A DNA stretch of 64,000 nt from Ginglymostoma cirratum (taxonomy: Eukaryota). The notes below the pieces were generated by a model. It was not told where the DNA came from, searched no databases, and worked only from the letters and a program-made list of their open reading frames with translations. Positions 1 through 64,000 of the stretch are shown piece after piece (position 1 is the stretch's first letter; each line of letters begins with the position of its first letter). The translations under genes were made by a program, and so were the position numbers. Location: positions 22,565,193 through 22,629,192 of the forward strand of contig JAHRHZ010000145.1 of NCBI GenBank assembly GCA_024137785.1, in the 5' to 3' direction.

Positions 1-188
1 AAGTCAATGATCTTTTATAAATAAACCAGCTTTCTTGTTTCTCTTGCAAACCAGTGGGAGCATCAAAAGAAAGACGACTGGAAACAACATTCTGAGCAGC
101 ATAACAATCACAAGGATCATCTCAGCAACACGTGAATTGGAACCATTGAGCTTCTTCCTAGTTTTCCTTGATCGTAATCTACTTTTCC

Positions 189-191
<3 letters not shown>

Positions 192-238
<47 letters not shown>
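192..238. repeat. (TG)n microsatellite
   Basis: Directly visible perfect dinucleotide run. Confidence 0.98.
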
Positions 239-242
<4 letters not shown>

Positions 243-3200
243 AACAGAGAGTTTAGAATGGGATGAGAGTTTAAATCTGTAATGTTATACACTCAATTTT
301 ACAACTGTTTACTTGTAGCTAGCATCTAATTACACGTAATAAATAATCATTCTCATTCAGTACAGAAACCTAGTCAGTGCTATCTATTAACCTGGGTCTG
401 AAAATCAGGTTAAGTAGGAATTATGTGTACTTATTTTAAAATCTTAAACTTTTGTGAAGACTCAAGGAATACAGGGGCTTGATTTCCTGCAGGCTACCCC
501 AATAAGCCATGACACTGTTTACTGGGTTTTCCCATCTTTTTCACAGTTTTCTGGCATTCTGGTAATGATCAAACTAGTAGCTACCTGTTTCTACTAATGT
601 TTTCCTGCCTTTCGAAACTAGTAAGGATTATTCCCATTTCATTTCTATAGAATACTTTCCTGCCTTTCGTGGTGTAAAATACCAAGGACTTTCTTCTACA
701 CAAATCTGTAAATAAACTTTAGACTGTAGACTTTATAAACCTTCCTGCTAAATTTATTGCTTAACAACTGACTCATTTAAAATCGTTAATATTTCCTGAT
801 TTTTTTTCCTTCTTCTGCTAGATTCTTTCAGTGAAGTTTTAAAAATTTGCTCATTGTCAGCTTAAATACATTCCGAGGCCTTTCTAATTCTGTAGTGGTA
901 GTCTAAATTTCTTTTCTGCCCATTTCACTGTCCCTTGCCGGTAGGCCTCAAGGAACCTAATGTTTGTGACGGCAATGCTCATTCAGAGAGGTGAGAACTC
1001 TCGTTTACATTTCCATGCTTTCTCTTTCTGGTCCCTGCTTTGTTTACATAAAGGTATTCACTTCTCCCATCAGCATCACTAACATTACCTCCTGGAACCT
1101 TCACTTGCTGCACACAGAACCTCCTTCACTGAGGCATCTGCGTTTTCTGAGTGTACACAACCTTGACTCAGCTTCTGAATGATGGGGATGTTATGGAATA
1201 CAGAGCTGGCCTTTTTGATGTTTCCATGGCTGCTGGTGACCCTCCCTATCAGTAATCCCTTTTCAGCTGCTGACTGACTGTCTGTATCTTCTTGAAGAGA
1301 TAATGATCTTAAAGTGGCTTGTTTTGTATTTCTTTCCTTCTCGGTCTTCTGGATTTCTTGTCCCTTGTGGTGGGTGTCAGATGCCTGTCATTGCATTCAT
1401 TACCCCAGCTGATTACTCCTGGTACCTTATACTATTTACCATCTCGACCGATACATGCTCCTGGTTAAGAGTTGTTTGAGGTAGTTCTCTGATACCAATC
1501 CTTCTTTGCTGTGTCTTGGACCCATCTGGTGGTCAGTGGGAAAGAAACCTTAGAGTAGCTACAAAAGGAGCACTGTTCTTGGTTAATAAGATGGTTTATT
1601 GCATAATAGATTAACTATAACTACATTTAGTTCAGCATAATTATTAAGACCTTAGGGAGGTGGAGCAGATACATTTTCTCTCTTCAAAACTTAGAGAAGA
1701 ACTCCTTATCTCCACCCACAGGCTGTGTGTGAGATCAGTAGAATGCGTGGAAATAACGTAACATGAAACGTGAACCTCTTCAGAATTGTTACCCTCTAAA
1801 ACAAAATCACCTCAATACAAAAGAGCTCATCGTGCTCCAGTCAAGCATCCCTAACCATCAGATATTGTCACCCTGACATTGTATTAGGGTTGGATTGAAA
1901 TTGACTTAGATAGGCATACAAGTAGTACTCCCATAACGCGATAGTTGTGTTCTTGCGTGACCTTGCACTATAGAAAGTCACTATTCCTGTACAGCAGAAA
2001 GTTCGCATTGTCCAAACAGCATTCACTATTCATCAATCACCTTACAGCCAATTCATGTTAATGAAACACACATTATGGCAGAACCAAGTGTAGTAGAAAA
2101 TAGTAGTCATGTCTATAAATCACAATAAAACCCATGCACTATATAAATGCTTGTTGATATGAAGCCCATTATTCTGAAGGAAGTCTGTTCTTTCTTGTGT
2201 GTGAGAGGATGTTTGGAGGTCAGTCTTCAACTGGAAACAGAGAAAAAAGTGAATTTGTGAAGTGGCCATACCTCCTGCTTGAGCTCTTGGCTGGAGGTTT
2301 TGGCTTCATTTGAATGCCACTGCAGTCTGCAGGTGCCAAATGTTCACCCCACTGTAGGCGCTGGGTGAAAGAAATCAGTCAGCTCCCAGTCTGAGCTGGG
2401 CAGTAGGTCAGACATGGGGAGATGGAGCTGATCTTGGAGCAGTTTGAAGATGGCCATTCAGAGGGCCACAGTATTCTTGTGGAGCCATCAACACTGCAGG
2501 AAGCGTTTCTCACTAGACATCTAATGACCTTTTCAAGATCATTCAATACTAAAGCACACGAGAAGAGTGACTTTGGTACCTGCTATTTTCGATTGTTTTA
2601 TTGCGACAGCAGTTGGCAACCAAGGAAGGACATCCATTTCTATACTTAAGCAGGCCAGCACAAACAAATTTTCCCTTGAGAATGACATCAGGTAGGCTTT
2701 GGTCATCAGGGGCAAAATCTGTAGTTAGAAATTACAAATTCTCACCAAATTCTTTGTGTGCATTACTTCCTGAACTGTTGCCTCTTGAAGTGAACATCTT
2801 CTGATATCAAGGGAACAGGCTCGACCTGTAGCTTGTGGTGGAAAGCTAAATCCCAGGCACTTCTTTCCTCTGCTGGAGGCTTTATCTTGTATACCCAATC
2901 CCACTTACTTTTCAACTGCCTTCATATCATTTTGACTTCAAGATGAGCTACTGACTACATATCCATGTCATCACCGATGATGTCTATTTGTTTGCCACAT
3001 TGTCTGGCTCAGTTCCTCCACTCCTCAGCTGCTGAAAACCCTCATGCATTTTTTTTGTGACTTTGGAACTTAACCATTCTAATGCATTGCTTGTTAGTTT
3101 CTCATTTTATCTCTGTAAAATTGATATCACCCAAAACTCTGCTGTCTGCCTCCTAAATTGCACCAATCCCTGGAATTCTGTTGCATCCATCACTCATGAA

Positions 3201-3334
3201 CTGTATAGTCCCCTTGCATCACAGGGATCTAACTTAGCAGTTCCTATCAATATCTGCCAAATCTTTCTGTGCTTTATCCCAACTTCCCTTGGTGCTTTCC
3301 CCGATAGATACACATCACCGTTTTGTTTAGAAAA

Positions 3335-3570
3335 AAGAAAGCAAAAGGATGCCAATGCTGGAAATGTGAAATAGAAACGGGAATTGCTGGAGAAACTCAG
3401 CAGGTCTGGCAGCACTTGTGGAGAGAAAACCAAAGTTAACGTACCAAGCCCAATACGATTCTTCAGAACTTCAGAACTCTTCAGTCAGAACGGACTCTAT
3501 GTTAACTTGGATTTCTCTCCACAGATGCTGCCAAACCTGCTAAGTTTCTCCAGCATCTTCTGTCTTTACT
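3335..3570 (-). mobile_element. PLE-terminus palindromic insertion, family B (older)
   Basis: tgctggagaaactcagcaggtctggcagca...gttaac is mirrored by gttaac...tgctgccaaacctgctaagtttctccagca; the long arm carries a gatgctgg-type tail. Confidence 0.75.
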
Positions 3571-4958
3571 TTTTCTTTTACTTCGTATTACCTTATTTTT
3601 TAAAACTGCCTGCCTCGCCAGTACTGCCTTTCATCTCCCTCACTGCTGTCGACAACTGACTAAAACACATCTCTGACCTCTCTTTGCTTTTCTCCACGCT
3701 ACATGTAAAGTAATTTACGTGCCACTTTGTATGTGCAGGGACACCAGAAACACAAAAATGATGTTTACTTTCATGAACTATATCATGAGTTTAGATTAGT
3801 GCCTTTGTGATAAAATCCAGCTCAATTGTAAACAGGATGCATTGAATAACACAGTCTCTTCGTTATTGCATTTGTTAGGCTTCACTAAGTAGCATTCAGC
3901 AGAATTCCTTTTCCTTGCAAAACTCACGTATCACTGGGGGTATGTTAGAAATGTCCACACAATACACAATATCTCACAATGGTACCTGCATAGGTGCAAG
4001 GTTGAGTTTCAGCATCGACTAGTACATCCACAGTGGATTACGATACCATGGTGCAAGTTAGATTGCGAGCCGTGGGATTCATTTAAGCTACTAATCTGGA
4101 CCTGGCACTTCACATGTAGTGTATCTCGAAACAGAGCAGTAGGATTGGCAGCAATCACTCGACGCCCCTACACATGCAGCTGCAATCAGCGTAAATCTAG
4201 CAAGAGAATTAGTCGACTGGTCTAGTAATGCTGAAACCCAACACCGGATTGAAAATATCATTTGGAAGAAAATTATTTTGTTTCCAGAAAGGACAATTTG
4301 TTGGCATGCTTTCCATGCTGTAATGTTCTGGGTTTCTATGAAGCCACGCACCATCCTAATATGGAGTTATATCGCTGTTCCTTTCCTGACAATGGGTCAA
4401 AATCCTGGAGCTGCTTTCCTAAAAGCACTTCTGGTGTACCTACACCAAATGGACTGCTGTGGTTCAAGAAAGCAACTCAACATCTCCTTTTTCAATGGCA
4501 GTTAGGAATGGGCAACAAAAACTGGCCGAGCCAGAAATACCTCCATGCAGTGAAAAAATAAAACAACACTAAAAGGGTGTGGACCTAAAAGAATACAAAT
4601 ACTTGTGTAAATTTTGTAGTAGTTAAGAGGGAGATCTTATTGACTGGCGCAGCAAAATCCCTGAGTGTCTGCAGTGTAACTGGTTCACATAGATGTAGGA
4701 CAGGATGCATTCTGACCTTTAAATCATTTGTTGTAAACACTGGATCTAAAATCAAAGAATTTGCACCATCTTGACAGCCACCTGCCTTGGAAAGTGTGAG
4801 ATTCACTTCACTGCATCCATTGCCTCTAGCCTAAAATGTTTTCCAGTTGTAAAACACAATTTAATCTTACCTGCAAGATGCGATTTGCAATGTGTCAAGT
4901 TTGTGAATACTTCTGAAATCCATTTTAGTGTATACAGTCCCATCTAATTAATTTAGCA

Positions 4959-5128
4959 TAGCAAGGTGTAGAGCTGGATGAACACAGCAGGCCAAGCAGC
5001 ATCAGAGGAGCAGAGGAGTTCCTCTGATGCTGCTTGGCCTGCTGTGTTCATTCAGCTCTACACCTTGCTATCTCAGATTCTCCAGCATCTGCAATTCCTA
5101 CTATTAATTAATTTAATTAATTTAATTG
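4959..5128 (+). mobile_element. PLE-terminus palindromic insertion, family A
   Basis: 52-bp inverted arms (4958-5009 / 5020-5071, one mismatch) plus a tail matching the 62480-62564 region. 17-bp TSD atctaattaatttagca at 4942-4958 and 5129-5145. Confidence 0.9.
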
Positions 5129-7299
5129 ATCTAATTAATTTAGCAGAATGGATAGGATCTATCAACACAGTCTCTCTATACAGGCAATACCACAGGATCA
5201 GGAAAATCATCGAGTTATTTCTTTACTACGTCATCATATAAAATGCATTGCCTAATAGAAAGCTTCAAATATTCAGGGAAAAGATAATTCTCTTCAAAGA
5301 TTAAAATTGCATGATGAAGAGCTGGCCAGTTCTATAGAGAAAATTATGAGAACAATGCCTTCCATTTTAACCCTATGCCTAACTGATTGACAGGAGATAG
5401 TTGTAATATGGGGGGAATATCAAGATCAGGTAATGTGACCCAAACCACACCCCATTCCCACTCCTTTAAATTTTAACCTGTAGATTCCAGGCTATAGATA
5501 TAGATCTGATATATAAATCACTATTTGAATTTAATTGCTAGTGTGATTTATATATTAATATAATTTATTTTAGAATTTGGATTTTGAACTAGTGGTATGT
5601 AGTTGTTGATCTACATTATGTGTGGTTTAATAATTAGGTTGTCAGACTTTCTGGAGTCATGCTGTTACCCCAGTATGTGTCAGACAGCAGGTGACTAGAG
5701 TCTCCTGGAATGACAATGTGAGTTTAATTGTATAATGACAGTGTTGCAATCAGACAGACTAAACTTTGAAAGGCATTAGTTTGCTTTTGGCTGAGAAGAA
5801 TCAAGAATTGATTTATTTTTGTTCTGAAAAGACATTTGGGGAGAAAGGACTTAGTTTTAAACAATTAGGAAATAGATTACTTCAGTGTAAGACTTTTAGT
5901 ATGAAAATTTCAGAACAGATATATTTGGTTTGAACCTGAAGAGCTTATTTGATGCTAAAGTTGTTTAGCTCAATTGAGTGGATAGTCAAGGAAAAGACTA
6001 TCAAGCTCTGATGACTGGGAATTGAAAGTGACAGTTAAGTTAAACACATTGATGTGATAGGAAATCTCTCTGGTATTTAAATACTGTAATGACTTGGGGT
6101 TGGGATAGATGAGCTTGTATTTTACTGTATGACTTGCAATCTTCCAATTGTTACATGTAAATATCCTGATGTATTCTATTTTGTTAGAATACTATTGTTA
6201 ATATCCCAACAAGGAAATGACCAGCAATTTTGTTCTTTAAAATAAAATCATAAACCAGGATTTAAACAGCTCCAGGAGACGCAGGAGCCAGGTAAACTAA
6301 TGGGTAGCTGGGACAAACAAAATTTGTGATAAGATTGTGTCATCGGAGCCTTTTACTGATAGCTGGAGAAGATATTGAGACTCTGTTTGTCTCAAGGAAG
6401 CAGTTGACAATGAAAGGCCGAGTTAGGAGTGGTTTTACATTGCCATTGGCATTTCATGGACAGGAGGGTAGCACATTTTGTTTTTTACTCCCCTGCCTAG
6501 CTGCTGAGGGCTTCTGTATATTTCAGCAGCAATGACTTCCCCTGGTGGCCCTACTGAGGCATCGGAACAGCTAGCCCTATGGTTCATTTGGCAGCATCAG
6601 GAACCTACTCAGTGTACCTCATTGCCTGGTGAGTCCACAGCAGCTAGGGAACTCCTTACAATTGTTGCATGGATTCTCATGCTGGCAACTGAAATCTTGG
6701 GATCCCCAAACCAAATGTCAGGACCCTGATTCTCCTCATAAAATTCAGCCCATTCTCTCAGTTAGTGTTGATAGATCCACTATCACTGTCCCCCGCCCCA
6801 CAACCCCCAAGTCTTTACTTTCTTGCCTTTTATGCCTTTATGATTCCATTAAAGCCCTCAGAACATAAATAAACACAAGATTAAATATTTCCCCAAAACA
6901 CAGAAAAAATGGCCACTTTATATCTTATTATTTCATTTGGTATTGTATTCATTCAATTGAGAGCTTCTATGTTGCAAGTCCTTTGCACGCCCAAGTATGC
7001 ATTTGTAGTATGTTAAGTTTGGTGCAAAATAATTTTAGCTGTGTGCGCACTGCTGATAAGCTTGTGCAGTATAAATGCAGTGTTCAATCTTAAATTGACT
7101 CCAAAATTCGGTGGAATAAACCCTGCTGTGGGAGTCTCACTCTATTTCACTCAAAAGTCCAGCCCAAGCCTGATTTTAGAATCAGGCTGCATTTTTTCCT
7201 TTACCTTTTTATTGTGTATCAATTTTTTTGAAGGTAACAAGTTAACAAAGCAGTTAACAAAGCATGTGGGATCATGTGCTTTATTAATAGAGATATTGA

Positions 7300-7895
7300 A
7301 GAAACGCGCCAGAAGGTTATGCTAAACATACGTAAAGCACTAGTTTGCTGGAGCATCATGTCCATTTCTGGAAATTACATCTTAAGGACGATGTCAAGAG
7401 AGTATGGAAAAGATTTGCCGTAATGGTTCCAAGAATGAAGGATTCCAATCATGTGCAAAAGTTGGAATTTCTTGCCTTAAAGAAGGTTAAGAAAACATAT
7501 GCATTGGAATAAGAGTTTACCAGTTTGCCCTACCATATCTAAGCCATTAAAATCAGGAAGGGTACAGAAAGAGTCAGTAATGATTAATTGTTTCCAATGG
7601 CTAAAGAACTGATAACCAGGGGCCACAAATGTAAGGCAATAAAATCAGAGCTGACCTGAAAAAAAAATTAGTACTATGTGTAGTTAGAATTTGGAATTCA
7701 CTCTTGAAAAGGGTATAAATGCAGATTCGGTTGTAGCCTTCAAATGGTGACTGGATAGATACTTGAAGGAGAACAACTGCAGGAACAGAATGAGAGAGCA
7801 GAACTTACTAGATTGTTCTCTGAAAGAGTCAGAGCAGACATGATGGGCTGAATGTACTTCCTCTGTGTTGTTATATAATTCTATGATTCCATAAA
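7300..7895 (+). mobile_element. Old CR1 3' fragment
   Basis: Degenerate CR1 3' end including gatgggctgaatg..ctctgtgttg..attctatgattccat tail. Confidence 0.7.
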
Positions 7896-10688
7896 AATCA
7901 ATATGTTCACATCAATCAATTCCTTTGAGGAACACCTGGGATATTCATATTTTAGACCTTTGAGTATGGCATTAACTTTCATTAAAATATTCCTCCAATT
8001 TTCATGGATTAACAAGTACATTTTATTTGAGTCCACTTTGCCTTCATTTTCTTGGATCAGAAATATTTCTCTTGTTTGAGCCCAAGTTGTTCCTTGTTTC
8101 GTGTGATTTCAGCCGTCTCATGATTTTAGATAGCTTCTTCCTTTTCTGTTACGCATCTTTCTTTCCCTGATTTGTGGACAACCTTTAGCCCATCTGTGCA
8201 TTTCAAAGTAACTTCTTTCACCGTAGGACTAAATTATTATGCAGTCTTGTATTTCCACTTGGCGAATTAATTTGAGTACTGTTATTCCACCAGTGTCACA
8301 ATGATCTGAGTTCACCATCCCTGCAGGGTAAACTCATTTGTGTGTTCTCTTACTAATGCTTCCTGCCTGCTTGTAAAACAGCTTGGAATGTGCAAAACTG
8401 AATAATCCCATTTTTAAAGTAGACTGAGACTTATAATTGTAAAAATCTGTTTAAAATATGTGGCTGGCACTCATTGGACTGAAAGCGAGTGGAACAGTAG
8501 CAATTATATTTAAAGTTGTGTTAAAGTTATGAATTCCTGTATCTAGGTTTCAAGTAAACTTATGTGTTAAAGGAAAGTTCAAGTCATCGAAGGGACCATT
8601 TGTAACTGTACGCTGAAAAAATAAAACAGCATTGTCTTTTCAAAATTAAGGTGAGAAACTTAGAATTTGATTTGTCCTAGCTCCCATCGTTAAAGGACAG
8701 ATTTCACCTACAAATATAACAGAATTAGAAATCACCAAATTGTTGGTGTATTTTTGAAATCACAACTCGCCTTGTCCTGGAACTCAAAGCAACTAATTCG
8801 GTGGCCAGATCATTCATGCAGCTGCTTCCAGGATAAGTTTGCTACAGATTGTAACTGCCAATGTTCAGGGCAAGGATAAAGGTCCTTCTCTACAGTAATT
8901 TGTAATGGTATAACTGACTTACATCTCAGGTACCATACTAGTAACAAATGATTTGGCAATGTCTCTGTATAAAAGCAGACTGAGGCAGAATCAGTTGAAA
9001 GTATAAATATTTATGCGTATGTATTGTGTGCTGTACATATGTAGAGCTAAGGGTGCGTGTGGATGGTCTAAAGTATCCTCTCAGTATATGCCTAAATCCA
9101 GAATATAGCTTCTGTCTTCAACATCCAAATGCATTTGTGTCTGTGTATTAAGCCTTTGAGAGGAGTGAATGACCTATAGACAATTCTAACCTAGAAACCT
9201 GGATGATATCAGAGCAAACCTTAACCTAGTAACAGCATTTCAAGCAGGTGAATGACAAATTAACCACCTGAACGAGCAAACGATCAAAAAAAAGTGAGAA
9301 AGGAAAACAGGAGCATACCAGCACGGTAACCAGTCAGTCTTCGGTGAACAGAACTGAAAGCGAATTTTATAGACTGCTGCTGAAATGATTGGTTATTGTC
9401 AGGAATAGAGCATTTCTTTGTTAAAAGACCCAAACATTCCTTCATTGTATGTAAGCTTGTGCTTTTGTAGACTGGTTAATTTTATCAAATGATCCATTTG
9501 ATTGATGTAGATTCATAGCCCAACTTGAATGTGATCTTTTTACACTTCAATAAGTGCAATAAGTGTTGACAATCTATGATTGTGCTTAAATAGTGTGAGG
9601 TCTCTGCAGGAGACCTGTGGAACTGCAAACTGACAATTTTTGCCCATTCTGGATCTGAGGTCCACCTACCCTTTTAATAAAGCATTGGTCTTTTTAATAA
9701 ACTATCCATCAAATTAATGGCAGGAAGTTTTGAGAGTTGTGTATTCACACTACACTTTTTACGTACATCTTTGATGTCTATAATTGCCTTGAGTAGTGCA
9801 TACTTTATAATGTATGTTTGTGGTTATTATGTTTTGACTGAGATCCAAGTAGATATACTCCAGTACTTTTTTCTTTTCAAACTGTCTTTTGCCTTATTTT
9901 AATGGGTTTTATGCATGTTTACTATATAGATTATTAAAGCTTGCTTTTCATCATTGTAGTTGTCGTCTTTATCTCAGTTTATTTTCATATGGATCTTGGA
10001 TCTTTGCCTTGACAAAATATACAGCAGGGAAGATGCTTGGCTGTCTCCTGTTGGTTTAATTCCTTCTTCTGGTTGCTAAATAGAACGTTGAAAATTAAAT
10101 TGTCCTTTTAATTACAGCCTGTTTTCACACAGGCCTGGGATGTAAATGGGGTGATTAGACACACTATATCAAATTGAAACAAAGTTTTCACCAGAATTCT
10201 CCTTAAAAAAAGGAATTCCCCTTCCACACTTGCTTTTGGAGCCTAGAATTTTACATTTAAGTAGAATTGGCTGGGTATGATTCATAACTTTACATCTTTC
10301 CAACTTTTGCTCCAGATCTGTCCCAATTGAAGCCACTACTGTATCATGCAACCTCAATGTAGTTTCTACATTAAGTTTTGTTTGATGGAGCTAATGACCT
10401 GTCCAACTTTGCCTGTGTATTGATTTTATCTTTTTGGTGCTCTGGAGTTCCTCTCAACACTTTCCGCACATTTAGTTGCTTAATTTAGTAAAAACACAAC
10501 TTTTGACAGAAGATTTGTTTTCCCAGTGGGATTTTCTCTAAGTCAATGTTTTGAAAATGCAGCTGAGGGTAGTACGGAAGAGTGTAGATTGGTGAACATT
10601 TAAAATGAGATATCAAAGAAGATATTTGCTTCCATGATATGGTTCCCCACTCCATAGAATTTTCTGAATCTCAGAAGACTTACTTTGA

Positions 10689-11227
10689 CTCCTCTTTTCA
10701 CTGGCAGCCATTGAGGATCGAGCAGGAGACCAATATGAAGTTCAACCCCTTTGTCACATCTTCCCAGAGGAAGAACCGCAAGAGGTCCCTTAATGCTCCA
10801 CCTCACATTAGCAGGAAAACTATGTCCTCGCCACTCTCCAATGGGCTGAGGCAGAAATATGATGTTCATTCAATGCCCATATGCAAGGATGATACGGCTC
10901 AAGTCATCAGAGGATACTACAAGTGTCAACAGTCTGGTAAAGTTGTCCAAGTATACAGAAATAAGTATGTAATCTAGATTGAGTGTGCGCAGTGTGAAAA
11001 AGCCAAAGGTACCAGAGTGCATGTTGGTGTTCACCACAGTAAGGTGGTGATTACCAGGCTAAAGCTAGACAACGATTGCTAGAAGATCCTGGGACGCAAG
11101 GCAAAATCTCACCAATTTGGCAAAGATAAGGGTATATATAAGGAAAAATCTGCTGAAAAAGTGCAGGAGGAATTAAAAGTTCCACTTTTGCTATTTTCTA
11201 TAAAGACTCAATCAAATCAGAAAAAAA
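10689..11227 (+). pseudogene. RPL26: RPL26 (60S ribosomal protein uL24) processed pseudogene; CDS remnant 10735-11172
   Basis: [53 protein letters not shown]...[76 protein letters not shown] is colinear with the 145-aa RPL26 with no intron or frameshift. Premature TAG codons at 10975 and 11080. 5' TOP-like tract ctcctcttttc at 10689, short 3' UTR and an A7 remnant at 11221-11227. Confidence 0.96.
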
Positions 11228-11590
11228 GGATGGCAGAGTGGCTTAGTGGTTAGCACTGCTGCCTCACAGCACCAGGAACCTGGGTTCACTTCTACCCTCA
11301 GGCAATTGTCTGTGTGGAGTTTGCATATTCTCCCTGTGTTGCATGGGTTTTCTCTGAGTGCTCCAGTTTACTCCCACAATCCAAAGATGTGTGGGCTAGT
11401 TGGATTGGCTGTGCTAAATTGTCCAGAGTGTCCAGGGATGTGCGGGCTAGTTGGATTGGCTGTGCTAAATTGTCCAGAGAGTCCAGGGATGTGCAGGCTA
11501 GGTGGATTAGCCATGGGAAATGCAGGGTTATGGGGATAGGATCAGTGTGGGCTAAATTATACCCTGCTTCCACACTGCAGGGATTCTATT
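11228..11590 (+). mobile_element. HE1-type tRNA-derived V-SINE with an internal 51-bp repeat
   Basis: tRNA-like head (gtggttagcactgctgcctcacagcaccagg...ggttc), V-domain-like core (gtggagtttgca..ttctccc), 51-bp unit starting at 11386, 11437 and 11488, CR1-like tail ccacactgcagggattctat. Confidence 0.85.
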
Positions 11591-11932
11591 TCATTGTTTT
11601 AGATTTCTCTGGATGTCACTGCTGGGAAGAATTTATTCCCCCTCCTCTACTTTGAGGCAATTAAAGAAATCTGTTAGCCATACGACAAATACAAGATTTC
11701 ATATTTTAATGTATCTTTTAATTTAAGTCAGATAAAATATCCTGGAATTTGTTTTATTTCATTCAGAGCGAAGGGCATCTCTGCAAGACCAGCATTTATT
11801 GTATCAGAGATAATAGGTACTGCAGATGCTGGAGAATCCGAGATAACAAGGTGTGGGGCTGGATGAACACAGCAGGCCAAGCAGCATCATAGGAGCAGGA
11901 AAGCTTGACGTTTCGGGCCTAGACCCTTTTGA

Positions 11933-12332
11933 NNNNNNNNNNNNNNNNNNNNNNNNNNNNNNNNNNNNNNNNNNNNNNNNNNNNNNNNNNNNNNNNNNNN
12001 NNNNNNNNNNNNNNNNNNNNNNNNNNNNNNNNNNNNNNNNNNNNNNNNNNNNNNNNNNNNNNNNNNNNNNNNNNNNNNNNNNNNNNNNNNNNNNNNNNNN
12101 NNNNNNNNNNNNNNNNNNNNNNNNNNNNNNNNNNNNNNNNNNNNNNNNNNNNNNNNNNNNNNNNNNNNNNNNNNNNNNNNNNNNNNNNNNNNNNNNNNNN
12201 NNNNNNNNNNNNNNNNNNNNNNNNNNNNNNNNNNNNNNNNNNNNNNNNNNNNNNNNNNNNNNNNNNNNNNNNNNNNNNNNNNNNNNNNNNNNNNNNNNNN
12301 NNNNNNNNNNNNNNNNNNNNNNNNNNNNNNNN
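11933..12332. other. Assembly gap (400 N)
   Basis: Run of N. Confidence 1.
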
Positions 12333-12335
12333 TTT

Positions 12336-12363
12336 CTGATGAAGGGTCTAGGCCCGAAACGTC
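12336..12363 (+). ncRNA. Minimal hammerhead ribozyme-like motif with intact core
   Basis: CUGAUGA-A-GGGU-cuag-GCCC-GAAAC-GUC: canonical core boxes, stem II, loopless palindromic stem III (ACGU), predicted cleavage after C12363. A partial antisense copy lies at 11906-11932. Confidence 0.7.
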
Positions 12364-14437
12364 AAGCTTTCCTGCTCCTATGATGCTGCTTGGCCTGCTG
12401 TGTTCATCCAGCCCCACACCTTGTTATCCCAGCATTTATTGCCCATCTTTAATTACCCAGAAGGTAGTTAGGAGTCAATGGCATTGCTATGTAGGCCAAA
12501 GAGGGTGAGGGTGGCAGTTTCCCTCCCTAAAGGACATAAGTGAATCAAATGACAATAGAATCATGGTCATCAATCTTAATCAGAGATTTTTATTGAATTC
12601 AAATTCCACCATCTGATTTGGTGGGATTTGAACCTGGGTTCCCAGAGTGTTACCTGGGTCTCTGGATTAACAGTCCAGCAAGAATACCACTAGGCCATTG
12701 CCCTCCTCAACATATATGTTATAGGCTAGCAATCTGGGATGGTAGACTAGCTAAAATCTCCTCAGAGAAAGGCTCGCTTGATTTACTTGTCATGGGGGAA
12801 GGCCTGGGAAAGCCTTGTAGAAAATTAATTGTTGGTCTTCACACCTTGACACAAAAGAGGGACAACTGTGGTTGGTGAACATAGCTGCTTGGGGCCAGAA
12901 TTTCATGGGGATGGAAGGGGTCTTTGACTTTGTTAGAGCTCTGATTCACTATTGAGGAGGGCAGAATGTTGGTGAGACATATTTGCACATCCCCTCTATG
13001 ACGGCATTGTGGATCCATCTAAAGCACATGGACTGCTTCAAGGAGGCAGCTTACCACCACCTTCACCAGGGCAACTAAGGATGGCCAATGAGTGAATTTT
13101 TGAAAAAATGTATGGTTCATGGAAGCGGCTGTGCATGTCAAATTGCAACAAAAAGCCTTCAAATAGATTCAACTTCCATTGGTGCGATATGCAGAACATG
13201 AGTTGTGACATTTAGACATTTGAACAAAAGGTCTATAGTTTCTTCAGTTATTTGGAGCAGTGGTAATTCAAGCCATCTTCTAGGAGCAGACTTGCTATCC
13301 TCAGGTTTGATCCCCTGAAACAATTAGTAGCTTCGATATTCCTTCTCTTAACAGAAAAGGGCAGAACAGAAGGTATCTAGCGCAGATTCTCAGACACTCA
13401 CCACATCCTTCAGCTCTTTTTCAGGCAAACCTTCCTGGGCCCAATCAGAAGTTTGAGCACTCAGTTTTCCTTCAAATGAAGTGAGGTTACCTTAGTACAG
13501 ACACACAGTTTGGAACAAAGGGTATACTCGGGCACCTGTTGGAATGTGATTTAAAGCAAAAGTAAAATGAACCATTAAGTTGCAGGAAAATCCAAGAACT
13601 TTGTGAAAATGCTCTTTATTTGTATGTTGTGCAAAAAGGAGGGGATTTGGTGAGCTGACATTCACAAGACATTTAAAGCAATATCTCCAGTGGATAAGGT
13701 GACTAAAACAAAAGAGGTAAAGGATATATAAATTAAAACGTACTGGTGAATTTACATAAAAACAAACAATAAAACTGCTTTTAGAGTAGAGCTCCACACA
13801 TTAGGAAGCGTATCAAGACAATTCGGAACACATTACACAAATTCACTCAGGTGTTGCTTGGATGTAAGCAAATGCTTTTTTGGACATGAGCTAATTAAGA
13901 AAATGTGAAACATCAAGGCTTTTTAATAGAATAGAAAATATTTAAAGGTGATTTGACAGGGGTGTTTAATTACCATTGAGGTGGGACACAGCACATAAAA
14001 AATGAGCTGCTTCTAGTGATTTGAGGTGAATAAAGATTAAATGGAAACATTTAGAACATAGAACAGGAGATATTTTTTGCACAGAGATTCGTGAGGCCGT
14101 GGAAAGCATTCAGTTGAAGGATAGATCATGTTAATATTTGGAAGAGGTCAAATGGGTGCTGGTAGAATGGGGAAATAGATGAAGATCAAAATAGGAAGTG
14201 CACATTTGTTTAAGGGTTGCTGCTCATGTACAGACCAACACTGGGTCAGAAGAATAACCTTTCTCTGTGTCGTAATTTATTTGTAATTCTAGAATGAACC
14301 TAATAATCTTTGATAAATCATTTACCGGTTTTATGTGTGGCACTCCTTTTAACACATTTCTTTATGAGATTTTATATTCCTAACTTTACCTATTTCCTGG
14401 GTCACGGATACCGACAGCTATTTTAGGCAATAGTGCC

Positions 14438-14439
<2 letters not shown>

Positions 14440-14487
<48 letters not shown>
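14440..14487. repeat. (TG)n microsatellite
   Basis: Directly visible. Confidence 0.98.
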
Positions 14488-14488
<1 letters not shown>

Positions 14489-14733
14489 AACAGTAGGAAA
14501 AGTCAAAAACGAACCATAACAAACTGAGTTCCCTTCCTTGCTGTACATAACTATCAGACAGCACCAATACTATCTGTGTTTTAGTATCCTTATCTAAGGA
14601 AAGCGTATTAGAAAGCAACTCATACATTGCATTTGAACCACAGCCCCACTTATCGAACTTCAGTTACCTATCTTGAGCCAGGGAAGGGGGAATAAGTCTG
14701 AATATTACCAAAAAGAAAATCCTGTTAAAGCTT

Positions 14734-15747
14734 GAGAGATAGTAGGAACTGCAGATGCTGGAGAATCTGAGATAACAAGGGGCAGAGCTGGATGAACACA
14801 GCAGGCCAAGCAGCATCGGAGGAGCAGGAAAGCTGACGTTTAGGTCCTAGACCCCTCTTCATTTCTGAGTGGGTGAGTGAGTGAGTGAGTGAGTGGGCAA
14901 ACGTCTGGCAGATGGCATACAATGTAAATAAATGTGAAGTCATACATTTTGGTAGGAGTAATAGTAAAAGGGATTATTACTTGAATGGTAAAAAGTTGCA
15001 GCATGCTGCTATGCAGAGGGACCTGGGTGTCCTTGTGCATGAATCACAGAAGGTTGGTCTGCAAGTACAACTAGTAATTAGGAAGGCAAATGGAATTTTA
15101 TCTTTCATTGCGAAAGGGATTGAGTTTAAAAGCAGAGAGGTTATGTTGCAGCTGTACAAGGTGCTGGTGAGGCCACACCTGGAGTACTGTGTGCAGTTTT
15201 GGTCTCCTTACTTGAAAAAGGATATACTGGCACTGGAGGGGGTGCAGAGGAGGTTCACTAGGTTGATTCCAGAGTTGAGGGCGTTGGCTTATGAGGAGAG
15301 ACTGAGTAGATTGGGATTATATTCATTGGAATCCAGAAGATTGAGGGGGGATCTTATAGAAACATATAAAATTATGAAGGGAATAGATAAGATAGAAGTA
15401 GAGAGGATGTTTCCACTGGCAGGTGAAGCTAGGACAAGAGAGCATAGCCTCAAGATTAGAGGGAGCAGATTTAGGACTGAATCGAGAAGGAACTTCTTCA
15501 CCATGAGGGTTTTTAATCTATGGAATTCCTTGCCCAGTGAAGTAGTTGACGCTACTTCAGTAAACGTTTTTAAGGGTAGATTTTTTTTGAACAATAAATG
15601 AATTAAGGGATATGGTGAGAGCGCAGGTAAGTGGATCTGAGTCCACAAAAAGATCAGCCATGATCTTATTGAATGGCAGAGCAGGCTCGAAGGGCTGGAT
15701 GGCCTACTCCTGCTTCTAGTTCTTATGTTCTTATGTACCTTGTTATC
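14734..15747. mobile_element. Composite insertion: antisense PLE family A arm + CR1 3' fragment + 11-bp remnant of the second PLE arm
   Basis: 14-bp TSD tcctgttaaagctt at 14720-14733 and 15748-15761 brackets the whole unit. PLE arm 14734-14868; remnant accttgttatc at 15737-15747. Confidence 0.88.
14869..15736 (+). mobile_element. Young CR1/HER1-type LINE, 5'-truncated (C-terminal part of ORF2 and 3' UTR)
   Basis: Open 238-aa frame SEWANVWQMAYNVNKCEVIHFG...LYKVLVRPHLEYCVQFWSPY...RRLRGDLIETYKIMKG, typical of CR1 ORF2 C-termini; ends in (ttcttatg)2 tail repeats. Confidence 0.95.
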
Positions 15748-16304
15748 TCCTGTTAAAGCTTTGTGTCTTGCACTCATCAGGATAGATAAAAGAATACCAA
15801 CTTTCAAAGGGAACAGCAGTTTATGTTGCATGAGAAACATGGTGCTAATTGATTAAAAGTGAATTTTTGATTGGTCAAATCATTGCCATGAAGAATACAG
15901 CAGAGAATAGTCACAGTTACGAGTTCAATCCAGTCCCATATTGTCTGTGCTGTGTTATTTACTGAACTGATTGGTTTCAAGATGACTGTCCCTTGTCAGT
16001 GCCTCCTGGTAGGTGTCAGATAATTATGGAAAAACAGGAGACACAATACTACAGTTTTGTCTTTCTATCCTAAACATCCTCCTTTCAATACAAAACAAAA
16101 TGCATGCATTATCATTTATTATGAGTTACTGAAGTTACTCACTACAAACACAACTATTCTCAAGCATTAGCAGTTTGTTACTCTGATGAGCGTTTGTACA
16201 TGTAGTCTTTAAATCATGTTGGTCTCTTAATAGTATGCATGAATGTTGTCATTGGCGGTTCATCTGAATGATGTTTCTTCCCAAAGGATATATCATTTCT
16301 ACAC

Positions 16305-16504
16305 AGAGATTGTAAGAACTGCCAATGCTGGAGTCAGAGATAATACAGTGTGGAGCTGGAGGAACACAGCAGGCCAGGCAGCATCAGAGAAGCAGGAAAG
16401 CTGACGTTTTGGACCATTTCTGTAGACGGGTCCCGACCCGAAACACCAGCTTTCCTGCTCCTGTGATGCTGCTTGATCTGCTGTGTTCCTCCAGCTCCAC
16501 TCTG
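16305..16504 (-). mobile_element. PLE-terminus palindromic insertion, family A variant
   Basis: Inverted arms around a degenerate hammerhead-like core (ctgtaga..gggtc..acccgaaac). TSD tatcatttcta(c/t)ac at 16291-16304 and 16505-16518. Confidence 0.85.
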
Positions 16505-17589
16505 TATCATTTCTATACCATTTGTGTTGCTCCGTTATCTATTGTTGACGTATTATTGGGGTGCTGTACTCCTCTGGGATGCATTCCGTGGTGAATAGTT
16601 TAATGTGCTGCGACATGTTGCAAATCTCTTTTGGCATTTTGAGGGTTACCAGTCCAAGTTTCAGACTAACTCCAACCGAAATGAATAGCTTTTGCTTACA
16701 TGTGTGATATGGATTTTTCTTCTTGGGTCCACAGAACAATCTGTTCCCTAGGCAGAATATGGTGCCATTGTATAACCCCAACGTTACTTTCAATGGCTTT
16801 GTTTTTGGATTCAATGTTCAGTCATTTTGCACAGGCCTATAAAGGATATGATTTTGCATGATGCACAAGGGTCTGACACTTGGTGTTGATTTGATGTTCT
16901 CCTTCTGCAGTTGTCATTCCAACAGGCCTAAACCATGTTGAAGCTATTGGCATAATTGGACCAACTTGTTGAATGGTGTAGAGTGTTTTGTCAGAATTTT
17001 CAGCTGATCTCGCTGCAGTGGCCATCTGTACCTGCTTGTTGTGTTTTCTTCTGGCTGAACACTTGTGTGCAAATTGATTCCATTTCTTGCAATGAGAACA
17101 ATACTTTGCTCAATGTGGACTTTTCTTTAGTGTGATGTCCTCCACTGTAATTAAATTCTGTAATTCATCTATAATTGTTCTGAACTTTTAGCTGGAGTGT
17201 CTATCTACACGTTGCAAGGCCCTAGTCTGGTCTGCCATAAAATATCTTCTATTTGCTGCTTTACACCCTCAGCACTTTCACACATGTTAATCCCATTCCT
17301 GAGAGTAAGTTTCTCCTTAGTTGGTAAATGCAGTCTCACTGCCAGTTCTCTTATACATAATACAATCTTGCCTCTAATTAGATATTCTTTTAGTTGTGAA
17401 AATGCATAGGACTGCGAGAGCTGTTAATAATGTCACATATTGATCAATTAAATTTTCTTCTCTCAGTCCATGATATTGGACATGTACTATTTAAATGTTA
17501 CATTTCCTTGGACTTCAAAAGCGTCTTCTGAAGCTTTCAAAATCTCTTCAGTCTGTTTATTTGTGTTTTTTCTGGGTACAGGCAAAATC

Positions 17590-18660
17590 TACACAACCTC
17601 TCTTCATAACACAGTCCCTCTATGCCTCGTTTCAGCCTAGATAATCTCCTCTGGACTGCTTCCAATGCCAGTATACCTTTCCTTAGATAAGAGGTTTAAA
17701 TCTGTTCACAGTATTCCAGCAGTGGTCTGAAACGTCAACTTTCCTGCTCCTCTGATGCTGCTTGGCCTGTTGTGTTCATCCAGCTCTACACCTTCTTATC
17801 TCTCTACTTTTAGGTTCCATTTCCTTTAAATAAAAGTAAACATTCCATTTACCATCCCCAATAACCACTGAACTTGAATGCTAGTTCTCAGTGATTCATG
17901 CACAATGACTCCCAAATCCCTCTGTTCCATAGCTTTCTGCAATCTTTCTCTGTTCAGCTCCTCTATTCTTCCTCTCTAATTGTGTAATGTCAGATTTTCC
18001 CACACTATGTTCCATTTTGCTCACTTACTTAACCTACCTATAGCCCTCTGCAGACTGTTTGTGTCATCCTCACCACTTGCCTTCCCACCTTTTTTTTTGC
18101 GCCATCCCCAAACTTGGCTATCGTGCATTCATTTTCCTTATCTAAGTTATTAACATATATTGTAAACAATTGTGGCCCCAGCACTTATCCCTGAAGCACA
18201 CCAATATTTTCAGGCTGCCATCCTGAAATGAATTCCATTCACCACCCACCCACCCTCCCCCCAACCTTATTGTAACTTTCTGTCTTTTCTTCGTTCACTA
18301 ATTCTCTCTCCATGTCGATATACTACCTCCAAAACTATGGGATTCTATTTTGTTAAGTAGCCTAGTGTACCTTTTAAAACATCTTCTGAAACTCCAAATG
18401 TATTACACCCGCTGCTTCCCCTTTGTTGGTCTTGTTTATTCCTGCCTCAAAGAATTCTGGTAAATTTGTCAGGCATGAATTACCTTTATGAAGGCATGCT
18501 GACTCTGCTTGATCATGTAAAGTATTTCTAAAAAAAATTCTAAAATCTCCAAACTATATCCTTTATAATAGACTCTAACATTTTCCCAATAACAGACAAT
18601 AAAGTAACTGGCATGAAGTTACCTTTCTTTCCTTCCCTTTTTAAATAGAAGTGTTACATT
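17590..18660 (-). mobile_element. CR1 LINE RT fragment, decayed
   Basis: Minus-strand similarity to the CR1 at 14885-15300 (e.g. gtgcatgaatcac, aatggaatgtt, tggcattggaagcagtccagaggag). Confidence 0.8.
17729..17803 (+). mobile_element. Single-arm PLE family A fragment inside a CR1 remnant
   Basis: gaaacgtcaactttcctgctcctctgatgctgcttggcc...ccttcttatctc matches the family A arm; no TSD seen. Confidence 0.85.
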
Positions 18661-18699
18661 AATTGAATGCATGATGTTCAGTATTATTCATAGCTCCGC

Positions 18700-19530
18700 A
18701 GAAAATGAAGAGTCAATGTGCAACAAGGCATGGATAACATCCAGGCTTGGACCGATGAGTGGTAAGTAATATTTACACAATACAAATGCCAGGCAATGAC
18801 TACCTCCAACAAGAGAGAATCTAACCATCACCTCTTGATATTCAATGGCATTACCATTGTTAAATATTACATTGCCAAGATCCTGGCGTAACTATTGACC
18901 AGAAACTGAACTAGACTAGCCATATCAATACCGTGGTTCAAAAACAGATCAGAAGCTAGAAATTCTGCAACAAATAACTCAGCTCCTGGCTCCCAAAGCC
19001 TGTTCATCAACTGCAAGCCACAACTCAGGATTATGATGGAATACTCTCCATTTGCTGGATCAGCTCAGCTCCAACAACACTCAGGAAACTTGTGACCATC
19101 TGGTATAAAGCAGCCAACTTGATCAGCACACAATCCATCAACTTAAAGACTCGTTCCATCTAGCACTGATGCATTGTGCATCCTACACAAAGGCTGCATT
19201 GGTACAACTCACCCAGGCCTCCTTTGACAGAACCTTCCAAATCTGCAACTTCTACCTTCTAATTGGCAAGGGCAGAAAATGCATGCGATGCCACCAGCTG
19301 CAAGATCTCATCCAAGTTACATTCCATTTTTGTTGGAACTATTTTGCCATTCTTTCACTGTCACAGGCTAAAACTCATGAAACTCCCTAACAGCACCATG
19401 GGTGAACTGACATCAGATATGGCAGCAGTTCAAGAAGGCAGCTCACTGGCACCTTCTCAAGGACAGTCAGGGATGAGCAACAACTGCTGGCCTTGCTGCT
19501 GTTGCCCACATACATGAAATAAGTAAAAAG
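18700..19530 (+). mobile_element. LINE (CR1/L2 group) RT C-terminus and 3' tail
   Basis: Reads ..DNIQAW.D.W..KCQAMT.SNKRESNH..TIDQKLN..HINTV..MEYSP; its 3' tail resembles the SacSINE1-like tail. Other tail copies at ~4340-4562 and ~13025-13110. Confidence 0.8.
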
Positions 19531-21532
19531 ATCTCTAAGCCTAATGTTTTCATGTTTCAGTCTCCAACAACTAATACCCCCAGCTGGTTATTTATTTTTA
19601 AGACATAAAAGTCACCTTATTTATCTTCCTTTATTTACAGAGTCTACGGCAAGAAATGCTTAATTAATCATGTCAACAGGACATATTTCCACATTAGAAA
19701 TGCTACTTGTTTCCCCTGAAGGAACAGAACACTATTTGAACAATCTGGAATTACCTTAGATTTTTATTTAAAGATAGGCTCATTCAGAGTTTGCTGAGCC
19801 TTGGAAGATTGGAGACCTTGTAGTTCCATCAATGTAGGCTTAAAAAATTGAAGTCCCTGCTATATATATGAAATAAATAGTGTGGAGATTAGCTTTGAAT
19901 TGTACAGGAGTGCAGTGAGCAGTAAGAAATCAACATATGATCACAGGCAATATTTAATAAGATAGATGTGCTAAGTTACAAATCATTGATTAACTAGATT
20001 CAGGAAATAAATGTCTTAACTTTTGGCTAGAGAGTTTATTTTATCCAATGAAAGGTTGAAACTTGAAAGATTTAATTATTTGTGGATATTTCCAAAATCT
20101 TTCCTCATTCTTGCTGGATAAACATTTATGGAAAATAAACCAACACATTATTACTGATTTCATAGTGAAAAGCATCATTTTCCAAGATGCAATCTATTTG
20201 TGCGATGCCTCTCTACATTTTATTGAAGTACCTTAATTTTGAGCAAAGTTTTCACTGCACCTGGAAGCACAAGTTACTGCTGAGAGAAGGCTGTATGAAT
20301 GTATGAAACACCATACATGACTGAGATTTGCATTGAATATTTTGGCACATTCAGAAATAATTTCTATTCTTTTGTGAAATAAGCAGAAGCCATGATTTGC
20401 AGCCCAATGGAACTGTACACTGTAGAAGTAACATTTTTCCAGAACTGATCATTTCTGAAGTTGGAGTTTGATTTAATTTAGGAATGGTGGAAGTGATTGT
20501 CTGATTATTCACATCAATGAATATTTATGAGCCCAATATGATTGCGTTTCTATTTGGCAGTGTTTAGTAACTTGATTTGCTTTGATTATGTTGAGTAAAG
20601 GTCAAATAGCTGTGTCAATGCAATGTTACTGCCCAGTTGTTTTCAGAGGTGCACGCAGATTTAACAAAGATCTCTGATGCATGCAAATCATCTCCAGGTC
20701 CCTATTACTTAATTGTAATTTACGTTTTCCTTTTAATAGGAAATCTGATGATATCTGTTGTTTTTGTTCTGTAATCTACAGCATACAACAAAGATCCACA
20801 GTATATATAACAACTTGAGTAAGAACTGTCTCCACATGAGTGCGTTTCTTTCTGACAGTCCAGTATTTGGTGGTGCAAGATTATGCTCGCCAATTGTAAT
20901 TATATTTTCATTATATCCGCTGTGGGTCAAAGCTTTTTAGCATGGTTACTTTTTTTGTCATTAAGTGATTAAGAAAGTAATTGCATCATCTGATTACTCA
21001 CATCATCATTATACCTTTATGTATCTAAATAGAATGTTTGAATCACCAATACTGTGTTGCCTCCAATACATAAAATTGTGAAGGGTTTGGGGACAAATCT
21101 TCAGCCATGCAGTCCACAGAGCCACTTAATGGACATGAGCTGCAACTACATTCTGACTGTTGAAGTAACAAACATCAAACGTAAAATGTTGACATAGAAA
21201 TTTACCGCCTCAAGTGTTGACAGAAAACTAAGACCAAATTATTGTGACAAGATGTGATAAAATTTGTGGGATGGCACAAAATGTTTAATTGCATGTACAT
21301 TATGTGTGTAAGGATACACGTATTGATTATTTCTAGTTAGCATTATAAAGAACTACACAACATTGAGTTGGTGCACTTAGGTTACAATGCACTTCAGAAA
21401 GACTCACACATGTACCAAGCAAAATTTTATACCAATACAGAATGTTATGAATGCAGGGCATTGTAAGACAGTTATGTTTTAAATGATCATTTAGTTTAAA
21501 GTAATCAGGAATGTTCTACGTGAGGATGATAA

Positions 21533-22084
21533 TAGAATCATAGAATCCCTACCGTGTTGAAACAGGCCCTTCGGCCCAACAAGTCCACGCTGACCCTTGG
21601 AGCATCCCACCCAGACACAGCCCACTATAACCCACCTAAGCTACATATTCCTGAACAGTATGGGCAATTTAGCATGGCCAATCCACCTAACCTGCGCATC
21701 TTTGGACTATGGGAGGAAACCGGAGCACCCGGAGGAAACCCACGCAGACACGGGAAGAATGTGCAAACTCCACACAGTTGGCAGAGGGTGGAGTCAAACC
21801 AGGGTCCCTGGTGCTGTGAGGCAGCAGTGCTAACCACTGAGCCACCATGCCGCCCCAACAAATCCACATCGACTTTTAGAGCATCCCACCCAGACCCATT
21901 CCTCTATAACCCACACATCCCTGAACACTATGGGCAAACCACCTAGCCTGCATGTCTTTTGGACTCCCTGCAGACATGGGGAGAATGTGCAAACACCATA
22001 CAGACAGTCGCCCGAGTCTGGAATCGAACCCAAGTCCCTGGCACTGTGAGGCAGCAGTGCTAACCACTGAGCCAGCGTGCCGCC
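21533..22084 (-). mobile_element. Head-to-tail dimer of HE1-type V-SINEs
   Basis: Two tRNA-like heads ending at ~21854 and 22084 and a single (ttctatga)n-type tail at 21533-21548; the upstream monomer has internal deletions and no tail. Confidence 0.88.
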
Positions 22085-22087
22085 TAA

Positions 22088-22184
22088 AATTGAACTTCAA
22101 TTCCACCATCTGCTATCGTTGGGATTTGAACCTGGGTCTCTGGATTAACAGTCCAGTGATAATACCACTAGGCCATCACTTCCC
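22088..22184 (-). mobile_element. SINE 5' head fragment of the same family as 12590-12706
   Basis: Near-identical stretch aattccaccatctg..gggatttgaacctgggt..ctctggattaacagtccag..aataccactaggccat. Confidence 0.75.
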
Positions 22185-23629
22185 TTAAGTTAATGTTCAA
22201 ACTAACTCTCCACTCAGAGAAAGACACAGAATTCATAGGTTTGTACCCATATTTCTGAAATGCTTTTGGCTTCTGTGTGATACAGAAAAGTTGAACTCCT
22301 ATACAGCATGTTAATAGTTCCCAAGTGATCTGGACTGTTTAACATTTAAATTGGTTTGATATTGTGCCTTGTTTATTACTTTTTATAAAAGCGCTCTTCC
22401 ATCAGAATATGTATTTATGCATAATAGACAATTCTTAAAACATCGGAACAGTTAGAGGAGCTCTCGAACTCATATTTCAAACTTAGTGTTATCACAAAGA
22501 AATTTAGTCATTTAATCTATGTAGCATTTCTTTTCATATGAGCATCAAAAGTCCATAACTTTAACGTAAACTAAGTCTAGATGATAAAATAACATTAACA
22601 GAAATGATGAAAAATAAACTTTGAAAGTAGGAAAAACTTCTTTACTAAAAGCATGAAAAATGTTATATTTTTCCAAACGTATTTATTGATACAAAACATT
22701 ATATTATTTAGAATTTAACTAGTTATCATGTTAGGGATTTGAAATAGGGATATAAATAATTACCTTTTTCAGTTTTTGAATTTACTCACATTCTTAAGGA
22801 ACAACATTTCTGTAGGGAAGATTTATTTTCCAAAACATATTTGATTCATAAAATTTACAAGCAAAAAAAATTATACAAATACTTCAACTTGAAAATTACA
22901 GGATTTGTAAGAATATTCAACTTGTCCAATTGTAACATTCTTCATAATTTGCAAATACATCCGATCTAATTTATGCAGCCCAGGGGCAATAAATTTCAAC
23001 TTACTAATAGTGCAATCCATAATAAAACATAACATGTTTCATTCTGAGGTGCCTCATTACTTTTTTCAATAATCTTTACTTACAACGTACATTTGTTGAG
23101 GCACATAGCCCAAGAAGTATTACAGTTGAATAAGATAGGTAACAGTACAACGGACTCAGCCGTTAATGATGCTCACTTGACAGACTCAGGGTTTGGGGAG
23201 GTCCGCTTCCTCATTCACATCTAATTTGATGTAACCTCTCTCACTACCCAACATGGAGTGAGTGCTGTTCAGAAACTCATCTCACAGCATCCACCTGAAC
23301 AACTGCTTTCAGTGTGAACTGTATTTCATCAAACCTTTGTAATAAATCTCACAGAAATATTTAGTATCACATGAATCTCATTTATCCATATAATTTTTGC
23401 ACCATAATTCAGAAAGTCACTATGGATAATGATTAGATCTTCAGTTCCATTGTATCCATGATGTTGAAACACTGACCTCATCATTACAAATTATGAGGAC
23501 TGAGACCTTGTTTCCATCTGTAATTTCATTGATCCCTAGCATCCAAAACAATGACTTACCAATTGACAAATATGAATACAGAAAGCATCTTCGCAACAAA
23601 TAGTCTGAGCCTGAAGGCTTACATCCTCA

Positions 23630-24810
23630 AGTTGAAAACCAAGGTAATGAGCACTTTAATTTTGATCTTTCAGAATTTCCTAGTTTTTATAATGGTACTT
23701 ATAGAGTGAAAGACACTAAACATAATTCCATTGTTAAAGGAAAGAGTGAGGGCCAATTCCTAATTAGTCTGACATTGGTAAAAGGCAAATGCTAGAATTA
23801 TTAAAAAAGTTAAGGAAGTGGTATTAGAGTATTTAAAATGCCATATTGTAATTGGTCACGGCTAATATGGAGTTATGAAAGATAAATCTATTTTTTGAGT
23901 TTGTACATAACAAGGTAGCTATGGAGGATTTTCAAACAGCATTTAATAAAGTGACTTGCAACAGTTATTGAAGGTAATATAATGCCATGAGTTGACGATT
24001 GGTTATCAGATAAAAAAATGAAGTCTAAGAATAATTGGGCCATCAGTTGGGTTGACAGGTTTTAATTAGTGAGATACCTCAAGAATCAATGCTTGGACAG
24101 CTCAGTGTCAAGGTCTAGGGTTCATTGTTTCATAATGCCTGTGAGGTTTTGTTTGTGAGTCATTGACATTTACTTCAATGTTTTAGATGAGGAAGCTTTG
24201 TGTAATATACACAAATTTGCTGATGATGCAACACCTGGCTGGAAAGAAAGCACTAAGAGGATGTAACAAAGCTGAAAAGGGACATAGGCAGATTAATTGA
24301 GTGAGCACGAATGTTATAGATTGAAAATAATACATAAAAAAGGTGAAGTAATCAATTTTGGTAGAAAAAAATTGCAAAGTATAATATCTTTATCCTGGGA
24401 AATATTGGTGCTCAGACGAAGCTGGATGCCCTATTTAGAAACTACAGAAAGGGTTCTTCCACTAGAGAAAACGGTTGAAGACTGTAAAAAAGACATGCTA
24501 AGATTATTTAAGGGTTTTGTGAGACCTTATCTGCTGGTCTATTGATCATTGGCAGCTTTCTGGGGAAATGGCTTCCAACCATTCACAATCTTGCAAGATG
24601 ATTAGAAATGTTGACTCAGACAATCGCGAATGGTTGGGATACATTCGCGCAGAGAGATGTCAGTGCTCATGAGTACCTTAAGGGCAGATTTTTTGAAGAT
24701 CAAAGAAATGGAGGGACAATAGAGGCTTTAAGAGGGTAAGCCACAATCTTTAGAATGCCATGTAGATCATTTCCACTGGCCCCCGTAATTTATATTTCTT
24801 ACATTCTTGT
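23630..24810 (+). mobile_element. Heavily decayed CR1 RT/3' fragment
   Basis: Motifs ggattttcaaacagcatttaataaagtg (DFQ.AF.KV), aaatttgctgatgatgca (KFADD) and tgtgagacct (VRP). Confidence 0.75.
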
Positions 24811-25573
24811 CTGAATGAGGCAAACATTAAAACATTGCTCAGCGCTTTGGAGGGAAGAGGTCCGATGTGTCGAGCGCTCGTGCTTGAGTCTCTGTGCGAA
24901 GCTTATTGGCGATTTTAATACGAACATTGCAATGCATCTGGATGAGGTCAGAATTTATGTATTCTGCACATTCCTTCAAAGTGAAAGCGCACCCTTTCAC
25001 CTCTCTTCATGCCCGACGTCCTCCCGTTTCAGGTAGCTGTTTGAACCTTTATTTACATGTTTTAAATAAAGCCAAGTCGCTGTCCACCACGTTCAAAAAG
25101 CCAAGACAAGGAACATGAACGATCCGCTCGAAGTGAGTGAATGGAGAAGTGGTCAAATCAAAGTGCTTGCTGGAAACTCAGGGTTAATTGCGTGTTTGGA
25201 GAGTAAGTGGGACGATATTTACTTTCAACATTTTTTACACACACTTTGTTTATTGATTCAGTTTAAGTGAGACGAGCAGACGAAGCGGAGCAATTCCTCG
25301 GGGCAAGAAGAAAGTGAGGGAGTTGGAAAAGATTGGAGCATTCACAGGTGCCCTCGATGTCACTGGGGGTGGGTTGGGGTGCGGGGATCTGAGTGACAAA
25401 CCACAGAGATTTCACCTCAGCCTTAGTCTGAACTGATTGATGTCAAATCTCCAGATTGCTGTAATGTCTAGGATTTATTCATAAAGGCGATGCAATTGCA
25501 TGAAAACAGTGTGAAACTCCTTGAGTCACTGTAAGTAAACAGCAACCGTTATAGCAACCGTTCATCTGTGATT

Positions 25574-25625
25574 CTCCTCTGACGCTGCTGGGCCTACTGT
25601 GTTCATCCAGCTCTACACCTTGTTA
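25574..25625 (+). mobile_element. 52-bp PLE family A micro-insertion
   Basis: ctcctctgacgctgctgggcctactgtgttcatccagctctacaccttgtta flanked by a perfect 12-bp TSD tcatctgtgatt (25562-25573, 25626-25637). Confidence 0.88.
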
Positions 25626-28600
25626 TCATCTGTGATTGGAACAGGTTTCACTGCGGACTGAGGCTGCCCCCGAGTTTTTTTTTTGCAAGGTGTCTGCAAG
25701 CCTGTGCAATAACGATTTCAGATAGACCAGGTTATTTTCCACAATGAATATCAATTCGCAACAATGGATTGTCAACAAGTGCGTGCATGTCAGCAGCGAA
25801 TGATGAGTGCCCTGTTTGATTTAAAACAGACCAAAGTTAAGGGTCGGATGACAAGAGTTGTAGGAGCCCCTTCTCGGCCGCTATAAACTGAAAGCAAAAA
25901 ACAACTTGTCGCAAGAGCCGGCCAGGCCCGCTCACCAAACCCAAGAACTGGCCAGTAGCCAGCGCGGGTTTGCAAGGAACGTTTCAGTCATAATTCCGCC
26001 ATATTTTGCTTTCAAACGACTGATCTTATTTGGCACTTTAAGAAAATGGCTTTTCAGATTGTCCTCATTATCGATATCAGGCTAGAACGCTAATCACATC
26101 TCGACAAAGAAAGATTGGGACAGAATTTCGCAGTACTAAAGGAGACCGTTTGATGCATCAAGATACCTCTGCCAGGACTTACTCCTGTAAGTCTTCCTCT
26201 TCCCAGCAATATGTACCCTCCTGACCTTTAAAGAGTGGGTTCCGTCTCCATTCGTTCTGGTTGAATTATTCCGTGCTATAGGCAATCTGTTTTCTCAGGT
26301 CTCCTCGCCTTTTCCTCTAATGCTTTTGTTAATGATTTTAAATCATTCCCCTTTTATTTCTTTCTAATTTACTCTTCGGCACTGTATTCCTTCGACGAAA
26401 CTTCTCCCCGTGGTAGAGAGAAAGCGCGTGTACAATATTAACAAAAAAAGGTGTAGCTCTTTATGTCTGGTCATGTGAAGAATCCACTGAGAAAGGTTTT
26501 GTTTTACTGAAATTGTGGAACTGAATCTCACTCTAATTGAGCTCGTTCAGACTTCTCTCTGTGAGATTATACCATAAAAAGTAGACACCCCCTCCCTCTT
26601 TTTAACTGGGTTTGAATGAAAGGCGATTTAAAGCGAATTCGTAATAAAAGTCTTGCTTCCCAGCAAAAAAAAAGTTAATGGCCGAAACAGACTCACATCG
26701 GGGCAACGTTTTCCTTTCCCCTGCCAAATAAAAGATCATCGCCAGCAATTAATTAGGGATTAATTAAAAATTAATAATAATTCTCATGAATGCAGCAGTG
26801 CCGTTTGGCGCTCGTTTAGATCTGAATGGAGAAAGTAGACTTTGTCTAAAACAATAAAAATCATTAGGGCTTTGATTCGGAACAAAATGAGAAAAACCGA
26901 TGAGGCTATTTTACTCGGGTCGAAACTGACCTGGGAGAAGAATGCCTCACCCTGTATTGAAAACTCCTTGTGAAACTTGTTCGTTTATCCTTGACGCTGA
27001 TTCCATTGATGTGTTTTGGAACCCGATGTTTAGCTCTCTACCCGAGATAACGCTCTTGCTAAGGTATCGGGTTTACAAAATAAAAGATACTTGAGGGTGT
27101 AAATTTGCAGAGTTGGAAGGTACGGCACTAACTGGTTAACACTTTTAAAATAACAGGGCACAGGCTGCGGCAACCAGAGAGATGAGCCCCTGTTGCCATA
27201 TTGTCTGATTCCAGCTTTGGACTTCATGGCAATACCATGGTTTCTCATTTAATAGCAGAAACAAGCTTAGAACAAAACGTGTTGGCATTGGTATTTCAAT
27301 GGTATTTCAAGACTTCCGTCTCAGTTTGGGTAAGGACAAGGCGAATGCCTAGAGATTACTAAAAGCGAACAGAATGTAATCTTTCAGCCTCGAGCCCAGT
27401 CCTGCCTCTCAGATACTTAACCTGTTACAAGTTGCAGCCGAGTGGGCATCTGTACAGCGATAAAAGATTTCAGGCCTACCACCTGTATCGATGGGGCCCG
27501 GTCGTGTGTTACGCTGGGGCAGGTACATCTCGCCTGGGTCGTGGTAAATACAGCGTGCCACTGTGAGGTTGTTAAAATAAAAACAAGTCGGGATTTAATG
27601 AGCGTTGAAAGCACACGGTCATCTTAACCCCGCAGCACAGTCAAAATTACAAAACCCGACTGAGGGTCAGACTTCACTGACCAAGGGTCAGGGGCCGAGC
27701 TGAACTCGCTTACAAATTGTTGCAAAATGCACTAATGTAAGGTATTTCAATCCCCGCTGACCAAGGCAGGAAGTATATTTTTAAAAAACACACACAAATG
27801 CATCGAATCAGTTATCGATTAACCCTTATCAATTCTTTTAGAAAAAGAAGTAAACAATTCATATCCGAACGGCTGAACAATGAACTTTCGTGTTTTCTTG
27901 GAAACTTAACTGTAAAGAAAATACTTGCTGTTTACTTTGCAAACTTTATTTTGATGCCACGTATGATTTCAAATTGGCCGGTGCAGATCACAAGATAGAA
28001 ACAGTGCAAAACTTGCCTCGGGCGTTCGCTTTAGAATCTAAGCTCCGGACTAGAAATTCTCTTTCGATTCTACCGGCAGCAAGAGGTCAGCCTGACCAAC
28101 AAAGCCAGCAGCCAGGAGCAGTTCATGAGGAACAGGCTGGAATGGTCTGCGCCTCCAAGTGTAGGGCACGAGTTTCCATGTGCTGGGTCCAGGCGCTGGA
28201 GAAACCGATTAAACATCAGTTTCCCCAGCGACTGGACCCCGAAAATTCACGATTAAACATTAGTTTCTGTCAGGACTGATCCAGGCACTGAATCAAACCT
28301 CGATTAATCTTACTTTCATATGCTAACTCGTGAATTTTAATAGCCATTTCCAAATTGTAGGAACATGTCATTGAATAACAGTTGACGGGGTTGTGGGGCA
28401 GAACCAGGTGAAGTTGGAGAATTCAGGACCGCCAACAAAGTAATAAAGATGTGAATAAATGCCAGTCCTTTGTAAGTCGCTGGCCCTAATTCTATCGTCC
28501 ACACGCCCACCTTCACTGTAGATCGGGTATATTTGTTTAATCAAAGTCATTTGGTCTAATTTAGACTGCAGGACAATGGGTTAGGAAAATGTAATGCTGT

Positions 28601-29898
28601 TACTTTTAATGTCCTTTGAATGCATTTGTAAAAAGGGTTGTCTGTGCTGTATACACTTTGTCAGCAGTTTCCTGGGGAATATTCACCCTAACGGGCAGAA
28701 ACAAGTTACAAAGGGGCTTACTTTGGGGGGTGGGATGGGGTTGGCGCTCTATTGCTGTGAAAAATGGAGGATTCCTGTGTTATTGCAATCGGATTGAAAT
28801 GGTTAAAGTCTGTATGAACTCTTCCCAAGGCGCCTTTTCCAGTCGCGTTTTCTCTCTAGTTCCAGCGCGGCTGTTCATTGAGGCATGACTTAATATGAAA
28901 TCATGCTTTTTTTTAAAAGCAAATGCTTTCTGAAACCTCAACCGGTTTAAAATACTGCTTTCCAAAAACAAAAACCCGAAATGTTCTATCGAAACGGTAT
29001 GATCAGTAGAATAACATTCACGCCGGGAGTTTAGCTCTTCTGTTCTGTAACCAGGTTACAGCTTGTATTTTAAAGACTTGAAATATATTTGAGAGCATCC
29101 GCTCTGAAACACCTTTTGAACCGGTTGTTGCCGATGAAGGGTTTCCGAAACAACACAAACTGGATAGCTTCCTCAGTCAGTTGTTTCTTTTTTGTTGAAA
29201 TTTGTATTTTCTCTCAATTTGTAGTATTTATTGATCCTGCTCATTTAATGCGCGGTCACATAGTTGCGTTGTTGGATTCACAAAAGCGAATTTTTACTTT
29301 TTTTTCCAATCGAACATTCTGTTTCTAATACGCCAAGAGTTTTCTCTTGTTTCCACTCCGTTGCTCACGGAGAAGTAACATGTACATTTCAGGGGAATGC
29401 CTGTTATATCGTTCCAGGGCCATTTCTACCGAGTCCCGGGCAATGACATCTTTCTGATTTTGTTTCGTTCACTGTGCCACAAGTGGGAAGGTGAAGGAGC
29501 CGTCAAAGAAGTTTTCGTTTGTGAATCAACAGATTTATAATGGGAGCCTGTCGCTTTTCGTGCTAGTCATTAGACTAATGTCTTGGTGAGCATAGAAAAG
29601 GTTGCATCGATATTTCCCTGTGCAGGCGGTAACGCGGTAATGTTTGAGAGCATTACTGAATCCTAGCTCCTCTCTGGACATAAATAAGCCCATTGAAGTC
29701 TCCCAGTCAGTATTTATAAAAATAAGTAGCAGGTCGGTAATATTTTTATGGCATATCATTAAGGTTAAATTCGGTGTAATTGGTCGTTGATATAAATAAC
29801 CTCAGTCATTTCGTAACGTGTGATTCATGAAAGTTACTAAATACGATAATCGCTCACCGACTAAACCCCGTTAGGCAAAAGTGACCACTTTGCTATTT

Positions 29899-29920
29899 TG
29901 TGTGTGTGTGTGTGTGTGTG
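29899..29920. repeat. (TG)n microsatellite
   Basis: Directly visible. Confidence 0.95.
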
Positions 29921-32900
29921 ACAACACTGCTTTGCAGGATCGTATTAATAGTTTAAACATCTCCTTCCCTCACAGGTTTCGCCACGAGGACGCATCTTCA
30001 CCGAAAACGCTGAACGTTGTTTGAAAGTAACGCTATTTGTCGACGAGATGCTTCATTCTGTCAGAAACATTCCAAAGTGATTCTGTGCACATTCGCTTGT
30101 CAAAAAGATATGGGGAATAAAGATAAATTCCAGGCATATCGATGTCTTCACGGACTTGATTACAAAAAAATTAAAATTCCAAATAGAGACAAAAAGAATC
30201 AATTTGAGGCTCCAACTTTGTACAATGGTCAGGAAATCGTTCGTTTATAAAACGCGCAATTGAACGGGATGGGGTGTCAGTGAATGGATACTGAATGGGG
30301 AAATGGAATTGAATTTCATGGAGTAACATGCTTATTTACGGTATATATACTTGGATAGGTGGGCAGACATAAACAGATATTAAGTAGAAAGATTGATCGA
30401 TATAGAAATACTGACACTGCCAAATGCTAGAAGGACGTATACAGAGCAGAATATCGTCGGTTAAAGAGTAAGATTGTCCCATGTGTCTACGTATAAACGA
30501 GAAAAAGGTGATTCCGATGAGCGCTTTATCCTAAGCATGGTCAAATATTTGTGTTTTGTTTTGACATTCGGCGGATGTGTCGCTTCCTCTCAGAGTGTGC
30601 GGCTTTAGGCCTCAATTATAGTCTGACGGGTTTTGTTGTGGTTTGATGGTGATTTAGAGGGACGCTGGCTAATCTGTGCACACCGCACTACCCCGACTTT
30701 CCAAACTGCATAGAACTCCCTCGGTCTCTGCCATGGATACAGGCCAGCCTTTACCGTCCCGAAGGCATGGCTGTTGGAAACTCGTCGATTGCGAACGAAA
30801 AGGATCCATTCGCATTGTGAATAATTTGTTGTAACAAGAGAATCGACTTGGTGCGAAAAAGATCTGCAAATCATTTGAATGGCTTTAAAGGAGCGTATTA
30901 TTTTAAAAATGCATTATTGTGTATATAACATACAAATGTATTGGGTAAATAGACTACTGCTTTGTCATTCACTGTGTGACTATTGAGTTATACAAAAAAA
31001 TGAAACCTTGAGTCAATGAAAGTCGCATTTTAACTTCGTCGTAAGTGGAAATTCCTTTTTTTTCAAAGTTCCATACAACATTTTAAGGATGTTCTGTGGT
31101 TTTACAGAACATGCCCTAAAGTGTAATAATTTGTACAAGCAATGATTTGGAACTACCTTAACTGGCCTTCTTTAAAGAAAGATCATATTTTACAACCTTA
31201 GCCAGGCATGTTGACAGCTCTCCCACGCCAGGGAAAGCTGCGCGCTACATTTTATACAGGGCTATTTAGACTGAAACACGTTGGTTAGGTTGAGTGGATT
31301 GATTTAAAACAACACAATGGTTTCCTTTCGGTATGATTTGTGCTTTATTTGAAGTGTTTCTGACATCGTTATTAAAGGTGATGTATTTACGGCATGGCCC
31401 ACTGGATGGCGCAGTGAGCAACACTCAGCGATAACGACTGCAACATCTTGGGACTGTCAGCAGAAGGAAGCTCAAACTGGGCAAGGGGCTCAAAGGGACT
31501 CACAGACCTGAATACTGCGCTTCTACACAGATTTCTACCGAATGTGCTGATTTTAGTCGGGCTTTTTAACAGTTTAGTAGTTAATTCTCATTGAGCTTCA
31601 ACGATAGAACGCCCACGAGGCAGAATGATTTCGTAAATTCTTCAAAATAACAATATTGACGCGTACTGGGCAATCCAATATACTATTAAAACCATCTTTC
31701 CACATTACTAGTTCCAGACAGTGTTCTCGAAATGGACTTAGGCAAGCGATTTTGCCTTTGCCCATATCACAGAAACCGATTAAACTAAAAGGTGATAAAG
31801 CTGGCGTTAAAAAAGACACGTTTACACTAATTTAGTGGATATTTTGAAGCAACCAAATTAAAGTTCAAATGTGCGAGGGGTGGGGAAGGTGTGTGGAAGT
31901 GTTGGGGGGGTGGGGAGGGAGTGGAATGCGTTGAATTATGATCCGCATTCTGCAAAGTGTAGGCCAAACAAGCTGTGGTGGAATTGAAGCGTGCGGGGTC
32001 CCGATCGCCCTGATAGTTTGATCGTGTCTTTGCACGTTTTGTGGCTTGTGCCCGAGTTTGTTATGACAGGTCCAGCAGACAGAGCCAAGGCCACCGGCTA
32101 AGATGATGGGCGGGGGTGGGGGTGGGCGCGAAGTGAAGCTTCCCATCCAGTTCTTTAAGATAAGCTGCGCACCGTATCACCAACTTTAAGGAAGACACTG
32201 GCAACAAATCACCAGAGGCCGCGACTAAAAGGTGCTCTCATCCCTCAAAATAACCGTAAACTCAGTTCTGGAGGCACTTAGAGTCACGCCAGAAATTTTA
32301 AGGAAAACGGATTTATTAGCTTCGTGAGCTGAAGGCTTTAGGTATTGAGTTGGTTCGAGAGTGCCTCGGTGCATTCCGAAATTGATATTAAGTCAACTGG
32401 TCACAGCGTGAGCTTAACACATTCTAATGCAAAAGTTAATAAATAATTTTATAGGCCATTTCTGCAGCTTTAAGTTCTGTGCATGACCGCCGATTTAATT
32501 AAGCGTAATATTCGATACAGTATTAACAAAATTCAACGGAACCTGTTGATCTGAGAGCTTTCCAGATGGATTAAATGACCCGCTGAAGTTGACTGTAAAC
32601 GCCAGACTCTCTTTAAGGTACTTATTTCAAACAATCCCAAGAACATGTTGAGAATTGTCATCTCTTTTTGTATTTCTTTTTAATGGTAAAAAAAATCCAG
32701 TAACTAAATTATACACCGAATGTTAAAAGTAACAACAGAGGCTGTAGAAGCGATTCTTAAACACGGAACAAATGTGTGCAACTTTGTCAGATACAGCAGT
32801 GAAGACTCGACAAGTTACTAAAGCGACTAGTATTCACGGTAGATTTAAACATACTGTGTAATATACATTCTCACCGAAATGTAGATATTTATCCACGTGA

Positions 32901-35354
32901 ATTATATATACACTTATGAATAAATACTACGAAGCTGAGTAGATTTAGGCAAGTTCATATATACTATCTAGCGTCTAATATTCTATACCTCCAAGGTAAG
33001 CAATATTTTCACAGCAGACTGACCGCCCGTTTACCTGTCACTTAATGCAAGTTGAGTATTACCCCCCACCCCCTCTTCCCCCGTTCACCACCCTACTTTT
33101 GTGTAGACACTATTCCGGACAGTTAATACACGCGTCAGGCCTTTGCAAATTGAGGACAAACATCACTATAAGAGAGTGCATTTATAGCCAATCTCACGGC
33201 CCGGCTTGTTTGTACTAAAAGTCACTTCTCACTGGATAACGACAGCTCCATTCGGAACAGTAAGTTCCCTACAAACAAACCGAACCAAAAGGCTTCCAGT
33301 GACCTGGGGGTGACGTCCCGGTTTTTCCCCCCGTCCTTTACCAGTTTGATATTAGTGTCGCGGGACGGAGAGAGACAATTTAGCAAGATCTGAACTTCAC
33401 AAAACCACATCCAGATTAATTCTTCAAGCCCTTTTTTTGTTGTTGTAATGCCAACGATAAATGCGAGGTGACACAGATTTAACGTTGAATAAACCTCGCC
33501 TTATTAGGGAGGGGGGTGTGTGAAAACGAAATAGACAACAGATTCTAAACACTGATTGCAACATCAAAACAAAACGAGAGAGATTTCCTGGGCCTACCGC
33601 TCTGCCAAAAGAGCACCTATTTAAAAACGATTTAGGAGTGTCCTACATTTCAGGGGCCTGGGAACAAGTTGGTCTCCACTCTCTCATCCTTCAGTCATTC
33701 CAAGCACCTTTCCATTCCCGAACTCGACCCAACAGGCCTTCAATTTACAAAGAGACAGTAAGAACTGCATAGTATATATGAACCTGCCTAAATCTAACGA
33801 GGTGGAGATGTTAGGATTTGCTGCACAGGCCTTGCCCTTAAGACACTTCACGGGTTTGTGTTTTGCCAGCATGTTTTCTCTGCTAATTAGACTTGCCCTC
33901 AAAAGGCTGCAACATCACTTCTCCTCAGCGAGATCTCATCTCCAGCAACCGCCCGAACCAAACTGGCCAGTGCCTTCGCGGATTGCCCCCGGACAAGGTT
34001 AAACAATTGTTTGTAAACCTTTCCTGATACTCTTTCAAAAATTCTTTAGTGCACGTACGTGCGGAAAATTCCAGCATCTTGAAACTTGCGGCAGTGTGAT
34101 TTACAATAAAACAATTTTGTTTTAGAAGAGATAAATCGCGCGGTATGCACGACAAATAACACGAGGCGGCGGGTGTCTTTCAATCTCTTGGTAGATTTTG
34201 GCCCGTCCCAAGGTCTGATAGTGGACAAACTGTTACTCGGAGGGACCCATTCCAACTCCGAAAAGGGAAAACAAGTGTAGCTTTCCTTACAATTGTCATC
34301 TTTGTCTCTCTCCAATGAAAGGTCTATTTTCAAAACTGATACCTCAAGTCTGTCACAAAATGTTATGCTTCTTTTCTTAAGAAAAACATAAACGTACAGT
34401 CCACTCCGATACAATTCACTCGCCTGGATTCTCAAGTATTATCGACTGTCAAGAGATAAGTGTAGGATAATTTGAAAGGAAGCATTTTAGCGATTTCACA
34501 GACATTCAGTGAACTGGGTCTTCATTTGCGACGGGCCTTAGGCGAGGAATCAAAGTCTCTGCACATTTGTGTCTCTGTGAGTTGGAACAGATTTTAGTCT
34601 AAATTATTGTTCCTGTTTGCAATGGCGGGGGGGGGGGGGGCGCAGGGAACAGACAATTGAGACAGATCTCACTTTCCTAGTGTCTGCCCTTCTGAAAGTG
34701 GCAAACGCAGAGCGAGTTTCACTTCAGCTGCACAACACAGTCCAGTTAAAGCAACGGAAGCTGATGCTGGTTTGGGGTTTGGGGGTGGGGGCGGGGGGAT
34801 AATGTGACCCGAATCTGTCCCGGTTTCGGGGGTTGTGGGGGTGGGGAGAAATGGAGAGAAATCCCACTTTTCTATCACAATCTGGGGACATGTCAGTTTC
34901 AACCACTTTTCTTTTCTGGATCGTCAAACTTCCGCCACTTCACACGCCAAAATACCGTCTGTAATTAATCATCGGCCGTATGAAGACAGCCGTCATAATT
35001 GATGCATTTAAACGGTTAATACATGATACTGTACAGGAGATAAACACTCCGGCTTGCACCACCGGCTTTATATAAAGGAAGAGCGTGCGGGGGGGAGGGG
35101 GGGGGGGGGTGAAGAGAGAATGCAAATCACAGCGAGCTTCATTGGAAACTACTCAATATCCAGTCAATGTGCCGGCAGATGCAATCCGATGGCATTAGGC
35201 GGCAGATCTATAAATAAAACCAATTAGAATGTATGAATATCGACCGAGACCGGATTAAAGGCAAACAGACTTATCATTCCGGAGATAGATATTATCAGGC
35301 TATTGGTGTGTACTTTCTGAGCGCTTTACTCACTGACTTGTTCAGGGGCTGAGG

Positions 35355-35497
35355 CCGGGCCACTTCACACAACTCTCCGGGACTCGCTGATACTCATTTT
35401 TGGAGGATCCTCGCTTGCTTGCAAGTTTTCTCTGTTTCTCTCTCTCTCTCTCCCTCGGTCCTGCGTTTGTTCCAGCTGGATCGTCCTTTTCCGAGAG
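35355..35497 (+). other. Candidate non-coding 5' exon of SATB2 (distal)
   Basis: Pyrimidine/CT-rich segment ending at a good donor GAG|GTAAAT (35497/35498), downstream of a GC- and G-run-rich promoter-like region. The start coordinate is a guess and there is no transcript evidence. Confidence 0.35.
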
Positions 35498-35555
35498 GTA
35501 AATGTTTGTTCTTTCTGCTTCTTTTGTGTGTGTGTGTGTGTGTGTATGTTGGGGG

Positions 35556-35655
35556 NNNNNNNNNNNNNNNNNNNNNNNNNNNNNNNNNNNNNNNNNNNNN
35601 NNNNNNNNNNNNNNNNNNNNNNNNNNNNNNNNNNNNNNNNNNNNNNNNNNNNNNN
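35556..35655. other. Assembly gap (100 N) with a 46-bp sequence duplicated on both sides
   Basis: 35505-35550 is repeated at 35656-35701. Confidence 0.97.
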
Positions 35656-37959
35656 TTTGTTCTTTCTGCTTCTTTTGTGTGTGTGTGTGTGTGTGTATGT
35701 TCCCCCCCCCCCCGCCCCCTCTCTCTTTCTCATCAACACCCCGGTTGGCTCGACTTTTATTTTATTTTCGAGGTGATGAGGGGCGATTGATATGCGAATA
35801 GGGTGGTCAGGACAGGCCAAAGCAAGCAGCGATTTCGAGTTGCTGCTGCGATCTGGTTACGCTTTGCTGCTGTTGTATGGCACAGTGGCGCCACCGTAAG
35901 GGCGGCCCTCTCTCCTTTCCCTCCCTTTAAGGAGGAATGGTGCTTCAGGATCTGGGCAGGGAGGAGAGCCTTATTAATGATCACCTTTTAATTGAGCAAA
36001 AACTGCAACGGGCCGAGGCTCCAGGAGAATGATAACAGCGAGCACTCACCGACACACACACAGAGAAAAAGCTTCAGTCTAGCCCCAGGGGAAGGAAGTA
36101 TTGCCTTGCTTTCTCTTGAGATAGTCACTTTGCAGCTTTACCTAGGCGCAGCTGCAGTGTTACTGTGCGCAAGATGAACCAAAGTTAATAGATAACACAT
36201 TTTGTCGGATTTCTTTCCGTATCCCGAATCATGGCGGTGCGAAAGAATGTGACTGGGTGATTAAGAAGCCCCAATGTTGTAGCTGGAAATCTTCTCACAG
36301 ACAGACACGGAGGCTGAGCCCATCGCGATTATTGATCTTCCTTCGAAATTGGTAGTTAGTCTGAGGTAAACAAAAAAAATCCAGCCTAACCGCCAACCCC
36401 CGCTCCCCCCTCCCAGGTTAGTCTTGAAGATAGAAATGGTTTTAACCCTTTACATCCCGACCGACACTTGTTCAATAAACTATTTGGGAAGGAGTTACTC
36501 AATGTGTCGCAGCCGTGTGGGGTCTTTAATAGTTTTAACGGGGATTTGTTGTGGCTTCTCTGGTACTTTCTGAAATGGGGCATAGTTGGTTTTCTAGGGC
36601 GTATGAACCACCTTAAAACGGTGCCCTGTGGCTGGTACAGCATTAACGCCAGCAAAGTTTGGCTATTTGATTAGAGCGAGTGTCGCGACAGTAGCTCGGC
36701 TCCAGCCCCCGGTCGCACAATGTGTGCCTCAGGTATCCCCCGTGGTAGATCAAGGTTCGGGAATAAGACAGGGATGTTCAGAAATGTCTACCTCTCTCCC
36801 CACTTCCGGAGGATTTTCTGCACTGGCTGTTAAGAGGACAGAGCTAGCTCAGTTTGAGGGCAGTGTGAGAAAGCGAAGAAGGACCGAGAGCTGGAAAGGA
36901 CTCCGCTCCCACTTGTCCTGCAACCGACCTCTTGGAGCGGGTGGGCAAAGGCCAGAGACCCCTGGTGCTCTCCTGGTACATCCTAACCACCCTTTAACCT
37001 CCCGCCCACGTTGACATAACCAGAACCTGTTTCTAGATATTCGAGCTCAAATTGACATGAGACATAGAAAGAGGGGCAGTGGGGAGAGAGGGAGAGAGGA
37101 AGAACTGTTGACTTTATTAAATATTCAACAGAGGCTCCTGGACAAATTTACGTTCGCTCTCATAAATTATTAAATGCCGAAAGCATCTGTCTATCAAGAA
37201 CGCAGTTTATTATTAACTACTTTTACATGACAAGGCACTTGTTTTATTTTTACAGCGCCACTCTGAAAAGATTTTTTTCTTAAAAAGACAGTAAGATGAG
37301 TATGATTGTTCATTAACGCCTCGGATGACACACTCAGTGCGATAAAGGGACTGGGACTTCCAATGTGTGTGTACAATATAATATCTGTTGCAATTTCACA
37401 CTCTGGATTTGCAAGGAGTGTGTCATTCAGCATAATATGTATGTGTTTGTGTGTCTGCGAGACAACACATGTATAGCTGGTTGGTGTATCTGTCTGTATG
37501 TGTGTGTGTATCTGGGTGTTGTGAAGATTTAGCTGGGTTGCGTGCATCTATTCAGAGGGTTCAACCAGGCATCCAGTGATCTGATCATGTGGCCTTATTA
37601 TCTGTAATAAATGCGAACCGTCTTATAGTAATCAAGCTGATTAAAAATTCTTGCGCGCCAAGGAACGGAAAGGGGGAGTGTGTGTGTGTGGGTGCTGAGG
37701 GAGGGTTAGGGGGCTCTTCAGCTGAGCGCTATCCACAGCAACACGGAGCTGCCTCACCCCCCATCCCCCCTTCACTCCGTCCCTCCCTCACCTTCGAAGT
37801 TCGATTACTCTTCCCGTTGAATGCGAGAGAGAGCAAAAAAAAGTCTCTCCCGGACCAGGAACGGAAGCGAGCAGTGATATGAAGAAAGGACAACCCCGAG
37901 GAGTGCTGATGAGTCAACGCAACTAATAATTTCTCTCTCATTCTGTCGCTGTCAGCCCC

Positions 37960-38211
37960 GGCGTTTCGACTGTGGCCAGAATGTGATCGAAGTGACACGC
38001 GCTATCGTCCCCCCTCCTCCTTTATTAGAGCGGCAGCTCCCCTGGAAGTTTTTTCCCCCGAAATCTCTATTGATACGGGATCTACGAAGTGATAGCCTTC
38101 ATCTATTTTCTCTGTTTTTAAAGGCAGTAGATTTTTTTTCTTTTGCTTGAAATTATCGATTTGTGACAAGGGTTGACCGCCTGAAAGAGAAACGCCGGGA
38201 GTTGAGTGTAT
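37960..38211 (+). other. Candidate non-coding 5' exon of SATB2 (proximal)
   Basis: CpG-rich segment ending at donor-like T|GTGAGT (38212-38217), followed by a C-rich intron-like tract ~1 kb upstream of the 39247 acceptor. The acceptor requires at least one upstream exon. Confidence 0.3.
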
Positions 38212-39309
38212 GTGAGTTCCACTTTCTTTCGCCAACCCCACCTCCCTGTCCGTGCAACCTCACAACCCCTTCACCACCCCACGTTCCCCGCCACCCCCAC
38301 CAACCCCCATCCCCCTCCCCAACTGCGGGCATTAGGTTACAGCCTCAGCACCCCAGCGGGAGACTCGAACAATCTGACCACAGCCAAATTGCCTGGCTTA
38401 GACCTCTCCGCTCCTGACACACGGCCCGAGGCAGAGTTCTGCACATCCAGTTGTCTGGCACATCCTGGGCAGTGAGGACACAGAACGGAGAAATTCTCCT
38501 CGAAACTGCTGGATAGAGAGAGGGAAACGGGCTACAGCGCCAACTGCTCCTGCTAAAGCAAAACAGTTGTTAAAAGTTGGATGTGAACTAAGAGAGATAG
38601 TGACAGAAACATCAGATACGGTTACGATGTCACATTAAAAAAACACTTTAATCTTTCCGAGCGGGCTATGTATGACCAGGGCTTGATGCAGCCAAATAGT
38701 GTTAATCCCTCAAGTTTAGCAGAAAACAAAAACTGCGCCTCGTCAGAGTTAAATGACCAGACAGTTGTTGGAAGCGTTGTAAAGTTCGTTTAAGTGAAAG
38801 GATTAACATTGTGGCAAAATGTTCGAATCTCACAGGCCATTGCATATTTAACGTGTGTTTAAGTCGATAAAGTCTTATGTATCCTCATCACATTGGCAGC
38901 AGTTGAAATCATTAACTGCAGATTTGTTAAGATATATGCGGTTATAGAAACGGCCGTGGTTAGGGCTAATCGATATGTGTTCCTTGGGCATGTTTAAATA
39001 TGAGTTTGTGAGGATAGCTTCAACGCCGCTTCTACATTTTATTACTGCTGTTCACAACTTTATTTGAAGGTCCCACTGGATAACGGGCATCACGCCTATG
39101 TGTGCGTGTGTGATGCAGTGAGTGTGATCATCCGGGGAGACACTAGCAACGAGAGGTCGGGCGCTGTCATCATAACAAACTTGACACATGCTCTTGTTCT
39201 GCTGACTGTCTCTCCCTCTGTCTGTCTGTCTGTCTGTCTCTTCCCAGGTTTATGCACTCTGCACGGTGACCTGTATGCAGGAGCTCCCACAACAAGCTGC
39301 TGGTGGAGA

Positions 39310-39487
39310 ATGGAAACGAGAAGCGCGAGTCCCCGTCCCTACCCCCGGGACAGCCCGGAACGGAAGAACAACAGCCCCGAAGGCCAAGGTCCACCTCCTG
39401 GTAAGAAGGCCAGGCTGGAGCCGAACGGGAGCCCGACAGACGGAGGCAGGGGGAGATCCAACAGCTCCCCGGTCAAGGCGCTGGGAG
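39310..39487 (+). CDS. SATB2: SATB2 first coding exon (N-terminus with NLS-like basic motif); exon begins at 39248 with 62 nt of 5' UTR
   Basis: Translates [59 protein letters not shown](G), closely resembling the recalled human SATB2 N-terminus [40 protein letters not shown]. Polypyrimidine tract and acceptor ttcccAG end at 39247; strong Kozak context (agaATGG); phase-1 donor G|GTAGGA after 39487. Confidence 0.93.
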
Positions 39488-39524
39488 GTAGGATGCCCCG
39501 TTCGGCGAACTGACAGCGCGGTTC

Positions 39525-39548
39525 CACACACACACACACACACACACA
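39525..39548. repeat. (CA)n microsatellite just inside the SATB2 intron
   Basis: Directly visible, ~40 nt after the donor at 39488. Confidence 0.95.
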
Positions 39549-42500
39549 GGGAGTCAGGGTTCATGTTGATTAAACTTTCTGTGTGCTTGGTGTAGGATTA
39601 CAGGAAGGAGCTCGGCAGATTTCCAGCTCATTGATGCCCTGCCCAGCATGAGTAGTACCTATCACCGCCCCCACCACACATACACACCCGCCCCTTGTTC
39701 ACTACTCGGCAGAAAACGCCAGGCTTTCCCCGGAGGGCCGGCCGCCTGATCCGTCTAATAGGCTCTCAGCAACTTGACTGCTTTCCACCGACACAGCTTC
39801 AGATCCGAGCTGTCTTGTCCCGTCTCCTCGGCTTTCTTTTCATTTTTTGTAATATATAAAAAAAGACGCAGCAGAGGTGATTGGCTCAGAACGTGCTCAC
39901 GCTGAGAGAGAGGGTCGGAGTGCAGCAGATGAGAGCGAACTCCAGTTTTGTTACAGTGGCGCTGAGGGGCAGGAAGGACGGGGGTTACGGTAAAAAGGTG
40001 TTTGCAAAGTAAAAGTGCAGTCCCGTGCCTGCCGAAGTTGTACAAACTGTCCTGAACCTGTAGCTGGGAGCAGGGAGCAGTTCAAAAGCAGGACACAGGC
40101 TCCGTTTAGCTTTGCAACATTCACACCCCACTCCCCAAACCAGGACAGTTACTGAATGCATAGATTAGTTACATCATCCAGGTACTGATGTTAATATCTT
40201 GTCACCGCAACTTCTCCATTTAGCCTTCCGTCAATATCCTTCGAAACACATTGTCGGGTATAAGCAGCTATTTAGAACACCTTACAGTTCTCAATGAGCA
40301 CTGACAGTTGAGTTGAGCAGGAGAAACAACCCCAGCCCCTCTCCTCCCGTCCATCCTACCCGTTACTGTTCAATACAGAGTGAAATGTCTAATGACTGGC
40401 CTACTATCCTTGCGTATCCGATGTACCCGGGAATATCTGTGCGAACATTATTTATTTATTGGGTGGAATCGTTTTTATATATATAGCAGATCAGCAGGTA
40501 TTTCATTCCCATATTTAGAAGTCGAATAGTCGATTTTACTAAAAGCTGTCATTTGAAGCATGAAGTTACGTTTACTGTGCAAAACTAGATCGAGAACACG
40601 AAGTAAATTAAAAGTGAACATTACTTCTGCTAGTCCTGGTGACTGAATAATTGATGCCATCTGAACGCAGAACTCAAAATGTTGTACCAACAAGGCGCCA
40701 GGTCGTTACTGTAATCCCGCCAACGGCCCCGTCTGGTCTTAAAAGCTGCCTAAAATATTATTCCTGCGCGTGTAATATTGTTCTTTGTGAATGTGATCAA
40801 GGAAATTACTAAATCTCCTGTTTGCATGAGTTGTCATTAGGGAGTTTATTTGTTAACAGTTCCTTTATATCTCAACATATCCTTGATAATCCAGGATATT
40901 CAGATGTCTGCCCTGCTGGGTGGCTTTCTTAGTTTAACTGTCGTCCCTGTCAGATGTCTGAACAAGTGAAATGTTGATTTGATCCCACAGTAATGATAGG
41001 TTCAGATCATAGCTTATTAGAGCAACGAAAAGATTACAATCCTGTTGCTCTTAACATTACTCAAGTTAAAAGAAAGAGGAAATAACCTTCATATGTATGT
41101 TTCTTAAAGAATCAAGGTGATTAAGGGAAATAAAGTTACATCCCAAAGTGACAATTTGATCATCAGACTTGGCGAAGGCTAGGTGTATAAATGGCTGGGG
41201 ACTCCCGAATAAGGGAGCTGTTGTGTCTGATGACTGCGCTGTTAAGATGTTTGAACTGACACACTTGCAATGAAAGTATTGACACCGCTGTCCTCTGAGT
41301 TGGGGCCTGCGCGGTATGGATTGTCCTTGCACTTGCGGAGAGGACACGCTTTGTTTTGCGTTGTAAAATGTCGTGGATATTAAAAATGAGCACTTGCAAA
41401 ATCGGCAATAAATATTCACGAGGAACAAAGTGCATGTAAAACTGAGACTCTGTAATCGAAGCCCATTTGTCACTAAAGCATGGTATCACCTACATAGGTC
41501 AATCCAGATCGTCATCTGGCGCAACGTATAAAATAATGGCAAACCAACAAACCTGGCGGATTAGCAAATTGCTAAAGTTTTCTAATCAAACGTAGGGGCT
41601 TGTATACTGTCAGGCTACAGTGAAGTTTGGTTTAAATACAAGTTTATATTTATAGTAGGACCTACCCGCAGAAGGCATTTATTACCTTCCAGCCTGCAAC
41701 AGTTGCCTGCACCTTCCCCAGTCTCATTAGAATGAGAAAAAAAAGAGAATGATTCGAAACCAAAGAACGAAACATTTCCAGGCGCTATATTTAACCCCAC
41801 AACGAAAAAAGGTCTTTTGTTGTATTAAAGTTCATCCCCTTTTAACATTTTCACTCCATAACTAAGGGATCTCTTTGTATTTTGTATCTCAGTGAAGGCT
41901 GTAATTTATGGACTAGGAATACTGTATTGAGCACTTTTTGTAAATTTATTTGCTGAGGATAAAACCTTTATTTGATGAAAATAAAGCCCCACTCATTGAT
42001 TGAATGGAGCACACTCTGCAAACTGAGCGTGGCCAGGAGCAGTAAGTAGTACCGATCTGACTAAGATTACCTATTGCCTCTGATCCGATTTCCCTGTAAG
42101 TTTTACTAACTGACATCTTAAATTGAGTCGATATTTAGAGAAGACTGACCCTTAAAAATCGGACTTACAAAAATGTACATTTACAGTTTAAATTCATCTT
42201 GCCTTTCGTCACTGTCTGTTTGGTAATTTTTTTGTACATTGTTTTCTGAGCAGTGAGCAATCTTGAAAGAATGTGAGCATGTAGGTTAATGAGTCCGACA
42301 CCGTGCGAGAGTTGTACGAACATAGGTTAAAGATACTGTCAGAAGGTCAGCCTACAAAAAACTTAACGTCTTGATTCAGTTTCCTGTACAGACCAGTAAA
42401 ATCAATAATACCGCAAGCCAAATCCTACTCCCAAGCCCTCTGCCAAATTCCATTGTTGGAAAGAGACGTTGTTTAAAACAAAAAGATACAGGAATAAACT

Positions 42501-43077
42501 GACTGAGAAGATTTTGCAGCTGTTTGATTTTCTTTTAAATCGAGGAAACACCCTGATCACTTCACATTAGAGAAATAATTCCTCTAAGCTTAAATTTCCG
42601 GGAAGTGTAACGCGATTTTTGTTTAGTTTGCAGCGGAATCTATCGAGTTTCTGCTTGCTGGAGGATTTTTACATTTCCAGGTCCGTTCTGAGACCGCATG
42701 CACCTCGTGTGCTTGCTTGTGCGCGCTGACAAAGTTACAGAGGAAATTTAAAGCAGTTTTTACTTTTGGTGGTAGGAGAACGAAAAGGTATTTAAAGCGA
42801 TCCCCCCAGTGACTTTTCGAACTTTCTACGGGACTAGGCAAAAGACAGTGGCGGTAGTGCATAGAGCTGTGGTAAACAATAGAGACAGTCTTTTTGAGTT
42901 CTGAAACGTGGTCTGTTTACCAAACCCAAACGGTGTACAGTCAGCATGAATAAACAAGTCAACGAGTAAAATCTACGTCCTGTCAAACAGCATTACCAGT
43001 GGCTGGGCTCTGATCAAGTCTGACTGTTTTCGAAACAAAACTCTATTATTTGAATTTTTTCTTGTCCCCTCGTTCAG

Positions 43078-43254
43078 GATCAACCCTGCCAGTGTTTTGT
43101 GTGGTGGAGCAGTCGGACAATCCTATGGAATGCGAAGGCAAAGAAGAGCATGCCGAGTTTGTGCTGATCCGTAAAGACGTGCTGTTTAATCAGCTCATCG
43201 AGACAGCCCTTTTATCCCTTGGATATTCCCACAGTTCTGCAGCACAGGCCCAAG
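43078..43254 (+). CDS. SATB2: SATB2 second coding exon (start of the ubiquitin-like ULD oligomerisation domain)
   Basis: 177-nt exon, acceptor cgttcAG (43076-43077), donor CAAG|GTAGGA, phase 1 at both ends and in frame with the previous exon. Translates (G)[58 protein letters not shown](G), the SATB-family ULD signature. Confidence 0.96.
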
Positions 43255-45989
43255 GTAGGATCCAGTTTTCTTTACTTGTGTTCTGATTTGGAGGGAGAGG
43301 GAAAAGAAAGAATCGCCATAAAATCCAGAGTCAGAAACTTGCTGTAGACTTAAAAAGCAGAAATTGCAAAAGGGTTGGACAGTCGGTTTGCATTGCGATG
43401 TAAAAATGTCCCAAAATGAGAGTTTGGTCACTGTTTCTGTGAAGTGTAACCTCACAATGGTAACATTCCACAGAACTCATATCAATAGGACCTCAAATGG
43501 TTTGGGGATGACAGTGTTGTAATCGTTACAACACTATTATGTCTTATGGCATCAGAAATCATCTGTTAGTAATTTGATGTGGAAGAGTTACTAATTTTAT
43601 ACTTTTAGTTTGGGAAATAAATGTGCAGTATCACGAACAGCAAGTTATCATGACATTTCACTGAGGCATTTTCGCTTCCCAAAACTTGTGAAATTAAGCA
43701 ATTTGTTTATTGGTGGGTGCATGCGATGTCCAGGAAGGTGCTATGAAATGTTTGCAACCATAGAATGATTCATGTTTTGGAAATAGTCGGTGAGGACTTT
43801 CTGAGAATCCTAAACCCAATGGTGCTGCAGGGCAGGTCAGAATATTTGCAGCCATTGTTCTTTTCCACCACCTTCACATGCCCTTGACCTGCAGTGTCAG
43901 TGTTGTGGCCTGAAGTCATAGTGTGAATGAAATCTGAATGGAGGTTTAGCACTCAACCTAACACAGGAGTAAAAAACCTGTGCTTTGGAATTGTTTGGGG
44001 TCTTAAAAACCAATATATGTAGCACAGATTTGACAGCTGTGGGAAGTCAGACTCCTTATCATTAGTCTAAACACATTTAAAGATGTATTGTAATATTTTG
44101 GGCATTTTGTTTTAATTTTAATCATCTAACTGAAAGTCAAATTTTCCAATTCATTATTACCAGGCTTAAGCACCATTGGTGTAAGAATTTAGCATTTAAA
44201 AATCAATTAAATACATTAAAATGGGATCACAGGTATCAGTCTGTCTACAGAAATACACGCTTTGCTCCTTCACTTTGAGTATTTAATCTGGGCTGGATTG
44301 TGTGGGGTGGTCATTTCATGTACAATTTGTGTTTTTTGATATGGATGGAGACACAATTATGCCATTTGTAACTATTTGCATTAATAGATTGGAAAGCAAA
44401 AATAAAAATACTCACAACAGTACCAATATTTTGGTGGTTGAGGACCTTAAGAGAATTAAAAAACTTCAGTGTACTTCTCTCTGATAGAGCGTGTAATTAT
44501 TTGAACTACAATAGGATTTGAGGCAATCTGTAACTCCAGCAATGATATTTTGGGTGAGCTGATGGACTTTTTGCTGGTCTTGCTGTCTTATGCTCAATAA
44601 AGTACTGATCTGCCATTTTCAGAGCCTGAAATCCAGTCTGGACCCCAACTCAGTTCATCTTAATGAGAGAGTTTCAGGGATTTCACCTGGGTTTCCAGAT
44701 GGAGTTCTCGTCTGGTGTTAGGCTCTCCAGTTTGATGGGAGGAAACCCTAAATGTGGTGAGTCACTGGCTATAGAAGCTGGTGTTCAATGGGCGTTGACA
44801 CCAGCTACATAGGTGTCCACAGCCTCTGTAGTCTGTAGTAAATACTTTCCATTTGTGTAGCAGCTTTAATTAAGTAAATTCACCCAAGGGTCTTCAAGAG
44901 AACATAATCATTGATAAAAATTAACAGAGAACCAAAGAGAAAACATTAGCACGGTGCTTGAAAGTTTGGTTAAAGAGGTAGCCTTCCCTCTTGGAAGAAC
45001 TGTGGATAAGGAGGATAAATGGGGAAAGTTTTAAACAGGGTTTGTGGCCCTGTGCTAGTAAAAGAGATCCACTAATAAGGCTGGGTTCCAAGAAGAATCC
45101 ATCCATTTCCAACCCCATTCCATTCCATCCTAGATATTGGAAGGTCATTTGCTTTTAGAAGATCACATGAAAGAGTATTGGTCATCTTGGGGAGTGAGGG
45201 GTTTTGCCTGGAACGGTACCTTATGCACAGGTTTTGTCTGAAATCTGCATCTCCTCGAGGCCTCTGACCTGCTAGGATTGCCTGGTCCTGACTCAGTTCT
45301 TGACCTTGCTGATATTGGGAACAGTCCACATGGAACAGTTATCTGCAGTGTATTAGGCCAAGAGCTTGGCTGCCTGGACTGACCAACGCTTTCAGCAGGA
45401 GCTTGTTATTGTATTTGCATCCACCTAGATTCCCTGGCTGGATCAGGGTCCCGTTCCAGTTACCCGTGTTTCTCTGCAGATGTGGTGAAAACACAGAATA
45501 CATGTAACCAAGAGTTCAAATAAAGAGTATAAGGGAACAAGCTTACGTTTCTAAAATCTAGTCAATTTGAAGCTTTGATACCTGCCAGTTTATATATTAG
45601 CCTTATGAAACTGATGTCATGCTGAACCAGCTTTATTAAGTCAGCCACTGGATCTTAAATTATGTGGTAATTTTTCAACTTTGTATTGCAGAATGGGGAC
45701 ACCCTTTCTGGTGAGCAGCAGATCAAACATTTGGGTGTGTACTTCACATTTTCCCAAGTGTTAATTAATGTTTGGAGAATTGTGAACAGCACATGCGCAA
45801 ATAGCCAATATGTACTTCCAGTGGACAGGCCTTTAAGGTCAGGGACAAGCTCCAAGACGTATCCTCCTCTGTACTTTATTAAATATGAGCTGTGCTGACT
45901 TAGAGGACAGGCAGAACCAGTCCTGGAGTCCTACAGCTGGTGCTCCATAACCACTGAGCTTTCATATGATTGACTCATCATCTGTTGTG

Positions 45990-46690
45990 AAGATCAAAAT
46001 CCTTGCCTTCTGCATCTCCTCAAGCAGTGTATCCTTATCACTAACTGGTAGCCCCCACATCTTGACTACTGTCTCAGGCTGAACCAGCCTGTTTACAATC
46101 TCAGCAGTCTACTCAACCCAGAACTGTAGGTAACTTCATATTCTGTTTGTCGCAAAGCTGTCTGCATCTACCTCAGCTTATTTGTAATGCAAACCATCAT
46201 CCATTTGTTACCTTCGAACTTGATTATTTTAATGCTGTCAATTCATCCAAAATTTTGCTGCTTACATCCTATCTGACGTTAAGTCTCCATCATTCATTTA
46301 CTTCTATCCTTGCTGACCTGTATTAGTGCCTGATTCCCCAACATCTCAAACTTCAAATTTTCATTGTCCTGTTTGCATCTCTTTGTGGTATTGTTCTCCT
46401 TGACCTCCACCAATACCCCTCCAGAACTCAGTGTTTCTCTGTGTGTTGCCTCTTGTATGGCCTCCATTCCATGGTCCTAGTGTTAGTGGTTGTGCCCTCC
46501 ATTGCCTGGGTCTCATGATTCTGTCTAAAACTCTTTGCCTCCCTCTTCATTTTATGACAGTGCTTGAAATGACTTTTTGATTTACTTTTTGACACCCCTG
46601 TTAATATATCTTTTATTGGTTTGGTATTTAAAAACAAATCATATCTATACGAACCTCTTTGAAACATTTTTCTACAGTAAAGAAAATATT
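45990..46690 (+). mobile_element. Old L2-like LINE 3' fragment
   Basis: catcatccatttgttaccttcgaacttgattattttaatgct resembles the L2 IHAFVTSRLDYCNA motif; a similar fragment lies at ~3010-3330. Confidence 0.55.
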
Positions 46691-47267
46691 GAAATCAACT
46701 ATTTTTTAGATATTTGATTATCTAATGATACACCTTTACCTTGATTTTCACCCTGAATATTTATTTTAAACAAATAGGTGCTAAAGCAGAGTCTAGAAAT
46801 GGGGTTGGAAATGGATGGATTCTTTTTGGAAGTTTTAAGAGTTGTGTTTTATTGAAGGAACTTTGTAGCTATATGTAGCTGTTGTCTTGTTTTAAGATTA
46901 ATTTACATCAAGCCTGGCTGCAGTCAATGTGTTGAAACCCGTAAGGTGTCTTCTTCTGTAAATGCACGATTCACTGTATATCAATATGCTTGTGGTGGCA
47001 CTTGTAGACAAGTCAGGGTTTGGAAATAAAACAAGTAGTGGTGTGTGCGTGATGAGGAGTTTTGATTGCTTTCAAAATTATATTCACATTTGGAGGGAAT
47101 TTCTTTTCAGTCTGCCTCACATACTGCTGCTTCCTAGGCTGCCAATCAGAGGATAGCGTGACATGTTGGGGTTTGTTGGTAAATGCCTCAATTTCCCTCG
47201 ATGGTGTGAGAGGGCCTTAACATACGAAGTAGACTGTATGGTTCCTTGAGCTAGCTTTGCCAATCAA

Positions 47268-48480
47268 TAGGATCACAGCTGATTTGATTATTCCACATTC
47301 CCATCCACCCCCGAAAACTTTTCAGCCCCTTGTTTATCAAGAATCTATCTATCGCTTGTTATAAAATGTTCAGAAACTCTGCTTTCCCCTCACTTTAAGG
47401 TGTAGAGCTCCAAAGATGCGCAATCTAATGTGTGAAAAAACTCCTAATCTTTGTTTTAAGTCAGACATTACTTTAAACAATGATCTCTAGTTCTAGATTC
47501 TCCCACAATAGGAAACATCTTTTGTGCATTTGACCTGGCAAGATTCTTCAAGATCTTATATGTTTCATTCAAGTCACCTCTTACCCTTCTATGCTCCAGC
47601 AGATACAAGCCTGGCTTGTCCAACTGTTCCTCACAAAATCTTTCCCTGAACTGCTTCCAATACATTTACGACCTTCTCTAAATAAAGTGACTAATACTGT
47701 ACACAGTACATTTCCTTACCCTATCTATATTTGTAACTTCTTTGTGTTCTTTTCACAGCTTGCTTTCTTACACATCTTTGCATTATCAGCAAATTTAACA
47801 ACCATACGTTCCACCCCTTCATCCAAGTAGTTTATATAAATTGTAATAAGTTGAGGTCCCAATGCTGATCCTTGTGGCACACCACCCATTATACCTTGCC
47901 AGCCAGAAAAAAGACCAATTTATGCCTAATCTGTTTCTTGTTAGCTAGACATTCTTCTATTAACTCTGATATGTTACCCTGTATCGCATGAGCTTTCATT
48001 TTCTTTGATGTGACGCCCTATCAAATGTCTTTTGGAAATCCAAGTTCAGTGCATTTGCTGATTCCCCTTTATCCACAGCATGTGTTACTTCCTCAAGAAT
48101 TCCAAAAAGTTCATTAAACTTTGCCAACCTGCCCGTTTACCTTGAATTTTTCTAAGTGTCCTGCTATAGCTTCTTTAATAATAGATTGTAACATCTTCCC
48201 TATGACAGATGTTAAGCTAACTGGCCTGCAGTTTCTTGCTTTTCATCTCCCTCCGTTTTTAAATAAAGGACTTGGGTTTGTTATTTTCCATTCTAATGGG
48301 ACCTTTCCAAATCTAAAGGATTTTGGAAAAGTAAAATCATTGCATCAGGACCCGGGACTTGTCAGCCCACTAATTAATCTACAATTAACTCGGTACCACT
48401 CCCCTAGTGATTGTAATTTCCTGAAATTCCTCCCTTCCATTTCCTGGTTTACAGATATTTTTGGGATGTTCGCTATATCC
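47268..48480 (-). mobile_element. CR1 LINE 3' fragment, decayed
   Basis: GLYLLEHRRVRGDLNETYKILK..MFPIVGESRTRDH in ORF 47468-47665 and an LDFQK.FD motif near 48020-48045. Confidence 0.85.
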
Positions 48481-50026
48481 ACTAAAGTGAATAACAACTT
48501 ATTGTTGTCTCCTCACTCTCAAGTTAGCCCCTTAACATTTAGCTGCTCAATGCCTCAGCCTTGGTAGAGGCCAATATTCAAGCCTCGACTCTGATCCTCA
48601 AAATGCTCGCAACCTCATTTGATGATGTAATCACATCCTCACACCAGCATTACTGGAGCTGTCCTGCAACATTGGCAAGTTTCTTTTTCATGGCATGAGC
48701 CCACCGGGAACATGCAATGCATTTGGAGTGAGCACCAATCCAGGAAATTTGATCAAGATAAAGGTGGATAGAGTGGGCTTGGCTGAAGTGCCATCCCATT
48801 GGATTTCTGACCCAAAGAGCAGAATTGCAGCAAGCCATATAGAATGTACAGTACAATAACAGACCATTAACTGCAACTAACAATTTTGTGATTCTAAACT
48901 GATTGGAGTCAGTTGTTGTGCTCTATATGAGACTATTTCAATGTTATCTAACCTCATAATAATTTCTTCTTGATCCTTTCCTCCTTATGTACTTACCTAG
49001 CATCCATTTAACTAGATCCATGATATTTGTCTCATTTCATTCATGCCTTTGCATGTTCCACATTCTAACCATTCAATTTCTCCCTTACCCTCCCCAACTT
49101 AAATGCATGATTCTCCAAATATTTGCCGATTAAAAATATACCCATTAAATAATAATTTTAAACAAATAGCACTCTCATTACAGTTGGCAGCCAGCCTTAT
49201 CATTATCGATTACCTTGCCAATTTATGTGTTGTCTGCAAAATTTCAACTTATGCTCCCCACATGTGGGCCCAAATCATTAATATATATTACATTCAGCAA
49301 GGGACCCAAAACCTGTGGAACACTACTTGAAACCGCTTTCTATTCACAAAAACATCCTGGCCATCACCCTCTGTTTCCCATCACTGAGGCAATTTTGGAT
49401 CCAACTCATCACATTCCCCTGCATCCTATGAACTTTAAGTTTTCATAGCAATCTGCCATGTTGGACCTTGTTAAATGCCTTACTAAAATCCAGGCAGACA
49501 ATATCCACTGTCTACCGGACCATCCTCATCAATCCTCCTTGTTAATAACTCAAAGATTATGTTAAATTAGTAAAACATGACATTCCTTTAACAGCTATTC
49601 ATATTATCCATGATTAATCCACGCCTTTGCAAGTAACAGATAATCCTGTCTCTCAATATTGATTTCAGCAATTTGCCTACCACTGAGGTCAGACTGGCCG
49701 GCCTATAATTATTTGGAATATCCCTTGCTCCCTTTTTGAATAATGATGCAATATTTACAGACCTCCAATCCTTCGGTACCTCGATTGTATCTTGTGAAGA
49801 TTGGGAAATGATCCTCAGAGCATCTCTTATTCCCTACCTGGCTTCCTTTAACAGATTAGCATAAAATTCATCCAGGCCTGGATCTTCCATTGACGCCAGA
49901 CCCTCCAGTGCTTCCCTTGTTATTTTGCTTATTTTATTGAATATTTCATACTCTTCCTCTTTAACTGGAATCTCCACACTATTCTTCTCCTTTGCGAAGG
50001 CAAGAGACAAAATATTTATTTTGAAC

Positions 50027-50191
50027 AGAAACTGCTGCAGAAACTCAGCAGGTCTGGTGGCATCTGTGGAGAGAAATCCGATTTAACTTTTTGAGTCCAG
50101 TGACCTGTCTGAAGGTGTTTCTCCACTGCTGAGTTTCTCCAGCAATCTTTGATTTTTGTTTTAGATCTTCAGCATCTGCAGTTCTTAGTTT
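50027..50191 (+). mobile_element. PLE-terminus palindromic insertion, family B, nested in a CR1
   Basis: Partial inverted arms; 14-bp TSD tatttattttgaac at 50013-50026 and 50192-50205. Confidence 0.82.
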
Positions 50192-51077
50192 TATTTATTT
50201 TGAACCCTGCTCTCATCTTCTGTACCATGTGCAAGTTATCATGTACATATTTAACAGGCCTAATCATTTTTTAAAAGTCATCCTCTTTCTCGTAATGTAC
50301 TGATTAAGCATCTTTGGGTATTGTTTATTTTGACCTGTCAATTTGTTTTATATCTTCTTGCTTTTTTTTGAGGCTATCATAAGTTCTGTCTTTCTGCTTT
50401 ATCTTACCCTCTATGCATCGATATAAGCAGGGGACAGGGGATTCTAGATTTGGTACGACCACCTTTGTTTTTGGGTCAGAACTACACAGTGCCAGTGCCA
50501 GAATCTCACTTCTGAATGTGTCTTATTGATTTGCCATTGAGTTTTTTTCAAGAATCTGTAACAAGTCCACTTTTGCCAGATCATCTCTCGCTTTGTAAAG
50601 TTTGCTTTCCTTCAATTTAGAACTTTTATTTCAATTCTATCTTTGTCCCTTTTCATCGTGATGCTGAGTCTGGCTGTTATGATCACTATCTCCAAAATGG
50701 GAACTCACTGCTACTAAGTCCACCTTACCAGCTTCATTCGTTATGATTAAATCTAGAATTGCACCTTCTGCCATTGGGCTTCTTTCACACTGGCTTAAAA
50801 AGTTCTCTTGAAAGCAGTTCAAGAATTTTGTGGCCCCTGTGCATTTCACACAGAATGTATCTGAGCTGATACTTGAATGGCTGAAGCCCCGACTACTATT
50901 CTGCTGTTCAGAGAAGTGCCTTTGCATTTGCTCCTGTGGGTCTATAATAGACACTTAGCAGTATGGCTGTCCCTATTTTATTTCTGACCTCAACCCATAT
51001 GACCTCATTTAATGATTTATTTAGTATAATATGCTTCCTCACAGCTGTAATTTATGATTAGTCAATAATGATACACC

Positions 51078-51188
51078 ATAATGAGGGGACTGTTACGGTG
51101 CAGTGGTAGTACCCATGCCTTTGAGCCAGGAGGTCCTGGTTCAAGTCCCACCTGCTCCAGAGGTGTGTAGCAATGTCTCTGAACAGGT
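51078..51188 (+). mobile_element. Short tRNA-derived SINE nested in CR1
   Basis: A-box-like ggtgcagtggtag and B-box-like ggttcaagtccc; 9-bp TSD tgatacacc (51069-51077, 51189-51197). Related copies at ~51733-51810 (+) and ~59492-59604 (-). Confidence 0.7.
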
Positions 51189-53554
51189 TGATACACCCCC
51201 ACATTATTATCCCTTTCTGTATCCTGCCTGGAAACTCTTATGCAGGGTATTGAGTTGCCATCCTTCCCAGCTTGAAGCTAAGTTTCCATTATATCAATGA
51301 TATTATGCTGCCATGCATCTATCTGTGCTGTTAGCTTATTGGCTTTATTCACAGTACTCGTTACACTTCCATATGTAGTTTTTAATGCTGCCACTTGTTT
51401 GTGCTGTCCTTTTTTTAACTTCTGCATTACCTGCCTTTCGGAGTTATTCATTGAGATTCTGAATCCTGTTCCCTACTCTACATTTATTCTCAGGTTCCCA
51501 TCTTCTTGCCAATTTTGTTTTCCCCAACAGCAGTTGCAAATTTCCCTGCAAGGATATTTTATCCCAGTCCCAGCATCCCTAGAACAGGTCCCAAAGTCCC
51601 AGAAATCTGATACTCACCTCTGCCTTCCATCAGTGTTAGAACTGCAGGTCCCTTTAAGGATCAAGCAGAACAGATCCAAAGTGAGAACAAGTGATGTGCA
51701 TTAGATTTTGTGTTTAAGGGCAGGGCTCAAGGTCTCTTGTGGTGCAGTGATAGGTTCAGGTCTCAAATGTTCAAGAGCTGTGTTCTAACATCTCTGAATT
51801 GGTTGGTTAACAAGTTTAATGAAAAAAACAGCAGAACTCACTTGGCCTGGCCAAAGTTACCATGAGCAGATTCAGACGGTGGGCTATGGAGGGGATCATT
51901 TTTTCCCCACTGCCTTCCCCTCTTCCATGGCTACGTTTGCAGCTGGGTGTCCTTGGAAATGGCGAATGAAGTGTCCACCTACATCCTCAAAGTCATTTGA
52001 GAGAGGTGGACAACATGGGGTTAGAATGCCTTATTTCCCCTCCAACTCTATTTTGATTTTGTCTCCTTCCTCTCTCCCTACCTTTCTTTCACTTATGTCA
52101 TCATTGCATTGCCTCTTTGTGTTGTGGAGTTTGTGCTAAACCGTAAATTTAAAATAAAATCCTTGTAAGTCTCTGAAAGCCTTTTGCTGCCTAATTCAAC
52201 TTACTGCCTGTTAAAGCACTTTACAGCTTTCAATTTCTCAGTTCTCCTGTTTCTATGCTGAGAAGCACATGGAGCTGACAGTAATGCTGAGATAACTGAC
52301 ATGGAAGTTCTGCCTTTCAATCTCCTACCCCGCTCCCTGAAATTTGCTTTCAGGACCTCATTCCCATTTCGACTTAAGTCACGACCTCTGGATGTCCACC
52401 CTTTCCTAGAAGAATTTCCTGCAGCTATTTTGTAAAATGCTTCACCCTAGGGAGGAAACAAACCTGCCTTGGGTCACATTGACAGTCACAAAACTGTCTG
52501 TCTGATCCCCTGACGATGGAATCCCCTATCTCAATTGTTCTCCAATCTTTTTTCATTTGCCCGTACAGACCCACCACCTGGAGTGCCAATGATTTGGCGC
52601 TTGCTGCATGCTCCTGAGAAATTATCATCCTCACTGCTTTCCAGAATGGAATACCAATTATCAAGTACAATAAAATCAGGAGACTCCTGTGCTGTCTCCC
52701 TAGCCCACTGAGTCTGGCTGGTAGTTTCCTGTTTCCTTATTGCCTGTATGTGTCTAACCTGAGGTTTGACTGTCTTGCTAAATGTGCTACCCATGTAAGA
52801 CTCTGCCTCACTGATGTACAACAGTGACTCAAGCTGCTGTTCGAGTTCCAAAACTTGAAGATTAAGCTTTTGCAGCTGGTGACACTTCCTGGTGTGTTCA
52901 AGACTTTACATGTACCACTGCATGTACATTCCACTTGGCTGAGCCGACCTGCCATAAATTAGACTATTTATTACAATTAGAATAGTAGAAAAATTTAGCA
53001 GCACTCACAAGTCTGCTTCTTCTCTGTCTTGGGGTCCTCACCTTGCCCACTCTTCTACGTGATGCTGACTGCCTGTAATGCATCCTCACCTTCCCCACTC
53101 CTCAGGCTCTTCATTTCTGACTGTGCAAACTGTGGCTATAATTGCTGCCTACTGTGGACTTGACTCTTCCATAGAAACATTCAGTATACTGATAACATCA
53201 GCAGGGTCACAGTCACTAATTCATTTGTCTCTACAGTCACCCTTATGCAAACTTCAGGAACACATCAGCCTGTGGTACTTCAGTGGATTGCTCAATGCAA
53301 GGCGGGAACTGAATTGTATTTGTTTTCCATATTTAGTCACACTATTGTGGAGTAGTGTATACTCAGAAGTAGAAGCCAGCTTTGGCTTTGAGATATGAAT
53401 AAGGAACAGGAGTGATGTTCTGTCTAAATGGCCATGCGTTAATTCCGTGCTTGCTGATTAGCATGCTGACTTTGTGCGGATGCATTCACTTCTGATTTCC
53501 GCACCTTTGCTGTGCAAGGACATCAGTGTTGCGGCTAGAGAAATTAGGAGGAAT

Positions 53555-53890
53555 GTAGAACAAAAGTATGCCATTCAGCCCTTAAATCATCCAATAAGAT
53601 TGAGGCTGATCTGATTGCAATCTCAAATTAATCTCTCCTACCATGATACCCTTTGCGTCCTTGTTTAACAAGAATAGCTCTCCGCTTTAAAAATATTCAA
53701 GAACTCTGTTTCCACCACTTTTCAGGAAGAGAGTTCTAAAGACTCACTACTCTCTGTGGGTGACTATATTGTTGGGTGACCCGATTTTGAGTCATTTTTA
53801 GATGTTTGATGCCTCATTTTTAAACAGTGACTCCCAGCTCTAGATTCTCGCATAGAAATCAGCTTTCTCTTTAATCATTCTGCCAAGCAG
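53555..53890 (-). mobile_element. CR1 3' end fragment
   Basis: gccattcagccctt..aataagat..ggctgatctg.. matches CR1 3' UTR in antisense, as at 47270-47520. Confidence 0.7.
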
Positions 53891-56800
53891 AAGGAGAATG
53901 GAATGCAGTCTCACCTGCCAAATATGATTCACCTTTGAATCAGCTAATTACATGTCATCAGCATTGGAAATTACAAATGATAAAGGGAAAAAAAAAGTGC
54001 AGTAATGATGTGGACTGCAAGGGGCACGTATTCTAGTTAAGCAATAAAAATGGCACGGGTTTGCCCCAGTAGGAAAACAAATCTATGCACCCTGTCTTGC
54101 ACATGCACAAGTAATATATAAATGGAAACATTCAATTCAACCAGATGGACAGTTTGTAAACCAGAATTATTATAATAATTATTATCTCTGGACACCACAT
54201 GCTCTATTCATTGTGGTAACATTGGTAGATGCTCCATGTTCCTTTATCTGGGAACAGTCACATGAGCTGGATCACAGAGGGGATGCAGGCAGCCAGGACC
54301 CCTCTCCCTGTTGAGCACTCTCATCCTGGGCAAATTGCCAGTTAGAAAAGCCACAAGAAGCCTCTGCCAACAGTTCATGCCACTTTGCGCTGATAAGGGT
54401 GTAGAGCCGAGGGATGAACTTGCAGCATAGCTCCATGGTTAAAAATAAAATCTGGGCCTCATTTGAAAGTACTACTGGTACCCTGGGAGTCTGTTCCTAG
54501 TCCAAGGAGGAAAGGTTGGCTGATTGCATCTTCCTATGTAACTATATTTAATCCAGTACCTTTCAGATTATTAAAAGAAGAACATACAAAATAACTAAGT
54601 TCTTTATGCAATATTTTTGGTAAAGGGATGGAAACAGGTGTCAGGAACACAGCCAGGCTAAGTTACTTGTCAATGTGCACATGGACTAGCAGTGTTAATG
54701 ACTTATTCATTTTATTTACTTCTACTCAACTTTTGTTGGGGCTTTTTCAGAAATTGAACCTGTTGGTTAGCCTGGATTAGGACCTGCAGACAATGCGATT
54801 AGAAAACAAATACATACCACACTGGGACTCTGGCTTCACAGTATCAGGGTCTGCTATAAACATGTTAGTAAGGAATCTGTAAAGTAACTATGGGCAGTGA
54901 CAATCGAGAAATGGCGAAGTCATGTTCATCTTTCTAACAAACTATACTCACTCTGTGCATGAGTTCCAGAAATACTTTGACCGTGTCTCTATTTTCACCA
55001 TGTTTGGTCAAATAGCTGGTTTTACTTACGGGAACGCATTGAACTCTTGAAAATAGTCCTTGAAATTAAGAAAAAACTCTGTAGTCATTCCATGAACAAA
55101 GCCTGCACTTTACAAGGGTCAAAGTTTATGAGTCAGAACAAGGAGTCAAAACTGTGTGTTCAACGCGTTGGTTTCAGTATTGTCTGGAAATTTATGTGGA
55201 TGCTGTACTACAGAGAACTTTGGCAGTTTTGGCTGTAAACTTCTTCCTGTCGCAACTGGGACACCTAGGGCTGAGTTTCACCAATCTGGATATAAATTAA
55301 TCGAAGGATATGTTGATAAATGAAATTAATTAAATAGAGTGAGAGGAGCATCACATGGAACATAAACATTGGAACAGAATGGCTGTCCTTAATGGCCTGT
55401 ATCTGTGCTGTAAATTCTATATGATTCAATTTAATTCAATAAAGACCATTGGTCATATCATACAGCCTTTTGGTCTTTTCCTTATGACGCTGCGAATTGG
55501 TATACAATAAAATAATTCATTTTTCTCTCAAGTTGTTTGGGAAAACAAGCAGTTAACTTCATATCTTTAAATTCTTGGTAAGTTCCAGACAAGGAAGGTC
55601 TTTTATTTTTAAACATTAGAAATGAGAGTCACTTCAAAGTTGCAGCTGTGGCATCTTTGGAGTCACTAGGAGTAACATTAATGGCAGGAAAGGTATATAA
55701 AGAAGCCATTATTTGTGGAGATGGGTGTCTGAATTCCACGTGAACTTGTTCTTGCTCTTGCTGGGGAATGAATGGCACTGTGCCAAGGCAGTGGTATATG
55801 CAAGTTTTGTTGATGCCAAAATGAGGACTGTTACCTTCTGGAAAATGAGACATCTTCTCATATCAGAAACCGAATTTAGCTGATGGTGTTGAGACTCATT
55901 ACAAAAACTTTCTGATTTTCATGCCCATTGTTATCAATAGGCAGATAACCCAAATGGTTTCTAACATGACCTACAGGCCTGGTCCTTTATACTGCAGCGA
56001 TAAATTGAAAATTATTGCTCCCCTTCCTAACCCCACTTGTGTCATCATTAAATACTTCATGACTAGGTATAGTACTAGTTAGGAATAGAGAAAAGCGCTG
56101 CTCAATTGCAAACTGAATGATGCTGACGATGTAGGATACAACTATTTGGATGTGAATTTGGACAAGATAAAGATATTGCCTTTGCCCATCACCCATTCCC
56201 TTCCAGGAACCAACTGTGATGGAAATGGTAACCCCAGCACCAGTGGAATTAAACACAATTGGCCTACTTTAAATCAGTGTTGACAAAAATAAAGGTACTA
56301 CTGGACCATATGGCTACTCCCTCATTAAAGAGAGACAATTGGTGGTGTTTTAGCCTAAGGGTCAGCACACCTCAGGCAAGGGCAGAAGTTGAGCAGGTGG
56401 GTAACCTCAGTCAGTACGGGATTTGCAAAATGAGGGGCAACAAAAAGTCTGAAAACTTCCTTCCCATGTTTTCAACTTAACATAAAACAATCTCCATAAA
56501 AGAATCCAGTCAGTTCCATTCCTGTGCTACCTCTGTAACCTTGCATGTTTGTTTCCCTCACGTGCCCATCCAATTCATGTGCAGAAAACCCACAGGATCA
56601 GTAGGATCACCAGTTTCACACTTGTCAAGTGCTACTGTGCATTGATTTACTTGGATGAAAAACCAGGGGAGATGTAAAACCAGCTCTGCACTTGATCCTG
56701 TCAATTTCCTGACAGATAAATTAATCTACAATCACATCCCTGCCCAACTTGAATGGTATGGTTGACAGGGACAGTATTCCCTTAGGAAATCTGACTTCTT

Positions 56801-57693
56801 GATAAAAATCCTGAGACAGGTTTAAAAAGGTGTCCTGCATTCTAGTTGTTATGGAAACAAGCTTCCTTTCCTTTGTTAGCTATTGGAGCCTTTTTTAACG
56901 CTATGTACATGTTGTGGCAAAATTATGTTTTGTTTTACACTAGTGTTACATCACAGAAAGAGGACTGTGCTGCTGCTGGAGGTGAGATGACAAACACATG
57001 ACTCATCATTATGCAAACACTAAAAGCAGACTTAATTTAGAAACTAGAATATTTAATATTTTAGTAATTGTATGGTGGATAAATACAGCTTCTGTCAGGT
57101 CTCAGTTCAGCACAGTGAATTGTAACTCTTCTCAACGTTAATTTGAGAATGAAAACATGTCTGGATGTGACCAACATTCATACTGGTGGTGGAACACTGT
57201 GTTCTGTAATGAGGGATAAGGCGGGTAGTATTTAGTCCAATGAATGCCCCTGAGAAGCCACAGTCTTAAGTTGATGTGGTGGCTTTGCTGTTTATAGAAC
57301 AAGGTACTGCACAGCAAAAATAGAGGTCAACTTCTCAGGGACTGGCTACAACTGACAGACGGAACAGTTGGGAGGAGTACAAGTGCCCAATCATTCATGA
57401 GAAGACCCTCTCCAAAGAAATTATATAAATGGAATTAACGTACAGATGTAGATTGTGTTGTCGTATATGTCTACAGCAACTCCTTGAAAGAGCTATCCAG
57501 TTACTCCACACCATTGCTCTTTTCTCACAGCCAGCCAACTTATTCTTTTTCTTAACTCCATATCCAATTCCTTTTGGTCAGTTGTTACTGAATTGGCTCT
57601 CACCAACGTTTTAGGCAGTGCCCGCCGAATCATAGTAACACATAGTATTAAAAAAAATGGAGATGCTACACTAATACGAAGGGTAAACAGAAA

Positions 57694-57929
57694 ACCGAAG
57701 GACTGCGGATGCTGGAAAGCAGAAGCAAAATTCAGAAATTGCTGGAAAAGCTCAGCGGGTCTGGCAGCATCTGTGGAGAGAAAGCAGAGTTAATGCTTTA
57801 GGTCCAGTGACCTTTCTTCAGAACTGCAGTTCTGAAGAAGAGGCAGTGGACCAGAACCATTAATTCTGCTTTCTCTCCACAGATGCTGCCAGACCTGCTG
57901 AGCTTTTCCAGCAATTTCTGATTTTGTTT
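57694..57929 (-). mobile_element. PLE-terminus palindromic insertion, family B
   Basis: ~100-bp inverted arms meet at a perfect 26-bp palindrome ttcttcagaactgcagttctgaagaa (57814-57839). Degenerate CUGAAGA..stem..GAAAC-like cores on both strands; flanking aacagaaa repeat (57686-57693, 57930-57937). Confidence 0.85.
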
Positions 57930-58014
57930 AACAGAAAGGGTCCTTTACTGATGTTCCAACATGGACATTTTCTCCATAATCTTACAGGTATAAGTTAAGC
58001 ATGGTTTTAGTTAG

Positions 58015-59262
58015 CATCAGGATATTATTCAAACATATAATATTCTAATAGACTTGACATGATAGATGTTGAGAGGATAATCCCCATTATGGGGAGGATG
58101 TAAAACTAGGTTTCACAGTCTTAAGGATAAGGGCTCACTCCTTTAAGAAGAAGATGAGGATCACTTTCTCCACTCAGAAGGTCATTACTTTGAACTGGCA
58201 AAAGGCAAGGAGCATTCATTCCATACAAGTACCAGGCACTGATTATCACAGAATTGTTATGGTGCAGAAGAAGGCCATTTGGCCCACTATGCCTGCACCG
58301 ACTCTTCAAAAGAACTTCATTACCTAGTGCCAATCTCCTGGTTTTCCTCATACCATTGCACACCATATCTATCCACATAATCATTCAATGCAATCATGAA
58401 TGCCTCAATTGAACATGCCTCCACCACATTTCCGGGCAGTGTCCCCTTACGCTAACTACTCATTGTGTGAAATCGCATTACTCTTGTTTCTTTTGCACTT
58501 CACTTTGAATCTACGTCCTCTCATCTTGTTTATTTCACGAGTGGAAGCAACTTCTCTCTGTCCACTCTACTTTGTCCAACACGCTCATGATTTTGCAAAC
58601 CTATATCTTTTGATCTTCTCTCAGCTTTCTCCTCTCCAAGGAGAAAAATTCCAACTTTTGCAATTTATCCAACAAGAGAGAATCTAACCATCATCCCCTG
58701 ACATTTAATGGCATAACCATCACTGAATCTCCTGCTATGAACATCCTGGGGGTCACCATTGACCAAACTGAACTGAATTAGCCATACAAATGGCTACAGG
58801 AGCAGCTCAGAGGCTAGGAATTCTGCAGCCAGTGACTCACTTTCTGACTCCCCAGAGCTTGTCCACCATCTACAATACATAAGTCAGGAACGTGGTGGAA
58901 TATTCCCCCCTCGCCCAGATGAGTACAGCTCCAATGACACTCAAAGAACTTGACACTATTCAGGACAAAGTGGCTTGATTGATTGGCATCACAGCCACAA
59001 CTATTGACTCATGAACCCACATCCTGTGAGTAGATAAGTTAAATCATTAGTCTTTGGAATTTTCTTCCACGGAGAATATTGGAGTTTGGGTCATTGTACA
59101 TCATCGAGGATGAGTTGGACAGATTTTTGATTGACAAGAGAGATGAGAGATATAGGGGACAAGCTAGAAAGTAGAGTAAAGCCACAATTAGTTTTTTCAT
59201 ATTGAATGGTACCGCAGCCTGCAGGAGGCTGCCTGGCCTACTCCTGTTCCTTATGATCTTAG
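58015..59262. mobile_element. Nest of CR1 3' fragments: + strand ~58015-58200 and ~59040-59262, - strand ~58245-58660
   Basis: The + pieces resemble 15360-15735 (ggcctactcctgttccttatgatctta tail); the - piece starts with a cacagaat..agaagaaggccatttggccc tail. Confidence 0.7.
58665..59010 (+). mobile_element. Fragment of the same LINE family as 18700-19530
   Basis: tccaacaagagagaatctaaccatc and the following ~340 bp align by eye with 18805-19150. Confidence 0.82.
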
Positions 59263-59491
59263 AATGCTTTGATATGGATGCTTCAAGCTTGAGCCAATCC
59301 AATGCTGTCTTCTTTAAAGTGTGACTTTGGGTTGTTCTGCCAGGCAACTAAACCTTCTCATTTTTATTCATGGAGACCATATATTTATGCAGTATTTTCA
59401 TCAATCTAGTCCCAGTAACAATGATGCTCAAACCCAATTGCCTGCATACAAGTGTCTACAAAAATGACGAATACTCCCATACGTATAGCTA

Positions 59492-59604
59492 TTTTCTAAT
59501 CAGCCTGCTCAGAGATGTTTGTACACACCTCTGGAACAGGTGGGATTTGGACATGGGTCTCCTAGCTCAGAGGTAAGGACATGTGATTGTACCATAGCAG
59601 CTCC
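59492..59604 (-). mobile_element. Short tRNA-derived SINE, same family as 51078
   Basis: Reverse complement shares tcccacctg.tccagaggtgtgta..a..tctctga.cagg.tgat with 51146-51192. Confidence 0.65.
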
Positions 59605-60279
59605 TTCTGCACATATAATGCATGTACATATTTTTAAGGGCATTTATGAACTCACATGAAGAACATGAATAGTTACACAGTAAACAATTGATCACTGAGG
59701 TATGCTTACAAAGCAGATGACAGTAGGAATTCTAGAAGCACCTCTCTATTAACCAATAGAGGCACATGAGGAATGAGCCAAATCCCAGACCTCAATCTAT
59801 GATTTGACACCAAGCCAGTCACAGCTTGTGCATATGGTGCCACCCTTTGGCTTTCTAAATTCCACTGGGTCCTAATATTCACTCAATTCTGACTTTCCCA
59901 CCTCCGCTGGGTGATAAAGGGATTCAAACACAAAAGTGAGAGTTTAAAATTTTAGTTGTTGCTGGACTGAGAAGCAGTGTAGATCAAAGAGGGATTGAGT
60001 GATTGGTATGTGTGATGTGGTGCAGGATTGGGACCAGCTGGCAGAGTCTAGGATGAATTGAACTTCGCTGAAGATGGAGGCTGGGAAACAAAATAGGTGA
60101 GTCCTGAGGGTGAAAAAGTCATGGATGAGGATTGCAACAGTAGACAGCAGTGACAGAGGATAGCGAAGAGTTGGAAGCAGTTGATCTTTATAATGGAGAG
60201 GATTGCAATCAGTAATCTGTCAACCATCAGGACGGAAAATGCCCGATTGTATGTCATCTATTTTAAATGGATAGGTAAT

Positions 60280-60492
60280 CAGACACGGGGAATGTTGGAG
60301 AAACTCAGCAGGGCTCATGGCATCTGTGCAAGAAGAAACGCAAGTTAATGTTTTGAGTCTAATTTGACTCTTCTTCAGAAGAGTCAACTCTGTTTCTCTC
60401 TTCACAGATGCATGCTTCACAGAGCCCTGCAGAGTTTCTCCAGCATTTTCTGCGTCTGTTATATTTCCAGCATCTGTACTGCTTTGCTTTTA
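60280..60492 (+). mobile_element. PLE-terminus palindromic insertion, family B
   Basis: Inverted arms (ggagaaactcagcagggctc / gagccctgcagagtttctcc) with a central ttgactcttcttcagaagagtcaa hairpin and a ccagcatctg tail. Confidence 0.78.
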
Positions 60493-60671
60493 TACAACCA
60501 GGTAGTGTGGACCAACAATTTGCCAACAAACATTGTTGCTCACTGTGAACATTCTACTGGTCTATCTGTTCTATAATGTTAAAACGTAAGAAATAGGACA
60601 GTTCATCCAGTATTTCATAATTAGCACTAAATGTTCCCCTTTAACATCATAAGTTAAGGTTTTGTGTCTGA

Positions 60672-60775
60672 AGTTCTGAATGAAAGTCATATCAGACTTG
60701 AAAAGTTAATAGTTTCTCTCTGCAGAGATGGTGCCAGAACCTGCTGAGCTTTGCTAGCGTTCTCTGTATTTGTTT
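60672..60775 (+). mobile_element. Single-arm PLE family B fragment
   Basis: agttctgaatgaaagtcatatcagacttgaaaagttaat...cctgctgagc resembles the family B arm. Confidence 0.65.
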
Positions 60776-61670
60776 CTTAATCTCAAAATTGGCTGGAAAA
60801 CAATAGTCAGATGTTGGGAAAACAATGAGGCAAACTGGAAAATAGTACCATTTCAGGGTAAAAAGAAAATAAATGTGAGTTTATACTCAATATAAGATAC
60901 TTAAGTTAGTGGATGAATAGAGAGACCTAAGTGCTTAAAATGCAAATTCAGATAAAGTAAGCACATCATGGTTAACAGAGTTCAATGTTTTATAACCAGA
61001 TAGAAGGTAAAATTAGTTAAAAAGTTTGATTAGGCCACGGTTGGAATATTGAGTGCAGCTTTGGGCAACTTGTTTTGGGAAGGACATTAAAGGCATGGAG
61101 TGGAATCTTCTGCTTTTTGATCTGCGGTGTGGTGGCAGGGGTAAAATCAGACAGAATATCCATCAGCAGTGTCAACTACAAAACAGTTCAGATAATGTAC
61201 CAATCAGGCACGTAAGTGGTTACCCGTTGGGCTTTCTGCCAGGACCACTCCCTGGGACAGTGATGTCCACTCCCACTTGAAGCTGCTTGATAATCAGAAG
61301 CAGAGCTATTGTGGAGCCTCTGTACTCCATCAGAAGTTGGAGCTGCTGGTGGCACTGTATACTGGAAATCCAGGAACAGTTGGCATAAGAGGTACTTTAT
61401 TCTGGGGGCAGTGGTGAGGGTCGTGGCTCCCAGTTCATGCTGCTGATGTCCTAAATTGAGGCAGATCCAGGATGCAGTTTGCTAACTGGCTGGGAATAGA
61501 GCTAATCACGGCTTTGGTGTGAAATGTTTCTTAAGTATTTGTTAATTGACAACCCACTGGTCTCAATTGGTGGAAGAAGGCTTTGCTGTTCAAAAAGTAA
61601 TTCCTATCATGGTGGCAAGGTGGTAGAAGATCTTCCTGAAGACAACTCATCTGATTATCTTTGATTATCT

Positions 61671-62564
61671 CAGTGACTCCCTTGTCCGCTCCACACTCCC
61701 CTCCAGCCCTACCACACCCGGCACTTTTCCCTGCAAATGCAGCAAGTGCTACACCTGCCCCCACACCTCCTCCCTCACCCCCACCCCAGGCCCTTAGAAG
61801 ACTTTCCACATCAAACAGATGTTCACCTGCACATCTGCTATTGTGGTATACTGCATCCGCTGTACCCGTTGTGGCTTCCTCTACATCGGGGAAACCAAGC
61901 GCAGGCTTGGGGACCACTTTGCGGAACCCCTGCACTCTGTTTGCAACAAACAACTGCACCTCCCAGTCACAAACCATTTCAACTACCCCTCTCACTCCTT
62001 GGACGACATGTCCATCCTGGGCATCCTGCATTGCCACAATGATGCCACCCGAAAGCTGCAGGAACAGCATCTCATATTTCGCTTGGGAACCCTGCAGCCC
62101 AAGGGTATCAATGTGGACTTCACAAGCTTCAAAATGTCCCCTCCCCCGACCGCATCCCAAAACCAGCCCAGCTTGTCCCCGCCTCGCTAACCATTCCTCC
62201 CACCTCAAGCCCCACCCCATCTCCTACCCACTAACCTCATCCCGCCTCCTTGTCCTGTCTGTCCTCCCTGGACCGACCTACCCCCTCCCTAACTCCCCAC
62301 CTACATTCAACTTTACTTGCTCCAACCCCGCCTCTTTAACCTGTCTGTCTCCTCTCCACCTATCTTCTCCTTTATCCATCTTCTATCCGCCTCTCCGTCT
62401 CTCCCTATTTATTTCAGAATCCCCTCCCACCCGCCATTTCTGAAGAAGGGTCTTGACCCGAAACATCAGCTTTCCTGCTCCTCTGATGCTGCTTGGCCTG
62501 CTGTGTTCATCCAGCTCTACACCTTGTTATCTCAGATTCTCCAGCATCGGCAGTTCCTACTATC
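61671..62564 (+). mobile_element. 5'-truncated Penelope-like retroelement (probably Neptune-type): Cys-rich linker, GIY-YIG endonuclease, 3' pLTR with hammerhead-like core and tail
   Basis: One reading frame gives GTFPCKCSKCYTCPH...(TAG at 61795)...FTCTSAIVVYCIRCTRCGFLYIGETKRRLGDHFAE...NHFN...EQHLIFRLGTLQPKGINVDF (VVY/YIG/R/E/N GIY-YIG motifs). It is followed by a C-rich 3' UTR. TSD tctgatt(a/t)tcttt at 61650-61662 and 62565-62577. Confidence 0.92.
62440..62467 (+). ncRNA. Minimal hammerhead ribozyme-like motif in the PLE pLTR (CpG-decayed)
   Basis: CUGAAGA-A-GGGU-cuug-ACCC-GAAAC-AUC; other copies of the family read GAAACGUC. Stem I pairing is weak. Confidence 0.6.
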
Positions 62565-64000
62565 TCTGATTTTCTTTCTATCCTGTCATTGTCCCCGAGC
62601 ATCTCAGTTGGGAAGATTCCATCGATAGGTGGTATTTGACATTGATTCACCAGGATGGGGCCTGGATAGGACACTGTAGTTATGAAGAGAGACAAATGAT
62701 AGGATTCCTAAGCTCGTTCAAGGAGAAGAAATTTAATAGAGGTTTTCACAAGTAATTTGTTGTTTTAGAAATTTAGTAGTGAAAGTTATTTCCCTCAATT
62801 TTGGGTGTCAGTAAAGAGAGGGCTTAAGTGAAGTTTCTCCAAACAAAGTTTGGTACAACATTGAAGACCTTATCACAGGGAACAGTTGAGGCAAAGGTTT
62901 GAAGTTTATTTAAGGGAAGATTGGACACATATTTGAAGCTGAATAAGATACATGGTTAAAGGCAGAGATTGAGTGCTGAACTAGTTTCACATTTCTTTAG
63001 TAAAGAGCTGACGCAGAACCAGTTGACCAAATGGCTTCCAGTTTTACTGTGAATGCAGTCATTTTAGAATAAGTTAATCAATTCCACCTCCCCCCACCCC
63101 CACCAACTCCATGAGTTTGGTTACAAATACCTGTAAATGAGAGGTTTTTTAAGCCTTTAAAGGGTGGAATTCTGAGGGTTAGTTTGGAATTTTCTGGCAA
63201 CATCTTGATAACGTTGCTGAAGATCGAACTGAACTCACCCACTCCCACCTCAGCCAGTAAATAGGTGGACCTAAGAAATGGAGCAGAATCCTGATGGAAC
63301 CGGCTTGCTCATCATTTTCCATACACTGATCCGAAGCTCAACAGGATTTTCCTATTGGCCTCGACTCGTATGTTGGGTTCTATCTCTTTCTCAGTTAAAA
63401 TTATTTAAAGTTGGGGTGCCTCTGGCTGATAATTGCAATTGAAGTCTGAATTCTAGCCAGTCTAAGGGCACACTGTAAGAAGTGAAATGCTTCCTTCTCC
63501 TGTTTGTGAACAAGTGTTTGGCAATCCTTTCATCAATTGAAGGAAGAAAAGGTAAAGCTGCTCCCATAGATACGCATCGTTTCACCAGAATAGCATCATT
63601 ACCATATGGCAAACTCCTAAAGTTCAACATGGTTCACATCTGTGTGAAGTGTGTTTGCTGAAGTACACAAGCTTCGCTAAAGATTCTTTCCTCAGGATAA
63701 GAAACCTTTTAGACATTCATGTTGCAGACTTATCCTGTGACAGAAGTGCTCCTTGTGTCATTATTCCAAACTGTGATGAATAGAGAAAATTAAAAAAACT
63801 GTCTAAGTCCCACAGTGAACATCCAATTCATATGTTGGGCACTCAGAAATCTCATGCCTGGGAATGGTTACTCGTTAATTCATAAGATCCAAAGTTGGAG
63901 AATACCGTACAAGTGATGATCAATAGAATGCTGATTGATTTTGCAGTTTGTAAAATCTCATATAAACCAGTGTATTCAAGCTAAGAACTGAATGGAGTGC

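Follow-up and report, generated by a model that had tools for sequence, protein, structure and literature searches.

Lopsided hairpin insertions of Penelope-like element ends in a shark genome may record simultaneous copying into both cut target strands

Truncated and inverted pseudo-LTRs (pLTRs) with a tail of 30-40 nt on one end belong to the known anatomy of Penelope-like elements (PLEs) (PMC3846280, PMC8557442), and the origin of the inverted pLTR and of the one-sided tail has been called undefined (PMC8557442). For the anole Poseidon, reverse transcription was found to have two start sites, one at each border of the tail, and to take place on both target strands; both strands are cut and extended, AT is preferred and a dimer is predicted (PMC11167929). 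In that study start-site use by the anole enzyme in vitro did not differ between strands and priming took place without homology, the later steps were left unvalidated, and inverted copies and target-site duplications (TSDs) are not treated in the main text. Passages of another report describe pairs of minimal hammerheads on opposite strands, 100-700 bp apart, in S. mansoni (PMC4209133); arm asymmetry and TSDs of such pairs are described neither in those passages nor in passages of a report on retrozymes (bioRxiv 10.64898/2026.07.22.740005).

In the window, by which we mean the whole 64-kb stretch of Ginglymostoma cirratum DNA that was analysed, we identified 12 PLE-derived insertions, 11 short ones and one copy of 0.9 kb, which together occupy 2747 bp or 4.3% of the sequence (Table 1). 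Self-BLAST and sequence inspection confirmed the coordinates of the short copies A1-A6 and B1-B4 and of the degenerate arm at 60672 (B5) given in an earlier note on this DNA, and profile searches of the window revealed no additional family A or B copy, the best leftover matches having E values of at least 0.58. The earlier match of family A to the 3' end of the long element, here delimited as 61663-62564, holds at 83-98% identity across the intra-pLTR part. Families A and B are homologous (cross-matches down to E 4e-8, profile searches); the arms of different B insertions are mostly 60-77% identical, and no coding relative of family B was found in the window. The short copies and the 0.9-kb copy are ends of shark PLEs with a linker of the Neptune/Nematis type. 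Most short copies are inverted repeats, as had been reported: eight of the ten listed are two-armed, head to head. Self-BLAST recovers the repeat in A1 (E 8e-40), A2 (1e-38), A4 (2e-34), B1 (2e-21), B3 (2e-72) and B4 (3e-7), to which B2, whose right arm has deletions, and the LINE-interrupted A3 are added. A5, A6 and the 0.9-kb copy are single-armed, and the second arm of B5 comprises only ~20 nt. None of the six tandem repeats found in the window consists of head-to-tail hammerhead units of the retrozyme kind.

Table 1. PLE-derived features of the window, with positions counted from its first nucleotide.
Feature	Position	Strand	Description
Hammerhead-like motif, reference copy	62437..62470	+	Minimal type I; pattern match; helix II in predicted fold
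Tail	62534..62568	+	~33 nt between short end (~+87 to +93) and long end (~+123 to +130)
Long copy	61663..62564	+	5'-truncated PLE copy, long end, single-armed; TSD 61650-61662 / 62565-62577 (13 bp, 1 mismatch)
Cys-linker and GIY-YIG endonuclease remnant of long copy	61669-62190	+	Followed by CT-rich tract, then family A terminus
A1	4959..5128	.	Short arm (-) 4959-5013; long arm (+) 5020-5104; TSD 4942-4958 / 5129-5145, 17 bp exact
A2	11802..12428	.	Long arm (-) 11803-11928; short arm (+) 12333-12428 with intact hammerhead pattern; TSD 11789-11801 / 12429-12441, 13 bp exact
A3	14734..15747	.	Long arm (-) 14735-14861; short arm first 9 nt 14860-14868, last 13 nt 15737-15749; TSD 14720-14733 / 15748-15761, 14 bp exact
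A4	16305..16504	.	Long arm (-) 16305-16412; short arm (+) 16414-16504; TSD 16291-16304 / 16505-16518, 14 bp, 1 mismatch (11 exact)
A5	17729..17802	+	Lone short-ended arm within old LINE copy; no TSD found
A6	25574..25627	+	Lone short-ended arm, 54 nt, without hammerhead region; TSD 25562-25573 / 25626-25637, 12 bp exact
B1	3332..3566	.	Long arm (-), short arm (+); centre with repeated 7-8-nt duplications; no TSD found
B2	50027..50191	.	Short arm (-), long arm (+) with two internal deletions; TSD 50013-50026 / 50192-50205, 14 bp exact
B3	57694..57927	.	Long arm (-) end +127, short arm (+) end +95; marginal TSD 57684-57693 / 57928-57937
B4	60280..60495	.	Short arm (-), long arm (+) with deletion; no TSD found
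B5	60653..60778	.	Short-ended arm (+) 60672-60778, after ~20 nt of inverted arm; no TSD found

The 0.9-kb copy had been taken for a coding partner of the short copies, which was not borne out. It is a dead, endonuclease-only fragment with the linker and the GIY-YIG domain; its reading frame is broken by an in-frame TAG at 61795-61797, and tblastn found no RT-homologous sequence anywhere in the window, the long copy being truncated. The remnant shares 86% amino acid identity with a whale shark protein that has an RT upstream, and 83% with a zebra shark protein. The GIY-YIG domain at 61798-62187 gives a weak Pfam match (E 0.004, below the curated cut-off), in which the cysteines are present and one conserved Arg and His are altered. 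With its stop codon and without RT, the long copy cannot be a working partner; it is a dead sibling insertion and mobilises nothing. Close homologues (P0001, P0002) do have an RT, and its absence here therefore lowers the case for an autonomous copy, not that for derivation from a PLE. The window contains no full-length copy, in which a direct pLTR upstream of the ORF would mark a partial tandem. A CX2-5CxxC linker upstream of the endonuclease, seen in the translation of the long copy and in P0001, suggests membership of the Neptune/Nematis clade.

Arm ends were numbered from the C of the CUGAnGA box at 62440, taken as position 0. Of the hammerhead-like cores claimed for the copies, two are intact as minimal patterns, at 12336-12363 (A2) and 62440-62467 (long copy), with 0 expected from 100 shuffles; the other arms have decayed cores or lack the region (both arms of A1, and A6). 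The pattern comprises CUGAnGA and GAAA boxes, NUH, a helix II closed by G10.1-C11.1 after one extra base, and a short helix I (PMC4209133). Rfam returned no hammerhead match. Over nine helix pairs in ten arms, 83% of cells are paired, and three pairs have changed on both sides; the covariation score was reached by 54 of 500 shuffles and the pair count by 198 of 500. In a hairpin copy each strand bears one of the two cores, which would therefore be unable to form a dimer on one transcript. No arm starts at the cleavage site (~+28), in agreement with the finding that cleavage is dispensable in vitro (PMC11167929). Towards the 5' side, nine of 20 arms end at -1 to -6 relative to the core, beyond which no arm extends (one of these ends is a contig edge). 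Family B arms stop sharply at the 5' strand of helix I.

AT-rich TSDs of 12-17 bp had been noted for six short copies, and all six (A1, A2, A3, A4, A6, B2) were confirmed, as was that of the long copy. This makes seven clear TSDs among the 12 insertions, with one marginal (B3) and none found in four (A5, B1, B4, B5). Pooled AT content is 71 of 97 bases (0.73), compared with 0.56-0.64 in the flanks. With equal search geometry at 1000 random sites, 11 exact matches were reached once and 13 with one mismatch twice; the B3 duplication has 8 exact matches (19/1000 random sites) or 10 with one mismatch (18/1000). For comparison with the widely separated A3 duplication, 45 of 20000 random sites had a 14-mer repeated within 1100 bp. 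Summed over seven junctions and counted by eye, the overlap of short ends with the TSD amounts to 13 nt, versus ~3 expected (P ~6e-4 at p=0.3). No empty site for the eight TSD-bearing insertions was found within the window, and self-BLAST of the window detected no flank or TSD sequence of one copy inside another.

The arm ends of family A are bimodal, six of the 11 lying at ~+87 to +93 and the other five at +123 to +130. The tail between these sites measures 32-37 nt in the window copies and occurs on one end only in all eight two-armed copies; that is, a long arm is paired with a short arm every time (P 0.02 given eight ends of each length; 0.004 at p=0.5). A 6-nt motif is repeated at +88 and +121. 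The PLE origin, the tail, the hammerhead-like core and the long TSDs proposed in the earlier note are upheld, and an inverted truncated pLTR with a one-sided tail is described PLE anatomy. On the 5' side, the short arms of A1, A2, A3 and A4 reach +35, -3, -5 and -6 and the long arms +39, +6, +1 and +18; with B4, read by eye, the short arm is extended beyond the long arm in five of eight copies. Since the tail is on the long arm only, neither arm of these five can have been copied from the other. In B1, B2 and B3 the long arm reaches as far or further 5'.

The centres overlap by 2 nt (A3, A4) or 3-4 nt (B2, B4) or carry templated 7-8-nt duplications (A1, B1), an 8-nt tandem one in A1, and the arms of B3 meet as a perfect loop-less palindrome. 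Seven resolved centres represent six different joins, all three of family A being different, and the only repeat is that of B2 and B4, in which the polarity of long and short arms is swapped. A gene model of another genome (P0137) runs from inverted to direct arm through yet another centre. Private variants are shared between the arms of a copy at 1/52 positions in A1, 5/86 in A2, 5/74 in A4, 2/84 in B1, 11/93 in B3, 7/75 in B4 and 0/49 in B2. With shared private variants and differing centres, the hairpins look as if made anew at each insertion. Individual copies have further peculiarities. The long arm of A1 is followed by 24 nt of stuttered copies of target sequence. The arms of A2 are identical across 86 aligned positions, and its length and centre are not readable because its interior is a 400-N assembly gap (11933-12332). 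A3, reported at 14734, is real, but its second arm and right TSD lie past ~0.87 kb of a LINE 3' end (+) that replaces most of the short arm inside the TSD. A4 represents a divergent subfamily, and A5 occupies the place of ~30 nt present in a paralogous LINE (15140-15169).

We conclude, with a probability of roughly 0.85, that the stubs arose by insertion, with extreme 5' truncation, from two related shark PLE families, and that each was produced afresh by an autonomous element located elsewhere in the genome and was dead on arrival. From the homology, arm ends, TSDs, pairing, centre sequences and shared variants observed here, we infer double priming in one event and centres that are joins of cDNA to cDNA. 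That both nicked target strands prime reverse transcription at two internal sites 33 nt apart, with the cDNAs joined by microhomology, has in our view an even chance of being correct, and the lopsided shape may record such copying into both strands at once. The GIY-YIG endonuclease would nick AT-rich DNA on both strands, at positions separated by 12-17 bp; of the two 3' ends exposed, one would prime internally on the element RNA at the distal site (long end, ~+125) and the other at the proximal site 33 nt upstream (short end, ~+90). Synthesis of both cDNAs would break off early, in many cases at the 5' border of the hammerhead, and 2-4 nt of microhomology or short templated insertions would link the cDNA 3' ends. 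Fill-in would then give TSD, inverted arm, centre, direct arm and TSD, with the tail on one arm only; if a single end was primed, a single-armed copy (A6, A5, the 0.9-kb copy) would result. The anole assay, with start sites alike on both strands and no homology at priming, does not explain the strict long/short pairing and the microhomology seen here (PMC11167929). The comparison covers eight two-armed copies, of which the B arms are ~70% identical and partly read by eye, the A2 centre is gapped and little remains of the A3 short arm. Once inserted, a palindrome can undergo lopsided deletion of its centre, which could mimic unequal 5' extents; the same centre microhomologies also allow intramolecular snap-back, which in A3 would close a 4-nt loop, and variants shared by arms could also come from one source locus or from later conversion between arms.

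Snap-back, in which one strand folds back at its 3' end and extends itself, would likewise yield per-insertion PLE products with a second arm made differently, and we consider it doubtful. It accounts directly for the variants shared between arms, the centres of A3 and B4 are able to form small hairpin loops, and palindromic junctions have been read as self-priming on an antisense template (PMC3846280). If the strand were a target-primed cDNA from the long site, whose copy-back stopped at the short site before being linked to the remaining target end, B1, B2 and the loop-less B3 would be explained, but not A1-A4 and B4, whose short arms have 5' sequence missing from the long arms; the fold-back suggested in the earlier note, if taken simply as self-copying of a single cDNA, suits only three of the eight. 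If it were an antisense RNA or a free intermediate, later trimmed one-sidedly by the endonuclease, to whose resolution of an intermediate the tail has been ascribed (PMC8557442), the short arm should be the 5'-extended one, which fails for B1 and B2. Moreover, the single-armed A6, with its 12-bp TSD, ends at the short site, which is therefore usable without a long arm.

The earlier note had left the choice between per-insertion products, which are favoured here, and a non-autonomous hairpin retroelement that propagates itself and, though of class I, imitates a MITE; one or more of its hairpins would serve as masters, transcribed and re-inserted whole by the PLE enzyme. Such a retroelement is unlikely: the density of insertions, the clustered 5' stops near the core, the join common to B2 and B4, the lack of a coding relative of family B in the window and the existence of non-autonomous PLE derivatives (PMC8557442; retrozymes) speak for it, but resolved A centres differ, the B2/B4 polarity is swapped, variants are copy-specific and no copy contains another's flank or TSD, leaving it unsupported in the window. 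By analogy, anole RNA needs sequence past the start sites (first 172 nt of the ORF; PMC11167929), where the stubs would already have ended. We also see only a slim chance that some hairpins, chiefly of family B, are a PLE-mobilised palindromic retroelement, self-propagating and readable from either strand, and that the same machinery can also jump templates and frame foreign RNA between inverted stubs, as with the A3 LINE. It is very unlikely that the inverted arms were acquired after insertion, when single-armed copies underwent template switching during repair or inverted duplication, or that they reflect mis-assembly in the case of A2; the A2 arms are 100% identical across their gap and the other gap of the window has duplicated flanks, but A1, A3, A4 and B2 are gap-free with one TSD enclosing both arms, and the outer ends of all copies coincide with the same two sites defined by the element. 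A DNA-transposon MITE with terminal inverted repeats, the case that the earlier note named against itself, is hardly conceivable despite the short, ORF-less, inverted-repeat shape and the TSDs. DDE superfamilies make fixed short TSDs, but here TSD length varies from 12 to 17 bp, single-armed copies have TSDs too, the termini are unequal by the 33-nt extension, and the end of a GIY-YIG PLE is matched at 83-98% identity; equal fixed terminal repeats with a fixed short TSD were not found.

In a minimal copy, 250 bp suffice to read the inner junction, the TSD and the two primed ends. If the density of this one window is typical, extrapolation gives many thousands of junctions per shark genome, a number large enough for counts to tell twin priming from snap-back. 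Such stubs can be mistaken for MITEs or miRNA hairpins, Rfam giving only sub-threshold miRNA-precursor matches; they occur inside automatic gene models, and one (A2) coincides with an assembly gap. The palindromic-retroelement reading, if true, would mean that shark genomes contain a class I element with the looks of a MITE, serving there as a capture vector.

In LINE-1, twin priming, reportedly described by Ostertag and Kazazian in 2001, is said to let both nicked strands prime cDNA on the element RNA, giving a 5' inversion within one TSD and microhomology at the inner junction. There the second priming site is variable and upstream and the inverted part does not duplicate the direct part, whereas the shark site is fixed 33 nt away and the arms duplicate each other. 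As far as the passages of both reports show, the cores resemble minimal hammerheads of metazoan PLEs (PMC4209133) and animal non-LTR retrozymes (bioRxiv 10.64898/2026.07.22.740005) in their minimal type I form, extra base before helix II and palindromic 2-nt helix III, and the copies resemble them in being ORF-less and dispersed; the retrozymes, in contrast, are head-to-tail tandem arrays. PAc (Poseidon of Anolis carolinensis, PMC11167929) resembles the shark copies in having a 30-40-nt tail delimited by two end points that lie ~90-130 nt beyond the core on its downstream side, as well as AT-rich targets and no sign of a hammerhead-cleaved end in use, but it belongs to the Penelope/Poseidon clade, has no Cys linker and primes without homology. 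As in Neptune/Nematis PLEs, a C-terminal GIY-YIG with two internal cysteines follows a CX2-5CxxC linker, but the shark targets are mixed AT-rich DNA, not microsatellites. EN+ PLEs (Pen2a_Av of Adineta vaga, PMC3846280; scheme in PMC8557442; D. virilis Penelope, PMC2377424) show the same 5' truncation, head-to-head inverted truncated copy, one-ended 30-40-nt tail, single TSD round the whole unit, junction palindromes and foreign sequence between pLTRs inside the TSD. Unlike theirs, the shark arms are cut to 55-135 nt with no ORF left, the TSDs are 12-17 bp rather than the 8-10 bp of the A. vaga examples given (PMC3846280), and stub density is far above that of A. vaga. The elements themselves are ordinary PLE debris and no new mobile element; less ordinary, compared with known PLE anatomy, are the pairing of a tailed with an untailed arm in eight of eight copies and the five of eight in which neither arm is a sub-copy of the other.

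Ten short copies of Penelope-like elements (PLEs) in families A and B, together with an extra family B arm and a long copy, had been described in the earlier note, and all were recovered by self-BLAST of the window and from the sequences themselves (see table). Arm profiles run against the window detected no copies besides these. Families A and B are related, since their arm profiles cross-match to E 4e-8 when run against the window. The inverted-repeat shape proposed for most copies was seen in eight of the ten short copies, which are arranged head-to-head, A5 and A6 being single arms. Likewise, the 12-17-bp target-site duplications (TSDs) of six short copies were found again, and the long copy adds a seventh clear one (7/12 insertions). 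With the same search geometry, 11 exact bases were reached at 1 of 1000 random sites. The pooled TSDs have an AT content of 0.73, compared with 0.56-0.64 in the flanks. In B3 a repeat of 8-10 bp makes a marginal TSD, and searches at A5, B1, B4 and B5 found none. Empty sites for eight TSD-bearing insertions were sought within the window, where only self matches were returned, so the TSDs are not proven by comparison. In addition, short duplications of target sequence adjoin the TSDs at the 3' end of A1 (5105-5128), the 5' end of the long copy (61663-61668) and the left flank of A6 (25537-25562), suggesting repeated primer re-alignment or repair synthesis.

Coordinates of the PLE copies and of other features in the window (inner ends are given for the short arm, then the long arm)
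Feature	Position	Strand	TSD (bp)	Inner ends	Remarks
A1	4959-5128		17	+35; +39	
A2	11802-12428		13	-3 (contig edge); +6	
A3	14734-15747		14	-5; +1	
A4	16305-16504		14 (1 mismatch)	-6; +18	
A5	17729-17802				
A6	25574-25627		12		
B1	3332-3566				
B2	50027-50191		14		
B3	57694-57927				
B4	60280-60495				
B5	60653-60778				Short-ended arm from 60672
Long copy	61663-62564		13 (1 mismatch)		
LINE 3' end inside the A3 TSD	14869-15736	+			238-codon open frame, short tandem tail, LINE RT matches
Ribosomal protein L26 pseudogene	~10736-11180	+			Intron-less, stop codons; Pfam E 3e-14
Upstream SATB-family exon	39310-39489	+			ATG and splice donor
SATB-family gene exon	43014-43283	+			ULD domain match E 3e-19, one match among 102 of the 115 listed frames

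In its Cys-linker and GIY-YIG domain, the long copy shares 86% identity with a whale shark protein and 83% with a zebra shark protein, both with an upstream RT, which makes a carpet shark the probable host; the linker motif marks Neptune/Nematis-type PLEs in the available text of PMC8557442. The long copy begins after the RT, carries a TAG at 61795-61797 and is altered at a conserved Arg and a conserved His. It is therefore a dead sibling insertion and not the coding partner for which it had been taken, while family A does correspond to its 3' end, as claimed. Across the pLTR and tail (62440-62568, + strand) runs a frame of 43 stop-free codons, the one in which the hammerhead box would supply an ATG, as at the ORF start of the anole element. 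When this 43-aa frame was compared with proteins as a putative PLE ORF start, nine matches came back and seven were inspected; none of the seven has an RT behind it, and all are automatic gene models running through repeat copies, so the frame was not confirmed as an ORF start. Of these seven gene models, P0137, from another genome, reads as an inverted arm followed by a direct arm, the two meeting at an additional centre; P0138 reads likewise. Both are seen at the protein level only, where exon joins could account for them.

Arm positions were counted from the C of the hammerhead core (position 0; 62440 in the long copy), and arms with and without the tail are termed long and short. The outer ends of family A fall either at about +87 to +93 (6/11) or at +123 to +130 (5/11), and those of B3 lie at +95 and +127; the difference between short and long ends is the PLE tail. 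A long arm is paired with a short one in all eight two-armed copies (P 0.02 for the observed numbers of long and short ends). At the 5' side, 9 of 20 arms end within -1 to -6 and none goes beyond. When family B was read by eye, the long arm reached further 5' in B1 and B2 and the short arm in B4, and the two were equal in B3. At the centre, the arms of A3 and of A4 overlap by 2 nt. The overlap is 3-4 nt in B2 and B4, which have the same join with long and short arms swapped. Meanwhile, the centres of A1 and B1 hold templated duplications of 7-8 nt, and that of B3 is a perfect palindrome. Variants that set a copy apart from the others are common to both of its arms in six of the seven copies tested. 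The short ends overlap the TSDs by 13 nt over seven junctions, against about 3 expected (counts by eye).

The earlier note had left two readings side by side, and from the distinct centres and private variants the one favoured is that the short copies are products of individual PLE insertions (probability roughly 0.85). A self-propagating family descended from a master hairpin is disfavoured by the same centres and variants and, by analogy, would also be at odds with the anole RNA, which requires sequence beyond the start sites; we consider it unlikely, and a DNA-transposon MITE extremely so. As to how each insertion arose, a target-primed cDNA that snaps back on itself would yield a second arm only ever contained in the first, which fits B1, B2 and B3 but not the other five copies, A1-A4 and B4. 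The proposal in the available parts of PMC3846280 and PMC8557442, that an antisense or free intermediate primes itself and is trimmed later, fits these five but fails for B1 and B2.

In the anole PLE, both target strands are cut and then extended by the element's protein, which prefers AT-rich DNA; RT begins at two internal sites bounding the tail, hammerhead cleavage is dispensable, and the protein is predicted to be a dimer (PMC11167929). Taken together with the arm anatomy, this biochemistry makes twin priming the simplest single model, one that covers all eight two-armed copies, and we regard its chance of being the mechanism as about even. In twin priming, the target strands would be nicked 12-17 bp apart, each start site would be primed by one target 3' end, and the two short cDNAs would be joined through their 3' ends. 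Against it are the few copies and the age of the family B arms, and centre sequence may have been lost after insertion. In addition, the anole PLE shows neither strand bias nor homology at priming in vitro, whereas the shark short ends overlap the TSD.

The hammerhead-like core was also borne out: a minimal hammerhead pattern occurs at 62440-62467 and 12336-12363, with 0 expected by chance, and the pattern shows the extra features given in the accessible portion of PMC4209133. Rfam gave no hammerhead, neither for the full window with matches accepted to E 1 nor for the 68-nt best candidate; the eight whole-window matches were miRNA precursors far below gathering scores and were rejected as generic hairpin matches, and the single match of the candidate was irrelevant. 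Single arms do not fold better than shuffles (z 0.55, -0.71, -0.99 and 0.49), and helix covariation across ten arms does not exceed that of column shuffles. Since none of the arms begins where the hammerhead would cleave, cleavage was rejected as setting the element ends. A splice acceptor was dropped as the cause of the 5' limit, the nearest upstream AG lying about 26 nt off in the reference. Directly following the hammerhead, family B arms (57860-57883 and others) contain a branch-point-like hexamer, a pyrimidine tract and a CAG. In both families the short end (62520-62536 in the long copy) falls at a run rich in pyrimidines that is followed by an AG; by sequence, both regions look like 3' splice sites.

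A3 is two-armed, its TSD (14720-14733 and 15748-15761) closing beyond a LINE: the first nine bases of the short arm are followed by about 0.87 kb of LINE 3' end, presumably CR1-like, and then by the last 13 bases of the short arm. A 4-nt repeat of 7.5 copies stands at the 5' junction of this LINE. The more economical explanation is that a LINE inserted later and took out about 75 bp of the hairpin. A jump between templates while the PLE was inserting is conceivable, and foreign DNA between pLTRs within a TSD is described for A. vaga in the available text of PMC3846280. A5 is located in an older LINE in place of about 30 nt present in a paralogous LINE copy, so some insertions may delete target rather than duplicate it, although the relationship between the two LINE copies is distant and the deletion may be independent. 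The centre of A2 is a gap of 400 N. The other gap of the window, 100 N at 35505-35701, is flanked on both sides by the same 46 bp, probably because the assembly failed to merge an overlap; 400 N is therefore no guide to the true size of A2.

The copies at 50027-62564 lie downstream of a SATB-family exon on the + strand and are probably intronic. The upstream exon, which we take to resemble the start of SATB2, had no match in Atlas. Besides the L26 pseudogene, the window holds two copies of a SINE-like repeat, presumably HE1-like, at 11232-11520 and 21572-22084 (81% identity over 213 bp by self-BLAST), one of them with a 51-bp internal tandem duplication, and two copies of another old repeat at 18805-19092 and 58668-58952 (72% identity over 293 bp).

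No description of ORF-less PLE hairpins in sharks was found in the literature, where coverage was thin for subscription journals, including PLE papers of 2002-2006. The phrase 'twin priming' was not found in the PLE papers listed for it, and the available text of PMC5753468 holds nothing on palindromic PLEs. For the whale shark, a PLE expansion is reported, with no structural detail in the accessible parts of 10.1101/443036 and PMC8455134. According to the portions available of the following sources, PLEs form 5'-truncated inverted copies with a 30-40-nt tail at one end, TSDs and palindromic junctions (PMC3846280, PMC8557442, PMC2377424, PMC8969392); S. mansoni has pairs of minimal hammerheads on opposite strands 100-700 bp apart (PMC4209133); Chlamydomonas has very short PLE insertions, with a median of 128 bp (PMC9977147); and retrozymes are tandem and present in the one cartilaginous fish sampled (bioRxiv 10.64898/2026.07.22.740005). 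The inverted-pLTR anatomy of the hairpins is thus already known, and the strict pairing of long and short arms, together with arms that do not nest and a 5' limit at the hammerhead, makes their mechanism a question open to counting in shark genomes.
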